Source of the DNA: a virus
Taxonomy: Duplodnaviria; Caudoviricetes
Virus record (IMG/VR): IMGVR_UViG_3300042923_000250
Coordinates: 1-60,460 of that record
DNA: 60,460 bases
Strand: one strand, 5' to 3'
Part shown: positions 1 to 60,460 of the stretch, one piece after another
How positions within the stretch are numbered: the first letter of the stretch is position 1
Layout of the letters: the number at the start of each line of letters is the position of its first letter
The notes under the pieces: generated by a model
What the model saw: the letters and a program-made list of their open reading frames with translations, nothing else
Databases searched by the model: none
Told to the model about the DNA's origin: nothing
Translations under genes and position numbers: made by a program

Positions 1-127
1 AGCAATTAACCAATGGATGGATACCAGTAAGTCAACTTCCGGATGGAAATTATCCCGTGCTTATAAAAGTAATGATTGAAGGAAGAATGGAACCAAGCAT
101 AGGAAGCTATGACCAATTTAGGAAGAA
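1..127. repeat. Terminal direct repeat, copy 1 (circularisation overlap)
   Basis: 1-127 is identical to 60334-60460; 127 bp is a common assembler k-mer size. Confidence 0.95.
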
Positions 128-236
128 GTGGATAATAGGAAACGAAACTATAGGATGGGATTGGGAAAATGATAGCCCGATAGATGCTGTTATAGAATGG
201 ATGCCACTACCGGACCCTTGGAAGGAGGCACTATGA
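1..236 (+). CDS. 3' part of DUF551-like phage protein that starts at 60180 and crosses the join
   Basis: Reads ...NGWIPVSQLP...VIEWMPLPDPWKEAL*; WIPV and WMPLP are DUF551-type motifs. Confidence 0.75.
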   Translation, partial: QLTNGWIPVSQLPDGNYPVLIKVMIEGRMEPSIGSYDQFRKKWIIGNETIGWDWENDSPIDAVIEWMPLPDPWKEAL

Positions 237-415
237 CAGGAGCAATTGAGTTCTTACGCAAGGCAAAGGCAATATGTGAGAGCAGGAAAACGTGCCACAA
301 TTGTGAAATATGCGAGATATGTGGGTGTCCAGAAAACTTTTATGATGAAGCCGACCTTGTACGCAAGGTAATGGATTATCAGATTAAGGAGGATATAAAT
401 GCAGAGAGAAATTAA
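233..415 (+). CDS. Small Cys-rich hypothetical protein
   Basis: ATG 233 after GGAGG, overlapping upstream stop; CxxCxxCxxC. Confidence 0.65.
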   Translation: MTGAIEFLRKAKAICESRKTCHNCEICEICGCPENFYDEADLVRKVMDYQIKEDINAERN

Positions 416-884
416 GTTCAGAGCATGGGATAAGAAACAGAAAGCTTTCATCAATGGATTTAACATGGTAGGGTTTTCAACAGGACAAGGTGCTCCAAAA
501 AGAAAACTGCAAAGATTTTCAAGTTATTGGGATGAAGAAGAAGTTGAGCTGATGCAATACACCGGATTAAAAGATAAGAACGGTAAAGAAATTTATGATG
601 GAGATATTCTACAGGTGGAAACTGCCTGGTACAAGGCAAAAATAACACCTACGCAAGGTGAGGATGAAACGGACGCTATTTTCGGTTATCGAAGAAACGG
701 AATTACATACTGGACGGTAGAGCACAAGATATTCACAAGCCGGGTCGGATTTATGATTTACGGTATCGATAGGAGATTTCACAAGGTTCTTACGCCGAAC
801 ATGATATACAACAATAAGGCAGAGGTTATCGGAAATATCTACGAGAACCCAGAACTACTCACCCAATCACCCACAAACAATTAA
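399..884 (+). CDS. YopX family protein
   Basis: REIKFRAWDK, LMQYTGLKDKNGKEIYDGDI and EVIGNIYENPELL motifs. Confidence 0.92.
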   Translation: MQREIKFRAWDKKQKAFINGFNMVGFSTGQGAPKRKLQRFSSYWDEEEVELMQYTGLKDKNGKEIYDGDILQVETAWYKAKITPTQGEDETDAIFGYRRNGITYWTVEHKIFTSRVGFMIYGIDRRFHKVLTPNMIYNNKAEVIGNIYENPELLTQSPTNN

Positions 885-1140
885 CAATATCAAAACTTAA
901 AACTATGTCATTTTTATATCCATTATCTACATAGCTACAATAAAATATTTTAACCATATGCTGGTCTTTGATAGCTTTGATAGATGCGATTTTATATTTA
1001 AACAGCTCACAATTATCATCCTCAACGCAGAAATACCTTGGACGTAAATCACCTACGGTATTAAAGGCTGCAATGACGGATACTGGATGACCTTGGGGAT
1101 GGCGGATTATTGGACTATGGTCTGGTTTTAAAAATGGCAT
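859..1140 (-). CDS. Putative SOS-inducible hypothetical protein (93 aa)
   Basis: ATG 1140 with GAGGTG RBS; own promoter with a LexA box; opposite strand to neighbours. Confidence 0.7.
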   Translation of the reverse strand: MPFLKPDHSPIIRHPQGHPVSVIAAFNTVGDLRPRYFCVEDDNCELFKYKIASIKAIKDQHMVKIFYCSYVDNGYKNDIVLSFDIVNCLWVIG

Positions 1141-1170
1141 GGGATGCACCTCTGATAGAATAATAAAATT

Positions 1171-1199
1171 ATTATAGAACATTTGTTTGGAATTTTCAA
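1171..1199 (-). promoter_or_regulatory. Sigma-A promoter with Firmicute LexA (Cheo) box in the spacer
   Basis: Minus strand TTGAAA-17nt-TATAAT; AAACAAATGTTC at 1177-1188. Confidence 0.75.
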
Positions 1200-1230
1200 T
1201 GGTAAGTAAATGTAAATTAAGATTGGAGGA

Positions 1231-1374
1231 ATGAAAATGGAAGAAATAATGAAAATTTGTATGGAAGCTTTAGAAAATGCAGGATATGAGACTTATGGAT
1301 ATTCAGAAGCATATCAGATATTTACAGTTAGTACAAGTGAGGGCGAAATTACAGTAGATTTCGATGAGAATTAA
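1231..1374 (+). CDS. Small acidic hypothetical protein (47 aa)
   Basis: GGAGG RBS; open frame MKMEEIMKIC...DFDEN. Confidence 0.55.
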   Translation: MKMEEIMKICMEALENAGYETYGYSEAYQIFTVSTSEGEITVDFDEN

Positions 1375-1429
1375 ATTTAATCAATCCATCCGGCAAGTCC
1401 GGTATAGCTGACAAGGAGGAAACGCATAA

Positions 1430-1651
1430 ATGAAAATAGAATTAAAGAAATGTCCGTCATGCGGCGGAGATATAAAACTAATGGCTAATCCATTCCACAT
1501 CGAAAGGGATTGCGATTGTTTCATAAGATGCAAGGAGTGCAAAAAAGAATATGATTTGCCAGCAGTAAAGTTAAAAATATTAAAAAATCTCAAGGTATCT
1601 AAAACTACGATACGTGAAGCAAGTATTGCATGGAATAAATTGATTAGCTGA
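1430..1651 (+). CDS. Lar-like (restriction alleviation) zinc-ribbon protein
   Basis: ELKKCPSCGG...IRCKEC...EASIAWN pattern. Confidence 0.65.
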   Translation: MKIELKKCPSCGGDIKLMANPFHIERDCDCFIRCKECKKEYDLPAVKLKILKNLKVSKTTIREASIAWNKLIS

Positions 1652-1672
1652 TAACAGCGGAAAGGAAAATGT

Positions 1673-1918
1673 ATGGATAACTTACAAGCACTTGAGATTA
1701 TAAATTCCTGGCATGGAGAAGATGGTGAGAGCGATCAGACAATAGAATTAGCATCGAAAGCGCTGGAAAAGCAGATAGCAGAAAAATTAAATAACGGGCT
1801 ATGTCCTACATGTAACACAGATATAATGCTTTGTTCTGATTGTGGAGATTTGCTATATATAAAGCATTGTATGGAATGCAGTCAAGCTCTCGATTGGACT
1901 GGTTACAGACATGATTAA
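1673..1918 (+). CDS. Zinc-ribbon hypothetical protein
   Basis: ALEKQI...CPTC...CMECSQALDW phage motif. Confidence 0.7.
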   Translation: MDNLQALEIINSWHGEDGESDQTIELASKALEKQIAEKLNNGLCPTCNTDIMLCSDCGDLLYIKHCMECSQALDWTGYRHD

Positions 1919-1975
1919 TTTCACACAGATATAGGAGTGACAGTATAGTTGCTCCTATATCGGAAAGGAAGATAT

Positions 1976-2353
1976 ATGGATTGGAAACAGATAATCAGAT
2001 TGCGGTTACTCGCTGATTTTGACGGTTCATTTTTTAATGAACGAGACGAATTTATAGCACATAGATATTCTAATACATATTTCATCTTCAATAACTGTGA
2101 AACAGAAGAAGATGTAAATTGCAAGATTTTAGAGTGGCTCTCCAGATCGGCACACAAAGGTATTCCATATTCGCAAGAGTGGAGAAATAAGCAGTTCAGA
2201 AAATTCATGCTCAACGGAATAAATATGTTTCTTCACACAGATTTCGATGATAACGACATTGAGTGCATTTATACATATTTAGGAAATGCATGTAATCACA
2301 AAAAGACGATACGTTTCATTCAGAGTGGATATGATATGAGCATATTAATTTGA
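1976..2353 (+). CDS. Conserved-type phage hypothetical protein
   Basis: ATG 1976 after GAAAGGAAG; KILEWLSR and IYTYLGNACNH motifs. Confidence 0.7.
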   Translation: MDWKQIIRLRLLADFDGSFFNERDEFIAHRYSNTYFIFNNCETEEDVNCKILEWLSRSAHKGIPYSQEWRNKQFRKFMLNGINMFLHTDFDDNDIECIYTYLGNACNHKKTIRFIQSGYDMSILI

Positions 2354-2374
2354 TTTATCAAGAAGGAAGATAGT

Positions 2375-2557
2375 ATGGCAGATAGTTGGTTAACGGACGG
2401 AAATTGCAAAGAGTGTAGAAGAAAGAATTATTGTCAAAAAGCATGCACTATACATAAACGACGGAGAGAAATGGGAATCCGTAATGCGGATAGAAAGGTA
2501 TTTAATGAGAGATTAGGAATGGATAAGATAGAAGAAGCGTTGAAAGAAGGGAGATAA
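2375..2557 (+). CDS. Small Cys-rich hypothetical protein
   Basis: DGNCKECRRKNYC; RBS present. Confidence 0.65.
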   Translation: MADSWLTDGNCKECRRKNYCQKACTIHKRRREMGIRNADRKVFNERLGMDKIEEALKEGR

Positions 2558-2819
2558 AGCCTATGGGTTGGATAGTTGCAATAGTATTATTAATCTGTTT
2601 CAAAACAAATCTATTCAGAGGTGAAGGGAGATAAAGCCATGAGTGAACACGAAAAAGACGATGATAAAGAACTTGTAAATAAAATGGCAAACAAATTTAA
2701 AGCAGAGGCAATCACAACATATGGGAAGAGTTACAAGAGCCTAACTAAGGAAGAAAAAACATATGTGCAAAAGGTTGCGTGGGGTAAGATTTTAGGGGTT
2801 GAAGAAGGGAGATAAAGCC
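2546..2819 (+). repeat. Three copies of the gene-junction repeat GAAGGGAGATAAAGCC
   Basis: 2546-2561, 2623-2638 and 2804-2819; each contains a stop and RBS and precedes an ATG. Confidence 0.9.
2639..2815 (+). CDS. Hypothetical protein
   Basis: ATG immediately after the junction repeat. Confidence 0.6.
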   Translation: MSEHEKDDDKELVNKMANKFKAEAITTYGKSYKSLTKEEKTYVQKVAWGKILGVEEGR

Positions 2820-2821
2820 TA

Positions 2822-3209
2822 TATGTACACGTTAAAAGAAATAAATGATAAATTGAGAAACGGTAGCTTTACCGAAAGAAATGTAGCAATGGCGATACTT
2901 ACCGATTATGCAGACGCAGAGGAACAAGGATTATTGATTAAGCTGCCGTGCAAGGTTGGGGATGAAGTCTATTTTATAAAATCGATGTTTTCATATTCAA
3001 AAAGTCCAATGAGAGGGATTGTATGTATAATTAAGACATTTTCCTCAAATGGAACGTTTACATTTAACGTTATTACTGATAACGGCAATCAAGCAAGAAC
3101 ATTTATTAATTGCGATATCGGTAAGACTGTATTCCTTACCAGAGAAGCAGCCGAAGAAGCTTTGAAAGGAAGTGTATCCGCACCAAGGATTAAAACCGCT
3201 GTCAAATGA
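2822..3209 (+). CDS. Phage hypothetical protein
   Basis: AEEQGLLIKLPCKVGD...IGKTVFLTREAAEEAL, a common clostridial phage pattern. Confidence 0.75.
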
Positions 3210-3255
3210 GATATTCCTTGACGGCCGATAAAATTATACATAACTTTGTTGAACA

Positions 3256-3285
3256 TTGACAATTGGATGTTGATAGTTGGATAAT
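3256..3285 (+). promoter_or_regulatory. Moron promoter
   Basis: TTGACA 3256-3261, GATAAT 3280-3285. Confidence 0.6.
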
Positions 3286-3321
3286 AAAACCTTATAATTA
3301 ATTCAAAAAGGAGAAAAAACA

Positions 3322-3687
3322 ATGGATTTATTTAATGAGTTAGACAGACTTCCGTACTTTTTCTATGTTTTAGGAGATGATTATAAGCTTCTTGGAGGAC
3401 AACAGACAAAACCGGACAAACCAATGTCTTTTAATATGATTTATGATTTGTGGGAAAAGATGATGAGTACTCATCAAAACAATAACCTTAATTATGAAGA
3501 TAAAGTCTATTTAGCGAAAAGCATGAAGAAGATGCGAATCTGGTGTGAAGGTCAAAATATGGCAAGGGAAGAACTAAAAGATTACATAGTCAAATTATCA
3601 GAATCGCAGAAAAAGGAATTAGAGGCACAAATTAAAATGTATAAAGATGCTCGTGAATATCACAGGCTATATGTCTTTAATAAATAG
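3322..3687 (+). CDS. Moron, hypothetical protein (121 aa)
   Basis: AT-rich ORF with AAGGAG RBS, own promoter and terminator. Confidence 0.75.
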   Translation: MDLFNELDRLPYFFYVLGDDYKLLGGQQTKPDKPMSFNMIYDLWEKMMSTHQNNNLNYEDKVYLAKSMKKMRIWCEGQNMAREELKDYIVKLSESQKKELEAQIKMYKDAREYHRLYVFNK

Positions 3688-3698
3688 TCATTGTTTTT

Positions 3699-3734
3699 AC
3701 TACCAACTATCAATATTCGGTTGGTAGTTTTTTA
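3699..3734 (+). terminator. Rho-independent terminator
   Basis: ACTACCAAC-loop-GTTGGTAGT followed by a T run. Confidence 0.75.
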
Positions 3735-3810
3735 TGAAGCAGATTACCATTCATCAACGGATTTAAGTAATTGCATAGGCGCATACTAAAATTAAAAAAG
3801 GATTCCAAGT

Positions 3811-4743
3811 ATGGGTGATTTATTCGATGATAAAAATATAAAACCAATGTTAATAGCTGAGCAACAAGAACCCTTTGATTCTGAGGAATATATCTTTGAA
3901 ATTAAGTTTGATGGAATAAGATGTATAGCTTACTTAGGTGATAGCACAGACATTCGAAACAAGAAAGATGTAATGATGGTCCCAAAACTTCCCGAGTTAA
4001 TGAATATTCATGAGCAAATATTACACAAATGTATATTAGACGGAGAGCTAGTTGTTTTAAAGAATGGAGATCCAGATTTTTATGAAATACAACGTAGAGC
4101 AATACTTACAGATAAATTTAAAATTCAACTAGCAGCCAATAAGCTTCCGGCTACATTTATAGCCTATGACATTTTGTATTATAAAGATAAAGAAATATTA
4201 AATATGCCATTGATAGAAAGAAAGCAATTATTACAAATCATTGTAAGAGAGAATGACAGAATTATAGTGTCTAGATATATAGAACAATACGGAACCCAGT
4301 TATACAACATAGTTAAGCAGAAAAAGCTAGAAGGAATTGTGGCAAAGAAAAAAGATAGTAAATACCAGTTAGATAAGAGGTCAAAGCTTTGGATTAAGTG
4401 CAAGATATATAATTCAGTAGATGCTGTAGTTTGCGGATTTATTAGGAACAAAGATGATACAACAAGCATTATAATTGGTCAATATAAAGGTACTAAATTG
4501 GTATATAAGGGACACGTCAAACTTGGCGCAGGAATGAGGTACATTAGCAAACATGGATATAGAAGAATTGACACATCTCCTTTTGGGTATATACCTTATG
4601 GTAGTGAAGATGCAGTTTGGATAGAACCTAATATTGTTTGTTTAATCGAATACATGCCGAGTGACAGAGAAGCAATGAGATTAGCAGTATTTAAAGGAAT
4701 AAGAAAGGATAAAACACCTATGGAATGTCAATCAGATGAATAA
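3811..4743 (+). CDS. ATP-dependent DNA ligase (LigD ligase-domain-like)
   Basis: EIKFDGIR adenylation motif, ILDGELV, LEGIVAKK, WIKCK, C-terminal OB fold. Confidence 0.92.
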   Translation: MGDLFDDKNIKPMLIAEQQEPFDSEEYIFEIKFDGIRCIAYLGDSTDIRNKKDVMMVPKLPELMNIHEQILHKCILDGELVVLKNGDPDFYEIQRRAILTDKFKIQLAANKLPATFIAYDILYYKDKEILNMPLIERKQLLQIIVRENDRIIVSRYIEQYGTQLYNIVKQKKLEGIVAKKKDSKYQLDKRSKLWIKCKIYNSVDAVVCGFIRNKDDTTSIIIGQYKGTKLVYKGHVKLGAGMRYISKHGYRRIDTSPFGYIPYGSEDAVWIEPNIVCLIEYMPSDREAMRLAVFKGIRKDKTPMECQSDE

Positions 4744-4767
4744 TGAGTTTGAAAAAGAGGGTATAAA

Positions 4768-4800
4768 TACCCCTAGACCATTTCGATTAGCCTAGGGGTA
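4768..4800. terminator. Probable bidirectional terminator between convergent ligase and endolysin genes
   Basis: TACCCCTAG...CTAGGGGTA stem. Confidence 0.6.
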
Positions 4801-4803
4801 AAA

Positions 4804-5490
4804 TTATTTAGTGATGCCGTCAAGGCGATTAATTGTTTTTAATCCGCATCTATCGCCTTTATCGAGTCCAAGTTTATTCCATCCCTGAAGTGTCCAGAAT
4901 GCCCGTACAGCCGATTTAGATTGACCGCCGAGTTTTCCATCCTCTTCAATCTGAATATACCCAGATTGACCGTTCATGGCTTTATTAATCTTAACTTGAA
5001 CCCATCTAATTTCTTCTTCGGGAGAATCCTTCGTGACGGTTTTGATTGGCTTAACAATTTCCCATGATTTGAAGAAATTTTCTGGAGTACCATATTTAGA
5101 TTGGATTTGACTTCGAGTACCCAATCCTTTATATTCGAAATGAGGCCCGTCATAGAGCGACTTGAAATCTCCACCCCAACATAATCCGAGCGACTTTCCG
5201 ACTTGTCCAACTTTAAAGAAGAAGTTTCCCTTTTGGTTGTAGGCATCATCGGAGATTTTACCGTCTTTATCAACATCCTCAAAACGGCAGAAATCAAAAG
5301 CCAATCCCCAATTATGATAAGATTTCGGATATTTACAATTTGTCCGGCTTGCGTTAATTCCGTTTTGTTCATCCATGGAGCGGACACAATCAGTAATCTT
5401 AATATGTAAACCTTTTTTCTTGCATTCATCAACTAGCTTGACGGCAAGGTCTTGTACTTTCGGGTGCAACTTTGTGATATCTCTAGCCAT
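4804..5490 (-). CDS. Endolysin: M15 (L-Ala-D-Glu) peptidase plus C-terminal peptidoglycan-binding domain
   Basis: RSMDEQ, SYHNWGLAFD, WGGDF, DGPHFE; C-terminal IRWVQ...EDGKLG. Confidence 0.9.
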   Translation of the reverse strand: MARDITKLHPKVQDLAVKLVDECKKKGLHIKITDCVRSMDEQNGINASRTNCKYPKSYHNWGLAFDFCRFEDVDKDGKISDDAYNQKGNFFFKVGQVGKSLGLCWGGDFKSLYDGPHFEYKGLGTRSQIQSKYGTPENFFKSWEIVKPIKTVTKDSPEEEIRWVQVKINKAMNGQSGYIQIEEDGKLGGQSKSAVRAFWTLQGWNKLGLDKGDRCGLKTINRLDGITK

Positions 5491-5492
5491 GA

Positions 5493-5672
5493 TTATTCAC
5501 CTTCTTTTTTCGTTTTCTGTGTTCCGAAGTAAAAGCCATAAACAGTTGAGATTACAATTAAAAATTCTGCTCCTGTGATTTCTCCTTTGACAGCCAGATA
5601 CGCAAAAACTGCTGTCAATATGATTGTTACTATAGATTTTACATCAATTAATTTACTCCACTTTTCTTTCAT
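5493..5672 (-). CDS. Holin (59 aa, two TM segments)
   Basis: MKEKWSKLIDVKSIVTIILTAVFAYLAV...FYFGTQKTKK; adjacent to endolysin; below ORF-track cutoff. Confidence 0.8.
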   Translation of the reverse strand: MKEKWSKLIDVKSIVTIILTAVFAYLAVKGEITGAEFLIVISTVYGFYFGTQKTKKEGE

Positions 5673-5977
5673 TTTATATCCTCTTTTCTATGTGGCAATT
5701 CCAACAGTTGCTTATATAATTCTGTGATAGTTCCGTTTCCACCCAACGCATGATATTCTTTATACATAGCCGTGACATTCTCCATTGCGTAAATAGGTAT
5801 GTAATCCCTGTCCATATATTTATTGTACTGGTCTATAATTCTGTCTCTTAAAATGGCTTGCACGCCTAATTTTAAGGCTTTAAACTGACGGAATATATAT
5901 AATCCTCCACCACTTAAAACAGTTGTAATGCCTCCGAATAAAACTTCAATCCAATATTTTGTGATAAACTCTATCAT
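5669..5977 (-). CDS. Holin-like / lysis membrane protein
   Basis: N-terminal TM; GVQAILRDRI...YHALGGNG motif; lysis module. Confidence 0.75.
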   Translation of the reverse strand: MIEFITKYWIEVLFGGITTVLSGGGLYIFRQFKALKLGVQAILRDRIIDQYNKYMDRDYIPIYAMENVTAMYKEYHALGGNGTITELYKQLLELPHRKEDIK

Positions 5978-6038
5978 GCATGGGGTACCTTCTTCCCTTG
6001 ATATTTATTTATAAATGCGTTCTGATTAATTAGCTAAT

Positions 6039-6068
6039 CGCAAGGGCAACAGTTAAGTCGCCCTTGCG
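6039..6068 (-). terminator. Stem-loop, probable terminator
   Basis: CGCAAGGGCAAC/GTCGCCCTTGCG inverted repeat. Confidence 0.5.
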
Positions 6069-6076
6069 TGGTACTT

Positions 6077-6214
6077 CTAAGCCAGAGAGTCCAATACTCC
6101 CCAAACTACTACTTGCAGATTGAATAGATTTGGAACCTCTTCTCTCGTATATGCTCCACACAATACAAGTGATACCCAAGACTTAACAATTGCGCTGTTT
6201 GGTGTAAAAATCAT
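6077..6214 (-). CDS. CD1375/XkdX-like small tail-associated protein, paralog 2 (45 aa)
   Basis: MIFTPNSAIVKSWVSLVLCGAYTREEVPNLFNLQVVV... Confidence 0.7.
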   Translation of the reverse strand: MIFTPNSAIVKSWVSLVLCGAYTREEVPNLFNLQVVVWGVLDSLA

Positions 6215-6231
6215 AAAATCACTTCCTTTCA

Positions 6232-6363
6232 TTATTTATCTAAAATTCCGCAAACAATCTCTTGTAAATTGCCGATGTTTGGAATTTCCTCTCTTGTGTA
6301 TGTTCCATTATTAATTAACCTAACCCATGATTGAACTACGGGGCTTTTATCTGTAAAATTCAT
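6232..6363 (-). CDS. CD1375/XkdX-like small tail-associated protein, paralog 1 (43 aa)
   Basis: MNFTDKSPVVQSWVRLINNGTYTREEIPNIGNLQEIV...; GGAGG RBS. Confidence 0.7.
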   Translation of the reverse strand: MNFTDKSPVVQSWVRLINNGTYTREEIPNIGNLQEIVCGILDK

Positions 6364-6373
6364 TGTATCCCTC

Positions 6374-6727
6374 CTAAACCATGCCGTATAACATGGAAAT
6401 CATTATTGTTAACTCTCCGACTGCGCTGTCTGTGAATTTTTGCACATCGGCTATTTTTCTTTCAATTGCATCAATGGATATCTCTACTGTATACGTCCCA
6501 TCATCCATATTTTTTGACAACGATTTCAAAGCTATCCCATCAAGATAGGTTGCGAGGATTTCGTTGGACTCTGACAAATATTCAATTCTATCAACTTTAG
6601 AAAAAGCTAATTCGATATCGGCATAAGGCAATACGGATGAAATTGTGAAGCTTCTTTTCTTATCATTAGTGACGATACCATTTGGTACAAGGTCAAAGAT
6701 TTGACTATTTAATGATATTTTTTCCAT
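6374..6727 (-). CDS. Tail-associated hypothetical protein (fibre assembly-like)
   Basis: Between tail fibre and XkdX-like genes; C-terminal coiled segment. Confidence 0.65.
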   Translation of the reverse strand: MEKISLNSQIFDLVPNGIVTNDKKRSFTISSVLPYADIELAFSKVDRIEYLSESNEILATYLDGIALKSLSKNMDDGTYTVEISIDAIERKIADVQKFTDSAVGELTIMISMLYGMV

Positions 6728-6788
6728 GAATTACTCCTTTCTTGATATAAAAATAAGCCCTCGTGAGGACTTTTCTTAGTGAGTTAAA

Positions 6789-7119
6789 TGATAATTTAGC
6801 TTGGTCTAACGTAACGCTTACCGGAGTAGCAGGAGTTACTGTAGATGGTACACTGCAGCGCAATGGATATGGATCGTTAAAATACAACCTGTACTTTACA
6901 GGAATAACAGCAGCCGTAAATAGTATTGCATCTATAGCAACACATAATTTGTCGCTTACCGGTTATCCAAGGGTTCTACCTGCTGTAATATTGTCTAGTG
7001 GTGGTAGTATTATTGGTAGTTGCTCTATAATTATTAACACCAATGGTACTGTTTTTGTAGCAACAGATAACACCGCAATAACACCGACGAATACAATTAG
7101 ACTTGGTAACGCTGCATAA
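6789..7119 (+). other. Silent alternative tail-fibre C-terminal cassette
   Basis: Open frame DNLAWSNVTLTG...IRLGNAA* begins at an inverted repeat shared with the fibre gene; tail-to-tail with it. Confidence 0.8.
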
Positions 7120-7517
7120 TCTACCAAATAGCTATTTATGTCGTCATATACGACCCACTAATATAAATATCTGCACTTGCTGGTATCTGAAAGTAACTTG
7201 CAGCACCGCTTTGTATTAAATATAGACGCACCGTGTTACCATAGATTAATGCTTGCAACTCAACCCCTGCAGCAATTGTTATTCCTGTTGCAAATGTCAA
7301 CACGGGGATATCGTTTCCAAAAGCTGCAACAGGTAAACTTCCAATCAGTGTACCTCCCGTGCCTGTGTGCCCTGTCCATTTCACGCGAATGTAAAAATTG
7401 ACTATTTTACCGGCCTTAGAGTAGTATCCGACTTGGTTGACATACGTTGCTACACCGGAAGTTGTTAAACCAGAAACAGTTGGAGTAAACGCAATTCTTT
7501 CAGGAGCTAAATTATCA
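6789..7517. mobile_element. Invertible segment (two-state tail-fibre switch) bounded by TGATAATTTAGCT inverted repeats
   Basis: 6789-6801 and the reverse complement at 7505-7517; both encode DNLA in frame. Confidence 0.75.
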
Positions 7518-7747
7518 ATTAGCGTATTAATCGCCTGTCCATGTGCATATGTCACTGCAGTACTCGGATATTTGGTAGTATCGTTAATGGCATCAGATTG
7601 TACCATATTTGCTATGGACTGCTTATTCTCGATTTCAGTATCACATGCATCCAGAGCATCGCTTATTTTATTAAGATTAGTAGCATTGAGCGGTGTTGCT
7701 GTAGATGGGCTATTTTGGAACGTTATCTTTATGTATCTCTTTGACAT
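7136..7747 (-). CDS. Tail fibre / receptor-binding protein
   Basis: PSTATPLNATNLNKI N-terminal motif; C-terminal GYYSKAGKIVNFYI...GSLP receptor-type domain. Confidence 0.8.
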   Translation of the reverse strand: MSKRYIKITFQNSPSTATPLNATNLNKISDALDACDTEIENKQSIANMVQSDAINDTTKYPSTAVTYAHGQAINTLIDNLAPERIAFTPTVSGLTTSGVATYVNQVGYYSKAGKIVNFYIRVKWTGHTGTGGTLIGSLPVAAFGNDIPVLTFATGITIAAGVELQALIYGNTVRLYLIQSGAASYFQIPASADIYISGSYMTT

Positions 7748-7934
7748 CCTCATTGCCTCCTTCCTCGTATGCCTTGCGTTCTGCCTCGATTGTTTGTACG
7801 GCTATTCCGTTCACTTGCGATGATAATTCAAATAATGTCATCTGAGTTATCGCGATAGGCATATTTGCGTCATTTATGACCTTTAAAATTTTCTCTTTCA
7901 TTTCAAATATTTGTAGATTAATACCCTTTGCCAT
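7710..7934 (-). CDS. Small tail-module protein
   Basis: ORF coupled to the fibre gene. Confidence 0.7.
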   Translation of the reverse strand: MAKGINLQIFEMKEKILKVINDANMPIAITQMTLFELSSQVNGIAVQTIEAERKAYEEGGNEDVKEIHKDNVPK

Positions 7935-7994
7935 GTTCTCACATCCTTTTTAGGCATAATGAAAGAGCAGTTCCTTTCGGTTCCGCTCTCATGT

Positions 7995-10121
7995 TTATAT
8001 ATCAATCATTCCGTATCCTCCGCTATTTCCAAATACATCTAATATCGCATTGACTTTGTTTATTACATCGCTCAATGTTGCACCTGTTGATAGTTTAGAT
8101 ATGGCTTTTTGTGTTGTTGGGGTGTTTCCAAAAAAACCTATGCTGGAGCCATCGTGTCTTAATGTAGTGGAATAAAGTGTTGTAAAGTATCCTGTAGTCC
8201 ATCTATTTCCTGTTCTTCCTAAATTGAAAATATTGTTGGCAGACGGATAAATATCCGCACCACTAAAGATTATATTATCTGTATATCCGATATGAGAATA
8301 TATCCTAAGCGCACCGTTTATATTGGTGCTTCCATGCATATTGATGGAGGCCCATGTATCGCTTGAAACATCACCGATATTTACTTCTTTCATAATCAAT
8401 GTCAGCCTTGTACTATATGCTCCAGAATATTCGCCGAGCATGATTGATGATACTCCAAATGAAAGAACGTTATTGTATGCCGCTCCGATATCCCTGGTAA
8501 TACTTCCGGTGCTGTAAAACATTATGTTGTTATCGTTTATTTCTATTGCAGAATTTTTTATTGTTACGCTGTTCATTGAAGAAGCTGTTATTTCTCCGCT
8601 GAACTTCCCGTTAACCGCTTCGATGCTTCCGTCTAATAGGATTTTAAAATTATTATTCGCGGTAACAAGTCCTTCGAACGTGATTTTACTTGCCGCTATC
8701 TTGGCTTCCTCGGAAGTAAGATTGATAGCGCCAATGACGCCATTTTTATCAACCTTTAATGCTACATTATCGGCCATAACGGTTATGCTACCGCTAAGTG
8801 CTCCTTCTGCCTGTGTTGCTCTTGTAACCTCCGCTGATATTTGCTGGGTAGTCTGTGTAAATTGTGATTGAGTATTTTCTGCTAAGTCGGTTAAAGTAAT
8901 ACTTACTTCGTCGACCGTTTTCTTAATTAAGGCGGTACGTCGCTGGAGTTGTATTATTTCTTTGTTCAATCCAAAGTTCTGTTCTCTTTTCTCTGAGCCT
9001 TCTGCAACAAATGAATCCTTTAATGCTTGGATTCCTGTCAATGTCCTCTGAAATACATATCCGGTCACAACATCATCTGTGCTTATTGCAATAGTATCTC
9101 CTACCTCAACATAAGGCAAGCCGATATTCTCGCTCTGATAGGGTCTATAAGGTCTCTTTGCTATATTGCCATACGTATTTAATGCTATGGTTTCTAGCTC
9201 GGCAGCTCCCTTACCGAATACCAAAAAGTTTCCTTCAATGACATAGGCATTTGTTCCGGTGCCGACAATTGCCCCGATATCATCCTCTTCTTGCCTGATC
9301 TGTAGCTTATCAATTTCCTTTACGGTGTATTCCTCAAATTTAACCGAACGATACATGGCTTTACTTATTGTCTCGGAAATTAAATTCGGATCTACAAAAG
9401 ATGTATCCGATTCCGATACCGGATATAAATCATCTGCCGGATAAAGTGTTTCGCTTGGATATAATCCATATGCCGGTTCCAGCACGACGTGAGTAAACTT
9501 GCCTAACCTGTTTATATGCCCGAAACAGCCGTTTATTTCTTCACAGGCCTGTATTGTATTCCTACCGCTTAATTGAGTAGGTTCTATGGTCTTTGCGACT
9601 ATCATAGTGTCATTCGGAAGAGGAAGGGCGGTAATATCCTCTGCCAATCCTAAATGCGACATGAGAGATGCGCGAAAAGCAGCTAGAGTATAAGTTTCGC
9701 TTCCTGTTGGAAATAATCCGTTATACCACCCAGATACATCAGCATCAAATTTCCTCATGCAGTCATAAGCAACAACATCCTTATATCTCAAATCTTCTTG
9801 CTTCTTGCATGAATCGACTTTGTATGTGCCGAATGGAATCGTGTATGCTCCGACTGTCTGTGTAACAGTAAATTCCAAATCCTTTAAGTCTTGCGAAATA
9901 TCAGCTACGGTAAATTTTATTTGAGACGATTCACATGAACCAAAAACCAAATCGCTGTCAGCACATAGCATCTCTGTTAATTTAAATGTTCCGGCTTTTA
10001 ATTTATTGTTTTTCCCGGCTTCATTAATCGTAAGATCGATTGCAGGAAAATAAATTATGTAATACTTCGGGATACTATTTTGTTTGTAAAGTGCTTTTAA
10101 ACCGTTGTCAATCGGCAACAT
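7995..10121 (-). CDS. Baseplate hub / tail spike (Tal-like) protein
   Basis: Follows Dit-like gene; LYPSETLYP motif, coiled coil, beta-rich C-terminus. Confidence 0.8.
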   Translation of the reverse strand: MLPIDNGLKALYKQNSIPKYYIIYFPAIDLTINEAGKNNKLKAGTFKLTEMLCADSDLVFGSCESSQIKFTVADISQDLKDLEFTVTQTVGAYTIPFGTYKVDSCKKQEDLRYKDVVAYDCMRKFDADVSGWYNGLFPTGSETYTLAAFRASLMSHLGLAEDITALPLPNDTMIVAKTIEPTQLSGRNTIQACEEINGCFGHINRLGKFTHVVLEPAYGLYPSETLYPADDLYPVSESDTSFVDPNLISETISKAMYRSVKFEEYTVKEIDKLQIRQEEDDIGAIVGTGTNAYVIEGNFLVFGKGAAELETIALNTYGNIAKRPYRPYQSENIGLPYVEVGDTIAISTDDVVTGYVFQRTLTGIQALKDSFVAEGSEKREQNFGLNKEIIQLQRRTALIKKTVDEVSITLTDLAENTQSQFTQTTQQISAEVTRATQAEGALSGSITVMADNVALKVDKNGVIGAINLTSEEAKIAASKITFEGLVTANNNFKILLDGSIEAVNGKFSGEITASSMNSVTIKNSAIEINDNNIMFYSTGSITRDIGAAYNNVLSFGVSSIMLGEYSGAYSTRLTLIMKEVNIGDVSSDTWASINMHGSTNINGALRIYSHIGYTDNIIFSGADIYPSANNIFNLGRTGNRWTTGYFTTLYSTTLRHDGSSIGFFGNTPTTQKAISKLSTGATLSDVINKVNAILDVFGNSGGYGMIDI

Positions 10122-10133
10122 AATATCCCTCCT

Positions 10134-10523
10134 CTAGTATTCGATAAATGCGATTCGGATAGGTTTGTACAAAATATCGGTATCGGATGTGCTATAAATT
10201 TCAAACGTAATATCTGGTACATAAAATTTTCCAGTCTGATATTCATTATCTTCATCGTTCCAATATGTAACGCTTAATTCAACCCTTGACGGCAATAGCG
10301 CCTGTAAGGCAATTTTATCCGCCAAGCGTAAGTAAGGGGTGTTAAATTCAATTTTAGAACGTGTGTGAGGCACTGTGCTCCTATGTAATAGACCGTCACC
10401 GTCCACGTAGGTGTCATCATCTGTAATTTGGTTTGGAGTTGATATGTAACTTCCATGTGAAATATATTTATTGGTGGAGAGAACCACTTCACCAACTTTA
10501 ATTAAATATCCTAAAAAAGCCAT
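10134..10523 (-). CDS. Distal tail (Dit-like) protein
   Basis: Immediately after tape measure; ends YKPIRIAFIEY. Confidence 0.7.
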   Translation of the reverse strand: MAFLGYLIKVGEVVLSTNKYISHGSYISTPNQITDDDTYVDGDGLLHRSTVPHTRSKIEFNTPYLRLADKIALQALLPSRVELSVTYWNDEDNEYQTGKFYVPDITFEIYSTSDTDILYKPIRIAFIEY

Positions 10524-10538
10524 TGTGATTCCCTCCTT

Positions 10539-13500
10539 TTATTTTTGAAATGGGTCTTTGCCCGTTTGTTTTCGAAATGCGTCGCTTTCAGTTTTGACAA
10601 GTTTGAAAACGCCTTTTGCATCACCCTCAAGAACAACGGTTGTTTGACCGTTGCCTATATTTGCCATTGCCGGAACCAAAACATTAATCAATGCGCCTTC
10701 AACTGCCGATGCGATACTATTTGTGATTTGGTCGTTATTGGCTACTGCGGTACGATTGCCGATGCGTCCAACCATTTCAGGGATACCGTTTTCTCTTGCG
10801 ATGAATGCTTCTCCTGTGTTGGGAAAGCCTCCTGTTTTGTATCCTTTAGTCTTAGGGATTATCCCTAATGGGTCGGTAGTGTCTATTCCGCTAATATTAA
10901 GCAGTAAATTAGTTGAAAGGCTAACAGTGGGAAGTTTATGGCTCGTTATTTCACTGTCAATCTTGGCGAGCCAACCTTTAACTGATAGCACCGCCGTTCC
11001 GTCACTATCGAAAGCACTCTTATAACCCTTGATAAGATTATTGGCATATCTCGGCATATTATCTTTTTGGTATTCCTCTGACTTGTCCTTGATGGCTTTT
11101 CCAACTGTAAATACAAGCTTCGTTCCTTGCACTTGCAAGTCAGGAATTTTACTTTTAAGTCCATTAATAATGCTTTCATCCAGATCACTACCAGCCGTTT
11201 CACTCGCTGCCAACATTTCTAAATATTCTGGGCTGTCAGCCATTCCCTGTCCAATTAAATAAAGAATTGCGTCTCTATCGCCAGTCAATGCTTTCAAGTT
11301 TGCAATGTCGGTTAGCTGTGAAGATATTCCATCTGGAACTTGTGAGCCAGTTTTTAAAGCATCATCGTATATTTTTTTGTACTGTTCTTCGCTTGGCTCT
11401 AATCCAGCAAGCATTTCATTCAATCCGTCTTTCGTGGCTTGACTCAAACCGCTTTCATCAAGTGCGGATAAGTAATTAAATTCCATTCCATCAACAAGAG
11501 CATTAATTCCTTCCGATGGGTCGGAATTTGTAATTCCGGTTACTATTTCTTCTGTGAAATATGTCTCGGTCTTATCTTTAATATTTCCTTTTGCGCTGGT
11601 TAATTCCGTACCATATTTATCAATCAAACTATCAAGCGAAAACTGCGTGCCATCAAAAGATATCTCTGCTTTAGTTTTTGAAAGATTATTGGTGATTTCC
11701 TTGACAGCAGAATCCCATTCGTTTTGGATTGCTTTCTTTTCGGTAGCCGTGGTTGCGTTTTCCATTTTTAATGAATAAGCGGCGTTAACACTTGCCAAAA
11801 CCGTATAGCTTGCTTCTTCGGCTTTACCTATTCTTTCCCCGATTATCTCTTGAATTTTTGCTGTCAGTTCCTTGAAGCTATCTGGTGTTAAATCACCGTC
11901 AACCGTAATCATTTGTAGCTTTGCTTTAAACTCAGCGTCAGCAACCTTGCTGTTGATTTCTGCTATTTCCTTAATTAAGTTATCAATTGTCTTTTGTTCT
12001 GTCGCATCAATAATTCCATCGGCAAGCGCATTATCCATTTCTGATCTAAGGTCTTTGCCAAGCTGTGCCATTTTATCTTTCGAACCATTGAAATATTCAT
12101 CAACCAATTGAGTAATTTCAGTGTTGAAATTTGCATCATTTATAACCGCATCAATCGCAAGTTTCGTTACATAATGTTGTTGTTCGATATATGCTTCGGA
12201 ATCTGTGATAAACTTTTCTACCGTTGCCCCGTATTCGGCAACTTCCTCCGGCGTTAATTCCAGTCCCACGGAAATTTTCCAATTTAACTTGTTGAGGGCG
12301 TTCACATCATCTGTGATGCTTGTTTCTAGTTCATCAAGTTTTGCCTTCTCCGAGATATAAACATCTAATTTTGCAGAATACTCAGTATCGGTAATTCGCT
12401 GTGCGACTTTTTCCATTTCTTCCATGGAAAGTTGAATATCTCCAAACCTTGAAGCCAAGTCTTCTTCAACGAGTTTCTTGTTGTATTCTTTCACGGCTTC
12501 ATAAATCAATATAATTGCACCAACTGCAAGAGCAGCGATTCCGGCGGGTCCAAGATGGAATTTTCCTATTGCTGTTGCTAACTCTCCAAACCATGTGACA
12601 ACTTTATATGTAACAAAGGCTGCTCCGATTGCTTTTAAAATAGGAGAAATTTTATCCATAGTGTCAACGAACGCCTGTATCTTTGGCTGTATTTTATCCG
12701 CTAATTCTTCGGCTTTATTTTTCATATTTGCCAACTCTTCATTGAATTTCGCCATATATGAAGTTGTTTTGTCATTAATAGCATTATCTAATTCGCCATA
12801 TCCCGACCCAACATCAAGCTTTATCCCCTTAGACTTTCCACTCGATAAAATATTCAATTCATCAAAACTCATAAGGGATTTTTTTAAACTGTCAACGGAG
12901 TCCTTAGCTTCATCTGCACCGTCGCCAATACCTTCGATATCGCCCGTGACATCGGTATAAATATTAGTGTCAGTATAGTCGGGCAACTCAAATCCCATGG
13001 CTGTAGCGAGAGTATCCACCATTCTGCGGAGCGCAATTACTAAAGCGTTTATATAAGGAAGAACAGTAGTGACGATGGGTAAAAATACATTACCTATAGA
13101 ACGAGTTAGATTAACCCATTGTTGTTGTAGGATTCGCAATTGGTTAGCTGGGGAATCGATTGTTTTAGCCATATCGCCGAATGCAACCTCAGCTTGATCC
13201 ATGATTGACAGCCATCTTAATTGAACTTTGGCAGCTTGACTCATATTTTCAACTGAGTCCTTAATTCCATAATTCAAAGCGGTCATTTCGAGGGACGTTT
13301 GAGATATGTCAATGCCTAATGTACGAAGCGGTCTAATCTGTCCAGCAAGTCCACTTTGTAACTTTTTCATTGCATCATCCGTATCAATATTCCATAACGA
13401 CGCAATATCATTTCCAAGCAGAGTAAACGACTCTGATATATTCATAGCAGAATTTGCTACCAAACCCATAGAATTAGACATCTGAGCGAATACCGCTTGA

Positions 13501-14402
13501 TAATTCATCATTAGGTTGGGGTCGAGCGATAAAGCATCGGTTATTCTATCGTTGAAAGCTTGCGCCCTATTAATAAACCCTTTTGCAAATTCTTCCGATG
13601 CAGCTGAACCCATTTCCATGCCGAGATCAGTTGCGGTGTCTACTCCAATTTTCTTAAAGGAAGTCTGGAATAAGTTGATTGTCTCGGTGAAGTCCATAGA
13701 CTTCTTAATTGAACCGAATAGAAGATTAACTGCTCGTCTAACCAACCATAATTTTGCATATAATCCAGCGAGGGATAGTGAGAAGTTTTTAGTGTTGGTA
13801 GATGCTTGTTTAGCGGTGTTGGAATATTTTTTGAGCGAACTATTTATACCATTGGTGGCTGACCGAACCTTTGAACCTTGGTTTGCCAAATTGGACAGAG
13901 CATTTGTCATATCGATTAAGTTTTTTGATACGTTCGGAGAGGTCGAGAGGGTCTGCATGAGTCCTCTTAACGCATTTGCCATTAATGGAATATTAGTGAT
14001 AGCAGTAGAAGCGGATTTATAGCCGAGTTTCGAAATGCTATTAGCTAGTTCCGTAATTTGGGTTGCTCCGTTTGTAAGTCCAGTGCTTGCTGTCAAGGCA
14101 GAAGAAATTGTTCGGAGTGCCGAGGCTGTTCCGTTGATTTTGGATTGGTCGATGTTTCCTAGCTTTTCAATATTCTTGGCAAGTCTCGAAAAATCGGCGG
14201 TCTTAACATTGCTCATTGACTGCATGGAGGTTGACAAACTCTGGATACTATTTGCCATGCCTTTTAAGCCAGAAGCGTTAATTCTGGAAAGAGAACTCGA
14301 AACCTTATCTAGCTTACCGACTAATTTTTCTAACTCTGCATTTGCCTTACTTGCTTGTGCTTGGACTTCAATTTCTAAGCGGTCTATAGTCCCGTCTGCC
14401 AT
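10539..14402 (-). CDS. Tape measure protein
   Basis: 1287 aa, helical and Ala-rich; SPANQLRIL; C-terminal GGFP..GEAFIARENGIPEMVG. Confidence 0.93.
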   Translation of the reverse strand: MADGTIDRLEIEVQAQASKANAELEKLVGKLDKVSSSLSRINASGLKGMANSIQSLSTSMQSMSNVKTADFSRLAKNIEKLGNIDQSKINGTASALRTISSALTASTGLTNGATQITELANSISKLGYKSASTAITNIPLMANALRGLMQTLSTSPNVSKNLIDMTNALSNLANQGSKVRSATNGINSSLKKYSNTAKQASTNTKNFSLSLAGLYAKLWLVRRAVNLLFGSIKKSMDFTETINLFQTSFKKIGVDTATDLGMEMGSAASEEFAKGFINRAQAFNDRITDALSLDPNLMMNYQAVFAQMSNSMGLVANSAMNISESFTLLGNDIASLWNIDTDDAMKKLQSGLAGQIRPLRTLGIDISQTSLEMTALNYGIKDSVENMSQAAKVQLRWLSIMDQAEVAFGDMAKTIDSPANQLRILQQQWVNLTRSIGNVFLPIVTTVLPYINALVIALRRMVDTLATAMGFELPDYTDTNIYTDVTGDIEGIGDGADEAKDSVDSLKKSLMSFDELNILSSGKSKGIKLDVGSGYGELDNAINDKTTSYMAKFNEELANMKNKAEELADKIQPKIQAFVDTMDKISPILKAIGAAFVTYKVVTWFGELATAIGKFHLGPAGIAALAVGAIILIYEAVKEYNKKLVEEDLASRFGDIQLSMEEMEKVAQRITDTEYSAKLDVYISEKAKLDELETSITDDVNALNKLNWKISVGLELTPEEVAEYGATVEKFITDSEAYIEQQHYVTKLAIDAVINDANFNTEITQLVDEYFNGSKDKMAQLGKDLRSEMDNALADGIIDATEQKTIDNLIKEIAEINSKVADAEFKAKLQMITVDGDLTPDSFKELTAKIQEIIGERIGKAEEASYTVLASVNAAYSLKMENATTATEKKAIQNEWDSAVKEITNNLSKTKAEISFDGTQFSLDSLIDKYGTELTSAKGNIKDKTETYFTEEIVTGITNSDPSEGINALVDGMEFNYLSALDESGLSQATKDGLNEMLAGLEPSEEQYKKIYDDALKTGSQVPDGISSQLTDIANLKALTGDRDAILYLIGQGMADSPEYLEMLAASETAGSDLDESIINGLKSKIPDLQVQGTKLVFTVGKAIKDKSEEYQKDNMPRYANNLIKGYKSAFDSDGTAVLSVKGWLAKIDSEITSHKLPTVSLSTNLLLNISGIDTTDPLGIIPKTKGYKTGGFPNTGEAFIARENGIPEMVGRIGNRTAVANNDQITNSIASAVEGALINVLVPAMANIGNGQTTVVLEGDAKGVFKLVKTESDAFRKQTGKDPFQK

Positions 14403-14451
14403 AATCTCACCTACCTTTGCCTGAAAAATCTAAAAAAAATAGCGCCTATCA

Positions 14452-14916
14452 CTAGACGCTAGTCGTATTCGATTGCTGAAATTTCTTATTAAACACATTC
14501 GCCCAATCCTCGAATTTTCTTGCTTGGATTTCTGGATATTGCTGAATTGTATTTTCTTCTTCTTTACCGAATGGTTTGTCGGGATACTTTGCTTTCTTGG
14601 GGTCGAGAGCCTTTTGAATAGCAGAAATTATATATTGTCCGTTTGTCCATGCGGTATAGTTGATTTTTTCATACTCGTTTTCTATACCCTTGATATATTC
14701 TTTCTGTTTAATTTCCATATACTTCGGGTTATAACTATTAAAAAATTCTTTAAGAGGTATTCCATACCTAAAAGCAGCCGGAAGCCATATTCTGTCTATG
14801 GCTTCCGTGAATGTTTCTGGTGGGATTATTCGGTTGGAGTCGTCTCCTTGATTGCTTTGACAGTCGTCTTTGCTTTCTTCTTCTCCTCCTGGGTTTCCAG
14901 GAGTTTCTTGAAAAAA
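14452..14916 (-). CDS. Tail assembly chaperone, frameshifted (gpT-like) part
   Basis: -1 frame open from the slippery site T TTT TTC (14916-14910) to the stop at 14452; WLPAAFRYGIPLKEFF..NPKY motif lies upstream of the first ATG. Confidence 0.75.
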   Translation of the reverse strand, partial: FFQETPGNPGGEEESKDDCQSNQGDDSNRIIPPETFTEAIDRIWLPAAFRYGIPLKEFFNSYNPKYMEIKQKEYIKGIENEYEKINYTAWTNGQYIISAIQKALDPKKAKYPDKPFGKEEENTIQQYPEIQARKFEDWANVFNKKFQQSNTTSV

Positions 14917-15179
14917 TGGCTGTCACTGATTGCGGTTATGTAGGCTTTGTAAATATCCTCTATGGTTCCACCGCCTAAAATATGCTGTTCGATTAAATAA
15001 TCTGCTTCCTCTGGAACGGTTCCGACTACGACTGCCACAAATGCGCTTACAATCGTAAACATCATGTCTGGGTCGATTAGTCGTCTTAGCGGAACACCGA
15101 ATTGTTCCAATCTCTTAGAGTGCGCAAAGTTTAATTCTGGAACCTCGTATAGTTTATTGTTAATTTTTATCATACTCAT
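14826..15179 (-). CDS. Tail assembly chaperone (gpG-like)
   Basis: Between major tail and tape measure genes; contains the slippery heptamer. Confidence 0.8.
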   Translation of the reverse strand: MSMIKINNKLYEVPELNFAHSKRLEQFGVPLRRLIDPDMMFTIVSAFVAVVVGTVPEEADYLIEQHILGGGTIEDIYKAYITAISDSHFFKKLLETQEEKKKAKTTVKAIKETTPTE

Positions 15180-15199
15180 TCTTATTTTCCTCCTCTAAA

Positions 15200-15616
15200 T
15201 TACGCCACGTCTTTTGTAATAACCGTGGACGGTACAATAGTGATTGTCATTTCAACAACACCATTAACAGCAGTTTCATTGATGAATACGGAAAGCTGAC
15301 CGCTAAATTTGTATTTTCCATCCGCGCCAGTTCCGGCATTTCCAAACCAAACGGCATACGATTTTGTAAGATTTTCAAGCAGTTTTAAATCGTCGTATTT
15401 ATCGCTATCATAATTAGCGGTAAACGTCATAGCCTCTGATGTTTGAATACCATTTATAAATGTCTGCATTGCATCATCAAGAGTGGTTGTCTCAAGCATT
15501 TCAGGTGCGCCACCTAATTGAGGAGTTGTTTTAACAGGAAGTAACTGCGCCCATACAGGTGCGACATCTGTTCCCGTATTATTCATAAGTTTAGCGTTAT
15601 AACTGGAAATAGCCAT
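15200..15616 (-). CDS. Major tail tube protein
   Basis: PQLGGAPEMLETTTLDD...TFTANY motif; ATG 15616 with AAGGAG. Confidence 0.88.
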   Translation of the reverse strand: MAISSYNAKLMNNTGTDVAPVWAQLLPVKTTPQLGGAPEMLETTTLDDAMQTFINGIQTSEAMTFTANYDSDKYDDLKLLENLTKSYAVWFGNAGTGADGKYKFSGQLSVFINETAVNGVVEMTITIVPSTVITKDVA

Positions 15617-15696
15617 GTGTTTGCTCCTTTCGAATTTAAACATAAAAAAGAAGAGTGCCGTCAAATGGTCACTCTCTGGTTGGTGTTATTATAAAA

Positions 15697-16080
15697 TTAA
15701 AATATATCTCCACTGCCGATAATCCTTGTGTATCTTGCAATTAATCGGCAAATAGATGTATCTGCTATATTGGTTATTTGTTGTGGCCCGAACGTTCTTC
15801 TGAATCCCATGGAACGCATTTGCGTGTCGGCGATAGCATGGATTTTCTTGGCCGTTGTCAACTTGGATGTGTCGTTAGTGTAGATTGTAATTTCAATGGT
15901 TGCATTGACAGCGTTTTCATTGTTGTCGAGATCGTCAGCGGTTGTTGGATTGTCCTTCTGGTCAAAAAACATAAACGGGAATGCAGTGGGAGTATTTGTG
16001 AATGTTTGACTTGAGTCTTTAAGAAGTGTTGTTCCGATTGCGTTTTTGACTAATGTGTAAATTTTATTAGCGTAATCCAC
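15697..16080 (-). CDS. Tail terminator/completion protein
   Basis: Position; FPFMFF...MRSMGFRR...RLIARY; GTG start after GGAAG is approximate. Confidence 0.75.
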   Translation of the reverse strand: MDYANKIYTLVKNAIGTTLLKDSSQTFTNTPTAFPFMFFDQKDNPTTADDLDNNENAVNATIEITIYTNDTSKLTTAKKIHAIADTQMRSMGFRRTFGPQQITNIADTSICRLIARYTRIIGSGDIF

Positions 16081-16582
16081 TTCCAAACACCTCCTTGGCA
16101 ATCTTCTGAACAATCAATCGCAATTCCTTGCCTGTCTCGTACATGAATGGTCTTGATGGCATGCCTTTAGTCCAGTGCCATTGTCCGTCGGTATCATTGA
16201 AGTAATGCCATCCAGCAACGCCATGTTCTCCAATATCATATCTCCAATTAACCAACGAAGTATCGGGGTGAGGGGATTGGCTTCCGACTAATCCAGTTCC
16301 AAATTCAACGAAGGGAGCCCATTCGCATCCAGTATAAACAATCCACTTCCCACCATGTTGAACAACTCCACCGTATTCAGATTTGATACTTTGAAGTAAT
16401 TCCGTGGTGTAGATTGCATCGTATTCAGCAATTTTCAGACGAGCAATAAATACTCCTTCTTCGGCAAGTCGCTGAGCGAGAATTCGGCATTTGTAGTCTA
16501 TGTCAGATTGGTATTTTCGGACTTCCTTGATTGCGTTATTGATGCTTGACGGTGAGAGAGTAAATGTAATTTTTTTTGCCAT
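16067..16582 (-). CDS. HK97 gp10-like neck protein
   Basis: APFVEFGTG...WTKGMPSRPFMY motif. Confidence 0.85.
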   Translation of the reverse strand: MAKKITFTLSPSSINNAIKEVRKYQSDIDYKCRILAQRLAEEGVFIARLKIAEYDAIYTTELLQSIKSEYGGVVQHGGKWIVYTGCEWAPFVEFGTGLVGSQSPHPDTSLVNWRYDIGEHGVAGWHYFNDTDGQWHWTKGMPSRPFMYETGKELRLIVQKIAKEVFGSGLR

Positions 16583-16855
16583 TTATTGATAACACCCAAC
16601 CCCATGTCGAAAATTGAAAGCTTTTGCCCATTCCTCGAATGCTTTTGCCTGTTTTTTTGTTTGAGCTTCGTTTATCGCCTTTTCGATTTCTTTATAATCA
16701 AGCGTAACATTTACAGTTCCTGTGGTTGTTGTTGTAACTGATTGTTGATTACCATTACATGGACACATCGTCATAAACGGTGCCAACACTTTTCCACATA
16801 CTGGACATTGCCAACCTTGCATTGCTCCCATTGTCATCATTCTTATTTCCTCCAT
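16583..16855 (-). CDS. Zn-knuckle hypothetical protein inside the head-tail module
   Basis: GWQCPVCGKVLAPFMTMCPC. Confidence 0.65.
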   Translation of the reverse strand: MEEIRMMTMGAMQGWQCPVCGKVLAPFMTMCPCNGNQQSVTTTTTGTVNVTLDYKEIEKAINEAQTKKQAKAFEEWAKAFNFRHGVGCYQ

Positions 16856-16857
16856 TT

Positions 16858-17253
16858 TTATGATACTTTTTTAATCGCATATTGAGCCACATTCAAATCC
16901 TTCGCAACCCTAACCACCGTATATTCATGAGGCGTGATAGGTTCGTCCAACTCATTCAAGGAAAGACTTCCGTCAGCTTCCAACAAAGGACTGCTGTCAA
17001 TCCAAATAATTGAAAATTCAGTTATTGGCAACTTGTCAGTTGTTGTCATGGTTCGGTCATAGTCGAGAGACAATCCAAATGCTTGGGAGTTTGACTCGCC
17101 TTTATTCGGGGATACTCTAATTTTTATACTGACGGGATTTGCGTAACCATTTTTGAAATCGCCAGTTTCATAGCCATCAGAATCGAGGACGGGAACTTTA
17201 CCGAGATATAAGGCATAAAATATAGTTTGTTTATTAATTTCCAGTGTCCTCAT
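16858..17253 (-). CDS. Head closure / head-tail adaptor
   Basis: Position; DGYETG...YTVVRVAKDLN...YAIKKV. Confidence 0.75.
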   Translation of the reverse strand: MRTLEINKQTIFYALYLGKVPVLDSDGYETGDFKNGYANPVSIKIRVSPNKGESNSQAFGLSLDYDRTMTTTDKLPITEFSIIWIDSSPLLEADGSLSLNELDEPITPHEYTVVRVAKDLNVAQYAIKKVS

Positions 17254-17267
17254 ATTGCCTCCTCTTA

Positions 17268-17591
17268 TTAAAATACTTTACACATTGGAACAATATCTCG
17301 AACATAACTATCTGGAATAGAAGCGCTCTCATAACCTCTATTAATACCATTCTCATTGTGGCTTGTTTGCCCTTCTGCGCCTCTTTTATTCCATAGGTAT
17401 ACCGCAATATCTAATTCGATATCTGAGTACTTTAAAAGGGTTTCCGTGGCTTGTTCGTCGGTGTATCCGAACGGGTATCTTTTGTTGAGAATTTTTTTAT
17501 CTGCTGAACTAAGCAAAAGGGACAACAACCCATCCTTGTCCGCATCCGTTATACTTAAATAAGTTTTTAGATTTTCCAAGTTAGTTGCCAT
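17268..17591 (-). CDS. Head-tail connector (SPP1 gp15-like)
   Basis: WNKRGAEGQTSHNENGINRGY motif. Confidence 0.88.
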   Translation of the reverse strand: MATNLENLKTYLSITDADKDGLLSLLLSSADKKILNKRYPFGYTDEQATETLLKYSDIELDIAVYLWNKRGAEGQTSHNENGINRGYESASIPDSYVRDIVPMCKVF

Positions 17592-17602
17592 CCCTTAAAC
17601 AC

Positions 17603-17722
17603 CTACTTTCCCTTTTTAACTGGTTCTTTTGGTTCTTCTTTAGGTTTAATTTCCTCTACTGGCACGTTAGCACCAGTAGGGTAGTAAACTCCTTTATATT
17701 TAACCATATGATCATATTTCAT
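17603..17722 (-). CDS. Small head-module protein (39 aa)
   Basis: MKYDHMVKYKGVYYPTGANVP...; GGAGG RBS. Confidence 0.6.
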   Translation of the reverse strand: MKYDHMVKYKGVYYPTGANVPVEEIKPKEEPKEPVKKGK

Positions 17723-17740
17723 AATTTACAAACCTCCATC

Positions 17741-18811
17741 CTAGTAACACTTAATAACAAAGGTTTCATCCATTCTTTCAAATGACGGAAGAACGATTTC
17801 GGAAACGGTTGTCTTAGTGTTTACGGGGTCAGTCGTGGTTGTTACTGTTACGGCTACGCCAGTGTCAACGATAGAAACATCTGCTTCGCCAGAACCCATA
17901 AGAGTTCTTTCCTCGGGAGTAGTGCCATACCATGTATTACCTAAAGGAGCACCACTTGGAACTAATGTAGCAAAACCATCAGCAAAGAACTTAGTGGTTG
18001 TTCCAGCTTCGTTCTTGTACTGCTTGGAATAAACAACAATACTAACACCCAGTAAAGTCTTGAATAAATTCTTAACGAGTTCATCCGTAACAAAGAGAGT
18101 GGCAGTTGTGTTCTGTGCTAAAAGAGCGGAGCGAACCTTCGCATTAGCAACCAGATAACTCATTGTCTGACGAGAAACAATCATGATGTCAGGTCTTGTG
18201 CCTGTCTTAGACTCAACCGAATCTTGCCCTGTTCTAACATCATCCAACGGGTCGGAGTTAACGGTATCACTCCATTTATCCGTAGATGTGGATAATGCTA
18301 AATAGTTGTTCGCTACATAAGTAGCGTTCGGGTCATAATTATAAGCGTATGTAACACCGTTTGCTTGGATGGAAATCTTAGGACTGCCATCAGCCGGAGT
18401 CAACAACTGCATAATCATTCTTTCAGGAACAACATTAGCTGCATCAATCAGAGTGTTGGCATCGTCATAGATGTGATTTAATACATCTGTTGCGTAAGGG
18501 TCGCTTGCTTCCTGTACTCTTGCAATATCGATTTCGTCTTGCTCTTTTACAAGCATGGACTCGCGGAAGAATGCCATTTCTGTGTTGTCGATTGTGAATC
18601 CTTCTCTTGATCGAATAGTTGACTTCGCATCAAAGTTAGAAGGAGCTAAGGAAACGGGAAGACCCTTAGATGTCTTAATCCATTTTAAATCTAAACCCTG
18701 TTTCTTTTTCGGTGTGAAAAAGCCAGAGCCGAGATATTTAATTTTATTGCTTGCTACCGTAGTTCTATTTATAGCGATTGCTCTCGCGCTAAAAATTTCT
18801 CTTATATTCAT
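17741..18811 (-). CDS. Major capsid protein (lambda gpE-like)
   Basis: 356 aa after scaffold and decoration genes; LGNTWYGTTPEE...VLPSFE. Confidence 0.9.
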   Translation of the reverse strand: MNIREIFSARAIAINRTTVASNKIKYLGSGFFTPKKKQGLDLKWIKTSKGLPVSLAPSNFDAKSTIRSREGFTIDNTEMAFFRESMLVKEQDEIDIARVQEASDPYATDVLNHIYDDANTLIDAANVVPERMIMQLLTPADGSPKISIQANGVTYAYNYDPNATYVANNYLALSTSTDKWSDTVNSDPLDDVRTGQDSVESKTGTRPDIMIVSRQTMSYLVANAKVRSALLAQNTTATLFVTDELVKNLFKTLLGVSIVVYSKQYKNEAGTTTKFFADGFATLVPSGAPLGNTWYGTTPEERTLMGSGEADVSIVDTGVAVTVTTTTDPVNTKTTVSEIVLPSFERMDETFVIKCY

Positions 18812-18839
18812 AAATTTCTACCTCCGTTTAGTTTATTGG

Positions 18840-19178
18840 TTATTCAAATGAGATCAATGGCAAAGCGGTCTTAACTGCCGCCGCAATTGTTAATCCGCTG
18901 TTGCTGTTGCAGTTAGCAAGGTTTACAATTCCGTGTGTTATAATGGTTCCGATTGGTCTTTCTTTGTAAACGTCAGAAAGTAAAATGCCAATTGGTGCGG
19001 TTGCGTTATCAACAACTCCGGCTGCGCTGATGGGTGAACCAGCTTTTACGATGTATTGACCGTCAGAATTGGCGACTACTGCTGTAAAATCCAAGGTAAT
19101 TTCTTTTGTCCAATCACCTTCGGTTTTTCTCTTAAAAATTTCCTTTTGCATTGTTACTACTTTTGAACTAAAATTCAT
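18840..19178 (-). CDS. Head decoration protein
   Basis: IVKAGSPI...GILLSDV pattern; precedes capsid gene. Confidence 0.75.
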   Translation of the reverse strand: MNFSSKVVTMQKEIFKRKTEGDWTKEITLDFTAVVANSDGQYIVKAGSPISAAGVVDNATAPIGILLSDVYKERPIGTIITHGIVNLANCNSNSGLTIAAAVKTALPLISFE

Positions 19179-19191
19179 AATTAAATACCTC

Positions 19192-19788
19192 CTATAGATA
19201 ATTTGCTAAAACATCATTGGTTGCTTTTTGGTTGTCAACACTGGCTTTTGCGATTCCTTCAGCGATTTTCTCGGCTTCGGTTTTTTCTTTATCTCCACCA
19301 TTGCCTTTTCCGCCGCCAGGAGTAGGGGAGCCGTCAAGCAGTGACTCTTTGGTTTTTTGAATTGCGGTATCTTTCTGCTTAGTGATTGTAGTCACTAAAC
19401 TATTTGCTAACTTCGTGGACAGCTCTGCGTTATCGCTGACGATATCTCCAATAAAATCCTTATAATCTTCCTCTGTAAGTCCGGCAGCTACGAAGATTTT
19501 TTCTATTGAAAGTTGATTGGTTTTCTTGGAAAAATCCTTTTGTAACTGAGTGGCTTTTTGAAGTTCGGCTTGAAGCTTTTCTTCTGCGGTAAGATTTTTA
19601 TTTTTTTCGGTTTCGAGTTCCTTTTCGATTTCTTTCAAGCGATCAAGTTCTGCTTTTTGTGCGTCTGTCTTAACTTTTTCTTTTTGAACTTCACCATTCA
19701 CGGAATTAAGATAGTTTGTTATTTGTTCCTCGGTCGGTGTTTCAATTCCAAATGTAATTAAAAGTTGTTTTGCTTCTGCTCGTGACAT
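19192..19788 (-). CDS. Capsid scaffolding protein
   Basis: Coiled coil; LTAEEK; PTPGGG near the C-terminus. Confidence 0.8.
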   Translation of the reverse strand: MSRAEAKQLLITFGIETPTEEQITNYLNSVNGEVQKEKVKTDAQKAELDRLKEIEKELETEKNKNLTAEEKLQAELQKATQLQKDFSKKTNQLSIEKIFVAAGLTEEDYKDFIGDIVSDNAELSTKLANSLVTTITKQKDTAIQKTKESLLDGSPTPGGGKGNGGDKEKTEAEKIAEGIAKASVDNQKATNDVLANYL

Positions 19789-19889
19789 AAATTCATTCCT
19801 TTCTTGCCCTCACTTTTTAACGTTGGTCGTTCAACATCGGCTTAACTATTTCACGGATAGTTCCATTTTTAAGTAATAAAAAATAGCGG

Positions 19890-20096
19890 TCAGTTAAAGC
19901 ATTTTCCGCTACTTGATTGTCTTTCTTTAATTTTTCGTAACCGTGATGTGTATTTGATTTCCTTTGTGAAATAGGATAGGAGATTAATTCCTCCGCAACA
20001 CGGGCAAATTATTTCGGTGTCACCTTTAGTTTTGCCTAATAATTTTCCACATTTCTGACAGTGAAAATCATAAAACTCATTCAAGGTTATCACCAA
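19890..20096 (-). CDS. Com-like zinc-finger protein
   Basis: HCQKCGKLLG...EIICPCCGGIN. Confidence 0.65.
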   Translation of the reverse strand: MVITLNEFYDFHCQKCGKLLGKTKGDTEIICPCCGGINLLSYFTKEIKYTSRLRKIKERQSSSGKCFN

Positions 20097-21528
20097 CCTT
20101 TGGCGGAACGGTAGCTTTAATCTGCTTGTCCATTTCCGCTTTTGTTAAATATTTTACATCCAAATAATCTTTAGATTGTAAATAAACCTTCTCGGGGTCT
20201 GGATACAATCCGCAAGTCTCAATTGCAATCTTTGGATGAATACCTGCTGTCAACTGGTTTGTGAGTCCTTGCGTTTTCACAATCATGTTGTCAGTTTTGT
20301 TTCTGGTTATTTTTATGTCGATGTCGCTTAATTTTAATTGAATTCCAGTTTTGGATTGTTTCGTGTTTACGATATGCAAAATCAATTTAAGAAAATCTTT
20401 TTCTGACCGTGCAATAACTGGTTCGTCAAGTTTGGCTCTTTGCTCTGCGAAATCCCAACCATTACGAAGATATACGGCTTGTCCAGTATCACCACCTGTG
20501 TTTTGCTCTCGATTGGGCATACCATTGATGATTAGCATATTTTTGTATAAATCATCTTTTGAAATCTGTGATTGTTCTTGATTAAGCTCTTTTGCTACCA
20601 AATCAACATCCGATTGAACCCCGGGTTGACCACCTTTTATCAAGAAAGCCCCAAGTTCTGCCATCGTTTTAAATTCTTTTTCGTCAATCTCACAATTTAC
20701 AAATTTCATAAATGCTTGGATGAATTGTTCAATTCCATTCATTCTATTTGACTGCATGTTATTAATTGCATCAAGCATTGTAATAACGATTTCAGTGTCG
20801 CTTATTCGTCTAGAGTTATTGGGATACTCTGTGAGTGGAATATAGCCAAGAGCATGTGATTGACCGTCAACTATTTTACTATTTTGTATTTCGAAATATC
20901 TATTTTTGGTATAGATGCAATATTTATTTTTATTGTCTTCATCCTTGATTTGTTGAACAGAGAATAATTTTGGCTTGCCTTTTTCAGTCGAATAAACCAC
21001 AAAACAACATCTAGGGTCGGGAATCTCAAAGTCAAAAGGAGGTTCACCGTCGTCTATGGTTGCGTTTGCATCATTCCATGTGAAGCGATAGGCGGTTCCG
21101 ACTGCGCTTTGCCATTCACCTATCTGTACATCGTGAAAAGCCTTGTCACGAAACAGCATATATTTATTGAGCTTATCAATCATATCCGAGATCGCTTTAT
21201 CTTTCTCACGGCTCACATATTGGATTGGTTCGCCAAAATTCTGAGAAGCCATAAATCTTACAATTTCAAGTGCGTGATTTTCAACTATCCGGTTGTTAAT
21301 CTCTGGTCTAATCCGTTTTTCCTTATAAAGGATTGGTTGATCGCCACGATAATACCGGTCAAGGTAATCAATCTCTTCGCGGTTCTGCCAATGGATAGAC
21401 AATGCCTTACCAAGCTCCAGCACGACATTTGTTTCTGTAATTTCTTTGGCTGAACTATATATAATTTTTCTTCCAAAACTCCCTTGACATATGTCGATAA
21501 AGGATTTTCGATTTTTTGTATATAACAT
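20077..21528 (-). CDS. Portal protein (SPP1 gp6-like)
   Basis: LDRYYRGDQ, INNRIVENHA, IPLTEYPNN, TGQAVYLRNGW. Confidence 0.92.
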   Translation of the reverse strand: MLYTKNRKSFIDICQGSFGRKIIYSSAKEITETNVVLELGKALSIHWQNREEIDYLDRYYRGDQPILYKEKRIRPEINNRIVENHALEIVRFMASQNFGEPIQYVSREKDKAISDMIDKLNKYMLFRDKAFHDVQIGEWQSAVGTAYRFTWNDANATIDDGEPPFDFEIPDPRCCFVVYSTEKGKPKLFSVQQIKDEDNKNKYCIYTKNRYFEIQNSKIVDGQSHALGYIPLTEYPNNSRRISDTEIVITMLDAINNMQSNRMNGIEQFIQAFMKFVNCEIDEKEFKTMAELGAFLIKGGQPGVQSDVDLVAKELNQEQSQISKDDLYKNMLIINGMPNREQNTGGDTGQAVYLRNGWDFAEQRAKLDEPVIARSEKDFLKLILHIVNTKQSKTGIQLKLSDIDIKITRNKTDNMIVKTQGLTNQLTAGIHPKIAIETCGLYPDPEKVYLQSKDYLDVKYLTKAEMDKQIKATVPPKVGDNLE

Positions 21529-21679
21529 ATAATCACCTATCTTTCACAACAAAATGACCGCCATACCGAAAGGGGGAGGAACGGTAGGCGGTCGTTTATG
21601 AAAAGGAGAATAAGAATGAGGGGCAAATTAGTGGGATATCTATATTTGGATATAGTTTCTCCGTCTTTATTATAACACG

Positions 21680-22141
21680 TCAGTTTATGATATTTATGCG
21701 ACTTTCATTATATATCTTCAAATAGTCGGTTATTTTCTTGGATACATTACTTTGGTCGATGTTTAACTTTATTGCAACTTCCACTTGGTTCATTCCCTTG
21801 ATATAGACGTATGTAAATATTAACTTCTCAAATGCTTTTTCTTTCGGCATATCAGTAATGAAGGTTTCAATTTCTAATTTCATTTCTTCGTATTCCCGTA
21901 GTTGGTTAACTAATTTTTCGTAGAGGGAGCGAAGTTTTTTACCCCACGCATCCGCCTTGCTTCCGTTATATCCCGACACTTTAAAACTTCTTGGAGTGTA
22001 AGGAAATGAACTTGAGGAACCAAAAACTTTTCCATATTGCACCGAAGGAGGGCGTTCCTCGGTGCGCTTTATTGCGTCCTTAGTTTCTTTTATACAGTCT
22101 TCTAAGTGTTTATAACTTGCTAATTGTTCCTTTGTTATCAT
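21680..22141 (-). CDS. Late transcriptional activator (RinA/ArpU or sigma region 4-like)
   Basis: C-terminal HTH YIKGMNQVEVAIKLNIDQSNVSKKI. Confidence 0.7.
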   Translation of the reverse strand: MITKEQLASYKHLEDCIKETKDAIKRTEERPPSVQYGKVFGSSSSFPYTPRSFKVSGYNGSKADAWGKKLRSLYEKLVNQLREYEEMKLEIETFITDMPKEKAFEKLIFTYVYIKGMNQVEVAIKLNIDQSNVSKKITDYLKIYNESRINIIN

Positions 22142-22152
22142 TCTTATCCCTC

Positions 22153-23808
22153 CTATATTCCTAATTTACTACGGTCAAAAACAGTTACTTTTGCGGTTGG
22201 TGAATTCGTCACATATAATGCTAGTTGAGCGAATCCATCTGGAACATCATCCGTTAGATTTTTACCCTTCACGGAATATCCCAATAAAAATCCCATCATC
22301 TTACCGTACTGGCTTTTTGAAGTATACATAGATTTGTCTTTAAATAATACATGCTTCTTGACCCAATCGGCATTAACAATGATTTTAGTCTCCTTGTTCG
22401 AAGTAGTGGTTTTTGAAGTAATGTTGCATCTTCCATGCTTCTTCTCTACAAGTGCATTAACATTATAAGCTACTCGACTACCGCCATTGTTTGATTCGAA
22501 TTGGCATTGTTGCATTTTGTGATTAACAATAATATTTGCACAGTTTTCTTCTTGAATACCGAAATTTGGATTATCGTCACATACACAGTCTGGGCAGTAG
22601 AAATCTTCTCCGTATTGGTATATGGCTGGTAAGAACATATAGTCGCTGCCTTCATTTTTGGTATCACATATACCAATAATCGCATCAGGTTCATGGAGAG
22701 GTAATTCAAGATAACGACGTAATTCTTCATCCGTATAAAGTAATCCCTCACGTTCGATAGGTTCATTTTTATATAAACATCTATATGAAATATCGTCCAT
22801 TGAAAGAGCCTGGTCATTGAAGAATTCAACGGAAAAACCATTGTATTCATAATCAAAATTAGATTTTCCCGTAACAGGGTCAATATCCGGGATTGAAATA
22901 AATCTAACTCTGTTGCTTCCCTCGTACAAATTTTGTATTCTTCCGATTATGTCATGAACAGACCATCTTGTTGCAATGTGAAGCTCCTTGCATCCGTCCA
23001 TTTTTCTTTGTTTGCCGTCAACGCTATAAATTGACCAGAGTTTATCTAGTCTGTTTTTGTTCAAGGCCTCTTCGATACCACCGATTAAGTCATCACAATA
23101 CAAATATCTATTACACCGAACTTTACCAGCGTTCTTCGCACCCACGGAACTGCATTGGATATTGGCAAACGGCTTATATTTTCCAAAATTAATAGTCTCT
23201 GTTTTGGCATTGGTATCCTGCAATTTAATCCCCGGGAATATATCGCCCCATTTATACTCAATAGAATCGGTTGTTATAGATAATATACCATCGTAGAACA
23301 TTCTGGTAATATCTCCACTATGGGAATAAAATAGGCTATAATCATCCGGGTGCCTACCTATAACCCATGAAGCAAAGAATTTCTCAAGAGTTGTTTTTTG
23401 CGTTCCCGGAGGCATTGATATGCTCCCGATGTCAAGCTTATCATCTTCCAAGTCTTGCAATGTTTGAATTAACCCATGGTGAATTAATTGCCTACGTTTC
23501 GGAAGATAAAATCTATCTTTATATTCGCGGTCTTTCTCCAAATATAATAAATAGGAGTCGAATAGGTGCGGTGCCTCGAACAACAAACATTTATTATATA
23601 ACTCAAAAAATCTCGTATCGGTAGTGGAGAGTTCGGCGGCTTTGGATTTAATTAGTTTACATAACTGCAGTGATTTCTTAATATCCTTGCTTACTTCATA
23701 TCTTGACAAACACATTTCAAATAACCCATTGAGATTTTTATAATCGTTTAGGTTTGATAGTTTTAATCTTGCTATATTTTTTTTAATTTGGTCTAAATCT
23801 GATAACAT
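22153..23808 (-). CDS. terL: Terminase large subunit
   Basis: SMPPGTQKT Walker A, YCDD Walker B, ATRW, FESNNGG and DDVPDG nuclease motifs. Confidence 0.92.
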   Translation of the reverse strand: MLSDLDQIKKNIARLKLSNLNDYKNLNGLFEMCLSRYEVSKDIKKSLQLCKLIKSKAAELSTTDTRFFELYNKCLLFEAPHLFDSYLLYLEKDREYKDRFYLPKRRQLIHHGLIQTLQDLEDDKLDIGSISMPPGTQKTTLEKFFASWVIGRHPDDYSLFYSHSGDITRMFYDGILSITTDSIEYKWGDIFPGIKLQDTNAKTETINFGKYKPFANIQCSSVGAKNAGKVRCNRYLYCDDLIGGIEEALNKNRLDKLWSIYSVDGKQRKMDGCKELHIATRWSVHDIIGRIQNLYEGSNRVRFISIPDIDPVTGKSNFDYEYNGFSVEFFNDQALSMDDISYRCLYKNEPIEREGLLYTDEELRRYLELPLHEPDAIIGICDTKNEGSDYMFLPAIYQYGEDFYCPDCVCDDNPNFGIQEENCANIIVNHKMQQCQFESNNGGSRVAYNVNALVEKKHGRCNITSKTTTSNKETKIIVNADWVKKHVLFKDKSMYTSKSQYGKMMGFLLGYSVKGKNLTDDVPDGFAQLALYVTNSPTAKVTVFDRSKLGI

Positions 23809-23842
23809 AAGTTCAACTCACATTCTTTATGTCGTATCAACA

Positions 23843-24193
23843 TTAACAATTGGGGTTAAGCGAAAATCCTATTGATATTTCGTTTAGATTTAAATTTTTA
23901 TCATCAATAAAATAGTCAGCTCCGATTTTTCGGGGATCATTATTATATTTAATGATTTCATCCGGCAAATTCTCGTTGACAGCATCAAAGAACAATCCTC
24001 GGTCATTGCACCACTTGACGGCTTTTTCTGTCTGCTCACCGGTTCTGCATGTCCACAATATCAGTTTGTGACCTTCTTCACGCTTTCGAATACAAAAATC
24101 AATCACTGGCTGGATGGGTTCGCCTATCTCGGGCCATTTGTTTTCTGCCAAAGTACCATCAAAATCCACAGCATATATTTTATAATCATTCAT
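23843..24193 (-). CDS. HAD-superfamily hydrolase
   Basis: AVDFDGT, LWTCR, ADYFIDDK. Confidence 0.85.
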   Translation of the reverse strand: MNDYKIYAVDFDGTLAENKWPEIGEPIQPVIDFCIRKREEGHKLILWTCRTGEQTEKAVKWCNDRGLFFDAVNENLPDEIIKYNNDPRKIGADYFIDDKNLNLNEISIGFSLNPNC

Positions 24194-24668
24194 GTAAAGC
24201 CTCCTTAAATGGTAAATCAATCAATTCAGGATGGTTCTCATGCATCCAAATTGCTCCAAGTATATTCCAAATGAAGGCTCTGGAATGGGGTTCATCTGTA
24301 TCACCACGCAAATATTTAAAAAAGTGTCTTAGTGCGCTGTCAATGAAGCAGTGAACTGGCATACCCTTTTCCCAATTACGATCAGAATATTTTTTCGCAC
24401 CCTCTTCGTACTGCTTTGATACTTCAAGAATTGCAGTGATTATATCTGGAAATTCATCAGCCATAAGCACAAATGACTCTAAAGTATCAAAAAGACAGTC
24501 TATTGTTCCGGTATGTATATAATCATTAATATGAATAATTTCTGGCCTTTCAATAAATTTGTATATTACATCAAGGGGAAGTAAATCACATCTGCCTTTA
24601 CCCTCTGCAATATCCCTTACTGCTCCACTTTCAAATTCTCTGCGTGAACCACTATCTAAAATTGCCAT
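24186..24668 (-). CDS. dATP/dGTP diphosphohydrolase-domain (DUF5664-like) protein
   Basis: FESGAVRD..EGKGRCDLLP, GAKKYSDRNWEKG, SALRH, DEPH. Confidence 0.8.
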   Translation of the reverse strand: MAILDSGSRREFESGAVRDIAEGKGRCDLLPLDVIYKFIERPEIIHINDYIHTGTIDCLFDTLESFVLMADEFPDIITAILEVSKQYEEGAKKYSDRNWEKGMPVHCFIDSALRHFFKYLRGDTDEPHSRAFIWNILGAIWMHENHPELIDLPFKEALHE

Positions 24669-24681
24669 AATCAAATCCTCC

Positions 24682-25980
24682 TTAAATCGCCGTATACCAA
24701 GTTTCTCTTAAACCGGTTACCTCATTTCTAATATCACAAACCATTGCCCTCATGGATGAACCATATAATTGTTGGTGTTCCCATGATGATGAGCTGCAGA
24801 TTGTCGGGAAGTATCTCACCCTTGCTCCATTAATAGTTTTAACTTCCTGGTCGTGAAAGTGTCCAAGATTTACTTCTATGTACTTTGCAAATGAGATTTC
24901 TTTTCTCGCAAAATTCATAGGCATTTCAGCAATGTTCTTTTTTGGAGCATCGCCGTGATGGTATAATACAAGTGTTACGCCAAAGCGTCTGTATTTGACT
25001 GGATTAGGCTTAATATCAAACGTAACGTTGTTATCATTGCGGAATGCATTAGAAACGCTCCTTGCAAGCATATAACCACAAACACGATCGTGATTTCCTT
25101 CGGTATATATGTATTCCACTGGTGCTATTTTGCCGAGTAAAGTGATGCCGTCAATAAGAATGTCCTCTGCGCATTGCGTGATTTTTGCCATTCTTCCATC
25201 GACTTGCTGAACCGTACCCTTTGTGGTAGTGTTTGAATCGTTATCTACGTGAAGGATATCACCAAGCGAGGTTAGTATAACCCTTTTAAATTTTCTTCCT
25301 TGACAGCGATTTACAATATCATTTATACACATCAAAAAACGTTGTTTTACAATTTTTAAATCATAATCTTCGCCTGTTTCTTCTCTCCACGACATTAAAC
25401 CAACGTGCAAATCAGAAATTTTTATGTCTAATATTTCGCCGTCACTATCATACTGGATACATTCAATCGGCAGTTTATCCTTAGAATAATTCTTGGTTTC
25501 AAAATACCTATCTATATCCTCGAATGTTATATCTTGTTTTAACTTCGGGCGCACTGTAATCTTGGATTGGTACAAGAGCAGTTTTTTGCCCTGTTTAGCT
25601 TGAGTCTGCCAGAAGTTAGATTTATAAGTCACCACATCGAATTTATCACTATCAAGGTTGTGGGCCTCCATGATAATCTCAGGAGTAATCGGTTCGCCTT
25701 CCATGAGCTCGATAATCCCCTCGAAGGTTGCAGATCCGTCAGATTTATATTCAACTGATTTCGTATGAACGCAATCACTCTTGACGGTATCTTTTGGGGT
25801 TTTGACTTCAACGCCATTAATACGAAGCTTCCACTTTCTTAGTGCTCGACTGAACGTATCATAGGTGGAATTACTGATACCCCTATAATAATTATCATAA
25901 ATATCTTGTGCTGACTTGCCAGTGTTCGACATCTCAACACATTTTTGTTTGACTTGTTCGGGAATAGGTAATTTCTTCAA
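24682..25980 (-). CDS. Calcineurin-like metallophosphoesterase with N-terminal extension
   Basis: SDLHVG, LGDILH, GNHD, HHGD, GHFH. Confidence 0.85.
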   Translation of the reverse strand: MKKLPIPEQVKQKCVEMSNTGKSAQDIYDNYYRGISNSTYDTFSRALRKWKLRINGVEVKTPKDTVKSDCVHTKSVEYKSDGSATFEGIIELMEGEPITPEIIMEAHNLDSDKFDVVTYKSNFWQTQAKQGKKLLLYQSKITVRPKLKQDITFEDIDRYFETKNYSKDKLPIECIQYDSDGEILDIKISDLHVGLMSWREETGEDYDLKIVKQRFLMCINDIVNRCQGRKFKRVILTSLGDILHVDNDSNTTTKGTVQQVDGRMAKITQCAEDILIDGITLLGKIAPVEYIYTEGNHDRVCGYMLARSVSNAFRNDNNVTFDIKPNPVKYRRFGVTLVLYHHGDAPKKNIAEMPMNFARKEISFAKYIEVNLGHFHDQEVKTINGARVRYFPTICSSSSWEHQQLYGSSMRAMVCDIRNEVTGLRETWYTAI

Positions 25981-26043
25981 TAATTCACCATCTTTCTATG
26001 ATTTTTATCTGAGTTGCTGTCAATGAAAATGATTTTAATGTAA

Positions 26044-26107
26044 TGCGCCCGGGTGAATCGAACACCCATGAAATCCTGCAACAATTGTTCAGCAGCCAGA
26101 TAGCGCA
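26044..26107 (-). ncRNA. tRNA-like element lacking a D arm
   Basis: Acceptor TGCGCT/GGCGCA, T arm GGGTG-TTCGATT-CACCC, single middle hairpin. Confidence 0.55.
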
Positions 26108-26229
26108 ACGATACGCCTGTTTGACAGCATGATCCGTATCAACCCCATACCAACTATCCTATAATGCCGATAGCCCTGCTTGTCATACCGCTATGCAATC
26201 AAACAATGATTACTTACATAATGACAAAG

Positions 26230-26307
26230 TGGGAAGTGTTGGAATCGAACCAACTTCGATAAGTTTACCTAGGTGCTTATCTGCTATATCCAATCAGCTA
26301 ACCTCCC
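26230..26307 (-). tRNA. tRNA-like element with a 6-bp stem / 12-nt anticodon loop (identity undetermined)
   Basis: GGGAGGT/ACTTCCC acceptor, GCTG/TAGC D stem, GATAAG-CACCTAGGTAAA-CTTATC, GTTGG-TTCGATT-CCAAC. Confidence 0.7.
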
Positions 26308-26536
26308 AAACGTTATTTCCCATGATACGTTCATGCGAAACCATTTCATGCAAAGGCTAAACGATGCTTCATCTGTTTTTCGAGATTATCGAGAAGCAAT
26401 AACAATCCTCGTGCTAGTTTTGCTTAAGGTCAAAACTCTACACCCGTGAAACACCTAATTTATTCTTGGTATAAATCAAACCAACACTTTCTTTTCGGGA
26501 AAGGCCGAACAAAGAAGTATGAAGAAAATCGCCTCT

Positions 26537-26609
26537 TGGAATTAATAGGAGTCGAACCTATGACCTGACCCTTTTCAGTGCCTTGCTCTACCAACTGAGC
26601 TACAATTCC
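26537..26609 (-). tRNA. tRNA-Phe(GAA)-like with poorly paired anticodon stem
   Basis: GGAATTG TA GCTCAGTTGGTAGAGC A AGGCA CTGAAAA GGGTC AGGTC ATAGG TTCGACT CCTAT TAATTCC A. Confidence 0.75.
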
Positions 26610-26779
26610 ACTCTGCGTTGTTATCGGTATACGCTTACCCACCGCCTACTTAATACCTATGTTGGAAAAATAGGAAAACCCAGCACCTAAATGTCTTTTA
26701 AGGTAAAGAGTCGTTAGCACAAGAACCTTCGCTTATAGAGTTTTTGGTAAGAGTTCATAAGCTTTGAAGATTACTCTTA

Positions 26780-26850
26780 AGGGCGATGATGGAATCGAAC
26801 CATCATATACAGATTAACAGTCTGCTGTTCTGCCGTTGGACTAATCACCC
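26780..26850 (-). tRNA. tRNA-Asn(GTT), no encoded CCA
   Basis: Full cloverleaf; GCAGA-CTGTTAA-TCTGT anticodon arm; U73. Confidence 0.88.
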
Positions 26851-27831
26851 ATTATGGTTCTGGCAAAGGAGAGGGAAGCCAGAACCACCTATATGAAGGA
26901 AAAATTAATTTGTTTATTGTAGAGTAAAATCTTATTTACCAATCAGTAAACTAGTTTCCTCAACTGCAATTCTAAAAAATGCATTTCGATAATAGCCATC
27001 CTTCGTGCTATAGCTAGCATTAACGCGATCAACTCCATCTGACAGCATTTGTCGTACAGCTAAGTTATGAGCCTGCAATCTGCGTCCAAGAACTCGACCA
27101 GTACTTTGCTCTAGAAATTGTAAATATGAAAAATCAATTTTATCCACGGAAGATCCCTTCAAAAAAACGCTGTCAAGTAAATATCCCTTATATATCTACA
27201 CCACTACATCTAGTGGCTCAACCTCACAATTTATGTCTCTATATACAACATATCATACATTTCATAAATGTTCATTGGGTGATAAGGGATTTTGGGATAT
27301 TTATTTTAGAATGTATCTAGTTTGGGGTAGGATGCCGATAAAATAAGGGGTTGTGTAGGTTTATAGAATTAGATGGGTAGAAGAGATGAGAGGCTTTTTT
27401 GTATTTTTAGAAATTTTGATACTTCAAAGAGAGGGAGTCTTTTTGCTTTTTAGAATTTTTTTAAGATTGAATAGAAGAGGGGTCTTTTTTATTAAAAATT
27501 TGCTCGGAGGGTTGACGTGACCCACCCTGGGTCATTCTCCATAAACCCCTGCCCCCTTATTCCCAACGTAAAAAAGCATCCAAGGAGGTGCGATATATTT
27601 ATATAATAAATATCAATACAAATTAGAACTTCAATACATTAACGTGTAAACTCTTCGCGAAAGTCTAGGTTCTAGAATAGTTCTAATTGATACCATTAAC
27701 GCTACAACATGCATAAAATAAGGCTTTCCACCATATCGCCTATATGCATCACACATATTACGAATAGTTGAAAAGCCTAATGTATAAACTTTATTCATAT
27801 TATACATAGAATATACAGTAATTATGTATAA

Positions 27832-28344
27832 TTATTCCTCTGACCAATCCACATCCACTGGGATGTCTTGAGGTATCTGTTTGGCGATTTCATCGGGCGT
27901 GAGAGTAGGAGAGAGTTGATTGTTGGCTTTGACTTCGATAGTTTGAGTATCAGCCATACCGAAATAATTCTTCGCGTAGAATATCCAAGTGATAGGATTT
28001 ATGTTGCCATTCATAGCCTCGTTACTCATTAAAAACGAAATATAATCCTTCGCTTTTTTTACCATGTCCGACCTTGAACTACCGAGTTGCGCCCTAGAAA
28101 CTCCACTTTCCCAGTCCCACAATGTCTTACGTGACACTCCAATAGCTAATGCCAATCCCTCTACATTTGGTTTTAATCCCTGCTCCATCGAATAGTCAAA
28201 GTAAAGACTAATTCTTTCTTGTACAGCCTCATCGCTATCTAAATCTATTTTAGGCAAGTCATAGATTACTTTAAGCTTCTGCATAGTTGCCCTGAGTTCT
28301 GCAGGTGTTGCTTTAATTGGATTTTTTGGATTTGTTCCAGCCAT
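27832..28344 (-). CDS. terS: Terminase small subunit (P22 gp3-like)
   Basis: VEGLALAIGVSRKTLWDWE HTH; INPITWIFYAKNYFGMAD. Confidence 0.8.
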   Translation of the reverse strand: MAGTNPKNPIKATPAELRATMQKLKVIYDLPKIDLDSDEAVQERISLYFDYSMEQGLKPNVEGLALAIGVSRKTLWDWESGVSRAQLGSSRSDMVKKAKDYISFLMSNEAMNGNINPITWIFYAKNYFGMADTQTIEVKANNQLSPTLTPDEIAKQIPQDIPVDVDWSEE

Positions 28345-28501
28345 TTATACCATTCCTTTCTGGGATATCATATATTTCTATGTTAAATTCATAAAATGTC
28401 TTAATTGTCAAAATACAATGTTGTGTTAATATTGCAGCCTATCTAAATTTATAGTCCCGTGCTGTCAAGGGGTGTATCAGATTTTATATTTCATCCAAGA
28501 T

Positions 28502-28828
28502 TTATTTCTCGACCCATTCTAGATTATCTGATTTCCAATCATACACATTTCCATTAATAAACTTTACCTTCGTGTATTCGTGAGAGTTTGGAACAAAATG
28601 TTCCGCTACTATGTAATGTAATGATTTTGATATTGTATGGCCCGTATTATCTCGAAGTCTTACAATTATCCTTGGATGTTTATTGTTATTTGAATGCTTG
28701 CTTACTGTTCCGGCTTTAGAAAATCTTTTATCAGTGGATGCCTTTTGATCTAAACTTCTAACATCTCCACTATTACTAATTTGATATAATCCCTCAAATC
28801 CTTTTATATCTAACCATATTTTATCCAA
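28502..28828 (-). CDS. NUMOD4 / HNH endonuclease-like protein, catalytic motif degenerate
   Basis: IWLDIKGFEGLYQISNSGDVRS; HYIVAEHF; VKFINGN...NLEWV lacks the expected His. Confidence 0.75.
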   Translation of the reverse strand: MDKIWLDIKGFEGLYQISNSGDVRSLDQKASTDKRFSKAGTVSKHSNNNKHPRIIVRLRDNTGHTISKSLHYIVAEHFVPNSHEYTKVKFINGNVYDWKSDNLEWVEK

Positions 28829-29063
28829 ATTATCACTTCCTTTCTGATTGGTAAATTTCTTAAAAATGGACTAAATGGAAAAAATGGAACTTCTTTTGGT
28901 TTTTATTTATATATAAAATTACATTTACATATTATACTTTCTCTACGTACATAGAAAATAAAAGAAGTTGCACAAGTTGCACAAGTGTTGCAAGGCAAGG
29001 GTTTCAGCGATTCTGAAATATTCCATTTTTTCCACTTTTGACCCGATTTACTCCAATTATTCC

Positions 29064-29198
29064 ATACTTACACAAGTATATCTATACTTACACAAGTATA
29101 ATATTACACAAGTATAGATTTTATACTTACACAAGTATAGATTATATACTTGCACAAGATTATCATTACACAAGTATATTTCGCTTACACAAGTATAT
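29064..29198. repeat. Array of seven CACAAGTATA-type sites (six exact)
   Basis: 29071, 29091, 29107, 29130, 29153 (variant), 29169, 29188; best copies form TATACTT-ACAC-AAGTATA. Confidence 0.9.
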
Positions 29199-29272
29199 GA
29201 AAATGGAACTTTCAAGCAGTAAAAATGGAATATTTAAATGATAAAATGGAATAATTGAAATGAAATATTCCA

Positions 29273-29686
29273 CTACAAAGTACCTCTTGGTATCCCTTTA
29301 CTATTTACCCAATAACCACCTTTGGATAGATCAGGGATTATCATTTGTCCTTGATATAGGATAAACCAATTCCCTGTTTCCTTACTGTAATGCGTATAAA
29401 TATTTCCGTCTAAGTCCACCCAATAGCAAGGTGAAGGAAAGGCATCCTTTGGGATTGCTACCTTTGGATATTTTACTTGTGGGCGTTGTTTGACTTCTTC
29501 CAGTGTTGGCTCTGGATAACCAGCTTCTTTGTATATAGCGTATCGGATAAACTCATTTAATTTCATTCCTTTTTCGGCAGCCACTTCTTTAAGAGATTCC
29601 ATTTCCCCACGATATACTGTTAATGGTATGCGGTCATACATCCTGTCATTATATTTATTGCTGGCTTTCGTCTGTGCTTTTGCCAT
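29273..29686 (-). CDS. Ribbon-helix-helix DNA-binding protein with extra C-terminal domain
   Basis: AQTKASNKYN..YDRIPLTV..GE...AAEKGMKLNEFIRYAI. Confidence 0.75.
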   Translation of the reverse strand: MAKAQTKASNKYNDRMYDRIPLTVYRGEMESLKEVAAEKGMKLNEFIRYAIYKEAGYPEPTLEEVKQRPQVKYPKVAIPKDAFPSPCYWVDLDGNIYTHYSKETGNWFILYQGQMIIPDLSKGGYWVNSKGIPRGTL

Positions 29687-29715
29687 GTGTTTTCACTCCT
29701 TTCTTGTTTATTAGT

Positions 29716-29750
29716 TATCATAGCACAAGTATATCATAGCACAAGTATAT
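29716..29750 (-). promoter_or_regulatory. Promoter with tandem CACAAGTATA operator-like sites
   Basis: ATCATAGCACAAGTAT x2 overlapping TTGTGC/TATGAT on the minus strand. Confidence 0.65.
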
Positions 29751-29840
29751 TTACAATGGATATATGGATATATTTGTATTGATATATTTGGTTTACGTCC
29801 CATGAAAAAAGCACCCTTTCGGATGCTCTGGTTGAATATA

Positions 29841-30134
29841 TTAAAAATATTGTGGAGCTGCTCGAAGTATCTCTTTGATTTCTCCGATCGTTACCATATT
29901 TTCCATGATTCCAATGTCGTAATATCTAGGATTACTGATGTAGGTTAATATTGTGAATGTATTGTGGGTGGAGATATATACTTTATAGGTTCTATTTTCC
30001 CCGTTAAACGATTGATGCACAACGCATGATATAATTTTAGGTGATTGATTATATTCGGCGCCTTTGGCCAATTCACCCTTGACGGCGTCGTTTAAAATCT
30101 CTGGACAATCCTCTAATTTGATTTGATCTGACAT
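29841..30134 (-). CDS. Hypothetical protein
   Basis: ATG 30134 after GGAGG; followed by a GCATCCGAAAGGGTGC-T6 terminator. Confidence 0.7.
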   Translation of the reverse strand: MSDQIKLEDCPEILNDAVKGELAKGAEYNQSPKIISCVVHQSFNGENRTYKVYISTHNTFTILTYISNPRYYDIGIMENMVTIGEIKEILRAAPQYF

Positions 30135-30136
30135 GT

Positions 30137-30316
30137 TTACCGCCTCCATTCTGCCGACTTCACAACCGGAGTGATAGCCATCATATAAGAAATATGGAAT
30201 GCTTTCCGCTTGGCTTCATCTGTGATCCGTTCGGCTTCTTGTCGTGCATCCTCTTCTTCGCACCATGCTAATGCAGCGTCAATTCCTTTTGTAAACTCCT
30301 CTGAAAATTTAATCAT
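30137..30316 (-). CDS. Hypothetical protein (59 aa)
   Basis: MIKFSEEFTKGIDAALAWC...; GGAGG RBS; below ORF-track cutoff. Confidence 0.6.
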   Translation of the reverse strand: MIKFSEEFTKGIDAALAWCEEEDARQEAERITDEAKRKAFHISYMMAITPVVKSAEWRR

Positions 30317-30326
30317 GATAACCCTC

Positions 30327-31805
30327 CTATGCTATTTTCTTTAATTGTTCTAACACTTGCTTTGTTGCATATCTTCCGTTCGATGTCATTTGACGCTGCC
30401 ATGCTCCATGAGAAGGAGCCCAAACAAAACCGTTAGATTTTAAAATGTTCCTGATCTGCTCGGATGGCTTGCCGTCAAAGATGAGCTGTATTCTCATGAT
30501 CTCGCTATTTTCTACGACTTTGCAAATATCGCTTTGTACTGTTTCATTAGTTCCGGCTGTCTTAGCCTTTTGTAGCTGCTCAATGCGGTCTTTAGTGGCT
30601 TTAATCTTGGCGTTATTATTAGTGAGTGAATAACCCTCAAACGGTCGTGTGTGGTATGTGTTCCGGCTCATAAAATCCATAATGGAGTCGATAGTCTTTT
30701 GTTGCAATCCTTGGAAGCCTTGAAGGGTGCTATTCTTTTTATAGTAGGCGTTAGCGTCTTTCATAGTCTGCTGATATGCTTCTAACTCTACAAGTTTTTC
30801 CTGTAACTTTCTGATTGCGTCAGCGTCAGCACTTTTAATAATTTCTTTCCCTGTTAAAATATCGTGTAACTTCTTCACATAGCCGTTGATATAATCCAAC
30901 TCTTTCATGTGGGAATCTCTTGCGCTGTTCTGCTTTTCTTTGCGTCTTGTCGGAAAGTTTCCGGCTCCGCATATCATCACGCTGGGACACATCATTTCTA
31001 TATGGTTGCTTTTATTAATCCACTCGGCATATTTACGGGAATATCTTTCTGCTACGATTAAAGCGTCAGCCAATCTATGCGGTTTCTTTGTGCTGATCTG
31101 CTCTACAATGTCATATACTCGATTTACTTCTGCCTTGTAGCTGTTGGTCGTGCTGTTTGCTTTGTAATCCGAAAAGCTCCACATTCCAAGTGATTGTCTT
31201 GCGAGTGTTTCGTTGATAGAAAAATATATCCTTTCTATTGACGGCAGCTCTTCAGCGGTTTCTGGCTTCGTCTCTCCTTCTGGTTGCTCCGGTGTTTCTT
31301 CTATGGCTTCAATAACTTCCGGTTGCGCTTCAGTGATCTGCTCCGGTGCTTCTTTCGCTTTGAGATAATCGACAACATTATTGTAATGAGCCACCATTTC
31401 AAGTTGTTTCTTGTAGTATTCGCTATTCTCTCCAAAGTTCCATTTTTCACGGTCTGCATATTTCTGTGTTTGCTCTGCTTCTTCTTCGAAATGTGATTGA
31501 ATATGTTCAGTTGTGATGCCATGAATTATTTCGATTGTTGCGTGTTCCGGGTTCCACTCGTGAGCCGCTGCGTTCTTTGTCGGGTTGCTAGTGCAGATGA
31601 AAAGAGGCCAGAAAGCAACTGAAGATTTCGCGATGCTTAATTCTCCGTTTTTCTTAATCTTCTTTAGCGAAACATCATTGCCGCACCAGGTAACATTCCC
31701 GGGAACGTTTTCAACAAAATATAAACCATTATCATTTTTAAAGTAAGATCCTTCAATTTTTACAATATCGCCTGTTTTGATTTCAATTAAATTCTTATCT
31801 AACAT
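30327..31805 (-). CDS. Polyvalent-type multidomain protein (DUF3560-like C-terminal half)
   Basis: PSVMICGAGNFP, FEGYSLTNNNAKIK, RIQLIFDGKP...LKSNGFVWAPSHGAWQR; ATG 31805 after GGAGG. Confidence 0.75.
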   Translation of the reverse strand: MLDKNLIEIKTGDIVKIEGSYFKNDNGLYFVENVPGNVTWCGNDVSLKKIKKNGELSIAKSSVAFWPLFICTSNPTKNAAAHEWNPEHATIEIIHGITTEHIQSHFEEEAEQTQKYADREKWNFGENSEYYKKQLEMVAHYNNVVDYLKAKEAPEQITEAQPEVIEAIEETPEQPEGETKPETAEELPSIERIYFSINETLARQSLGMWSFSDYKANSTTNSYKAEVNRVYDIVEQISTKKPHRLADALIVAERYSRKYAEWINKSNHIEMMCPSVMICGAGNFPTRRKEKQNSARDSHMKELDYINGYVKKLHDILTGKEIIKSADADAIRKLQEKLVELEAYQQTMKDANAYYKKNSTLQGFQGLQQKTIDSIMDFMSRNTYHTRPFEGYSLTNNNAKIKATKDRIEQLQKAKTAGTNETVQSDICKVVENSEIMRIQLIFDGKPSEQIRNILKSNGFVWAPSHGAWQRQMTSNGRYATKQVLEQLKKIA

Positions 31806-31834
31806 TTTCAAATCCTCCATAATTTTATTTGCTT

Positions 31835-31892
31835 GCCTATCGGATTTGGAACCGTCTGGCCGATGCATTACAGCCTTTCGGCTGTCCTCTGC
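31835..31892 (-). ncRNA. Twister-like self-cleaving ribozyme, circularly permuted (copy 1)
   Basis: GCAGAGG-ACAGCC gaaa GGCUG-U^AAUGC-AU-cgGCCaga-CGG UUCCAAAU CCG-auaGGC. Confidence 0.78.
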
Positions 31893-31894
31893 GG

Positions 31895-32131
31895 TTAATC
31901 TTGAATTTTCCATCCTTGTTTTATTCTAATAACTATAATCGTGCCTTCTGGTGCTTTAAATGGTTCTCTTGTTACTGTTTCTGCACTCCAAAGGGTAACA
32001 CCGCTAAAATTATGAGGTTGCATTTCAAAATCTGTGTTTTTATGAAATGCCTTGCCTTTATTTAAAACATCCTTGAAATCATAACCACTCGGTATAACTC
32101 TCGCCCTGCCTATGCATTTTCTTGCTGCCAT
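31895..32131 (-). CDS. Hypothetical protein (78 aa) flanked by two ribozymes
   Basis: ATG 32131 after AAAGGAG; stop abuts ribozyme copy 1. Confidence 0.7.
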   Translation of the reverse strand: MAARKCIGRARVIPSGYDFKDVLNKGKAFHKNTDFEMQPHNFSGVTLWSAETVTREPFKAPEGTIIVIRIKQGWKIQD

Positions 32132-32143
32132 ACTATCTCCTTT

Positions 32144-32208
32144 CTGATGTATCGGAATTTGGAACCGTGTCAGCCATTGCATTACTGGGATTTCTCCCAG
32201 TCCTCTGC
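32144..32208 (-). ncRNA. Twister-like self-cleaving ribozyme, circularly permuted (copy 2)
   Basis: GCAGAGG-ACUGGGA gaaa UCCCAG-U^AAUGC-AAU-ggCUGAca-CGG UUCCAAAUU CCG-auacaUCAG. Confidence 0.78.
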
Positions 32209-32217
32209 GAGGGATTA

Positions 32218-32553
32218 CTATAATATTTCAATGTTTGCGAAACAACCACCTAAACCTCTTTGATGTATTTTCACTATTACATAACACCCAACAAGATTAA
32301 CATTCCATGATTTCAGAGGTACAAATATATTTTGCTGTGCAGGGTTTACTGTATTTGCTTCAATTTCTCTAATATCGCATTGACCGAATAATCTATATAC
32401 TGCCTCTTGTACTCTGTACATGCTTTCTAATATCTCTTCATTCATTTCCTCTGTTGTTGCAGATAATTTACACTTGCATTCATTATCTTCAATAATATGT
32501 TGTGGCATTTTCAATTCGAATAACTCCTGATTTAATCCCTTCATAATTTCCAT
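32218..32553 (-). CDS. Hypothetical protein, first gene of the ribozyme-containing operon
   Basis: ORF with GGAAGGG RBS downstream of a TTTACA-17-TATACT promoter. Confidence 0.7.
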   Translation of the reverse strand: MEIMKGLNQELFELKMPQHIIEDNECKCKLSATTEEMNEEILESMYRVQEAVYRLFGQCDIREIEANTVNPAQQNIFVPLKSWNVNLVGCYVIVKIHQRGLGGCFANIEIL

Positions 32554-32586
32554 CCCTTCCGCTTCGTAGAGCTAACATCTATTTGG

Positions 32587-32699
32587 TATACTCAGTATAA
32601 TCTATATCCCCATAGATGTAAATAGACATATTTCACAAAATATATCCCCATAGATTGTGCAAAATATCTATATACCCATAGATGGTTATTTGGTATACT
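32587..32699. promoter_or_regulatory. Divergent promoters with three ATCTAT-N6-ATAGAT operator-like sites
   Basis: 32600-32617, 32638-32655 (imperfect) and 32666-32683; the first fills the spacer of the leftward promoter. Confidence 0.7.
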
Positions 32700-32718
32700 T
32701 AAGCAAAGGAGTGGTGTT

Positions 32719-32913
32719 ATGGCAAAATATACAGAAGCCCAAGCGAGGGCAGTAAAAAAGTATTTGGATAATATCGGGGAGACAAAAGTTAGAGCCCCGA
32801 AAGAAGATATGCAGCGGTATAAACTAGAAGCAGAGAAAGCCGGATGCAGCCTTAACCAATTTATTATTGAAGCAATAGAAGAGAAGATAGCCAGGGCTAA
32901 TGGATATCATTAA
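32719..32913 (+). CDS. Ribbon-helix-helix DNA-binding protein
   Basis: TEAQARAVKKY...KVRAPKE...AEKAGCSLNQFIIEAIEEKI. Confidence 0.8.
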   Translation: MAKYTEAQARAVKKYLDNIGETKVRAPKEDMQRYKLEAEKAGCSLNQFIIEAIEEKIARANGYH

Positions 32914-32990
32914 ACTACATGAACTACACGAGGGTCAAAACTATAACTACACGAACCAAAAGCACAAATCCCCCAAAACTACACGAGGGT
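32913..32990 (+). repeat. Four AACTACAYGA direct repeats
   Basis: 32913, 32922, 32945 and 32977; two extend to AACTACACGAGGGT. Confidence 0.8.
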
Positions 32991-33063
32991 ATCTGTGCTT
33001 TTTTATATCGTTATACATAATAAACCCCTCAAGGTCGGTTGACAATGAGGGGTAATTTTTAGC

Positions 33064-33519
33064 TTAATTAATTATTTCAGAAATTTCATCTATGTGCTCT
33101 GGTGCTATCAAGTAGGTAGTGCCGTCGGAAGTAAAACAAAATTCAAACATCGGAGAATTGTTTGCATCGACTGTTTTTATATAAACAGCATCAATCCCAA
33201 ATGATTCACACGTTGATGATATCGCTTCTCCCGAATATTCATAATAATGTTTAAATTCATCTAGCGGTTTTTCTTCCGCAACCACAATAATTTGCAAAAC
33301 GGTATCAGAAATAAAATTACTTATATAATCACGTCCATATGCTGTCAAGCCAATAATTGTATCGGCTATGATTTCATCGTTGTCTTCGGTGGATGTTTCA
33401 TTATTAATACTAGTTGTCGAAATATTGTCCCCTGCCAATGCAATATCTTTGTTTGGATTACTTGAGCACCCTGACAGCATAGTGCTTATGGACAGTAATA
33501 AAATAATACCTTTTTTCAT
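33064..33519 (-). CDS. Acidic lipoprotein (superinfection-exclusion candidate)
   Basis: MKKG + hydrophobic core + LSGC lipobox. Confidence 0.75.
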   Translation of the reverse strand: MKKGIILLLSISTMLSGCSSNPNKDIALAGDNISTTSINNETSTEDNDEIIADTIIGLTAYGRDYISNFISDTVLQIIVVAEEKPLDEFKHYYEYSGEAISSTCESFGIDAVYIKTVDANNSPMFEFCFTSDGTTYLIAPEHIDEISEIIN

Positions 33520-34007
33520 AGCGACCTCCTTTGTTTATGCCAATCATTACCAAACAATTATAATACTGATAGAATATTTTGTAAACAAAAAAGATACCCC
33601 ATGCACCAGTTCTCTCTCCTGATGCACAGGGTCTTTATTTCTATATCGCATCCAAGGCAATAATAACATATATGGATTATTATGTAAATTATTTAATATG
33701 ACGAAATATTTTTAATTTATAGTGCAAATTAACAGTATAGTAATAAAATACCAAGATATTGTCTATTCTGCATAATTTTATTATTATCCTGCAATTTACC
33801 AAAATATAATACATAATAACCCATAAATGGTAAGATATACCATTGTTAATTATATGGCAGAAATGTAAAATATTTGTATACATATCGATGCGTGGCTATA
33901 TATTGACAACAAAAAAGTGATTTGCGTAATTGTTGCACACAAATCACAAATGCTTGCATTATAATTAATTTATGATACATATTTACCAGATTATTACCTT
34001 TAAATAA

Positions 34008-34301
34008 TTAGATCTTTTTACGAATGCTTATAATGTATTGCCTATATTTTTCCAACTCAAGACGTTCGGTGTTTGTTAACTGTGGCGAACTATTCTCGCC
34101 GATCAGCCACGATACAGGAACATCAAGAATGGATGCTATTTTGCAAAGGAGAGTAATTGATATGTTAGATTTTCCACCTTCTATTTTAGAATAAGCGGAC
34201 TGACTGATCCCTAACCGCTTATAGACTTCATACTGCTTCAAGCCGTTATCCTGTCGGGCCATATATATTCTATTTCCTATGTTTTCGATATCATAACGCA
34301 T
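34008..34301 (-). CDS. XRE-family HTH regulator
   Basis: IGNRI..AR...GLKQ...LGISQSAYSKIEGG...KIASILDVPVSWLIG. Confidence 0.88.
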   Translation of the reverse strand: MRYDIENIGNRIYMARQDNGLKQYEVYKRLGISQSAYSKIEGGKSNISITLLCKIASILDVPVSWLIGENSSPQLTNTERLELEKYRQYIISIRKKI

Positions 34302-34416
34302 GATTTCACCCCATGGAATGATATCATATTAAAATTTCCAGTACAATACAAAGGCGGGTAATATTCCTATACGGAATATTATATTCTGTGACAGAATAAC
34401 GATGTAAAATATGGGA

Positions 34417-34445
34417 TTGAAAACAAACAAATGTTCTGGTATAAT
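34417..34445 (+). promoter_or_regulatory. Sigma-A promoter with LexA box
   Basis: TTGAAA-17nt-TATAAT; AAACAAATGTTC at 34425-34436. Confidence 0.75.
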
Positions 34446-34497
34446 GTTATTAATTTCACCGCAATAACAACTACATAGTGTACAGAAGGGGGTTACT

Positions 34498-34680
34498 ATG
34501 AATAATCTTGCAACGATCAATGTACTTGATGACTTAACACGCATCAAAAAAATGACGGAAAGTGAAAAGAGGGTAGATATTCGGTTTGTAATGGAAAGGA
34601 TGTCGTCTTATAGCAGAAGCGATTTGTATTTGTTTAGAGATTGTATTGATTTAGTGCTGATATGCAAAGACAACCAATAG
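34498..34680 (+). CDS. Putative SOS-inducible small protein (antirepressor or RDF candidate)
   Basis: Downstream of the LexA-box promoter; followed by an AACACCCCG/CGGGGTGTT terminator. Confidence 0.65.
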   Translation: MNNLATINVLDDLTRIKKMTESEKRVDIRFVMERMSSYSRSDLYLFRDCIDLVLICKDNQ

Positions 34681-34822
34681 AACATAAATTAATAACACCC
34701 CGATTACAGTAAAATACTGAGCGGGGTGTTTGTATGTTTAAATTCAAATACTAATTTATTATTGTGTTTCTTCTATTATAAATGATATTTATCGAAGAAG
34801 AATAAACAGGAGAATAATTTTA

Positions 34823-34866
34823 ATGCAAGTTATACATACGGATGAAACCGTATAATAAATTTGCAT
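34823..34866. other. Candidate attP
   Basis: Imperfect inverted repeat ATGCAA..ATACGG-ATGAAA-CCGTAT..TTGCAT directly after the integrase stop. Confidence 0.45.
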
Positions 34867-34869
34867 AAA

Positions 34870-36324
34870 TTATTCATAATTATAATTAATGAACTTCCAA
34901 TAGATTTTTATTTCATTACTAAATATAACTATTCTACTTATCAATGTATTTACCAAATTTCTTTTTTCATCAACTGTACCATTTTCAAAAATATATTCCG
35001 CGGTTCGAACGATTTTTTTACCGTCTTCTATGGAAAGATTAGGAGTATTATTGTTAGCCAATTCATTAAGCTCACTTTCAAGTTGACCGCGCTCTTTTTG
35101 TAAAGGTTCTATTCTAGACGAGATGTCTGATAATGGGATTGTACCTATTTGATATAAATCCATTAATTTATTTACTTGTTTACCGATTTCTGAAATTCTA
35201 TGATTAATTATAATTGCTTTATCGTCTGATGTTTTACTTTGACCTTGTTCTTTCATTTGTTGAATTATATCTGGATTATGAGACAATATTAATATTTGTT
35301 CTTTTATCATCTCATCAAGTACATCTTCCCTGTAGTTTGGGTTTTTGCAGAAGTCAATCTTTTTCATTTCTCGGTTTCCGTCTCTAGAATAACAAATATA
35401 GTAGAAATATGTTCCTGATTTTTTGCTAATTACGCATTTTGTAAAATATCTAGCTCCACAGTTTCCACAAAATATCATTCCAGACAATAGATGTTTTCCT
35501 TTGTATGGGGATTTTTGCGAATCGGTCAACCCACGTTCTAATTCTCTATAACGCTTTTGCGTGCTTATAAATATATCATCGGATATAATTGGCTCGTGTT
35601 GTCCTTGATACTCTTGTTCTTTATACTTTATCTTTCCAATATAAACTGTATTTTTTAGAATTTTCCCGACGGTTCCGTGATTGTTCCATCCAGAATATCT
35701 ATTACTATATTTTGATTTCATGATATCAGTTATTCCGTGAATTGTGTTGCCATGCAAGAATAGGTCAAATATTTCTCTAACTTGCATCGCCTCATATTCG
35801 TTTACAATAAGGTCACCGTCAACAAAGTCGTATCCGATTGGCGCGCCGCTTCCACCATGCCAATATCCATCCTTTGCCCTACCTATATGACCCATAGCCA
35901 TACGTTCTTTAATTTGCTCCCTCTCTAACTGTGCAAACACAGACAGGATTCCGATCATGGCCCGACCGAACGGAGACGATGTATCGAAGTTTTCATTCAT
36001 TGAAACAAAATCTACATTGTTTTTTAGAAATACATCCTCGATTAAATACAAGGTATCTTTTTGGGAACGAGATAATCGGTCAAGTTTATAAACCAACACT
36101 AAATCGATATTGCCAGATTTTATGTCGGATGTCATCTTTGATAGCGCAGGACGTTCTAAATTTCCGCCAGAATATCCGGGGTCTGTATATGTATTTGCAA
36201 CTATCCACCCTTTAGCTTCACTGTATTTTTTTAAACGTTCTGTTTGCATCGGTATAGAATACCCTTCATCTGCTTGCTCTTGCGTTGATACTCTTATATA
36301 AATAGCAGCTCTAATATTGTCCAT
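34870..36324 (-). CDS. int: Large serine recombinase (integrase)
   Basis: YIRVST catalytic Ser, LDRLSR, APIGY recombinase domain, CGNCG zinc ribbon, coiled coil. Confidence 0.95.
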   Translation of the reverse strand: MDNIRAAIYIRVSTQEQADEGYSIPMQTERLKKYSEAKGWIVANTYTDPGYSGGNLERPALSKMTSDIKSGNIDLVLVYKLDRLSRSQKDTLYLIEDVFLKNNVDFVSMNENFDTSSPFGRAMIGILSVFAQLEREQIKERMAMGHIGRAKDGYWHGGSGAPIGYDFVDGDLIVNEYEAMQVREIFDLFLHGNTIHGITDIMKSKYSNRYSGWNNHGTVGKILKNTVYIGKIKYKEQEYQGQHEPIISDDIFISTQKRYRELERGLTDSQKSPYKGKHLLSGMIFCGNCGARYFTKCVISKKSGTYFYYICYSRDGNREMKKIDFCKNPNYREDVLDEMIKEQILILSHNPDIIQQMKEQGQSKTSDDKAIIINHRISEIGKQVNKLMDLYQIGTIPLSDISSRIEPLQKERGQLESELNELANNNTPNLSIEDGKKIVRTAEYIFENGTVDEKRNLVNTLISRIVIFSNEIKIYWKFINYNYE

Positions 36325-36349
36325 GTTTTAACCTCGATATGATATTGTT

Positions 36350-36832
36350 TTAATTGGTTTCAGTGTATTTAGGTACAAAAGTAAGTTCAGTGATTCTGTT
36401 TATAGCTTCTCTTTTTCCTTCATAATTAAGTTTTTTAAATTCTGCAATGAGTTCGTAGTCTATGCTTTCGAATTTAATGTTATCAGACAATTTTTTCATA
36501 ATAAATTCTGTTGCAATGCTTGTATCCTTTAAATCAGAATTGTAGATAGCTTGTAAGACTGGACTTTCATTTGACTGTGGCATCGAGCTTCGCTCTTTGG
36601 GAACATCATAACCCATTAACCATGCTTCATTTACATCTAACGCCATTCCTAAAATAGATAAAGTGTGTTGACCTGGTTCAACTTTTCCAGATACATATTG
36701 ACTTAAATAGTTTTTAGTGAGCTTTACATTGTATTTCTCACAGTATGGCTCGCACTTTTTAATAATATCAACTTGTTTTAAATTGCGTTCTTCCATAATT
36801 TTTTTAAGCCTAATCGACGTGCTCTCTTTCAT
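36350..36832 (-). CDS. CI-like repressor (HTH, no S24 peptidase domain)
   Basis: RLKKIMEERNLKQVDI...LSQYVSGKVEP...LDVNEAWLMGYDVP. Confidence 0.88.
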   Translation of the reverse strand: MKESTSIRLKKIMEERNLKQVDIIKKCEPYCEKYNVKLTKNYLSQYVSGKVEPGQHTLSILGMALDVNEAWLMGYDVPKERSSMPQSNESPVLQAIYNSDLKDTSIATEFIMKKLSDNIKFESIDYELIAEFKKLNYEGKREAINRITELTFVPKYTETN

Positions 36833-36911
36833 AATTTACAATTTCTCCTATCTGTTAATATCAGTATTATAAAGCATATTGAATAAAAGTTCAATAGAAA
36901 AGTGATAAAAT

Positions 36912-37242
36912 GTTCTATTAAATTGAAGTTTGATATTGCGATGTGTTTCTACATATGATATATTAAAGGTGAGTTCTACGATATAGAACTTATAAAATGA
37001 TTGGAGGCGAGAAAAATGTCATATGATTATAGTAAACTAAATGGCAAAATCATTGAAAAATTCGGAAAACAATATGCTTTTGCCAAAGCTATAGGCTGGT
37101 CAGAGAGGACTTGTTGTTTAAAACTTAATAATAAAATCGAATGGAAACAATCTGAAATTATGAGAGCGTGCAAGTTACTGGGTATTCCAGAAGTTGAAAT
37201 GTGTACTTATTTTTTTACATACGAGGTTCTATAAAGTAGAAC
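36912..37242. promoter_or_regulatory. Genetic-switch operators GTTCTA-N5-TAGAAC
   Basis: 36972-36990 perfect palindrome, 37226-37242, and imperfect 36912-36928. Confidence 0.7.
37016..37234 (+). CDS. Cro-like HTH protein (DUF739-like)
   Basis: YDYSKLNGKIIEKFG.Q..FAKAIG...KLNNK..WKQ.EI...YFF; divergent from CI. Confidence 0.88.
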   Translation: MSYDYSKLNGKIIEKFGKQYAFAKAIGWSERTCCLKLNNKIEWKQSEIMRACKLLGIPEVEMCTYFFTYEVL

Positions 37243-37274
37243 TTATTGCGGCGCTACTGAAATTGGAGGACAAA

Positions 37275-37481
37275 ATGAAAAAACAATTCAAATTTCCTTA
37301 TCGTCTTCCGCCTAATGTAAAAATCACTCATGTTTTACCAGACGGCACGGAAGTAGATAGCATAGAAGGAATGAGCATTCCATATTTACCGGAAACACAC
37401 GCGATATACGAACTATTTGCAAAATATGAAAGCATAGCTGAGCGCAAGAAAGGAAGTGAAAAAGTTGCAATTAAAAATTGA
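37275..37481 (+). CDS. Hypothetical protein
   Basis: ATG after GGAGG; ITHVLPDGTEVDSIEG. Confidence 0.65.
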   Translation: MKKQFKFPYRLPPNVKITHVLPDGTEVDSIEGMSIPYLPETHAIYELFAKYESIAERKKGSEKVAIKN

Positions 37482-38427
37482 TGAAGAGTTTAAGAGTCTG
37501 ATACCTCCGTTGACGGCAGAAGAGTTTCAACAGTTAAAGGAAAATATTATCAAAGATGGTTGTCGCGATGCATTGGTTATTTGGAACGAGACAATAATTG
37601 ATGGTCATAACAGATATCGGATTTGTACGGAGAATGAGATTGAGTTTCAGACAGTGGACAAGCATTTTGACAGCAGGGACGATGCAACCGAGTGGATTAT
37701 TAGAAATCAGTTTGGAAGAAGAAATATAACTACGGCACAGAGATGTAATTTGGTTTTAGTATTAGAACCAATCGTACAAGCCAAGGCGAGAGAAAATTTA
37801 AAAACCAATGCGGATAATCAAAACCGCATGCCTAATCCGAAATCGGACAAGGCATCAACACCCATCAACACCAATAATGAACTAGCAAAAGCCGCAGGGG
37901 TAGGTCATAACACAATTCACCAATTCAGAGTTATTAAGAATGAGGGCGAACCGGAATTGTTCGGCAAGGTACTGAATGGTGAGGTTTCTATTAATAAGGC
38001 CTATCAAGAAGTTCGAAAGCCAGAAACAAAAGATGTTGTTCTTCCAGAAACCAAAACTTGTAGTGACTGTCATGAAGAACTTCCAATCTCAGAATTTTAC
38101 ATTAAAAAAAAAGACGGCAAACCAGAAGGTAGATGCAAAGAGTGTTCTAAAAGGGCGGGAATAAGAAATAGAACATTGTCTGGTGTTCCATCGGAATTGC
38201 GCAACATATCAGACGAACAACTAATTGGTGGATTGTACGATATCGACAACGTACCAGAATATACTATCCGCGATTTAGTTGATGAAGTATCTGGAAAAGT
38301 AAACGAGTTTAACAGAGTCATAAATATCATCATCGAGGGGCGTTCCGAATTATTACAATCAGAATCAGATTATCTTCTATTGGAAAGTGAATTAACGAAA
38401 CTACAAATCAAATTAAGGAGGATGTAA
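37456..38427 (+). CDS. ParB/Srx-like N-terminal domain + HTH + zinc finger protein
   Basis: IDEEFKSLIPPL..EEF..L..NI..DG.RD..IIDGHNRY; QFGRRN; CSDC...CKEC. Confidence 0.8.
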   Translation: MKKLQLKIDEEFKSLIPPLTAEEFQQLKENIIKDGCRDALVIWNETIIDGHNRYRICTENEIEFQTVDKHFDSRDDATEWIIRNQFGRRNITTAQRCNLVLVLEPIVQAKARENLKTNADNQNRMPNPKSDKASTPINTNNELAKAAGVGHNTIHQFRVIKNEGEPELFGKVLNGEVSINKAYQEVRKPETKDVVLPETKTCSDCHEELPISEFYIKKKDGKPEGRCKECSKRAGIRNRTLSGVPSELRNISDEQLIGGLYDIDNVPEYTIRDLVDEVSGKVNEFNRVINIIIEGRSELLQSESDYLLLESELTKLQIKLRRM

Positions 38428-38430
38428 GAA

Positions 38431-39264
38431 ATGAATATGAAAGGGAAATTTACGATTGAGGATTACCAAAACATGAAATACGAATACCGTCAGATTAACT
38501 CCAAGTTTATTGTATCTGATACCGACTACCAGCGATTGCTCAAAACCGAAAGAGTGAAGAAAATCATTAATGAATTTAATCCAATGAAGGTTAATCCACC
38601 AAAGTTGAGTCTTCGTGATGGTAAGTTTTATGTGTGGGATGGTCAAACAACTGCTACAGTTTTAAAACATATCAACGGAGGAAACGACATTGTAATAAAT
38701 TGTCTGGTTTATTGTGGACTAACGAAAGAGGATGAGGGTTGGTTATTTATTACCCAGGACAACGGTAAAACCAAAGTCAGCGGAAATGACAAAATCAAAG
38801 CATCGTACACTTTAAAGCTTAATGATTCCGATGTTCAAATGGTTGATATCGCAAGAAGTCTCGGGCTGATTATTGATTTCGCCGGGAGCAACGGAGTTAA
38901 CAAAATAATTTGTCTCGCCACTCTCAAATACATATTTTCTCATACTGACATTGACACATATAAAAACATCTTGACGGTTGCAAAAGAAAGTTGGTTTGGT
39001 CAGCCCGAAAGTTTTAGTGGCGAAATTCTTAAGGGTCTGCATATTGTGTTTGATGTTTATAAAGATGAAATCAGTGTATCAACTATGATTAAACAGTTAA
39101 GAAACAAGACCACACCCAATGCTATAAAGGCGAAGGGAAACAACAACCTTTCACTAAGAGGTAATTCCAAATACGCCATTGAGATTGTGGACATATATAA
39201 TCATAACTTAACCGCTAAAAACAAATTGGACAAGTCGTTATTGTTTGCAAAGGACAACGGATAA
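38431..39264 (+). CDS. ParB-like (DGQH-type, DUF6551-like) protein
   Basis: YQR...RVKKI...F...YVWDGQTT...E..LF..Q. Confidence 0.7.
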   Translation: MNMKGKFTIEDYQNMKYEYRQINSKFIVSDTDYQRLLKTERVKKIINEFNPMKVNPPKLSLRDGKFYVWDGQTTATVLKHINGGNDIVINCLVYCGLTKEDEGWLFITQDNGKTKVSGNDKIKASYTLKLNDSDVQMVDIARSLGLIIDFAGSNGVNKIICLATLKYIFSHTDIDTYKNILTVAKESWFGQPESFSGEILKGLHIVFDVYKDEISVSTMIKQLRNKTTPNAIKAKGNNNLSLRGNSKYAIEIVDIYNHNLTAKNKLDKSLLFAKDNG

Positions 39265-39265
39265 T

Positions 39266-39811
39266 ATGAAAAAATTCCTTATAATCGCAATACTGGCATT
39301 CTTATTTTTACCGTCAAAAGAAGCACAAGCCTACGAGGAACCAATCGCCGGAATAGTCGTCAGCCTAGAAGCCTATAACCTCAATACAGCCATTAAAGAG
39401 TTATCTCCTATAGAAACACACATAAATTACTATTCAGCCATCTACGGGGTCGACAGCGACTTAATCAAAGCAATCATTGACGGTGAGAGTAACGGAGATA
39501 TCCAAGCTTACAACATAAACAATAACGGTACACATGACAGAGGTTTAATGCAGATTAATTCGGTAAATTTTGATTGGCTCGAGGAGGAACTAGGTATCAC
39601 GGATTTTTACGACCCGAAACAAAATATTCAATGTGGGGTATTTATGATTGCGGATTTGATGGACAGGCATAGTGAGATACATGAGATTTTAATGTGTTAC
39701 AACATGGGTGAGAAACGAACGAGGGAATTACATAATGAGGGAAAGTATTCTTCGAAATATTCAAGGAAGGTTGTTAAAAAATTAAATAAATTAAAGGAGG
39801 ATTTGAAATGA
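39266..39811 (+). CDS. Secreted SLT-family lytic transglycosylase
   Basis: Signal peptide; AIIDGESNG, DRGLMQIN, DPKQNI, CYNMG. Confidence 0.85.
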   Translation: MKKFLIIAILAFLFLPSKEAQAYEEPIAGIVVSLEAYNLNTAIKELSPIETHINYYSAIYGVDSDLIKAIIDGESNGDIQAYNINNNGTHDRGLMQINSVNFDWLEEELGITDFYDPKQNIQCGVFMIADLMDRHSEIHEILMCYNMGEKRTRELHNEGKYSSKYSRKVVKKLNKLKEDLK

Positions 39812-40155
39812 AGAAGGCAGATTTGAGAACAGGAATGAGAGTTACAACAAGAAGTGGAAGATGTTTTTTAGTATTGCTCAACATCAAACATGAATACGAC
39901 AAGGCTACGGATGTATTGGTAGGGTTCGGTGAAAGGTCATGGTATGAACTTAAAAACTTTAATGACGATTTATCTAATATCTATGCTGACGATACGATTA
40001 TGAAGGTAGAAGTTCCAAAGCATCTATATGCCATTACTAAGGTTAACGGATACGATTACGAAATAATTTGGGAACGCGACTCCACAAAAGAAATGACCAT
40101 CGAAGAAATCCAACAAGCCCTCGGCTACAAGATTAAGGTAGTGGAAAACAAATAA
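39808..40155 (+). CDS. Hypothetical phage protein
   Basis: DLRTGMRV..R.G...IIWER...KEMTIEEIQQALGYKIKVV. Confidence 0.75.
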   Translation: MKKADLRTGMRVTTRSGRCFLVLLNIKHEYDKATDVLVGFGERSWYELKNFNDDLSNIYADDTIMKVEVPKHLYAITKVNGYDYEIIWERDSTKEMTIEEIQQALGYKIKVVENK

Positions 40156-40174
40156 AACAAGGAGGACAACCCCA

Positions 40175-40447
40175 ATGATTAAGTCTACAAAACCTCATAT
40201 TAGTTTGACAGCAGTACTTAGGGTTTTAAAAATCTTCCTCTCCATTGCTTGTGTAATTTGCGCATTTGGACTCTGGTTGGTTGTACATATGTTTGATGTT
40301 GGGACAACATCAATGGAATTAACGTTGGGCAGTGGTGTGTTATGTGTTATGGGTTTTATTATATCGGTGCTGGGTTACAAAATTTTAGATGACCACAAAG
40401 AAAACGCCCGAGAAGATTACGGCTTCATCGAGCGCAAAGGTAAATAA
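40175..40447 (+). CDS. Two-TM membrane protein
   Basis: Two hydrophobic segments; GGAGG RBS. Confidence 0.65.
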   Translation: MIKSTKPHISLTAVLRVLKIFLSIACVICAFGLWLVVHMFDVGTTSMELTLGSGVLCVMGFIISVLGYKILDDHKENAREDYGFIERKGK

Positions 40448-40484
40448 CTTAATTTAATCATATCAGAAAGGGGAAAACAAATCA

Positions 40485-40715
40485 ATGAGAAAATTACAGC
40501 GATCAATTTTAAGGCATCAAGCTTACAGAGGAACAGGTGGAATTGAGTTGTTTCATTATCTCTGGAAGAAACTAAGAATTAAGCAGGGCAAATGGAAGTT
40601 TAATTCTAAACGATTGAACAATCAACAATCAAAAACTGCCGTCAAGGCTGAAACAGGCAAGGATACAACATGGAGTAAGTTAATCAACTTTTTGAAGAAT
40701 AGAGGGAGGAAATAA
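40485..40715 (+). CDS. Basic hypothetical protein
   Basis: ORF with RBS in operon. Confidence 0.6.
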   Translation: MRKLQRSILRHQAYRGTGGIELFHYLWKKLRIKQGKWKFNSKRLNNQQSKTAVKAETGKDTTWSKLINFLKNRGRK

Positions 40716-40717
40716 TT

Positions 40718-42943
40718 ATGGGTGGAAATTTTAAAGCAAAATGTGTTGATTTACAAGGTGCAAACAAAGATGGTTACACCGTAGGCAAGGTATACGAGAT
40801 CATAGACGGTCAATTTGTGGATGACCAAGGTAGCAAAAGACCATTTGGCGGATGCTTAAAGAAATTTGAGGACTTGGTAGATTACTCGATGTCAAAGTGG
40901 GAACTTGTAACCGAAAAGCAATATTCCGGTGAATACATATCAATAAAGCGTTGCAAGAAGGACAAGCGTGTCGTTGCGGTTCTGTCTATGGATGGTAAGT
41001 TTCAGAAGTCCGCTAATGTAAAGCTGAAGGACTTTGATGGGGATTTCGGTAAGGCAGCTAAGGCAGCGGTGGAGAAATTGTTAGGTGTCATCTCAAGACC
41101 AGAGACAGCCGTTAATATTACCGCAGAGGACACTCCACTGACGGCAGACGGTTTCAATGTTGGGGATAGAGTACATCACGAAACGTATGGAAATGGCACC
41201 GTGCTTGGCGTTAATAGTGGAAATCCTCCAATAGCCGTTGAGTTTGATAATGCAATGGGCGGTCACGATTGCTGTTTACTCGGAACAGGACATGGAAAAG
41301 ACAACCATTGTTGGTGGTGTAGACCAAGCGAACTTAAATTAGTAGAAACTGCCGTCAATGAACCCACCTCCTTCGATTGGCAATCCTTCAAATCCGGTAA
41401 ATGCGCCGTACATTGCGATACTGAGGAAAAGGCTATGGAGTTTTTGAAGGAATGTGATGCTCAGGGGATTAAGTGGGCTGATGGAATTAAAGCCACCAAT
41501 AAAACAAACTTTAAAGGCGCATCAAGTTATGGAATTTTGTATTTTGGTGACAGTAGCTGTCTTACATATTCCATATACCCGGATCTGCATACAAGAGATA
41601 TCAAAATCGACTACATCCCCACAAAACCCACTGTCAAAGAAGTGAAGCGCCTCGCGAAACCAGATGAGTATGTAAAGATTGTCGATGCACAAAAAGTTCC
41701 AAGGACAGATGGTGTTCCAGAATATAAGAATGGCGATATCTTGAAGATACTTGAATCTGAGAATGGAATGTCAAAATACGGTGAAGGATATGCAGGAAAT
41801 GGATGGGCAAGAAATTTATATAATAGCGAGTATGTAGTTCTCGAAGATTACATTCCGGAGGACAAGCCCGCTGTCAAAGAAATTAATCGCACTGCAAAAG
41901 TCAATGAATACGTTAAGGCACTTAGAGGCGAGGGCGGATTTATTCACCCAGATACGATTTATAAAGTCGAGAGGGTTTGCGGCGTTAGTGTTTATGTTAC
42001 TGACCCAACCGGAGAGTATTCGTGTCAAAACTCCATTTCTCATGATAATTATATTATCCTTGAAAATTACAATCCAATTAAGGAAGTTAAACGTCCTGCA
42101 AAGGTTGGTGAGTGGATTAAGGTTATTGGTGATGGAGGACATCCAAACGTTAAGACTGGAGAAATAGCAAAGGTTACTTCACTGGTTGAGGATGAACATG
42201 GGTGGGTTCGTGTGAATGGATATAAACAATACGGAGGCGGATGTATAAAGTTAGATCAATATGTTGTCCTAGAAAACTACCAACCCGAAACAACTCCCGC
42301 TGTCAAAGCAGAATTCCGTAAGGCAAAGGTTGGCGACAAGATTGAGGTTGTGAAAAAGCGTAAATGTCATGTTTCAGCCGAGATTGGGAATATTCACACA
42401 GTTAATCGTGTCGACCGTCAAGGGCTTTACACTGATAATAACTCAATTTATTTTTGGGACGAGAACGAAGAATATATCATCGTCGAAGAAGCCAAACCAG
42501 AGGTTAAGAGGGTTGGCCGTCAAGCAAGAACGGGTGAATATGTTGAAGTTATCAATGCAAGTAGTATCCCCATCACTAACGGTAAGCCAGAATATAAAAA
42601 TGGCGATGTATTAAAAATCATCGAAGGTGGACACCAAGCGAGATATGCCGAGGGTTCATCGGATGACGGTAGACGCAGAGTGTTAAACACGGAAGAATAT
42701 GTGGTCTTGGAAAACTATCAGCCAGAGGTTAAGAGAGTTAAGCGTTCAGCTACAAAAAATGAATGGATTGAAATAGCTAAAAACGCTGACAGTCGAGTAA
42801 ACGAAGGTGAAAAATATCAAGTAGTTGATACTGACGTTTCGGGCAGATGGGTTGATATTAAACACCCCAAGGGAACGAATAAAGGCAAATTATGCTTGTA
42901 CACATCGGAATATGTAGTCCTCGAAAACTATCAACCAAAGTAA
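40718..42943 (+). CDS. Mosaic 741-aa protein with six tandem SH3/KOW-like repeats
   Basis: Repeat VKEVKR.AKVGE.IKV...EYVVLENYQP six times after about four other small domains. Confidence 0.8.
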   Translation: MGGNFKAKCVDLQGANKDGYTVGKVYEIIDGQFVDDQGSKRPFGGCLKKFEDLVDYSMSKWELVTEKQYSGEYISIKRCKKDKRVVAVLSMDGKFQKSANVKLKDFDGDFGKAAKAAVEKLLGVISRPETAVNITAEDTPLTADGFNVGDRVHHETYGNGTVLGVNSGNPPIAVEFDNAMGGHDCCLLGTGHGKDNHCWWCRPSELKLVETAVNEPTSFDWQSFKSGKCAVHCDTEEKAMEFLKECDAQGIKWADGIKATNKTNFKGASSYGILYFGDSSCLTYSIYPDLHTRDIKIDYIPTKPTVKEVKRLAKPDEYVKIVDAQKVPRTDGVPEYKNGDILKILESENGMSKYGEGYAGNGWARNLYNSEYVVLEDYIPEDKPAVKEINRTAKVNEYVKALRGEGGFIHPDTIYKVERVCGVSVYVTDPTGEYSCQNSISHDNYIILENYNPIKEVKRPAKVGEWIKVIGDGGHPNVKTGEIAKVTSLVEDEHGWVRVNGYKQYGGGCIKLDQYVVLENYQPETTPAVKAEFRKAKVGDKIEVVKKRKCHVSAEIGNIHTVNRVDRQGLYTDNNSIYFWDENEEYIIVEEAKPEVKRVGRQARTGEYVEVINASSIPITNGKPEYKNGDVLKIIEGGHQARYAEGSSDDGRRRVLNTEEYVVLENYQPEVKRVKRSATKNEWIEIAKNADSRVNEGEKYQVVDTDVSGRWVDIKHPKGTNKGKLCLYTSEYVVLENYQPK

Positions 42944-42966
42944 TCCAACAGAAAAGGGGAATAAGA

Positions 42967-44922
42967 ATGAACATCATATTAAAACGCTTACATATGGAAA
43001 ACTTCAAAATTTTCCAGAATGTCACATTAAATTTTTCACAGCTGACAAAAATTTTCGCACAGAATTATAAAGGTAAATCAAGTATTGTTGATGGATTTTT
43101 TTGGACAATGTTTGGAAAATCATCAACAGGCAACTCCGAGGGTAAGCAGTTTCACCCTCGGAGGTACGATGAAAACGGAGTGGATATCGATCGTGTTGAC
43201 ATTGTGGTGGAATTACTTCTTGAGATAGACGGCAGAGAAATAATCATCCGTAAAGTCCAGAAACAAAATTGGGTTCGCAAAAGAAGGGATGAAATCGAGA
43301 CTTATGAGGGCGACAAGAATTTCTACTTCTGGAACGAAGTACCCACCTCTGAAACCGAACACAAGAAAAAGGTTGCCGAGATTATCGACGAGGAAGTTTT
43401 CAAAATGATAACTAATCCTCATGCTTTTGTCGGTAAGAAGCAAGACGAACAGAGAAAATTCCTAGTTGAGAAAGTCGCAAAGATTACGGATGCCGATGTT
43501 TTCTCACTTGACGGTAAGTTTTTAGAACTCTCCGAAAAAATGAAATCCGAACAACGAACCATCGAAGAAATCAAGGCTCTTAATAAGAAGGAACTGAGTG
43601 GATATAAGGAATCGCAAGTATCTATTCCCACTCGAATTGATGAAGTTTCGAAATCGATTATCGAGGTGGATTTTTCCGCACAGGAATTAGCATTAGGGGC
43701 GCTCAAGGAGCGGTTATCCGAGGTTGAGTTGAAAATTTCCGACACCTCAAAATCCTATGAGGAAGTTGGAAAGTTGAAAACCGAAATCGCACAATATAAA
43801 TCCAAAATTGCCGAAATCGAAAGAACCGAAAAAGACCTGCTGTCAACGAAAAGACGTGAAGCGTCTACTAAACTCGACAACATCACATATACACTGCTAA
43901 AACAATCCACACAAAATAACACTGTCAACAAGGACATTGAATTACTCACCGAAAAGATATCATCCTCAGAAATATTTTTCGACACATTGAGAAAACGGTA
44001 TGCCGAAGAGAAATCAAAGGAAATGGATCCAAGCCAGAATATTTGTCCGGTATGCAGCCAGGAGTTTCCGCCGGATAAGAAAGCCGAAATGCTCACACAG
44101 TTTGAATCCGATAAGAAGCAAAAGCTTCACACCACTAATCTTGACGGTCAGAAAATATCGGAAGAATTGAAATCCAATAAATCTAAGTTGGATGAACTCA
44201 AAAAGCAACTAACCAGTTTGACCGCAGAGGTATTGGGGTTAACCGAACAAGAAACCGCCGTCAAAGAAGAGTTAAACAAGCTACCAACCGAGATTGATTT
44301 ATCCGCTAATCAAGAATACGCCGATTTCAAATCAACCGTTTCTGCCCTCGAATTCAGCCTTAAAGAGACAGAGGAAAGTCTAGTTGATACAAATACACTT
44401 AAGACTAATTTGACCGCCCAGAAAGCCGAAATTCAAAGCCAAATTGAGATTGTCCAAGGAGTGTTGGCATCAAAGCAGCATATTGATGATGCAAAAGACA
44501 GAGTGATTGAGTTAAGGGAAGAATTAAGACAATCTACCGGAAAGGCTGCTGAATGTGAAAGGTTGGACTTCCTATTAGAAAAGTTCGAAAAAGCCAAGAT
44601 GGATTTACTCTCCGAGAGAATTAACCAGAAATTTAAGGTTGTTAAATGGCAGTTATTCAGAACTCAAAAAAATGGCGGTATCGAGAATGTTTGTGTGGCT
44701 ATGATACATGGTTCGCCATATGGCGAAAACACCACATCGACCACTGAGCGATTAATGGCGGGGTTAGATATTATCGGCACGCTACAAGAAATTTACGAGG
44801 TTAAGGCTCCTATTTGGGTTGATAACGCAGAGAGTTATAACGACTTCAACATCCCTCAAATGGGTTGTCAAATGGTTCTATTGTCAGTATCTACGGATAC
44901 GGAAATTAAAGTGGAGGAATAA
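42967..44922 (+). CDS. SMC/Rad50(SbcC)-like AAA ATPase
   Basis: MENFK, NYKGKSS Walker A, coiled coil with CPVC hook, IWVDNAE Walker B. Confidence 0.88.
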   Translation: MNIILKRLHMENFKIFQNVTLNFSQLTKIFAQNYKGKSSIVDGFFWTMFGKSSTGNSEGKQFHPRRYDENGVDIDRVDIVVELLLEIDGREIIIRKVQKQNWVRKRRDEIETYEGDKNFYFWNEVPTSETEHKKKVAEIIDEEVFKMITNPHAFVGKKQDEQRKFLVEKVAKITDADVFSLDGKFLELSEKMKSEQRTIEEIKALNKKELSGYKESQVSIPTRIDEVSKSIIEVDFSAQELALGALKERLSEVELKISDTSKSYEEVGKLKTEIAQYKSKIAEIERTEKDLLSTKRREASTKLDNITYTLLKQSTQNNTVNKDIELLTEKISSSEIFFDTLRKRYAEEKSKEMDPSQNICPVCSQEFPPDKKAEMLTQFESDKKQKLHTTNLDGQKISEELKSNKSKLDELKKQLTSLTAEVLGLTEQETAVKEELNKLPTEIDLSANQEYADFKSTVSALEFSLKETEESLVDTNTLKTNLTAQKAEIQSQIEIVQGVLASKQHIDDAKDRVIELREELRQSTGKAAECERLDFLLEKFEKAKMDLLSERINQKFKVVKWQLFRTQKNGGIENVCVAMIHGSPYGENTTSTTERLMAGLDIIGTLQEIYEVKAPIWVDNAESYNDFNIPQMGCQMVLLSVSTDTEIKVEE

Positions 44923-44924
44923 GT

Positions 44925-45200
44925 ATGAAAACAGAAGTATTTACATGTGATATTTGCAAGCAATCAAAGAGCATGGGAGATTTGGCAAAGATTACGGTCA
45001 AGGCAGAGGGAATTAAAATGAAGAATGTTGGATACGGTGGCATTCAGATTGATATTTGTCCTGATTGTTTAAAGAAAAAAGGTTTCATTGTTGAGCCGAA
45101 GCCAGAAACTGTTGAACAAGCAGAAATGCAGAACAAGAAAACGCTAGAGGATAAAATATATGATTTTCTATCTGATATAGGCGTTGCGTTTGTGGAATAG
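44925..45200 (+). CDS. Zn-binding hypothetical protein
   Basis: CDIC...DICPDC. Confidence 0.65.
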   Translation: MKTEVFTCDICKQSKSMGDLAKITVKAEGIKMKNVGYGGIQIDICPDCLKKKGFIVEPKPETVEQAEMQNKKTLEDKIYDFLSDIGVAFVE

Positions 45201-45211
45201 GAGGAACCCAA

Positions 45212-45436
45212 ATGAACCGATACATAAAAATCCAACTCCTAAAAGACGGTAAACCTCTCTCCCCCACGCTTTATACCTATAAAACCTCACTTGACGTACA
45301 GTTGGGTGAGGTGGTGCAAGCTACCGAGAAGTTGCAGGGAGTTGTCGCAGGGTTTGAGGTTATTAGCAATATTGAACATCCCGAGAGGATAAAGGAGATT
45401 GTAGGGCAGATATTAAAGGAGGATAAACAGATATGA
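45212..45436 (+). CDS. Hypothetical protein
   Basis: YTYKT...LGEVV pattern; GGAGG RBS. Confidence 0.65.
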
Positions 45437-45636
45437 AGATAATGGAACTCGGCTTATCAGTAAGAGCCTATAACTGCCTGCAAAGAGCCGGAGTAAGAAC
45501 CACTGAGGATTTATGTAACAAGACACCAGAGGATATAATGAGTGTCAGAAACCTCGGAAGAAGATGCTTAGAAGAAATATTGGAAGTCATGAAATCCCAT
45601 GGATTAAAATTTAAAGAAGTTGAGGTGGCTGAATGA
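45433..45636 (+). CDS. Stand-alone RNA polymerase alpha C-terminal domain homolog
   Basis: [17 protein letters not shown]...[12 protein letters not shown] matches the RpoA CTD signature. Confidence 0.88.
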
Positions 45637-45827
45637 CCGATAAAAATCTATCCGAATTGAAATCTGCCGTCAAGTCACATCGAGCAGAAGCCGAACAATC
45701 TAAGGCTTTCAATGATGGTGCAAAAACCACAATGATATTGTACGAGTCATATCTTGCGGCTGGATTTAAAGAAGAACAGGCATTATATTTGACGGCAACA
45801 ATGATAACGGCAAATATTAAAAAATAA
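45633..45827 (+). CDS. Hypothetical protein
   Basis: [17 protein letters not shown] motif. Confidence 0.65.
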
Positions 45828-45840
45828 TGGAGGTAGCCGA

Positions 45841-46407
45841 ATGAAAGAACGTTTTGAAAAACTGCTGTCAAGTGTGCAACGAGAGGGGATGGATAAACTT
45901 TTAGACTTTATCCGTAAGAGTGATTTTTATACGGCTCCGGCATCAACGAGATTTCATGGAGCTAAAGAGGGTGGATTGCTAGAGCATAGCTTGAATGTGT
46001 ATACATGCTTGCAGAGTAAGGCTTGTAATCCAGTGTGGGAATATTTGGAGGAAATTGATAAAGACACTTTAATAATTATCGCTTTACTTCACGACTTATG
46101 CAAAACCTATTACTGCACCATAGAAATGCGAAATGCTAAAAATGAATATGGTGTATGGGAAAAGGTTCCCTTCTATACGGTTGATGATAAAATCCCATAC
46201 GGTCACGGAGAAAAATCCGTAATGATGATTGAAGAATACATAAAGCTTAAGCCAGTTGAACGGTATGCAATAAGGTGGCATATGGGCGCATATAGTGGCG
46301 AAAAGGATTGGAATACATTAGGAACCGCAATGGAGAAATATCCGCTTGTATTAGCCTTACATGAAGCCGATATGGAAGCAACCTATCTCATGGAAAAGGG
46401 GGAATAA
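45841..46407 (+). CDS. HD-domain phosphohydrolase
   Basis: APASTRFHG..EGGLLEHS, LLHDLCK, GHGEKS, IRWHMG, HEAD. Confidence 0.9.
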   Translation: MKERFEKLLSSVQREGMDKLLDFIRKSDFYTAPASTRFHGAKEGGLLEHSLNVYTCLQSKACNPVWEYLEEIDKDTLIIIALLHDLCKTYYCTIEMRNAKNEYGVWEKVPFYTVDDKIPYGHGEKSVMMIEEYIKLKPVERYAIRWHMGAYSGEKDWNTLGTAMEKYPLVLALHEADMEATYLMEKGE

Positions 46408-46410
46408 CCA

Positions 46411-46596
46411 ATGCAAGCACCGTGCTATAAATGCACCGAGCGAAGTCCGGCTTGCCACGATGAATGTTCCAAGTATCAAGCCTACAAAGACCACCGTCAA
46501 GGCATAAACAACGCAAGGGCAAGACAAAATTTTCTACAAGATTATTTCAGAGATACTATAAATAAAGCAGAGAAACAAAGGAAATTACACGCATGA
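46411..46596 (+). CDS. Small Cys-rich hypothetical protein
   Basis: PCYKCTER..ACHDECSKY. Confidence 0.65.
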   Translation: MQAPCYKCTERSPACHDECSKYQAYKDHRQGINNARARQNFLQDYFRDTINKAEKQRKLHA

Positions 46597-46605
46597 GTTA
46601 GGAGA

Positions 46606-46851
46606 GTGAATATGCCAAACTGGGTAAAAACGTACAGAGATAAAGAGAAAGCCAGAACCCTTCGCAATATGCACAGAAAAAGAAACTACTCTAAAACTCA
46701 AGGCTATGTCAAAAGGGAATGGACACTTCAAGAGTTAGATATGATCGTAAATTCAGACAAAACAGACAGGAAACTATCTCATGAATTAAACCGCTCAATC
46801 CAATCCATTCAAATAAAGCGTTGCAGATTAAGGAAGGAAGTTGAGGTATAG
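46606..46851 (+). CDS. Myb/SANT-like HTH protein
   Basis: REWTLQE...DRKLSHELNRSIQSIQIKRCRL. Confidence 0.65.
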   Translation: MNMPNWVKTYRDKEKARTLRNMHRKRNYSKTQGYVKREWTLQELDMIVNSDKTDRKLSHELNRSIQSIQIKRCRLRKEVEV

Positions 46852-46853
46852 AT

Positions 46854-47060
46854 ATGGCAAGTATAACTGGGAAATACAGAAATATGCTTGATGGGTTACA
46901 GAAGACAGCTCGTCAAGTTGTTATGGATGAAATCGAGGAAGAGGTTAAGAGGGTTCGAGATTACGCAACCAACCTTGATACAAATAATTTCGAAGAGTTA
47001 CAAACCGGAATTGACACTATCAAGTTGGGATTGAAGGAATTGGCGGAAAAATTATATTAG
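46854..47060 (+). CDS. Hypothetical helical protein
   Basis: ORF in operon with RBS. Confidence 0.6.
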   Translation: MASITGKYRNMLDGLQKTARQVVMDEIEEEVKRVRDYATNLDTNNFEELQTGIDTIKLGLKELAEKLY

Positions 47061-47072
47061 GAGGGTGGAAAT

Positions 47073-47342
47073 TTGGAAAATATAAACGCAACCTATGATG
47101 CATCAATGGCAAATACAGCACAGACAATATTATGCAAGGAAAAAGGGTATCCGCATTTTGCACCAGGCAATGGAGTTTGCTGGAAATGTCATCAAAATAT
47201 TTACAAGCCAATTGAGCACGAACGAAGAGATTGGCAGACTCACGCAATAATTGGAAAATACATAACCGGAGTTTCAGTGGAAAAAGCAAGCACAGAACTA
47301 GTAACTGGTTGTCCGCATTGTAACCGTTCGTATTGTGATTAA
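47073..47342 (+). CDS. Zn-binding hypothetical protein
   Basis: PHFAP.NGVCWKC...TGCPHCNRSYCD. Confidence 0.7.
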   Translation: MENINATYDASMANTAQTILCKEKGYPHFAPGNGVCWKCHQNIYKPIEHERRDWQTHAIIGKYITGVSVEKASTELVTGCPHCNRSYCD

Positions 47343-47358
47343 GAAAATAGAGGATAAA

Positions 47359-47562
47359 AAAATGGCATTAGATAAAATCAAAGAAATTGCACGGCTGCTT
47401 GATGGCAAGGGTGAAATTCTCATTAGGAACGACGTGGTGAGCGGCGTATGGTATGTACATTGTTGGTGGGAGGATGGATACAGAGATATTCATAATCAAT
47501 TTACGCCAAATCTAGATAAGACACTTGACTTAATTATAGAAAAATTAGGAGGTACCGAATGA
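47359..47562 (+). CDS. Hypothetical protein
   Basis: ORF in operon; start approximate. Confidence 0.55.
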   Translation, partial: KMALDKIKEIARLLDGKGEILIRNDVVSGVWYVHCWWEDGYRDIHNQFTPNLDKTLDLIIEKLGGTE

Positions 47563-48566
47563 CCAAAAAAAACGAAGTAACCACCCAACAACACACCACC
47601 GAATTATCCCCAAGTGCTAAATTTTCAACCTACGCACTAAAGGAATTTGCATCACAAGTCGGAGGAGAAGTCAACGCTACACAATATCAAACTTCCCTCA
47701 TGCAAGGTTATTTTATAGGGATTGATAGAGCATTAAGAATAGCTGACGAAAGGCGAATAACCAAAAATGAAACCAACACCAATAAAGCCTATAACAACGA
47801 CTTACCTATCACATGGAATACGATCAAATTAAACGAAACCGTCCTTGATGCTGTCCACTACGCAAAAATGGGATTGGATATGCTGCAGCCGAACCACTTA
47901 ACAGTAATTCCTTATAAGGACAAAAAAACCAATAAATATGATATTACCTTCATAAAGGGTTATGCCGGAATCCAATACATAGCTGAAAAATACGCATTGG
48001 ACAAGCCCAAGGACGTAACCACCGAATTAGTTTATTCCACTGATGTGTTTAAGCCTGTTAAAAAGAATGCTGTCAATGCAGTCGAATCCTACGAGTTTGA
48101 AATTATCAATCCGTTTGACCGTGGAAAAGTAATCGGGGGCTTCGGATACATACAATACGACGACCCCACCAAAAACAAACTAATCATCATGACCATGAAG
48201 GATATCGAAAAACGCAAACCGAAATTTGCTTCTGCTGAATTCTGGGGCGGTACGAAAATCGAATATCAGAACGGTAAAAAGGTTGAAGTCGAAACAGATG
48301 GATGGTTCGAAGAGATGTGTATGAAGACTCTAAAACGATATGTGTATGGTGAAAAATTCATTGAAACTGACCCTATGAAAGTTGATGAAAATTACCAATA
48401 TATGAAGATAGCGGAGTCCCGATATGTGGAACTTGAAACCAAAGCTATTATCGATGAACAAGCCAATACGGAAGAATTTGAAATGCCTGAGAGTGAGTCA
48501 GAAAAAGAAACTGTCAGAGCGGAAGTAGTTGAACCTGAGCAATCAGTATTCGAACAGGAGGAATAA
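47559..48566 (+). CDS. recT: RecT-family single-strand annealing recombinase
   Basis: GLD...H...IPY...F.KGY.G, ELVYSTD.F, PFDRG.V.GG, MCMKT. Confidence 0.85.
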   Translation: MTKKNEVTTQQHTTELSPSAKFSTYALKEFASQVGGEVNATQYQTSLMQGYFIGIDRALRIADERRITKNETNTNKAYNNDLPITWNTIKLNETVLDAVHYAKMGLDMLQPNHLTVIPYKDKKTNKYDITFIKGYAGIQYIAEKYALDKPKDVTTELVYSTDVFKPVKKNAVNAVESYEFEIINPFDRGKVIGGFGYIQYDDPTKNKLIIMTMKDIEKRKPKFASAEFWGGTKIEYQNGKKVEVETDGWFEEMCMKTLKRYVYGEKFIETDPMKVDENYQYMKIAESRYVELETKAIIDEQANTEEFEMPESESEKETVRAEVVEPEQSVFEQEE

Positions 48567-48569
48567 ATC

Positions 48570-48839
48570 ATGAGCAAAGAAAGTGGAAGCAATAACAGCA
48601 GTTCAAGCGGAATTGGATTTTGTGGATTATTAACAATTGTATTTATCGTTTTGAAATTAACGCATTTTATTAATTGGTCATGGTTGTGGGTGCTTGCACC
48701 GTCATGGATACCATTAGCAATCGTTATTGTAGTTGCGCTTATATGTGTAGCTGTTGGAGTAATTCAACACATTATTAGAATTATTAAGCATAACAAACGA
48801 TTAAAAGCCAAAAGGAAAAGCCAAGGTGATGTAGCGTGA
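48570..48839 (+). CDS. Membrane protein
   Basis: GIGFCGLLTIVFIVLKL...INWSWLWVLAP. Confidence 0.8.
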   Translation: MSKESGSNNSSSSGIGFCGLLTIVFIVLKLTHFINWSWLWVLAPSWIPLAIVIVVALICVAVGVIQHIIRIIKHNKRLKAKRKSQGDVA

Positions 48840-49582
48840 AATTAATTTGTTTGGGTTCTTCATCTGCCGGAAATACATATTTACTTGAATCTGATACGGA
48901 ATGCCTTGTCTTAGAGGCGGGCATTCCCTTTAAAAAAGTTAAAGAGGCTTTGAGTTTTGATGTGTTAAAGATTGTCGGAGTAGTTGCTTCTCATTTACAC
49001 AAAGACCATTTCGGCTACGCAGAAGAATATTTGAAATGTGGTATCCCTGTTTATGCAAGCGAAGAAACTCATAGTTCCATCGGCAAGAAATACGAAAACC
49101 AAATTACTGTCAAGTGTGGCTACTGGTATCAGATAGGTGGATTTAATATTACCCCCTTTGAATGTACCCACGATGTGGAGTGTTATGGATTTATAATCCG
49201 TCATGACGAAATCGGAACATTATTATTTGCTACCGATACCTCATTTATAAAAACCAATTTCAAAAAACTTGCCGTCAACCATATCCTAATTGAAGCTAAC
49301 TACTCCGAGGAAATCGTAAATGAATATTTGAGGTTAGGAACCATAGACCAAGCAAGAGTAGATAGGACTTTGAGAACCCACATGGAAATTGGAACTACGA
49401 AGGAATTTATTCGGAGCAATCAAACCGCTTCGCTTGACAGCATCGTACTTCTCCACTTGTCGGATGGAAATTCGAATGAGAATCAATTCCTCGAAGAAGT
49501 CCAAGAGGTTGTCGGGGATGGCGTAAAGGTGTTTGTGGCAGATAAGGGATTAACTATTAACTTGGACATTTGTCCATTCTAA
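48836..49582 (+). CDS. MBL-fold metallohydrolase (exonuclease partner of RecT)
   Basis: LGSSSAGN, SHLHKDH, HD, ATDT, IEANY, LLHLS. Confidence 0.88.
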   Translation: MKLICLGSSSAGNTYLLESDTECLVLEAGIPFKKVKEALSFDVLKIVGVVASHLHKDHFGYAEEYLKCGIPVYASEETHSSIGKKYENQITVKCGYWYQIGGFNITPFECTHDVECYGFIIRHDEIGTLLFATDTSFIKTNFKKLAVNHILIEANYSEEIVNEYLRLGTIDQARVDRTLRTHMEIGTTKEFIRSNQTASLDSIVLLHLSDGNSNENQFLEEVQEVVGDGVKVFVADKGLTINLDICPF

Positions 49583-49600
49583 GAAAGGAAATGCTAAATT

Positions 49601-49798
49601 ATGATTTTATTAATTATTGCAATAATCTTATTTGCAATCAATATCGTCACTGACATAGCTTATTGCACTACAAAGAATAAATACATCAAGGTGATGGAAC
49701 AACAGAACGCATTATTGTTTGAGACTTTGCATGAAAGCAATCAAATTATGGGTGAAATTATTAAGGAGTCCACTAGGAAAGAAGGTGAACCCAAATGA
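49601..49798 (+). CDS. Small membrane-anchored protein
   Basis: N-terminal TM. Confidence 0.6.
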   Translation: MILLIIAIILFAINIVTDIAYCTTKNKYIKVMEQQNALLFETLHESNQIMGEIIKESTRKEGEPK

Positions 49799-49956
49799 AA
49801 GTTTATTGCATTGATACGGATTGCCCGAATAAACCCGATGGTTACGCAATATGTACGGCACTAATGAAACCTCAAGATTGTCCTAAGAGATTAAACAAAG
49901 ATGCCGTCAAGTCAGTAACTGAACCGAAGAAAAATTAATTAAGGGTGGGAAAAAGA

Positions 49957-50496
49957 ATGAGTACAGCAAAAACAACCGTAAGGGTTATTGTTACATATGA
50001 ATGCAATCGGAGTTGTCCGGGGTGTTGTAATGGACATGGGAACGTGGTTAGAAAGATTGAGGACGTTCAAGAGTTGTTGGGATATGAAGAGATTATTTTA
50101 ACTGGTGGAGAACCGATGTTGTACTTGATGGAACTAAATGACTTTGTTGTTGCACTTAGAAATATCGGATATAAAGGCAATATATATTTGTATACGGCAA
50201 CCGTAAATATTTCAAGTCCAGGCGTTATGCGACTATTGCGAGATATTGATGGAATTACATATACAATCCATGCAGAGGCTAATGATAGCGACATTAAGTT
50301 ACTGAAATCATTATCCAGCTTATCAATCCTTGGTTATGAGAATTTTAGTAGCCGACTCATCATTGACAGCAGGGTTTATGACCGTTACGACTTCTCGAAT
50401 ATTGATTTAACAAATTGGGATGTTATTCGGAAATTACAGTGGAAGGATTATTGTCCACCAGCACCAAACGAAGAATTAGTGGAGTTTTTATTATAG
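49957..50496 (+). CDS. Minimal radical SAM protein
   Basis: CNRSCPGC (CxxxCxxC), LTGGEP. Confidence 0.85.
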   Translation: MSTAKTTVRVIVTYECNRSCPGCCNGHGNVVRKIEDVQELLGYEEIILTGGEPMLYLMELNDFVVALRNIGYKGNIYLYTATVNISSPGVMRLLRDIDGITYTIHAEANDSDIKLLKSLSSLSILGYENFSSRLIIDSRVYDRYDFSNIDLTNWDVIRKLQWKDYCPPAPNEELVEFLL

Positions 50497-50508
50497 GAAG
50501 GAGTAATT

Positions 50509-50754
50509 ATGAAAATAGGCGACAGAGTAAAAGTTATTCAATTGGTCTGTGATGATCAAAGCACGAATTTAGAAATCGGAACAATAGGCACTATAAAGGG
50601 TGGTAATGGCTCTATGTCAGTTGTTGATGTTGATTTTAGCGAGACGTTTCCTTTCTCGGGAAGTAATGCAAGTTGCAATAGCGATGGTACATATCAGATG
50701 TATGCACATCAATTAGAAATAATCGAAGAAAACGGAGGAAACAACAATGAATAA
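50509..50754 (+). CDS. SH3/KOW-like hypothetical protein
   Basis: MKIGDRVKV...IGTIGTI...QLEII. Confidence 0.65.
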   Translation: MKIGDRVKVIQLVCDDQSTNLEIGTIGTIKGGNGSMSVVDVDFSETFPFSGSNASCNSDGTYQMYAHQLEIIEENGGNNNE

Positions 50755-51178
50755 ATGGATAGGATGCGGAAGACTCACGAGAGACCCAGAAGTTAGATAT
50801 TCACAAGGAGAAAACTCAACAGCAATCGCAAGATTTACATTAGCGGTTGACCGCAAGTTCAAGAGAGCAGGCGAGACACAGGATGCTGATTTCATCGGCT
50901 GCATCGCTTTCGGCAAACAGGCAGAATTCGTAGAGAAGTATTTCAAGCAGGGTATGAAGATGGTTCTGGTAGGAAAAATTCAATCCGGCAGCTATACCAA
51001 CAAAGACGGTCAAAAAGTATACACGACCGATGTTGTAGCAGAAGATATAGAATTTGCAGAGAGCAAGAGAGATAATGGCGGTCAAGGTGGTTCAAGTAGA
51101 CCGGAGCCGAGTTCCGCAATGGGTGACGGGTTCATTAACATCCCGGACGGTATTGACGAAGAATTACCATTCAACTAG
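50747..51178 (+). CDS. ssb: Single-stranded DNA-binding protein
   Basis: GRLTRDPEVRY, FTLAVDR, DFI, acidic tail DEELPFN. Confidence 0.95.
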   Translation: MNKWIGCGRLTRDPEVRYSQGENSTAIARFTLAVDRKFKRAGETQDADFIGCIAFGKQAEFVEKYFKQGMKMVLVGKIQSGSYTNKDGQKVYTTDVVAEDIEFAESKRDNGGQGGSSRPEPSSAMGDGFINIPDGIDEELPFN

Positions 51179-51188
51179 GAGGTTGCTT

Positions 51189-51407
51189 ATGAAAATTACG
51201 GTAACAGATTGTAATCAATGTATACATAATAAGGTTTGTTCGCATAAGGGAGAATTAAATTACCTTAAGAGTAAATTCGAAAATATGCAATACAGAGATC
51301 CACCGAACGGTGATTATGCCGTCAAGGATATAAACCCGAATGTTGATATCGATTTTAAATGTCCTGACTTTTACAAAAACATTGTTCAAAGAGGGGTGGT
51401 TTCATGA
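51189..51407 (+). CDS. Cys-rich hypothetical protein
   Basis: ATG 51189 after GGAGG; CNQCIHNKVC. Confidence 0.6.
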   Translation: MKITVTDCNQCIHNKVCSHKGELNYLKSKFENMQYRDPPNGDYAVKDINPNVDIDFKCPDFYKNIVQRGVVS

Positions 51408-51781
51408 GTAATCAAAAACCATCCACCTACATAGAAGCCTTCCTCAACTTCATCGACTCCGCAAAATCCTCATATCAATTCGCCTACGACACCGTGGGCG
51501 AAGAGGACAAGCGATTACAAGATTATCTTCATGAGTTGGAGTTAGCCGAGGGTAAATCAGAGAAGGGTAAGGCTTCCACGAAGTTACGAAATAGTCGGAT
51601 TAGTCGGAGGATTAACAAAGATATAACACTTGAATATGAGGATATCGTTAATTTCTTCAACGAACCGAGAAACCGGGATACACTCAATCAACTTCGACAG
51701 CTTCTAGGTAGGCAGCGAAAAACCGAAAGTTATCTTTACGGTGAGAGGATTTATAAGCCGAGAAAGGATAAGGTAAATTGA
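51404..51781 (+). CDS. Hypothetical phage protein
   Basis: LQDYLHELEL...RRINKD...RIYKPR. Confidence 0.75.
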   Translation: MSNQKPSTYIEAFLNFIDSAKSSYQFAYDTVGEEDKRLQDYLHELELAEGKSEKGKASTKLRNSRISRRINKDITLEYEDIVNFFNEPRNRDTLNQLRQLLGRQRKTESYLYGERIYKPRKDKVN

Positions 51782-52626
51782 ACGAAAGTAACTATACGGT
51801 GTATATGCATATAACACCGAACGGGAAAAAATACATAGGCGTAACCAAACAAAAGTTAAGGGCAAGGTGGAAAAACGGTATTGGCTATAAACATAATCCA
51901 CTGTTTTATAAAGCTGTACTAAAATACGGCTGGGATAATATTCAACATATTGTACTACTCACTAATTTATCAAAACAAGATGCCGAGACAAATGAAATAC
52001 ATTTAATATCGGAACACAAAAGTAATCATCGGGATTTTGGATACAACATAGAAAACGGAGGTAACTGTTGCGGAACTCACAGCGAAGAAACAAAAAGAAA
52101 AATTGGTGCTAAAAGTAAGGGAAATCAGATTTGCAAAGGTCGTAAATTATCTAAATGGCACATCGAACAATTAAGAAAAGCGAATTTGGGACATGCAAGA
52201 TATAAAGGATGTCATCATTCAAAAGAAACTAAACTTAAAATGTCGGAAAGTGCAAAAAGGTATAAGAAAACTGAGCTGCATAGACTGCACATCAAGGAAA
52301 GCAGACGAGACACACATGGAATAAATAATCCTATGTACGGCAAACTCCAATCAGCTGAAACAAAGATCAAGATAAGCAATGCTTTAAAAGGAAGAAAGGC
52401 TACGCAAGAGCAGATTACGGCTATGTCTGAGAGGGCAAGAAAAAGAAAAGTGATTAAACTCGACATATACGGCAATGCAATTTGTGAATATGAAAGCTTA
52501 AAAGTTGCAGGCGAGGAAAACCATGTATTTCCTCAAAACATAGGATTGTGCTGTAAAAATAATAGCAAAACTATTGGTGGTTATAAATGGAGGTATGTAA
52601 ATGAACAGTCTGACCATACAGGTTGA
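51778..52626 (+). CDS. GIY-YIG homing endonuclease with NUMOD3/NUMOD1 repeats
   Basis: VYMH..PNGKKYIG.T, GYNI..GG, HSEETKRKI repeats, GGYKWRY. Confidence 0.88.
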   Translation: MNESNYTVYMHITPNGKKYIGVTKQKLRARWKNGIGYKHNPLFYKAVLKYGWDNIQHIVLLTNLSKQDAETNEIHLISEHKSNHRDFGYNIENGGNCCGTHSEETKRKIGAKSKGNQICKGRKLSKWHIEQLRKANLGHARYKGCHHSKETKLKMSESAKRYKKTELHRLHIKESRRDTHGINNPMYGKLQSAETKIKISNALKGRKATQEQITAMSERARKRKVIKLDIYGNAICEYESLKVAGEENHVFPQNIGLCCKNNSKTIGGYKWRYVNEQSDHTG

Positions 52627-53173
52627 CAGCAGGGAGAAGGCTAGAGCAATAACAAAAATTATCGCTGAATTTGAACGTCAAGGAATTAAGTATTACATAA
52701 GCAAATTGTGGACGGGTGATTATATGAGTTTAGACAATCCCAGACTGATAATTGACAGGAAACAATCGCTTTCCGAGACTTGTTCAAATGTATGTCAACA
52801 ACACGTTAGGTTTAGAAAAGAGTTGGTGCGAGCAAATGAGATGGGTATAAAGCTTATTATCTTGGTTGAGCATGGCGGCAACATTAAATCTCTTGAAGAT
52901 GTGAAATCATGGATAAACCCGAGAATTTTCCTCTATGAAAAGAAAATCCGTAAGGAATGGAATATATCGAAGGATGCTGATTTTCAGACCGAGATTACCG
53001 AGCTGAAATCCCATGGTGCAAAAATTGTCCGCGGGCCCACTACGGGAGAAGAGTTATACAAGGCAATGGTTACGATGCAAGAGAAATACGGTTGCCAATT
53101 CGTATTTACTGATAAAAAATCATGCGGTCAAATAATTATAGAGTTGTTGGGCGGTGATTCACATGATGATTAG
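52601..53173 (+). CDS. ERCC4-domain nuclease (resolvase-like)
   Basis: VDSREK, GDY, IDRK, RFRKEL.RA, ILVEH. Confidence 0.85.
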   Translation: MNSLTIQVDSREKARAITKIIAEFERQGIKYYISKLWTGDYMSLDNPRLIIDRKQSLSETCSNVCQQHVRFRKELVRANEMGIKLIILVEHGGNIKSLEDVKSWINPRIFLYEKKIRKEWNISKDADFQTEITELKSHGAKIVRGPTTGEELYKAMVTMQEKYGCQFVFTDKKSCGQIIIELLGGDSHDD

Positions 53174-53402
53174 ATTTGATACAGCACTCGTCCTCTTCCT
53201 CCTATTGATAATATTTTTCTTAATCCGTGAAATTTATATCAAGGCTGCATATAAAAACGGAGATTACTCCGAGGGATACCGTCAAGCAATTAATGATGTG
53301 GCGAAGAAATATAATGATTTGCATTATAAGGGCGTTAACAATCGACTAATGGTTGAGGGTATCCACAAGTACCTCCAAGGTAAATTGAACGGAGGCGGTT
53401 AA
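53163..53402 (+). CDS. Small membrane-anchored protein
   Basis: N-terminal TM. Confidence 0.6.
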   Translation: MMIRFDTALVLFLLLIIFFLIREIYIKAAYKNGDYSEGYRQAINDVAKKYNDLHYKGVNNRLMVEGIHKYLQGKLNGGG

Positions 53403-53588
53403 TCTGATTGAGATTAAGTGTAACGAAGCACAACAAATTTTTCTCAAACGGAATTTAACCACTAAGGAGCATTGTACGATGTGTGATTATAAGCCGCGGT
53501 GTGAAAAGCCAGAGGATATGACTTGTGGGGAATATTGGATGAGTTTGATTAAATGGAATGTGGTCGATGAACCACGGAAAGGATAATT

Positions 53589-53816
53589 ATGAGTAAAGTT
53601 ATTGTTAAAATCAAAGACGAAGATGAAAACAGAATATACAGCGTAACCGAAAGAGATTGTGTTTTTAAATGTCCGTCATGTGGAAAAGAAAATAAAGTTA
53701 ATAAAACTAATGTTGAAAATCCTCCGATATGTAAATGCGGTCACAAAATGACATTTCGTTGGTGGGCTGACAGGGAAGATATTGAGTTTGAAGAACTCGA
53801 TGAAGTGAATGACTAA
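53589..53816 (+). CDS. Zinc-ribbon protein
   Basis: FKCPSCG...CKCG. Confidence 0.6.
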   Translation: MSKVIVKIKDEDENRIYSVTERDCVFKCPSCGKENKVNKTNVENPPICKCGHKMTFRWWADREDIEFEELDEVND

Positions 53817-54339
53817 AGAAGATTTCTATATCCTCCGCAACTCAATAACTATGCGTCAAGTAGCAGGGTATTACGGATTTCGCATTGACCGAAAAGGTTT
53901 CATCAAGTGTCCGTTTCATGGAAATGGCAGTGAGCGGACACCAAGCCTTAAGATTTTTCCAGAGTTTAGAGGTTTTCACTGCAAGGGATGCGGTCAAGGC
54001 GGCGATGTTACGAAGTTTGTTGAACTCTATGAAAATGTTACTCAAAAGGAAGCTGCCATCCTGCTATCTCAGAGATTTAACATTCCTATATCAGACAACT
54101 CCGAGATACCCGAGGAAGTCCTACATAGGGCGAAACAAGCCGAATTAGAGCGACAGGGTAAACTTGCACGGCAAATCGAAATTCAAAGCGAATTAAGGCA
54201 AATAGCAACGTTGATAAAGGGATATGAGGGCATTCGCTTGACAGCAGTTCCCTTCTCTGAAATTTGGTGTTACACCCAGAACGAATTACCGAAACTCATT
54301 GGAAGATGGGAATACCTATTTAGTGAAATGAGGAAATAA
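53809..54339 (+). CDS. CHC2 zinc-finger (primase ZBD-only) protein
   Basis: CPFH...ERTPSL...FHCKGCGQGGDV. Confidence 0.88.
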   Translation: MTKEDFYILRNSITMRQVAGYYGFRIDRKGFIKCPFHGNGSERTPSLKIFPEFRGFHCKGCGQGGDVTKFVELYENVTQKEAAILLSQRFNIPISDNSEIPEEVLHRAKQAELERQGKLARQIEIQSELRQIATLIKGYEGIRLTAVPFSEIWCYTQNELPKLIGRWEYLFSEMRK

Positions 54340-54377
54340 CATATTGAAAACCTTACACAGAATCGAGGTGATAACTC

Positions 54378-54836
54378 ATGACGAAACCAATAATTGACGT
54401 ATGTTGCGGAAGTAAAATGTTTTGGTTTGACAAGGAAAATGAAAAAGTAATTTTTATGGACAATAGGCAGTTCGAAGATACTCTTTGCGATGGAAGAAAG
54501 CTTATCATAAACCCCGATGTTTTAGGAGATTTCAGACATATCCCGTATGAAGATAATTCGTTCAAGATGGTCGTGTTTGACCCTCCACATTTAATAAAAG
54601 TTGGTGAAAAATCTTGGTTGGCCAAGAAGTACGGAAAACTAAACGAAACATGGGCAAGCGATATAAAACAAGGCTTTAATGAGTGCATGAGAGTTTTGGA
54701 TTGCAACGGAGTCTTGATTTTCAAATGGAACGAGGAGCAAATTAAATTAAAACAAATACTTGATGCAATAGATTACAAACCTTTATTTGGCGACAGGAGA
54801 GGAAAAACACATTGGCTAGTATTTATGAAAATATAG
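54378..54836 (+). CDS. SAM-dependent amino-methyltransferase (putative DNA MTase)
   Basis: IDVCCGSKMFW, VVFDPPH, LIFKW. Confidence 0.8.
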   Translation: MTKPIIDVCCGSKMFWFDKENEKVIFMDNRQFEDTLCDGRKLIINPDVLGDFRHIPYEDNSFKMVVFDPPHLIKVGEKSWLAKKYGKLNETWASDIKQGFNECMRVLDCNGVLIFKWNEEQIKLKQILDAIDYKPLFGDRRGKTHWLVFMKI

Positions 54837-54873
54837 TGAATTGCATTCACGGTAGAATCGAGGTGACAACCTT

Positions 54874-56487
54874 GTGCCAAAAGATATAAAAGATATGAAC
54901 TCCGACGATGTCATATCAACCGAAACGTTTTGTTGGGCGTTTGATATAGAAAATTTATTCCTTCGGGAACAAACTATATCTGCATTGGAAGACCAAGCTG
55001 ATAAGTTAGGTATCAAAACAAAATTTGGGAAGCTCCTCACCGCATTTAAAGCCGAACGAAAGAGATTTGAAACCGAGAATAAACCCAAGCCAAATTATCC
55101 CGACAAGGAAGAACCCGATGACGGACAACCCAATAAAGCCAAATGGCATGAATACAACAAAGATGGAACCCCTATCAATGTAATGGATGCTAAGTTGGTT
55201 GATTATATCATAACAAATTATCACTTGTTTGTAATTTCGAAAATGCCATATATCTACGAGAATGGAGTCTACCGAATTGATGATACAGAAACCAGATTAA
55301 AGGCAATCATCCAAGAGTTAATACACGAAAGGTTGATAACAATCAATGTGGTTAATAGGATTTACGGACTGATTATTTCCAATGACAGGCTCCAAAGATA
55401 TTATGAGGACTTAAACAATATCCCGAGACATTGGATTAATTTTAAGAATTGTTACTTTGATGTAATTGAGTGGGAGGAAATCGAACACGACCCAAGGTAT
55501 TTAACAATAAATCAGATACCTCATGAGTTTCAAAAGGATGCAGAGTCAACAGGTGAGGTTACGGAAAATTTCTTGGAATTTGCAGTACCCGATAAAGCTG
55601 ACCGAGAAGTTATCTGGCAATATTTTGGTTACTCCATGACAACAGATTGTAGCTTGCAGAAGTTTCTAATCCTCAAAGGCCAAGGCGGAACAGGAAAGTC
55701 ATTATTGATAAAAATTATTGAAACGATTGTCGGCAGAGAAAATTCTAGTAGTATTTCTCTTCAACAACTCAATGAAAAGTTTTACCCGTATATGCTCCTG
55801 GGGAAATTACTTAACGCTTGCGCCGATATCCCATCGAAAGCTATGGAAGCAGTTGATGGAATAAAGAAAGCAACAGGCGAAGATAGTTTATTTGCAGAGA
55901 AAAAAGGTAAGGATGGATTTTCTTTCAACTCCTACGCAAAGTTGATTTTCTCAGCAAATGAAATCCCCATTAATATAGAAGAAAAATCCGAAGCACTCTA
56001 CCGCCGGATGATGATTATCAAGATGGAAAATAAGCCGGAGAAGAAAGACCCTTATCTCTGGAGTAAATTAAAAAAGGAAATCGATTACGACATTATGGCA
56101 GCTTGCAAAGCACTTAAGAGAATGTACGAGAATGGAAAAATCACTGAAAGCCAAAACGTCCTTGATAATGTCACAGAAGTACACATGGAAGCTGACAATG
56201 TTATGGCATTCTTGGGAGAACGAACCAAGAAATTGATTGGAAAATCCACAACCACATCCGATTTATTCGAGGAGTACGAAAAATATTGTAAGGACAATGG
56301 TCGTAATCCTATGGGTAGTCATGGTTTCCACCGGAATATGAAGAATAAAGGTTACATCAAGAAGAAAACAAGTATGAGTTGGAAGTATGAAGATATTGTG
56401 ATTTTGGATGAAACAGAAACGGCTGAAAATGAAGGGTTTGTAACTATTGATGAAGCAGATAGAGAGAAGTTGCCTTGGGAGGTATAA
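54874..56487 (+). CDS. D5/P4-family SF3 helicase
   Basis: INFKN D5_N, GQGGTGKS, KKATGED, FSANEIP, RR. Confidence 0.9.
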   Translation: MPKDIKDMNSDDVISTETFCWAFDIENLFLREQTISALEDQADKLGIKTKFGKLLTAFKAERKRFETENKPKPNYPDKEEPDDGQPNKAKWHEYNKDGTPINVMDAKLVDYIITNYHLFVISKMPYIYENGVYRIDDTETRLKAIIQELIHERLITINVVNRIYGLIISNDRLQRYYEDLNNIPRHWINFKNCYFDVIEWEEIEHDPRYLTINQIPHEFQKDAESTGEVTENFLEFAVPDKADREVIWQYFGYSMTTDCSLQKFLILKGQGGTGKSLLIKIIETIVGRENSSSISLQQLNEKFYPYMLLGKLLNACADIPSKAMEAVDGIKKATGEDSLFAEKKGKDGFSFNSYAKLIFSANEIPINIEEKSEALYRRMMIIKMENKPEKKDPYLWSKLKKEIDYDIMAACKALKRMYENGKITESQNVLDNVTEVHMEADNVMAFLGERTKKLIGKSTTTSDLFEEYEKYCKDNGRNPMGSHGFHRNMKNKGYIKKKTSMSWKYEDIVILDETETAENEGFVTIDEADREKLPWEV

Positions 56488-56493
56488 GCCATT

Positions 56494-56736
56494 ATGAATG
56501 AATTAGGAATGAGGGTTTCTAATCCAACACCGGAACAAGTTAAGTTGATATTTAAAGATACATATAATTTCTACCTTAAATGGATTGCTGTTAATGAGGT
56601 TGATTGGGGTATGGTTATTTCGGAATCACATGAAATTGAAGCCAAATATCCGTTTGAGTTAAATAGAAAGATTTTAGTTGAAATTGTAGCGGTTATCCAA
56701 GCCGACTACATGGGAAGGAGTAACAATGGGAATTAG
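56494..56736 (+). CDS. Hypothetical protein
   Basis: ORF with GGAGG RBS. Confidence 0.65.
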   Translation: MNELGMRVSNPTPEQVKLIFKDTYNFYLKWIAVNEVDWGMVISESHEIEAKYPFELNRKILVEIVAVIQADYMGRSNNGN

Positions 56737-57031
56737 AACACTATATTGCTATTCGGTTTACGATAGAACCATAGAAGAATACGTCTTAGTTGATGCGAAA
56801 CTATCGGATGCGCATGAACTATTAAAAATCCCCAAAGACAAAGTTGTTCAGTATTCGCAAAACGGATACGTGTTGAATAAACAATACATAGTCAGCAGAC
56901 GGTTACTTGACGGTGAGGTTATTGAAGAGGAACACGAAACCTTTACGGTTAGTGAGGAATTTAAGAAAGATTGGGATGAAGCTTGTTTAAAGTTGAATCC
57001 GAAAGCGAGGGGAATAGATGGGAGTTTATAA
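56726..57031 (+). CDS. Hypothetical protein
   Basis: ORF in operon. Confidence 0.65.
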   Translation: MGIRTLYCYSVYDRTIEEYVLVDAKLSDAHELLKIPKDKVVQYSQNGYVLNKQYIVSRRLLDGEVIEEEHETFTVSEEFKKDWDEACLKLNPKARGIDGSL

Positions 57032-57383
57032 GAGTAAGCAAAAAAGACGTAAGCCAAGCAAATTTGACCCTTATGTAGTTGAAATTGCCACCTATCTCTC
57101 CATGGGAAGGACAATTCAAGAAGTTGCGGAATTAATTGAATACCACTTTGATGATGCAGTAAGCAAGGATTCGCTTTATATGTTCATTCGGTCAAGAGGA
57201 TTAAAATCGAAGGTTACACAAGGAGGAACCAACCTCCAATATCAAGCTCCTTGCTGTCAAGGCTGTGAGAATTGTTTGAAAGTTATCAATACGAATGAGG
57301 TTGAGGTTAATGTTTGTTTGGTTGCTAAGAGGATTGTAAATAGGAGCTGCAAGACTTCTCCTCCATGGTGCATGAAGAGGTAA
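57018..57383 (+). CDS. HTH + Cys-cluster protein
   Basis: SKFDPY..EI...GRTIQEVAE; CCQGCENC...SPPWC. Confidence 0.65.
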   Translation: MGVYKSKQKRRKPSKFDPYVVEIATYLSMGRTIQEVAELIEYHFDDAVSKDSLYMFIRSRGLKSKVTQGGTNLQYQAPCCQGCENCLKVINTNEVEVNVCLVAKRIVNRSCKTSPPWCMKR

Positions 57384-57542
57384 ATGGTGGTGTGATGGGA
57401 TGGAGGGCATGGACAATAAACCTCAGGACAAGCCAAAGCCACCTAATAATTTTCACAATGCACCGCAGCGAGAGTATACAGCAGATGATTACGCGAAACT
57501 TGAAAGGGAACTTATTAATAAAGGATTATAAGAGGTAGATAG

Positions 57543-57992
57543 ATGAAATATACAGTAGAGCAGAAAGCTCAAGTTATGGCACTGCAAAATCAAGGCAATA
57601 TGGTGGCATGTGATTTTGGAGATATGGTCTTAATTACAGAAGGACACATCGGATATTACATAAAAAAGAAAGATTTAATTATAAACTACACAAAACTTAA
57701 AAAACCAATATCCTCAGCAGATCATTTGAAACCGGAAGCAATTTTTAAAGCAACAACTCAGGCTAAGAAAACCAGAAATGTATTCTTAATACCGAACGGA
57801 AAAATGGCAATAAAACTAGTAACTGATGATGGCAAAAAGGCATGGGTTAATATGAGCTATTTAAAAACATTCGGAGATTTTCCCTATTACAGAATATCCG
57901 GAGAAACCGAAGCCATATATGTAGTCGATATTAGAAATAATCCAATTGGAATTGTTATGCCAATGAGAATATACGACAATGAATCCGATTAA
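57543..57992 (+). CDS. Hypothetical protein with a beta-clamp-like C-terminus
   Basis: WVNMSYL...GIVMPMRI. Confidence 0.55.
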   Translation: MKYTVEQKAQVMALQNQGNMVACDFGDMVLITEGHIGYYIKKKDLIINYTKLKKPISSADHLKPEAIFKATTQAKKTRNVFLIPNGKMAIKLVTDDGKKAWVNMSYLKTFGDFPYYRISGETEAIYVVDIRNNPIGIVMPMRIYDNESD

Positions 57993-58002
57993 GGAGGCTA
58001 TC

Positions 58003-58179
58003 ATGAAAATAACAATTGAATGTACAGCAGCCGAACAAGCAGAAATAAAACGCAACCTTAAAATTAACCAGAGTGACACAGAGATAACTTATACACAAGC
58101 AATACATGACAATCCGGAGGATATGACCTGCGGGGAATATGCCTTGGGGTTGATTGAGCGGGTGATTACGGAGGATTGA
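58003..58179 (+). CDS. Hypothetical protein (paralog of a short ORF near 53405-53570)
   Basis: Both contain PEDMTCGEY. Confidence 0.55.
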   Translation: MKITIECTAAEQAEIKRNLKINQSDTEITYTQAIHDNPEDMTCGEYALGLIERVITED

Positions 58180-58180
58180 T

Positions 58181-59173
58181 ATGTTACAGATACTTGAATT
58201 ATTCGGAGGTATAGGAAGTCCAAGGGTAGCACTAAGGAATATTGGCGTTCCGGTAAAATCTATTGATTATGTGGAAATAGATGAAAAGGCGGTTCGGTCA
58301 TACAATGCAATGTTTGCAAATGAGCTAACGCATAAAACTCAATCAGTAGTCGGATGGAATTTAATGCCGGATATTCTCATTCATGGATCGCCTTGCCAGA
58401 CATTTTCAATTGCCGGAAAGCAAACAGGGGCAGACGAGGGTAGTGGAACAACATCAAGCCTTATGTGGGAAACTATACATATCATTCAACAGATGGGTAC
58501 ATGGAAGCCTAGATTTGTTATTTGGGAGAATGTTAAGAATGTTTTGAGCAAACATATGATACATAATTTCAATCGCTATTTAAGCGAAATGGAAGCTTTA
58601 GGGTATACAAATAGTTTCGAAATATTAGACGCGAGAGAGTTCGGCCTACCTCAGGGGAGAGAAAGAGTATTTACTATTAGTTGTTTAGATAAAACACATT
58701 TCAGGTTTGATAATTTAATACGAACACCCATGAGGCACATACTCGAATTTCTACAACAAAACAATGAGGTAAGTGATATATATACACTCACTCAGCCAAG
58801 CATGCTCAACAAGATTAATTATCAAGGAAAAGACTTTAGCGGGCTAGAAATAATAAAAGATCAGTGCAAAACAATTACATGTAAACAGCTTAGGTGCCCA
58901 AACAGCGGAATAATCGATTTGGGTAATGGAAAATACAGATTACTCACAGAGCTTGAATGTTGGAGATTACAAGGATATTCAGACGAAGATTATTGCAATG
59001 CATTAAAGGTTAATCCGAGTCAGCCAGGGAAAATGAATGGCGCAATGTATAAGCAAGCCGGAAACTCTATACCGGTACCGATATTTGAAAGTATTTTCCG
59101 AAAAATTATTCTAGGAGAAACACAAGGACAGCTCACAGGGCAAATGTCAATCACTGATTGGCTAACAATTTAG
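58181..59173 (+). CDS. DNA (cytosine-5) methyltransferase
   Basis: LELFGGIG, GSPCQ, WENV, PQGRERVF, KQAGNS. Confidence 0.93.
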   Translation: MLQILELFGGIGSPRVALRNIGVPVKSIDYVEIDEKAVRSYNAMFANELTHKTQSVVGWNLMPDILIHGSPCQTFSIAGKQTGADEGSGTTSSLMWETIHIIQQMGTWKPRFVIWENVKNVLSKHMIHNFNRYLSEMEALGYTNSFEILDAREFGLPQGRERVFTISCLDKTHFRFDNLIRTPMRHILEFLQQNNEVSDIYTLTQPSMLNKINYQGKDFSGLEIIKDQCKTITCKQLRCPNSGIIDLGNGKYRLLTELECWRLQGYSDEDYCNALKVNPSQPGKMNGAMYKQAGNSIPVPIFESIFRKIILGETQGQLTGQMSITDWLTI

Positions 59174-59522
59174 ATTTGCATAGGAGGATAACCCACCATG
59201 AAAGGGGTAAACCATGAATAATAAAAACACCAAAGTAACAATATTCGCAGAACCCAAAATTTTATACTCAAAACATAATTTTGGTAATTTTACCATTAAA
59301 CCTATCGTAATTAAGGATGGAGTAGTACATACAGCGAGTAATAAGCAGTTGTCAGTAGAGGGAGGGAGATAATATGCCAAAACGAACCGTAACCTACCCA
59401 ATGCGCATCAGCAAAGGCGAGCAGAAAATGAACAGCAATAAACAATATGATAAATACATAAAGCATCCTAGTAAGATTAATCCGGTGTTTCTGGAAAATC
59501 ATTATGAATTGGAGGGGAAGAA

Positions 59523-59873
59523 GTGAGTGATTTAATCAGTAGACAAGCAGTATTGGAATATCTATCGGAGTTATGTGAAACAAAAGATACTTCGGCATAC
59601 GGAATGCAGTTAACAGGAAATTACACGGATATGAAGTCGAAACTTGCAGAAAGAGATTGCGTAAATGGTATTATCGAAAATATTAGAGGATTTAATTGTG
59701 CTTATGATGTGGATAAGGTTGTGGAGCAGTTAGAAGAACGCAAAGGAGATAATATTCGTTATGCAAAACTAAAAGGCAATTCAGATTATAAGAAAATAGG
59801 ACATATTTGCAGAAGCGATGAAGATGATTATGCCATTCGTATAGTGAAAGGAGCTGTCAAGGATGATATTTAA
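59523..59873 (+). CDS. Hypothetical phage protein
   Basis: DLISRQAVL...AYDVDKVVEQLE...AIRIVKG. Confidence 0.75.
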   Translation: MSDLISRQAVLEYLSELCETKDTSAYGMQLTGNYTDMKSKLAERDCVNGIIENIRGFNCAYDVDKVVEQLEERKGDNIRYAKLKGNSDYKKIGHICRSDEDDYAIRIVKGAVKDDI

Positions 59874-60183
59874 AATATTGGTTGTATTCTTACTCATTAT
59901 GATACTTCTTGATTTAGATGCGATTATTAGACTGCTAAGAGCATCAAAGGAAGGAGCTGTCAAGGATGAATGATATATTAATCGAAGCCGGAAAATTACA
60001 GGATGAATATGACAAGTTAGTTAGAAACAGAAAGCTCACGAAAAAAGCATTATGTGATTTATGTATACCTTTCAGAGATAAATACGGATTAACCGACATG
60101 CAGACGTTAAAAATTGCACGAAGAGAATTATCAATAACCCAGATAGTTGATTTTATACAGAGGGAAGGAGCTGTCAAGGATGA
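59848..60183 (+). repeat. Three copies of the gene-junction repeat AAGGAGCTGTCAAGGATGA
   Basis: 59848-59866, 59951-59969 and 60165-60183; each contains RBS + GCTGTCAA + ATG. Confidence 0.9.
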
Positions 60184-60187
60184 ATAA
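59966..60187 (+). CDS. Hypothetical protein
   Basis: Between junction repeats. Confidence 0.65.
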   Translation: MNDILIEAGKLQDEYDKLVRNRKLTKKALCDLCIPFRDKYGLTDMQTLKIARRELSITQIVDFIQREGAVKDE

Positions 60188-60460
60188 GCAAGAGATTGAA
60201 AAAGCTATCGGAACTATTCAGAACGATATAAGCCAATTTAAAAAGCTTTTAATAGAACAACCCAATAGCCCGGTAAGAGAAAGAATTAAAAGCGAAATAT
60301 CGGCTTATGAGATTGCAGTAAAGTCACTTACCGAGCAATTAACCAATGGATGGATACCAGTAAGTCAACTTCCGGATGGAAATTATCCCGTGCTTATAAA
60401 AGTAATGATTGAAGGAAGAATGGAACCAAGCATAGGAAGCTATGACCAATTTAGGAAGAA
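60180..60460 (+). CDS. 5' part of DUF551-like protein continuing through the join to position 236
   Basis: MNKQEIEKAI...LTEQLTNGWIPVS; open to the window end. Confidence 0.75.
   Translation, partial: MNKQEIEKAIGTIQNDISQFKKLLIEQPNSPVRERIKSEISAYEIAVKSLTEQLTNGWIPVSQLPDGNYPVLIKVMIEGRMEPSIGSYDQFRK
60334..60460. repeat. Terminal direct repeat, copy 2
   Basis: Identical to 1-127. Confidence 0.95.

Follow-up and report, generated by a model that had tools for sequence, protein, structure and literature searches.

The octamer GCYGTCAA is under selection and confined to a single phage lineage, across whose genomes some DNA-reading protein must be using it as a signal. The window (the whole 60,460-nucleotide stretch of phage DNA that was analysed, a circular assembly) holds 54 exact copies, 33 on the plus and 21 on the minus strand (Table 1), in line with the original prediction, which had put the number at about 50 by eye and whose 13 example coordinates are all exact matches. 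GCTGTCAA, with 32 copies, ranks first among all octamers of the genome, and GCCGTCAA, with 22, ranks fifth. Dinucleotide-preserving shuffles yield 2.51 ± 1.83 copies (largest 9), and the observed 54 was reached in none of 100. The G+C content of the window is 37.5%, rather than the assumed value of about 36%, and the Markov expectations for GCTGTCAA and GCCGTCAA are 1.4 and 0.9 at order 0 and 2.6 and 2.2 at order 3. They rise to 14.2 and 8.8 at order 5 and to 25.3 and 15.1 at order 6, a rise that is circular because the conditioning 6- and 7-mers are nearly all fragments of the word itself, as illustrated by the A that comes next after 32 of 38 occurrences of GCTGTCA. Codon-preserving shuffling, in which the proteins and the per-gene codon usage are held constant, gives 17.66 ± 2.60 copies (n = 300), a total that contains 8 intergenic copies immovable under that shuffle. 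Its maximum is 26, so the enrichment does not vanish under the shuffle that the original prediction had named as its refutation test. The near-matches that had been claimed are also real, with 15 copies of ACCGTCAA, 6 of ACTGTCAA and 8 of GCGGTCAA in the window, and the remaining single substitutions of the word occur there at background counts only.

Pooling of 221 sites shows that the full word approximates T-GC[C/T>G]GTCAA-nG. Position 3 tolerates C, T or G and position 1 tolerates A, the other single substitutions being at background, and the flanks prefer T at −1 (72%) and G at +2 (56%). The pooled sites show no palindrome, and the signal does not reach beyond about 11 bp. Such sharp, asymmetric specificity fits a monomeric reader or a reader of single-stranded DNA. 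The pooled sites divide into 95 sense, 103 antisense and 23 intergenic copies, without bias of strand or gene direction, and this neutrality of orientation excludes an RNA-level, promoter or terminator role. A stoperator-like reading, which had been offered earlier, is not supported, as there is neither orientation relative to transcription nor an intergenic preference. The word is read on the DNA itself and selected as DNA, overriding codon choice. It uses all five stop-free frames, and the word writes 18 of 27 AV[KN] contexts (1.6 expected), 9 of 17 LTA contexts (1.8 expected) and 11 of 56 [FLIV]D[GS] contexts (1.3 expected); GTC makes up only 14% of Val codons, yet the word is favoured in Ala-Val-Lys/Asn. 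Together with the codon shuffle, these excesses bear out the earlier suggestion that selection acts on the DNA rather than on the protein.

The copies lie at about one per kb over both strands, and on each strand the strict word occurs once per 1.8-2.9 kb and the loose word once per 1.2-1.5 kb. Their spacing (CV 0.86-1.27, against a null of about 0.97) is indistinguishable from random, with no clustering of sites in the spacing analysis and with per-strand gaps of 8-9 kb. The single iteron cluster of the window (29069-29197) leaves the strand of the word unchanged, the two halves of the circle holding 16 plus and 10 minus against 17 plus and 11 minus copies when counted by hand. Genes that are common to other motif-rich phages carry 1.08 copies per kb, compared with 0.45 per kb in window-only genes, consistent with the notion that word-free genes are newer arrivals. 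As had been noted, no strict copies were found in the ligase, integrase, CI-like, GIY-YIG and C5-methyltransferase genes; the copy at 52623 bridges the GIY-YIG stop and the next gene's start.

Table 1. Strict copies of the word in the window, and lineage genes considered in connection with it.
Feature	Position	Strand	Context
GCTGTCAA	3198..3205	+	sense, AVK, gene 2799-3209
GCCGTCAA	3218..3225	-	intergenic; convergent pair with 3198
GCCGTCAA	4816..4823	+	antisense, endolysin gene
GCCGTCAA	5438..5445	-	sense, AVK
GCTGTCAA	5587..5594	-	sense, AVK
GCTGTCAA	5611..5618	+	antisense, LTA
GCCGTCAA	10286..10293	-	sense frame 2
GCTGTCAA	11701..11708	-	tape measure gene
GCTGTCAA	13205..13212	-	tape measure gene
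GCTGTCAA	14089..14096	+	tape measure gene; same position in C2
GCCGTCAA	15657..15664	+	
GCTGTCAA	15905..15912	-	same position in C2
GCTGTCAA	16993..17000	+	
GCCGTCAA	19330..19337	+	
GCTGTCAA	20246..20253	+	portal gene
GCCGTCAA	23014..23021	+	terminase large subunit; same position in C2
GCTGTCAA	23976..23983	-	
GCCGTCAA	24015..24022	-	same position in C2
GCTGTCAA	24336..24343	+	
GCCGTCAA	25147..25154	+	same position in C2
GCTGTCAA	25300..25307	-	
GCTGTCAA	26016..26023	+	intergenic
GCTGTCAA	26121..26128	-	intergenic
GCTGTCAA	27169..27176	+	intergenic
GCTGTCAA	28461..28468	+	intergenic
GCCGTCAA	30079..30086	-	same position in C2
GCCGTCAA	30471..30478	+	
GCCGTCAA	31238..31245	-	
GCTGTCAA	33341..33348	+	
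GCCGTCAA	37510..37517	-	
GCTGTCAA	37667..37674	-	
GCTGTCAA	40205..40212	-	
GCCGTCAA	40638..40645	+	
GCCGTCAA	41351..41358	+	
GCTGTCAA	41870..41877	+	
GCTGTCAA	42299..42306	+	
GCCGTCAA	42516..42523	+	
GCTGTCAA	43839..43846	+	same position in C2
GCCGTCAA	44257..44264	+	
GCCGTCAA	45666..45673	+	
GCCGTCAA	45789..45796	-	
GCTGTCAA	45864..45871	+	same position in C2
GCTGTCAA	48069..48076	+	
GCCGTCAA	49271..49278	+	
GCTGTCAA	49434..49441	-	same position in C2
GCCGTCAA	49903..49910	+	intergenic
GCTGTCAA	50363..50370	-	same position in C2
GCCGTCAA	51318..51325	+	intergenic
GCTGTCAA	52623..52630	-	GIY-YIG stop / next-gene start
GCTGTCAA	54238..54245	-	within zinc-finger gene; same position in C2
GCTGTCAA	57253..57260	+	
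GCTGTCAA	59853..59860	+	repeated gene-junction context GGA-GCTGTCAA-GGATGA
GCTGTCAA	59956..59963	+	repeated junction context GGA-GCTGTCAA-GGATGA; intergenic
GCTGTCAA	60170..60177	+	repeated junction context GGA-GCTGTCAA-GGATGA
Candidate reader	53809..54339	+	176 aa; stand-alone DnaG-type CHC2 zinc-binding domain, then helical hairpin
P4/D5-type primase-helicase C-terminal region	54874..56487	+	TIGR01613, DUF5906, Pox_D5
ERCC4-type nuclease	52601..53173	+	early block; common to all motif-rich genomes
SbcC/Rad50-like ATPase	42892..44922	+	64-73% identical across motif-rich genomes
Tudor/SH3-like repeated-module protein, 741 aa	40718..42943	+	common to lineage, 31-34% identical (tblastn)
SbcD-like exonuclease	24682..25980	-	phrog_704; common to three long motif-rich genomes

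Besides the window, the motif-rich long contigs are G001:C2 (hereafter C2; 74 copies in 63 kb), G213 (57 in 61 kb) and L187 (38 in 21.4 kb), accompanied by two short ones (L013, L014) and by 14 metagenome contigs found by alignment of a zinc-finger protein (55-69% identity), which together hold 52 copies in 36.4 kb, with at least one copy in 13 of the 14. Six long relatives with terminases 69-76% identical are motif-poor, with 3-9 copies per 45-84 kb, as are 76 of the 78 loci retrieved with the SbcC-like protein, which is at most 42% identical there. At 62-69% identity between genomes, about half of the sites stay in place: of 24 window sites, 11 align with a site in the same column of C2, where the background is 6% of all 8-mers identical, and 13 of 27 are conserved in G213, against a background of 13.7%. 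Sampling of 201 genomes from the likely host family, that of G001, showed no enrichment of the word (0.5-3.3 times the reversed-word control; densest genome 0.25 copies per kb). In G034, the genome with the highest ratio (397 kb read), the two forms take ranks 466 and 6358 among 17102 at Markov order 3, with z about 0 at order 5 and an orientation that follows the coding strand, and G001, the MAG with the C2 phage contig, has 15 copies in 379 kb of its non-phage contigs, against 18 expected. The absence of enrichment in the sampled host-family genomes speaks against an uptake-like or host polar signal, which was among the first proposals; as a whole, the original prediction is partly supported.

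The word co-occurs with the lineage's early replication-recombination gene block, and a factor tied to that block would be expected to read it. The likeliest reader, put forward tentatively, is the zinc-finger protein at 53809-54339, and the priming or loading outcome proposed for it is equally tentative. It matches Pfam Zn_ribbon_DnaG (1.5e-13), and in its structural model (pLDDT 84.5) the first ~100 residues match 1d0q, the zinc-binding domain of Bacillus stearothermophilus DnaG (TM 0.77, rmsd 2.1 Å). The 17 other contigs retrieved with it all encode a homologue with 55-69% identity, and 16 of them contain the strict word at least once. Its CHC2 ligands are unchanged in 15 of 15 homologues, and it is the sole block member common to the four long motif-rich contigs with a recognisable nucleic-acid-sequence-reading domain. 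The protein may recognise the asymmetric word once either strand is unwound and single-stranded, and the word would then mark start or loading places for primase and helicase; the partner could be the P4/D5-type helicase next door, another helicase in that place, or the catalytic domain of host DnaG acting in trans. Phage DNA would thereby be primed about every 1-2 kb per strand, and the per-strand density of the word is indeed on the scale of Okazaki fragments. In favour of this reading, GTC is part of the word and is also the core recognised by the zinc-binding domain of the T7 primase, 5'-(G/T)2GTC-3' (PMC12839067), and an 8-nt primase recognition site is recorded for phage NrS-1 (PMC8718748).

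Several findings weigh against the zinc-finger reading. The 176-aa protein, modelled as a zinc-binding domain and a helical hairpin, lacks a catalytic primase domain, and its neighbour varies, being the P4/D5-type helicase in the window and C2, a DUF927/Cch-type helicase in L187 and a PAPS-reductase-like gene in G213. Spacing is random-like, with the 8-9 kb per-strand gaps and no strand switch at the iterons. The cultured Lachnospiraceae phages phiRg507T2_3 (Ruminococcus) and Jekyll (Roseburia) have a 30-36% identical stand-alone zinc-finger gene adjoining a helicase, and no comparably enriched octamer was found in them (top z 8-11, counts 7-8). Known DnaG-type primases, in the accounts available, require just trinucleotides, so no enrichment would be needed. 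Co-occurrence cannot single out the zinc-finger gene because about ten other early genes are co-inherited. One of the lineage-wide products, the Tudor/SH3-like protein, is too poorly conserved (Table 1) to be a likely reader of a word that does not vary. The two ParB-like proteins (37456-39264), the candidate readers of the original prediction, are also unlikely, as neither has a homologue in C2, G213 or L187 (tblastn, 1e-5) and their genes are thus not lineage-wide.

The close rivals of the zinc-finger reading are a Chi-like signal and a double-strand binder. A Chi-like word, a possible though somewhat doubtful reading, would be read in one orientation by an end-entering helicase-nuclease, either a host enzyme of the AddAB/RecBCD type or the phage's SbcC/SbcD-like pair, switching it from degradation to protection or recombination; copies all round the genome on both strands would shield a circularly permuted genome from either end, and the circular assembly would allow such ends. 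Statistically, the word leaves the same footprint as Chi does in phages LLS and P1: no octamer is commoner there than Chi, which recurs once per 1.9 kb, and the runners-up overlap it by 7 nt (PMC12315714). Recombinase phages without a RecBCD inhibitor also over-represent Chi (PMC3784561). The word is asymmetric, SbcC-like and SbcD-like genes are common to the lineage, and no Gam-like inhibitor was found among 70 proteins scanned. Against this stand the missing host-level signal in the 201 family genomes, G034 and the non-phage contigs of G001, although the word may be the Chi of a host from a genus outside those sampled, as well as a prophage whose SbcD-like gene is 58% identical and which has 0 copies in 140 kb. 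Orientation is unbiased here, compared with 20 of 23 LLS copies pointing one way. The sites might instead be bound as double-stranded DNA by a small phage protein that coats, compacts, segregates or shields the genome, which we consider unlikely. Positional conservation and genome-wide placement without an orientation rule agree with such a binder, as does the presence in the four long motif-rich contigs of several small family-less proteins, two of them strongly basic; candidates are the basic 76-aa (40485-40715), 125-aa (51404-51781) and 80-aa (56494-56736) products. These have no DNA-binding family match (Pfam E up to 5, NCBIfam E up to 0.1), the sites are unclustered, the ParB-like genes are not common to the lineage, and the word is not palindromic, while dimeric binders mostly use symmetric sites.

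A role as a self-mark or as the target of sequence-specific DNA modification is improbable; such dense marking would let a phage nuclease distinguish phage DNA from that of the host, or would blunt a host defence. The phages do carry methyltransferases and PAPS-reductase-like, ParB-like and nucleotide-metabolism genes, and the choice of C or T at position 3 could reflect a methylated C decaying to T. However, no modification gene is common to all motif-rich genomes: C2 contains no match to either methyltransferase of the window or to its ParB-like genes, and PAPS-reductase-like genes were seen solely in G213. To our knowledge, moreover, known modification targets are not enriched in genomes with the enzyme. 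Less credible still is a non-adaptive drive, by biased mismatch repair or gene conversion, that spreads a function-less word. A slow drive would give the same pattern of long-resident genes denser than recent arrivals, but it accords poorly with the positional conservation of about half of the sites at 62-69% nucleotide identity and with the sharp 8-position specificity, and a shared repair enzyme of the needed kind was not seen.

Tens of copies of one asymmetric word across a temperate phage genome recall the stoperators of cluster A mycobacteriophages, which are 13 bp long, bound by the immunity repressor and oriented with transcription; here the word is an 8-bp core and orientation-neutral, and none of the repressor-like genes is common to the whole lineage. 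The DNA uptake sequences of Neisseriaceae and Pasteurellaceae are likewise short words at about 1 per kb on both strands, mainly within genes and overwriting codon choice, but they mark the bacterial chromosome, whereas the word here marks the phage only. Primase sites, such as those of T7 gp4 and the NrS-1 primase-polymerase, are similarly short asymmetric words read on single-stranded DNA, and this phage has the GTC core and encodes a DnaG-type zinc-binding domain. In the sources available, however, known sites span 3-5 nt and need no enrichment, and the NrS-1 octamer is a rare site whose authors report a more efficient GTG site (PMC8718748). Unlike those primases, the zinc-finger protein has no catalytic domain. 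Chi-rich phages (coliphages LLS and P1, and lambdoid phages without RecBCD inhibitors) are alike in that a single asymmetric octamer tops the genome, recurring about once per 1-2 kb and at 20-30 times chance, with the next octamers overlapping it (PMC12315714). Their word is the host's own Chi (host observed/expected ~2.3; PMC3784561), in contrast to the lack of enrichment here in the sampled host-family genomes and in the MAG holding C2, and the copies in LLS share an orientation and cluster near one end, which those of the window do not.

The octamer GCYGTCAA (TTGACRGC on the opposite strand) occurs 54 times in the window, compared with 2.51 ± 1.83 copies in 100 dinucleotide shuffles (maximum 9), and GCTGTCAA is the commonest octamer of this genome, which has 37.5% G+C. 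Low-order Markov models predict 1-2.6 copies per variant; the expectation rises at orders 5 and 6 only because the 6- and 7-mers that condition these models are fragments of the word itself. When the proteins and the codon usage of each gene were kept, 300 codon-preserving shuffles yielded 17.7 ± 2.6 copies (maximum 26), a figure that counts in 8 intergenic copies which this shuffle cannot move. The proteins too therefore bear the imprint of the word, and most of the excess is synonymous. Ala-Val-(Lys/Asn), the context that permits the word most often, is written with it in 18 of 27 instances where codon usage predicts 1.6, codon choice thus being overridden in two thirds; the corresponding figures are 9 of 17 and 1.8 for Leu-Thr-Ala, and 11 of 56 and 1.3 for (Phe/Leu/Ile/Val)-Asp-(Gly/Ser). 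Together, the codon shuffle and these tripeptide contexts exclude an artefact of coding or composition. The original prediction of a genome-wide over-representation thus stands, also under codon-preserving shuffling.

The anatomy of the word was derived from 221 copies pooled from four genomes. All single substitutions are at background except those at positions 1 and 3: position 1 tolerates A (ACYGTCAA, 68 seen, 22 expected), and position 3 accepts C and T about equally and G less readily, GCGGTCAA being seen 37 times where 5.5 are expected. T stands just before the word in 72% of the copies and G at +2 in 56%, with no conservation past about 11 bp and no information content outside -5 to +9. 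The word is non-palindromic, its copies use all five stop-avoiding frames, and they are neutral to gene direction (95 sense, 103 antisense) and without preference for intergenic DNA, which holds 23 of them where about 10% of the DNA is non-coding. Their spacing, per strand and overall, is as random as a Poisson process; regular spacing was looked for, not found and ruled out. Around the single iteron-like cluster of the window no strand switch is seen, a hand count giving 16+/10- for one half of the circle and 17+/11- for the other half. A sigma-70-type promoter, considered as the reverse word starts with TTGAC, was rejected, the best -10 matches 16-18 bp downstream being no better than those at 5000 random positions. 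Three copies in the window lie within a repeated junction of ~20 nt that precedes successive small genes and consists of a ribosome-binding-site-like GGAAGGA, the word and GGATGA, in that order.

Many of these sites are kept in place between relatives. In codon alignments of 33 gene pairs between the window and G001:C2, a phage contig in the metagenome-assembled genome (MAG) G001 (62% nucleotide identity), 11 of 24 sites occupy the same columns, compared with 6% of all 8-mers being identical; for 37 gene pairs with the viral contig G213 (69% identity), the values are 13 of 27 and 13.7%. The C/T position is often the sole difference between shared sites. As judged from these alignments, the sites are under purifying selection, and the word persists between relatives as far apart as about 62% nucleotide identity. 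Its density is 1.08 per kb in genes common to the other motif-rich phages and 0.45 per kb in genes restricted to the window, which include the ligase, a tail-fibre-region gene, the integrase, the GIY-YIG endonuclease and both methyltransferases. This is in line with the suggestion that genes without the word may be newer arrivals.

The word is private to one phage lineage. Of the terminase-based and reference loci that reach 4 kb, 91 in number, just three are rich in it: L083 (29 copies in 21.6 kb), L013 (4 in 4.8 kb) and L014 (6 in 6.8 kb). L083 is part of the 63-kb contig G001:C2, which holds 74 of the 279 copies in its 4.8-Mb MAG. G213 carries 57 copies in 61 kb and a further contig, L187, 38 in 21.4 kb; taken together, all 14 metagenome contigs found through an alignment of a zinc-finger protein are also rich, with 52 copies over 36.4 kb, one of 1.1 kb having none. 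Six long relatives with terminases 69-76% identical are word-poor (3-9 copies in 45-84 kb), as are Dulem virus 39, Clostridium phage Maintenon and 76 of 78 loci found through an SbcC-like protein (0-3 copies); in those 76 loci, no alternative octamer of comparable excess was found. In a non-exhaustive literature search, no paper among the 25 listed, of 5,568 that contain the octamer strings, treats the word as a signal, and no printed explanation of the phenomenon was found.

The window comprises an entire virus record; the phage is temperate and of siphovirus type, and its identical ends show a circular assembly of about 60.3 kb (60,333 bp). Lachnospiraceae-type genomes and prophages hold relatives of its terminase. 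Its DNA was matched in a single sequencing run, labelled soil metagenome, which is probably its source, and no RNA run containing it is listed; 12 kb compared by megablast with phage records gave no match, and a spacer and prophage search with 20 kb against 401 genomes (two candidates scored per genome) was dominated by SSB similarity and gave no pointer to the host. Relative to the early block, the late-gene segment of the window and of G213 is inverted with respect to G001:C2, in which nearly all genes lie on one strand. The iteron-like cluster, where 0.29 copies are expected, may serve as an origin of replication or as a site bound by terminase. In the window, G001:C2 and G213, the small and large terminase genes flank a trio, unusually placed for such enzymes, that encodes an SbcD-like exonuclease, a protein with a MazG-like dATP/dGTP diphosphohydrolase domain and a BT0820-type HAD phosphatase. 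Two insertions interrupt the conserved early block: the gene of a GIY-YIG homing endonuclease and, between the zinc-finger and helicase genes, that of a small methyltransferase; neither contains the word, and both are missing from G001:C2.

Coordinates of features in the window and, where a contig is named, in its relatives
Feature	Position	Strand	Remark
Terminal overlap	1-127 = 60334-60460		127 bp, identical
Structural and packaging genes	4.8-28 kb	minus
Segment inverted relative to early block	4.8-36.8 kb; G001:C2 5.4-35.8 kb
Gene trio between terminase genes	23843-25980
tRNA genes	26536-26610; 26780-26850	minus	one tRNA-Asn; other without anticodon assignment by ARAGORN
Iteron-like cluster	29069-29197		TACACAAGTATA, six exact direct copies within 130 bp; between HNH gene and genes 29273-31913
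Serine integrase and CI-like genes	34-37 kb
CI-like gene	36350-36832
Early replication-recombination block	37 kb round to 4.7 kb	plus
ParB-like genes	37456-38427; 38431-39264
Large early protein	40718-42943; L099:1106-3328; L142:7451-10009; L187:7541-9736
GIY-YIG homing endonuclease	51778-52626
Zinc-finger protein	53809-54339	plus
Small methyltransferase	54378-54836
D5-like helicase protein	54874-56487	plus
Junction repeats with three word copies	59853-60177

The window, G001:C2, G213 and L187 have one early block in common, which encodes a 76-aa basic protein, a 741-aa Tudor/SH3-like repeat protein, an SbcC-like ATPase, a 75-aa protein, an MBL-fold hydrolase, SSB, a 125-aa protein, an ERCC4 nuclease, a 176-aa zinc-finger protein and proteins of 80 and 101 aa. 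Absent from this common set are the two ParB-like genes, both methyltransferases, the integrase and the HNH gene. Within the shared block, only the zinc-finger protein has a domain of a kind known to recognise nucleic-acid sequence: a DnaG-type zinc-binding domain (Pfam Zn_ribbon_DnaG, 1.5e-13; TIGR01391 dnaG domain, 4e-14) is followed by a helical hairpin, and its predicted fold matches 1d0q and 2au3. It is 55-69% identical across 18 contigs, and 15 of 15 homologues retain the CHC2 ligands unchanged. The phage thus encodes a zinc-binding domain of the DnaG/T7 type that goes with primase sites; coupling to a TOPRIM RNA-polymerase domain was not found in this protein, which has no catalytic domain. 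The first 189 residues of the neighbouring D5-like helicase protein matched no primase catalytic family, its structure model is unusable (pLDDT 33), and searches of viral contigs with it found nothing; the type of helicase adjoining the zinc-finger gene changes within the lineage. Apart from G001:C2, a search of 401 family genomes turned up no zinc-finger homologue above 46% identity, ten viral contigs with homologues of 28-46% are without the word, and no octamer is enriched in two cultured phages whose homologues, 30-36% identical, lie next to a helicase.

Other members of the lineage's gene set were considered as determinants. The SbcD-like gene was rejected, as a prophage in genome G169 with a 58% identical copy and a 71% identical capsid gene has no word copies in 140 kb. 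The 741-aa protein is only 31-34% identical across the lineage by tblastn, while the word is invariant; an Atlas search returned no match of at least 0.9 by features and none with a TM of at least 0.5 by structure, a four-homologue profile found nothing in the PDB, and Pfam gives weak Tudor/SH3-like hints only. This large early protein diverges fast and has been placed in no family; it consists of one conserved central domain and of ~60-aa Tudor/SH3-like modules, variable in number, that end in 'EYVVLENY'.

The observed facts call for a DNA reader that is indifferent to transcription, recognises an asymmetric word carrying about 14 bits, and is part of this lineage alone or needed by it alone. 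Several readings named in the original prediction are not supported. The ParB-like proteins have no match in G001:C2, G213 or L187, and the word, being non-palindromic, is unlike parS. Stoperator-like silencing by dispersed repressor operators is at odds with the balance of 95 sense and 103 antisense copies and with the poor conservation of the repressor: the CI-like gene has no match in G001:C2, and in G213 it reaches only 27% identity across 63% of its length. For an uptake-like or host polar signal, no enrichment was found in the host-family genomes sampled. In 201 genomes from the family of G001, word counts are 0.5-3.3 times those of the reversed-word control, and the densest has 0.25 copies per kb, compared with 0.9-1.8 per kb in the phages. 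The highest ratio is that of G034; there the word takes ranks 466 and 6358 among 17,102 octamers at Markov order 3, its z score at order 5 is about 0, and 62 of 79 copies point one way, following the coding strand (63 antisense, 14 sense). The non-phage contigs of G001 (379 kb, with the same G+C as the phage contig) contain 15 copies where about 18 are expected. A KOPS/SRS-like polar motif was rejected, since 400 kb of G118:C1, a single replichore-like contig, holds copies in both directions, 18 forward and 11 reverse; the host-chromosome density of KOPS/SRS or uptake sequences, and the skew of KOPS/SRS, were not seen in the 201 family genomes, G118:C1, G034 or G001.

A Chi-like signal comes a close second to the zinc-finger reading, both being held with low confidence. 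Chi leaves a strikingly similar footprint in phages LLS and P1 (PMC12315714), and modest host ratios do not by themselves exclude a host signal, since Chi in E. coli is over-represented only about 2.3-fold (PMC3784561). Nevertheless, the copies have no orientation bias, a host counterpart was not found in the genomes examined, and the rank and Markov tests give no sign of a host signal there. A candidate double-strand binder among the phage proteins is somewhat less likely, a modification or self-mark at the word is more improbable still, and neutral drive hardly deserves credence.

Our first choice, held tentatively, is that the zinc-finger protein recognises the single-stranded word as a priming or loading signal. 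Counted in favour of this zinc-finger reading are the GTC core, known from T7 primase (PMC12839067), and the precedent of an octamer in NrS-1 (PMC8718748). Counted against it are the missing catalytic domain, the changing helicase neighbour and the two cultured phages that have a homologue but no enriched octamer. In a more far-reaching version, the whole phage genome would be labelled with a private word of 8-11 nt, a stand-alone primase-type zinc finger lacking its own catalytic domain would read it, and this finger would steer the available primase and helicase, including host DnaG in trans, to phage DNA. That the full arrangement exists is less probable than the reading of the word by the zinc finger; if true, a sequence tag would lead to preferential replication of the phage. 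Finding the reader would show how the phage tells its own DNA from that of the host, or organises its replication or repair, and would yield a portable pair of tag and reader.

The likeness of the word to primase sites is limited to the zinc finger and the GTC core. In behaviour, the word is like Chi in Chi-rich phages and like uptake sequences, but these are signals of the host chromosome, and the word lacks that defining property in every genome examined. It is a selected genome-wide word with candidate readers only. In known cases of such words, Chi and uptake sequences among them, a host machine does the reading; the present word is the phage's own.

Follow-up and report, generated by a model that had tools for sequence, protein, structure and literature searches.

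How could a phage exchange the receptor-binding tip of its tail by DNA inversion when no invertase lies beside the invertible segment? Host-range switching by inversion is textbook knowledge for phages Mu and P1, which carry their own invertase. The Mu G segment with Gin, P1 C with Cin, e14 P with Pin and the p15B segment with Min are the serine-invertase fibre switches (named in part in PMC6109161). The record analyzed here (the window, used at its full length) is that of a complete virus; it measures 60,460 bp and has direct repeats at its ends. A preliminary description had proposed for it an invertible tail-fibre tip lacking a neighboring invertase. On the minus strand of the window, a repressor-like gene and a large serine recombinase gene (34870–36324) are followed by the terminase, portal, capsid and tail genes and then by the lysis module. 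The features on which the argument depends are listed below; G001, G002, G004 and G005 are four related genomes which, together with the window, make up five near-complete genomes carrying the switch.

10539–14402: tape measure gene, tail tip module.
10134–10523: Dit gene (DUF6711), tail tip module.
7995–10121: gene for a 708-aa tail protein, between the Dit gene and the 74-aa gene.
7710–7934, minus strand: conserved 74-aa gene upstream of the receptor-binding protein gene (phrog_19373; found in 4 of 4 compared genomes).
7136–7747, minus strand: receptor-binding protein (RBP, 'fibre') gene in the as-sequenced orientation, 203 aa (PHROG 2012, minor tail protein, 1.5e-7).
7518–7747, minus strand: constant N-terminal part of the RBP, residues 1 to ~76, common to all relatives.
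7505–7517: right arm of the inverted repeat, the putative crossover core in the RBP gene, at codons (I)DNLA.
7139–7504, minus strand: head A, the C-terminal domain in the expressed orientation, 122 aa.
7125–7138: central palindrome between the convergent stops, matching 13 of 14 positions of TAAATAGCTATTTA and overlapping the stop of head A.
6802–7119, plus strand: head B, a silent reversed cassette of 105 aa plus stop, without a start of its own.
6789–6801: left arm of the inverted repeat; with 6785–6788 it forms the only exact TAAAT-N4-ATTTA in the genome.
6755–6772, minus strand: terminator-like hairpin (7 pairs, loop of 4, T-tail) with its T-run, just outside the left arm.
6374–6727, minus strand: conserved 117-aa gene downstream of the segment (weak match to phrog_1341; homologues in G001, G002 and G004).
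34870–36324, minus strand: large serine recombinase (integrase), 484 aa (Resolvase, Recombinase and Zn_ribbon_recom domains; phrog_95, integrase).
47559–48566, plus strand: RecT-family annealing protein, a candidate for a homology-driven route.

The 117-aa gene has no Pfam match and is not a recombinase by any of our scans. Two tandem small genes of the phrog_5056 family, encoding 51 and 43 aa (6077–6232 and 6232–6363, minus strand), separate it from the holin gene, which is followed by the endolysin gene. Several features lie farther away. An ORF at 24186–24674 (minus strand, 162 aa) encodes the N-terminal domain of dATP/dGTP diphosphohydrolases (PF18909, 6.4e-16), a family associated with phages in whose DNA adenine is replaced; the Pfam scan returned no further gene of an adenine-replacement pathway besides this one. 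NUMOD4 and NUMOD3 motifs, typical of homing endonucleases, are found in two ORFs (28502–28828, minus strand, and 51778–52626, plus strand). On the opposite strand of the early region, a 107-aa ORF without a Pfam match (859–1182, minus strand) shares 78% and 72% identity with its counterparts in G001 and G004, exceeding the structural genes in conservation.

The repeat is present as it had been described. The exact 13-mer TGATAATTTAGCT occurs at 6789–6801 on the plus strand and at 7505–7517 on the minus strand; 16 of 17 positions agree between 6785–6801 and 7505–7521, and a longer extension covers 26 nt at 81% identity (6776–6801 and 7505–7530). One arm is located inside the fibre gene and the other in an open frame on the opposite strand, and both arms share the same codon phase. 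The minus-strand ORF extends over 7136–7753 (205 aa), but homologues begin with MAKRY, and the real start of the RBP gene is probably at 7747 (203 aa); the plus-strand frame extends over 6763–7119. The two C-termini are arranged tail to tail, with the stops 16 bp apart and with heads of 122 aa (A) and 105 aa (B). When we inverted 6802–7504 in silico, we obtained an open 186-aa product, whose first 81 residues are those of the reference product and whose end is the full 105-residue translation of the cassette, so that the proposed in-frame swap holds. A repeat of at least 13 bp between the gene and the 700 bp downstream was seen in 14 of 2000 first-order Markov shuffles, odds that taken alone are only suggestive; the weight comes from the relatives, 13 of which have a repeat at the same codons. 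A random 111-codon frame stays open with a probability of ∼0.002 in the six frames of this genome.

A second exact inverted repeat of 12 bp (6898–6909 and 7277–7288) is located inside both heads, where it encodes a common TGIT motif; crossover at this repeat would yield chimeric heads. The 13-mer, when allowed up to 2 mismatches, matches the whole window 12 times (4.2 expected; 0 of 100 shuffles reached 12). The ten extra near-matches are scattered and unpaired, and their excess may stem from codon structure.

The plus-strand frame might simply be an ordinary separate gene, with the repeat a relic of shared ancestry, and a gene caller did call a 118-aa protein there (P0009). Ahead of the junction motif, the open part of the frame amounts to just 9 codons (0–27 codons in relatives), and the frame has neither an ATG nor a ribosome-binding site. 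Its GTG lies inside the terminator-like hairpin, and the region has no more promoter-like matches than chance would give (8 found, 9.0 expected). The homologous domains are always C-terminal: the four homologues of head B are all ends of proteins of 323–619 aa, and one of them directly follows an INNNLA motif. These features speak against expression of the plus cassette from a start of its own, which the preliminary description had named as one case that would overturn a switch, and they make a separate gene improbable in the extreme.

PHROGs annotates the product of the RBP gene as a minor tail or tail fibre protein. In seven relatives from the database, similarity covers the N-terminal 39–45% of the query alone, past which they diverge completely. 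No cultured phage among 50,697 phage records contains the N-terminal family, and a blastn search of 6300–8000 against these records gave no match. A structural model of the whole protein was poor (pLDDT 51.9), too poor for a fold search, and provides only a hint, at low confidence, that a helix formed by residues 63–80 ends at the junction. Head A (residues 83–203) has matches in 4 phage records, each time at the C-terminal end of a protein; one of these proteins carries a tail fibre annotation. No relative was found in IMG/VR when the spare head B was used as a protein query, and BLASTP detects no similarity between heads A and B beyond the common TGIT motif (E 2.8).

Head B, modelled together with its homologues, reached a pLDDT of 85.3 and a pTM of 0.75. 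A fold comparison (VIA) aligned 101 residues of the model to the receptor-binding head of bIL170 (2fsd_A; Z 10.2, r.m.s.d. 2.8), and the heads of p2, TP901-1 and Listeria PSA followed at Z 8.7–9.0, with sequence identities of 9–17% across the fold matches. The first 16 matches listed are all siphophage receptor-binding heads, and adenovirus and reovirus heads appear at Z 5–7. A Foldseek search of head B against the PDB alone returned nothing at E ≤0.001 (best 0.012). The spare cassette is thus predicted to form the β-sandwich head of the lactococcal RBP fold, and the RBP gene follows the tape measure, Dit and tail-associated protein genes in the baseplate module, as in phages of the TP901-1/p2 type. 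On the basis of the model and the gene order, the gene is best described as encoding a small baseplate RBP of the TP901-1/p2 type with an exchangeable head. It shares the head fold, the small size and the position after Dit and the tail-associated protein with the RBPs of TP901-1, p2 and bIL170. The heads of TP901-1 and p2 are interchangeable modules, and chimeric TP901-1/p2 structures are among our fold matches. RBPs of this type attach to the baseplate as homotrimers, by way of their N-terminus. To our knowledge, no reversed spare head has been described for a lactococcal RBP.

Does the design recur in other phages? An alignment of the N-termini, used as query, located nine loci in IMG/VR, six loci in uncultured Bacillota genomes (including one of Clostridiales and one of Anaerocolumna) and 18 short contigs in metagenomes of digesters, fermenters and bioreactors. 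Counts refer to the 23 records in which the gene is complete and is followed by 300 bp or more of sequence. An exact inverted repeat of 11–16 bp, with its first arm at the junction codons, is present in 14 of these (the window, L003, L004, L005, L010, L012, L017, L023, L025, L029, L033, L035, L036 and L038). Twelve of the 23 contain an intact reversed head of 74–106 codons that ends 2–16 bp from the stop of the expressed gene; L006 is included here, but has mismatched arms. Remnants of a spare head are found in three records (L017, L025 and L035), and eight have none. The window has one spare head and L033 has two, which lie in tandem (766–1068 and 1053–1376, minus strand). The nearer spare head of L033 has the core centre AGTA, another lineage's type, and the gene itself has AAGA, as though this head came from another phage. 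The homology around the core of L038 has decayed, leaving the core as the only exact stretch. A search with the conserved 74-aa neighbor returned nine loci, of which six are new (L050–L055), distant and without core sites.

Alignment of the arms defines the core as (C)TAAAT-N4-ATTTA(G). The half-sites are the same in all phages aligned, and the central four bases are of four types, GATA, AATA, AGTA or AAGA. The centre is identical in both arms in 13 of the 14 records having both, a descriptive count, as the records are related and not phylogenetically independent. Arm identity ends abruptly on the variable side of the core. The half-sites coincide with Leu-Asn and Asn-Leu codons, and their conservation may be partly due to protein constraint. 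Beyond the core at 6785–6801, the window contains no second exact site of this type.

A second palindrome, TAAATAGCTATTTA, which had not been noted in the preliminary description, is found where the two heads meet and provides stop codons in both directions. In the window it lies partly in the 16-bp non-coding spacer (7125–7138), and its half-sites are those of the core. Of 55 loci compared, 15 contain the exact 12-mer AAATAGCTATTT; they correspond to 10 distinct records, in 9 of which it is located at the stop of the fibre gene. In relatives, the palindrome TAAATAGCTATTTA was mapped in perfect form at the stop of the RBP gene, as follows.

L003, 5516–5529: palindrome.
L023, 1604–1617: palindrome.
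L028, 998–1011: palindrome.
L031, 3821–3834: palindrome.
L038, 2452–2465: palindrome.

L028 has this palindrome at the stop of its RBP gene despite having no spare head. L003, L004 and L035 share the flank beyond the left arm, and we attribute this conserved boundary to the terminator-like hairpin on the minus strand (6772–6755). The predicted RNA fold of the boundary region is unexceptional (z −0.73).

Comparison of relatives places breakpoints on these sites. L031 and L023 align in direct orientation, at 85% identity, up to the N-terminus of the gene, then in inverted orientation, at 82% identity, from the core to the palindrome, and are unrelated past the palindrome. Because the alignment is inverted between core and palindrome, the silent head of L023 is the expressed head of L031. 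The two heads match at 85 of 106 residues, with dN 0.129, dS 0.745 and dN/dS ∼0.17, a ratio that a head silent for long periods would hardly be expected to show. L036 and L037 share 98% identity through the final base of the core and, once more, past the segment, but their heads are unrelated. The identity of L030 and L029 ends within the core. Two contigs terminate on the sites, L027 within the core and L011 on the final base of the palindrome; these ends would fit assembly branching at the sites and are weak evidence.

We searched for the flipped state in two sequencing runs and in a protein collection. The comparison of runs X1 and X2 covered 5600–9000 on assembled contigs, which hide rare variants, and X2 yielded only short pieces of relatives. 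In X1, which contains 0.99 of the sampled words of the window and may be the source sample, one contig of depth 109 covers 5600–8103 in the reference orientation, with no joint reported. A low-depth contig of 821 bp in this run matches only 36 bp (6766–6801, the terminator flank and the left core, with 2 differences) and diverges on both sides; to judge from its sequence, it represents a second, different family member in that sample. The 186-aa flipped product is absent from a collection of 5.8 billion proteins, in which a search for products of near length gave only the window's own ORF among 20 candidates. The orientation check that had been proposed for this locus, when run on assembled contigs, thus yields the reference orientation and no inverted form. 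The remaining elements of the original proposal, namely an invertible architecture, a swap that keeps the frame and the absence of a neighboring invertase, hold for the window and for a whole family of relatives.

The single orientation seen in the contigs and in the protein collection is in line with a static arrangement, in which heads are swapped at the junction among co-infecting or resident relatives, and in which the inverted orientation merely shields the spare head from deletion, with no programmed flipping. Breakpoints between relatives do show exchange at the sites, the number of spare cassettes varies from 0 to 2, and remnants occur. In such an arrangement an unexpressed head should decay, yet all 12 spare heads are open over 74–106 codons, head B models at a pLDDT of 85, and the silent/expressed pair has a dN/dS of ∼0.17 at a dS of 0.75. 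The perfect repeat is also kept at the silent arm, which is free of coding constraint unless the arm is used. We regard a purely static arrangement as unlikely. The suggestion that the switch is frozen is likewise disfavored, given that its core is perfect, that its silent head is intact and foldable, and that purifying selection acts on the silent head of a relative.

Which enzyme could act on these sites? The preliminary description had recognized only one site-specific recombinase in the genome, a serine integrase 27 kb away, and a Pfam scan of 60 ORFs together with six-frame searches of the 60,460-bp genome agrees. The six-frame search returned no match to PF00589 and a single match to PF00239, the 484-aa large serine recombinase. 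No invertase is found next to the switch in the window: neither a small serine invertase (∼190 aa) nor a tyrosine recombinase is adjacent. Comparison of relatives, suggested as a way of recognizing a deleted enzyme, gave the same picture, with no adjacent invertase in G001, G002, G004 or G005. G001 and G002 encode large serine recombinases, 26% identical to that of the window, after their lysis modules and ∼4–5 kb from the switch. G002, which is 100% complete, has 12 core bases identical with the window. The core is also the same in G005, a 100% complete provirus whose only integrase is a tyrosine enzyme encoded at the far end, and neither a serine nor a tyrosine recombinase was found in G004 (90% complete). 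Gene profiling of the five genomes showed that only tail-module genes are common to all; a 107-aa protein is present in three of four, and no candidate enzyme emerged. From the differing recombinases and the sharing of tail-module genes only, we conclude that no common phage-encoded enzyme is apparent.

These comparisons bear directly on the possibility that the phage's own large serine integrase (34870–36324) also inverts the segment. It is the sole site-specific recombinase of the genome, and the position of the G001 and G002 enzymes within ∼4–5 kb of the switch might be taken to favor such a role. The core is, however, the same in the company of serine integrases only 26% identical to that of the window, of a tyrosine integrase (G005) or of no recombinase at all (G004), and the window has no second exact core-type site elsewhere. 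Large serine integrases, moreover, recombine two unlike sites, and without a helper protein they work in one direction only. We thus consider the integrase, one of the catalysts initially put forward, a very unlikely one.

Another catalyst initially put forward was RecT. Flipping might need no dedicated recombinase if rare micro-homology events between the 13–16-bp arms, by RecT/ERF single-strand annealing or by template switching at forks, sufficed and selection kept the arms identical. RecT or ERF is encoded in three of the five near-complete genomes carrying the switch (RecT in the window and G004, ERF in G005), and the arms are identical within each phage whatever their central bases. Neither was found in G001 or G002, in a search limited to the RecT and ERF families. 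Arm identity amounts to just 11–16 bp and ends abruptly, though longer homology would be easy to keep, and in L038 the flanks have decayed and the core alone is exact. Homology by itself also leaves the recurring palindromic half-sites and the third site between the heads unexplained. We regard a micro-homology route as improbable, to about the same degree as the static arrangement.

A recombinase acting in trans is the best fit among the catalysts that had been suggested. We looked for the strict core pattern in three host-like metagenome-assembled genomes with related prophages, and one of the three matched, at a single unpaired site. Because no further paired sites occur in the three genomes, nothing in them points to a host regulon of this kind.

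We propose a two-state inversion switch of the RBP head, with the recombinase supplied in trans and with the same sites serving as exchange borders, and give this reading as a whole an even chance. The constant N-terminal ∼80 residues of the RBP would end in a helix, where the core TAAAT-N4-ATTTA is embedded in coding sequence. A reversed copy of the core precedes the start-less spare head, which lies tail to tail with the expressed head, and the second palindrome, with the half-sites of the core, marks where the heads meet. Crossover between the two cores would flip 6802–7504 and join head B in frame. The enzyme, which is not encoded beside the switch, would most likely be provided in trans by the host or correspond to an unrecognized protein. 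We favor a site-specific enzyme in trans because the core is short, palindromic and conserved across phages, its centres match, and a third site has the same half-sites. The same sites would double as cassette borders for head exchange between related phages. What the data show is the anatomy, the swap in frame, the fold of the spare head, the conserved and co-varying sites, and breakpoints located on them; flipping in this phage, and the nature of its catalyst, are what we infer from these features.

A bolder version of this switch is possible, though doubtful. The TAAAT-N4-ATTTA sites may form a natural cassette-exchange system, in which a lineage-specific junction centre and the fully symmetric palindrome (centre AGCT) flank each head. 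One recombinase not encoded beside the switch, either a host enzyme borrowed by Clostridia-type phages or a member of an unrecognized protein family, would bind all three sites, flip the segment within a phage and swap heads between phages in either orientation. Such a system would resemble engineered exchange between sites with unlike spacers.

The locus resembles the Gin, Cin, Pin and Min systems in that crossover sites within the fibre gene bound a segment with alternative in-frame C-termini. These four systems likewise join a constant N-terminus to alternative C-terminal parts via short repeats inside the coding sequence. In contrast to these systems, no small serine invertase is found beside the segment or anywhere in the genome, no fibre-assembly gene is located within the segment, and the protein is a siphophage RBP of ∼200 aa rather than a long myophage fibre. 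The core is a different, shorter AT-rich palindrome. Gin/Cin-type systems use 26-bp crossover sites of the gix/hix type and a Fis-bound enhancer, and TAAAT-N4-ATTTA does not look like the gix/hix consensus.

The accessible text of Mavrich et al. 2018 describes the bifidophage Rin shufflon, which acts on the RBP of a Gram-positive siphophage with a constant N-terminus, variable heads likened to that of TP901-1 and 11 bp sites (PMC6109161). As described there, Rin has an adjacent tyrosine invertase and asymmetric sites, whereas no member examined here has an adjacent invertase, the core is a palindrome whose centre varies, and the border between cassettes is marked by another palindrome in the middle. 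The defining adjacent invertase is lacking, and the switch thus falls outside both the serine-invertase group and the tyrosine-recombinase shufflons (R64 Rci and bifidophage Rin). According to the same text, a second bifidophage locus, which no recombinase flanks, undergoes inversion at an 8-bp sequence, and its authors proposed an invertase in trans (PMC6109161). This second, invertase-less locus is the nearest precedent found; it comprises genes of unknown function and was seen in one genome pair.

Global invertases acting in trans are known from bacteria, among them RecV of Clostridioides difficile. Mpi of Bacteroides fragilis is another (cited in the accessible text of PMC6109161). With Mpi and RecV, a recombinase encoded elsewhere flips several distant segments with short inverted repeats; these enzymes act on the bacterium's own promoters and genes, whereas the target here is in a phage and no paired host sites occur in three genomes of the candidate type. 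Phage tail genes figure among the targets in a systematic survey of inversions that alter genes (PMC9881135), with no mention, in its accessible text, of the RBP family described here. In the article text covered, we found no description of this family. The logic of the switch is shared with the Mu G and Rin-type systems.

Taken together, our analysis defines a family of uncultured phages, from anaerobic digesters and Bacillota metagenome-assembled genomes, in which the design of a switch is present without an adjacent enzyme and with a precise junction of 14–16 bp. If the switch flips, a change of host range in these phages would depend on a recombinase from elsewhere, and the identity of that enzyme would become a concrete question that can be tested. 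For comparing and exchanging heads among phages of laboratory strains, the junction at the putative end of the N-terminal helix and the stop-bearing palindrome may prove useful, as they would be natural cut-and-paste points of RBP heads.

Follow-up and report, generated by a model that had tools for sequence, protein, structure and literature searches.

Two RNA elements in adjacent gaps of a leftward phage operon, here called A and B, are probably genuine type-P5 twister self-cleaving ribozymes, and by sequence they appear to be divergent members of a phage subclass that carries an extra helix. Judged by analogy, their most likely role would be the self-cleavage of a polycistronic mRNA. The window, by which we mean the whole stretch of DNA analysed (60,460 bases), is a complete record with direct terminal repeats at its ends, and the phage is temperate and tailed. 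The leftward block of the genome carries, in order, an HNH endonuclease gene, the small terminase, two tRNA genes, and the large terminase, portal, major head and tape-measure genes. The operon bearing the two elements stands at the head of this block on the minus strand, with a promoter-like site upstream, and several small ORFs lie beyond its 492-aa gene in the same minus-strand block. The features of the locus are listed here.

34870-36324: serine-integrase-like gene
32594..32622, minus strand: promoter-like site TTTACA-17-TATACT ahead of the operon (consensus match only)
32218..32553, minus strand: 111-aa ORF, gene 1 of the operon, with A after its stop
32152..32209, minus strand: A, putative type-P5 twister (Rfam match, model 1-58)
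5' side of A: C32209; P2 GCA 32208-32206; GAG 32205-32203; T1 GGA 32203-32201
P1 of A (6 bp): CUGGGA 32200-32195, loop GAAA 32194-32191, UCCCAG 32190-32185
U32184/A32183, minus strand: predicted cut site of A (U-A step in the Rfam alignment)
3' side of A: P2 UGC 32181-32179; L2 AAUGG 32178-32174; P4 CGG 32167-32165
L4 of A: T1 partner UCC 32163-32161; AAAUU 32160-32156; P4 CCG 32155-32153
32144..32173, minus strand: putative extra stem of A, CUGA 32173-32170 with UCAG 32147-32144 (complementarity)
31895..32131, minus strand: 78-aa ORF between A and B (GGAG 6 nt before ATG 32131)
31840..31893, minus strand: B, putative type-P5 twister (Rfam match, model 1-58)
5' side of B: P2 GCA 31892-31890; GAG 31889-31887; T1 GGA 31887-31885
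P1 of B (5 bp): CAGCC 31884-31880, GAAA 31879-31876, GGCUG 31875-31871
U31870/A31869, minus strand: predicted cut site of B (U-A step in the Rfam alignment)
3' side of B: P2 UGC 31867-31865; T2 AU 31864-31863; P4 CGG 31854-31852
L4 of B: T1 partner UCC 31850-31848; T2 partner AU 31845-31844; P4 CCG 31843-31841
31835..31860, minus strand: extra stem of B, GCC 31860-31858 with GGC 31837-31835 (subclass alignment)
30327..31805, minus strand: 492-aa gene downstream of B (GGAGG 7 nt before ATG 31805)

The GCAGAG of A begins at 32208, 9 nt past the TAG stop (32220-32218) of the 111-aa ORF, and that of B at 31892, 2 nt past the TAA stop (31897-31895) of the 78-aa ORF. Both UAAUGC and GCAGAG, which hold the active-site U-A-A and G-A-G letters, are exact in the two elements. 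All of the strongly conserved Rfam core letters are present with the exception of those that pair in the pseudoknots T1 and T2, and these are altered on both sides. P4 (CGG/CCG) and P2 (GCA/UGC) are the same in A and B, while the P1 sequences differ. Position four of P2 holds a C.A mismatch in A and in B alike, and 14 of the 62 family members aligned likewise lack this pair. L4 of B (CGG U UCC AA AU CCG) is an exact fit to the fixed-length loop with its conserved U, AA and closing G-C, and L4 of A has one surplus base (AAAUU). Minimum free energy folds of the core recovered P1 and P2 in both elements and P4 in A as well; in longer contexts competing pairings appeared, and z-scores were just -1.1 to -1.9.

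A sequence-only reading of this DNA had described the same motif in both intergenic gaps on the minus strand, 2-9 nt past the stops, with stems that differ in sequence and stay paired: a GAAA-closed P1 (CUGGGA/UCCCAG in A, CAGCC/GGCUG in B) and a second stem (CUGA/UCAG in A, GCC/GGC in B). These were found where that reading had placed them, as were the AU-type T2 and the lack of an evident P5 stem. The cleavage positions that it predicted, 32184/32183 and 31870/31869, fall on the U-A step within the consensus UAAUGC, the step defined as the twister cut site in a review (PMC5408937). The elements had also been called permuted and twister-like. Their parts are indeed arranged as in a molecule whose chain opens at P5, 3' of L2, but this is the order of the Rfam type-P5 model and thus a catalogued natural type (RF02684; PMC5408937, PMC10085705), not a new permutation.

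The full Rfam Twister-P5 model (RF02684, positions 1-58) matched A with 34.1 bits and B with 35.3 bits, 2-3.5 bits short of the gathering score of 37.6 bits. E-values were 1.8e-5 for A and 9e-6 for B in a search of 481 nt, and 0.0023 and 0.0011, respectively, window-wide. The earlier proposal of twister identity, for which a search with Infernal and Rfam models had been suggested, was thus borne out by full-length matches, though below the gathering score, together with the core letters and the complementarity of T1 and T2. Since A and B lie below the gathering score, a default Rfam scan of the window lists just two tRNAs, and scanning the whole window at E<=1 revealed no other candidate family and no third twister copy. 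The shortfall in score falls at the T1 and T2 positions that are changed on both sides; a covariance model gives no credit for pseudoknot pairing, and T1 and T2 were checked separately. A model that we built from 62 phage sequences, A and B among them (model R1), scored A at 36.2 bits and B at 43.7 bits, both being in its training set, and matched nothing in the window but these two. GCAGAGG-N8-30-TAATGC was found at two places in the window; the mean over 100 shuffles was 0.05, and none of the shuffles contained two or more. The loop word CGGTTCCAAAT alone is not significant: with up to two mismatches it has 20 matches against 21 expected, and the only two exact ones both lie inside the elements.

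T1 is GGA:UCC in both A and B, with three Watson-Crick pairs between L1 and L4. A general type-P5 pattern scan of viral contigs picked out more than 120 contigs, with 138 matches listed, and among those listed T1 was fully Watson-Crick in 131, falling into nine pairing classes that included GUG/CAC (75), GGG/CCC (26) and the GGA/UCC of the window (7). When 62 sequences were aligned, T1 was paired in all 62, and the pairing of the whole structure came to 90.5%; shuffles gave 72.9%, none of the 500 reaching the observed value, and shifted registers of the alignment 28.5-42%. T2, which joins L2 and L4 by two pairs that are usually GC:GC, is AU:AU in B, directly 3' of UGC, and either AU:AU or AA:UU in A, where again only A-U pairs are formed. 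Across the family T2 covaries in two registers, after the fourth P2 pair (G-GC with GC) or directly after UGC, the latter as AC with GU in 25 cases among the matches listed. Because the two registers coexist, the column of this 2-bp pseudoknot is just 76% paired in the general alignment. A T2 of A-U pairs only occurred in 0 of the 138 viral matches listed, and was seen elsewhere only in L014 (AU/AU) and in L169 (AA/UU), which scores 53 bits. Within the subclass of B, T2 takes six Watson-Crick combinations (GA/UC, AG/CU, GU/AC, AA/UU, GG/CC and AU/AU). Covariation in related phages, which the earlier reading had named as a check, is seen in T1, in T2 and in the extra helix of B described below. 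The fold of A and B is supported because the changes in T1 and T2 are compensated and the family covaries.

Scans with the AAAU loop gave two true relatives, L014 and L016, both from one metagenome. They were the only twisters among 18 metagenome stretches, none was found in 13 genome-contig stretches, and the rejected stretches of both kinds scored at most 18.8 bits with model R1. The same scans turned up L042, a twister-like RNA in which the halves of T2 are mismatched (GC against AU). No stretch in viral contigs fitted the strict pattern, a blastn search of 50,697 phage records gave no match, and L004, which matched a looser pattern, is not a twister. The closest relatives of B are L014:252-307 and L016:379-434, the latter being the nearest, with 38.1 bits, above the RF02684 cut-off. 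A second twister, itself above the cut-off, lies 316 nt downstream in L014 and 291 nt downstream in L016, and A and B are spaced 316 nt apart in the window. Homologues of the 111-aa protein are present with 78% identity in L014 and 57% in L016, with a B-like twister directly after each, so that the order in both is 111-aa homologue, B-like twister, small ORF and second twister. The small ORFs in this twister-bounded slot (78 aa in the window, 77 aa in L014 and 66 aa in L016) show no detectable relationship to one another, although the three contigs that carry them are related. For A itself no homologue was found, and it stands as a single sequence.

The low scores could also be read as decay. 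A and B would then be twisters of which none or one still cuts, kept as structured intergenic spacers, for instance as 3' hairpins that slow exonucleases, or just as leftovers from recombination of gene modules. We consider this unlikely, and inactive, decayed copies are possible chiefly in the case of A. Apart from the sub-threshold Rfam scores, such a reading can draw on the weak, A-U-only T2, the 1-nt loop insertion in A and the C.A mismatch at the fourth P2 position. In a study of type-P1 forms only, the 2-bp pseudoknot was the element most sensitive to weakening, and loop insertions reduced cleavage on average (PMC11662667). Decay does occur in the family, as the mismatched T2 of L042 and the single mismatch in T2 of L016 (AC against AU) indicate, although the latter could be an intermediate between AC/GU and AU/AU. 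On the other hand, every letter of the catalytic core is intact in both A and B, and a change on one strand of T1 or T2 is matched by one on the other, a pattern that a decaying sequence would not be expected to show. In addition, L014 retains AU/AU, L169 reaches its high score with an AA/UU T2, and the extra helix of B is conserved. Natural twisters also tolerate many imperfections: about 94% of 2,600 were cleaved in a high-throughput assay in which imperfect stems were tolerated (PMC11662667).

The extra helix of B encloses P4 through the linkers AGA and AUA and lies beyond the 3' end of the Rfam model. We defined the subclass of B by an L2 strand that ends in G-N-C-AGA before P4 and a tail after P4 of A-Y-A-G-N'-C. 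This pattern was found at 15 viral loci, all 15 of which pass the Rfam cut-off with 40-55.5 bits. The 3-bp helix is present in the same register in 13 of the 14 unique subclass sequences, B of the window included, and the sole sequence with a broken helix is L176; in shifted registers the helix is seen in 0-1 of the 14. Five combinations occur (GGC/GCC in six sequences, GCC/GGC in three, GUC/GGC in two, and GCC/GGU and GUC/GAC in one each). On the evidence of these aligned sequences, the extra helix of B's subclass is real and conserved. It is clear only within this subclass (AGA-CGG...CCG-A) at the fixed register, and a crude test for an extra stem in all 143 unique sequences among the matches listed was nearly flat (3.36 against 3.08 in the control). 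The extra stem of A has 4 bp and also encloses P4, with linkers CA and AUACA and a register unlike that of B. It is probably comparable to the conserved stem of B's subclass, a comparison that is by analogy only because no homologue of A was found and the register differs. These GCC/GGC and CUGA/UCAG stems are not P5. Leader and tail show no excess pairing: the longest leader-tail helix in the family sample was 4.34, against 4.42 in permuted controls.

In twisters that lack P3, the 2-bp pseudoknot is described as the last stacked element, and P3 might stabilise it (PMC11662667). We infer that the extra helix may take this role of P3 in stabilising the 2-bp pseudoknot. A fuller reading, in which the helix is an undescribed substitute for P3 that permits a weak T2 and the slot between twisters serves as a single-gene cassette that can be exchanged, is one that we put forward tentatively, as it has a good deal less than an even chance of being right. 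What can be said of the subclass is that a type-P5 group with a conserved 3-bp helix outside the Rfam model varies T2 very freely, A-U-only pairs included. Compared with RF02684 (clan CL00120), A and B share the order of parts, the core letters, the complementary pseudoknots and the position after a stop codon. They differ in their sub-threshold scores, in the A-U-only T2, in having three P2 pairs followed by the C.A mismatch, in the additional loop base of A, and in the extra helix between the 5' side of L2 and the 3' tail that B, and probably A, carries. If A and B are twisters, as we think probable, the default Rfam cut-off misses a real ribozyme that was recognised by a reader without tools. 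Because covariance models penalise compensated changes in pseudoknots, twister counts for phage genomes are probably too low where T1 and T2 are unusual.

The setting of A and B is a common one. Among the matches listed, 141 viral type-P5 twisters lie a median of 3 nt past a same-strand stop codon; 103 of 137 are within 30 nt of such a stop, and eight are inside long ORFs. Arrays of two to six copies occur at 14 loci among the matches listed, with six copies in L163, where each interval between twisters holds one ORF, and five in L067. Since the layout after a stop codon is common in phages, A and B represent a correct but ordinary find. We regard the extra helix and the T2 made of A-U pairs only as small variations; the layout and the processing idea were already known, and the known picture is unchanged.

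A single leftward transcript is suggested by the promoter-like site and by the absence of a predicted terminator on the minus strand of the operon region; there is also no U-run downstream of the hairpins of A and B. The promoter-like site (32622-32594) is overlapped by three 19-nt palindromic, operator-like repeats, and the number of such promoter-like sites in the region equals the shuffled expectation. Transcription would run from about 32590 through the 111-aa gene, A, the 78-aa ORF, B and the 492-aa gene, and onward. Each element, about 60 nt long, would fold during transcription into P2, the P1 hairpin and P4, locked by T1 (GGA:UCC) and the A-U pairs of T2. By what is known of the family, the 2'-OH groups of U32184 and U31870 would then attack the next phosphate. 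After cleavage by a twister, the upstream piece ends in a 2',3'-cyclic phosphate and the downstream piece starts with a 5'-OH. The operon RNA would be cut into three: a message for the 111-aa protein with the P1 hairpin at its 3' end, a message of 314 nt (A32183..U31870) that carries the 78-aa ORF, and a message for the 492-aa gene and the later genes. The second and third pieces would begin with a 5'-OH, and in each the P4 module would lie just ahead of the ribosome-binding site. 5'-OH ends resist some bacterial 5'-dependent RNases. The cuts may uncouple the stability and translation of neighbouring cistrons, an idea that is in print for prophage ribozymes.

The sequence-only reading had likewise seen in A and B a system that cuts the transcript into units. 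This remains the likely role, but the idea itself is not new, as the processing of prophage operon RNA into single-gene mRNAs was proposed for prophage hammerheads in a report that also raised circular or spliced RNA (PMC3088659). Reviews describe ribozymes of this kind as grouped around phage genes and close to one another, with a possible part in the processing of polycistronic RNA (PMC6765202, PMC10085705). The suggestion that the operon carries early or anti-defence genes found no support. Neither the 111-aa nor the 78-aa product matches a family in Pfam or PHROG, and a look-up of both in a protein atlas gave nothing usable. The 492-aa product matches PHROG 19458, 'primase', over residues 194-489 with an E-value of 5.9e-82, and its homologues in Clostridium phage Maintenon and Faecalibacterium phage FP_Toutatis carry a primase annotation. 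Ten twister-flanked ORFs from other viral arrays had no named PHROG function.

The ends of the released piece had further been called compatible with RtcB-type circularisation. In a fuller form of this idea that we considered for the 314-nt piece, an RtcB-type host ligase, or the reverse twister reaction, would join A32183 to U31870 and yield an exonuclease-proof mRNA for the 78-aa protein, its ends being held by a hybrid active site. The end chemistry of 5'-OH and 2',3'-cyclic phosphate suits RtcB, and the 3' half of A matches the 5' half of B in P2 (UGC/GCA) and T1 (UCC/GGA), so that a hybrid twister could form. We know of no circle from phage operons. The hybrid fold is not conserved: the neighbouring twisters of L014 and L016 carry different T1 pairs (UCC, and UGG in the second), so that a hybrid would mispair, and a fully paired hybrid T1 is possible in just 14 of 21 neighbouring pairs of viral arrays among the matches listed, and fails in the other 7. 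The arrays with five or six ribozymes, in which every ribozyme flanks a single ORF, have the appearance of serial processing. Perreault et al. searched prophage hammerhead arrays for RNA that had been circularised or spliced, and report none (PMC3088659). Circularisation is thus very improbable, and the P3-substitute and cassette reading is the likelier of the two. A resemblance by chance, or a terminator or protein-binding hairpin that mimics a twister, might be argued from the scores under the cut-off and from the fact that 7 of 14 control genomes also hold sub-threshold Twister-P5 matches at E<=1, but is very unlikely given two full-length matches in adjacent gaps of the same strand at E of about 1e-5 each, complementarity in T1 and T2 (pairings that earn no score in the Rfam model), homologues that exceed the cut-off, and hairpins with no U-run after them on a strand with no predicted terminator.

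Two other features near the predicted cuts were considered. The downstream RNAs would begin with A-AUG, an AUG that is in frame with and open into the next ORF (95 and 513 codons). As a leaderless start this was rejected, since the frame closes after 2-14 codons in L003, L014 and L016, and is open for at least 40 codons in 44 of the 141 twisters listed, against 48 and 49 for the other frames, as expected of chance. The 95-aa reading from ATG 32182, which starts within the UAAUGC core of A, and a 528-aa reading from ATG 31913 that passes through B are both probably spurious. A 7-bp pairing of CAAAUCC (31848-31842) with GGAUUUG (31815-31809), between the loop of B and the region beside the ribosome-binding site of the 492-aa gene, was attributed to chance, with 6 of 7 pairs in L014 and the pairing absent in L016.

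Among known systems, the hammerhead ribozymes of prophages are similar to A and B in that both flank single genes or short gene blocks, with several per operon (Perreault et al. 2011, PMC3088659). They belong to another ribozyme class, and the prophage arrays have been cleaved in vitro and in E. coli (PMC3088659), whereas A and B are known from their sequence alone. With viroid-like RNAs and retrozymes the likeness lies in a unit bounded by two ribozymes, with ligatable 5'-OH and 2',3'-cyclic phosphate ends (PMC7761336); those are eukaryotic or RNA replicons, unlike the phage operon of A and B. A third comparison comes from FP_Toutatis, where the operon of the 492-aa homologue holds seven matches to RAGATH-5 (RF02685), six of them above the cut-off; none was found in Clostridium phage Maintenon. 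A literature search on RAGATH-5 returned no paper text, and the family is typed as a ribozyme in Rfam. It is unrelated to twister as an RNA family, but occupies the same niche in gaps directly after CDS ends near the 492-aa homologue, which is flanked by RAGATH-5 matches, six of the seven lying 4-7 nt after CDS ends. In a related cultured phage, then, these gaps are filled by another RNA that Rfam types as a ribozyme, so what seems to be needed is a cut and not a particular fold.

The two metagenome stretches with the closest relatives of twister B, L014 and L016, each carry a second twister downstream. These, together with RNAs found on other contigs, were as follows:

L014:568-619 and L016:143-92 (the latter on the minus strand), second twisters of the two relatives
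L042:4190-4243, minus strand, twister-like RNA (42 bits, model built in this analysis)
L163:5773-8573, viral contig, array of six consecutive type-P5 twisters
L067:3270-5404, viral contig, array of five consecutive type-P5 twisters
L169:8160-8327, viral contig, RT-14 RNA (RF02921; 70 bits)

In both second twisters, the last G of GAG, which is usually invariant, is replaced by U and its loop partner C by A (UGG:CCA). The joint replacement is a compensated change, and the T1 pair concerned is G-C throughout the alignment (62/62 sequences). Covariation was also observed in P4 (CCG/CGG vs CUG/CAG). In the L042 RNA, GC in L2 faces AU in the loop, so that T2 is unable to form, and P4 is likewise imperfect; this RNA is possibly a decayed copy.

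Twisters within the L163 and L067 arrays are spaced 273-811 nt apart. Each interval of the L163 array holds one ORF (62-239 aa), and no PHROG match was obtained for these ORFs. The RT-14 RNA on L169 occurs together with two type-P5 twisters.

A comparable layout was seen for RAGATH-5 (RF02685) in Faecalibacterium phage FP_Toutatis (MG711466), with seven matches between 639 and 5034, six of which exceed the cut-off. Six of the seven lie 4-7 nt downstream of annotated CDS ends in a single operon, and matches flank a gene annotated as primase on both sides. None of the seven is annotated in the record.

In the window, the longest-ORF readings, 32182-31895 (95 aa) and 31913-30327 (528 aa), pass through the ribozymes, the former starting at the AUG within the UAAUGC core. 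Proper ribosome-binding sites precede the alternative starts at 32131 and 31805, and gene callers may annotate the over-long forms. Other features of the window were:

32580-32592 and 32687-32699, 13-nt direct repeat
32719-32913, divergent 64-aa gene (HicB-family match)
26537-26609 and 26780-26850, pair of tRNA genes (minus strand)

Between the two copies of the direct repeat, a 19-nt palindrome (consensus ATCTATATCCCCATAGATG) occurs three times, at 32600, 32638 and 32666. The cluster (32580-32699) lies between the twister operon and the 64-aa gene, and its palindromes look like operators for a divergent promoter pair. The tRNA genes have the small-terminase gene on one side and an exonuclease-like gene on the other.
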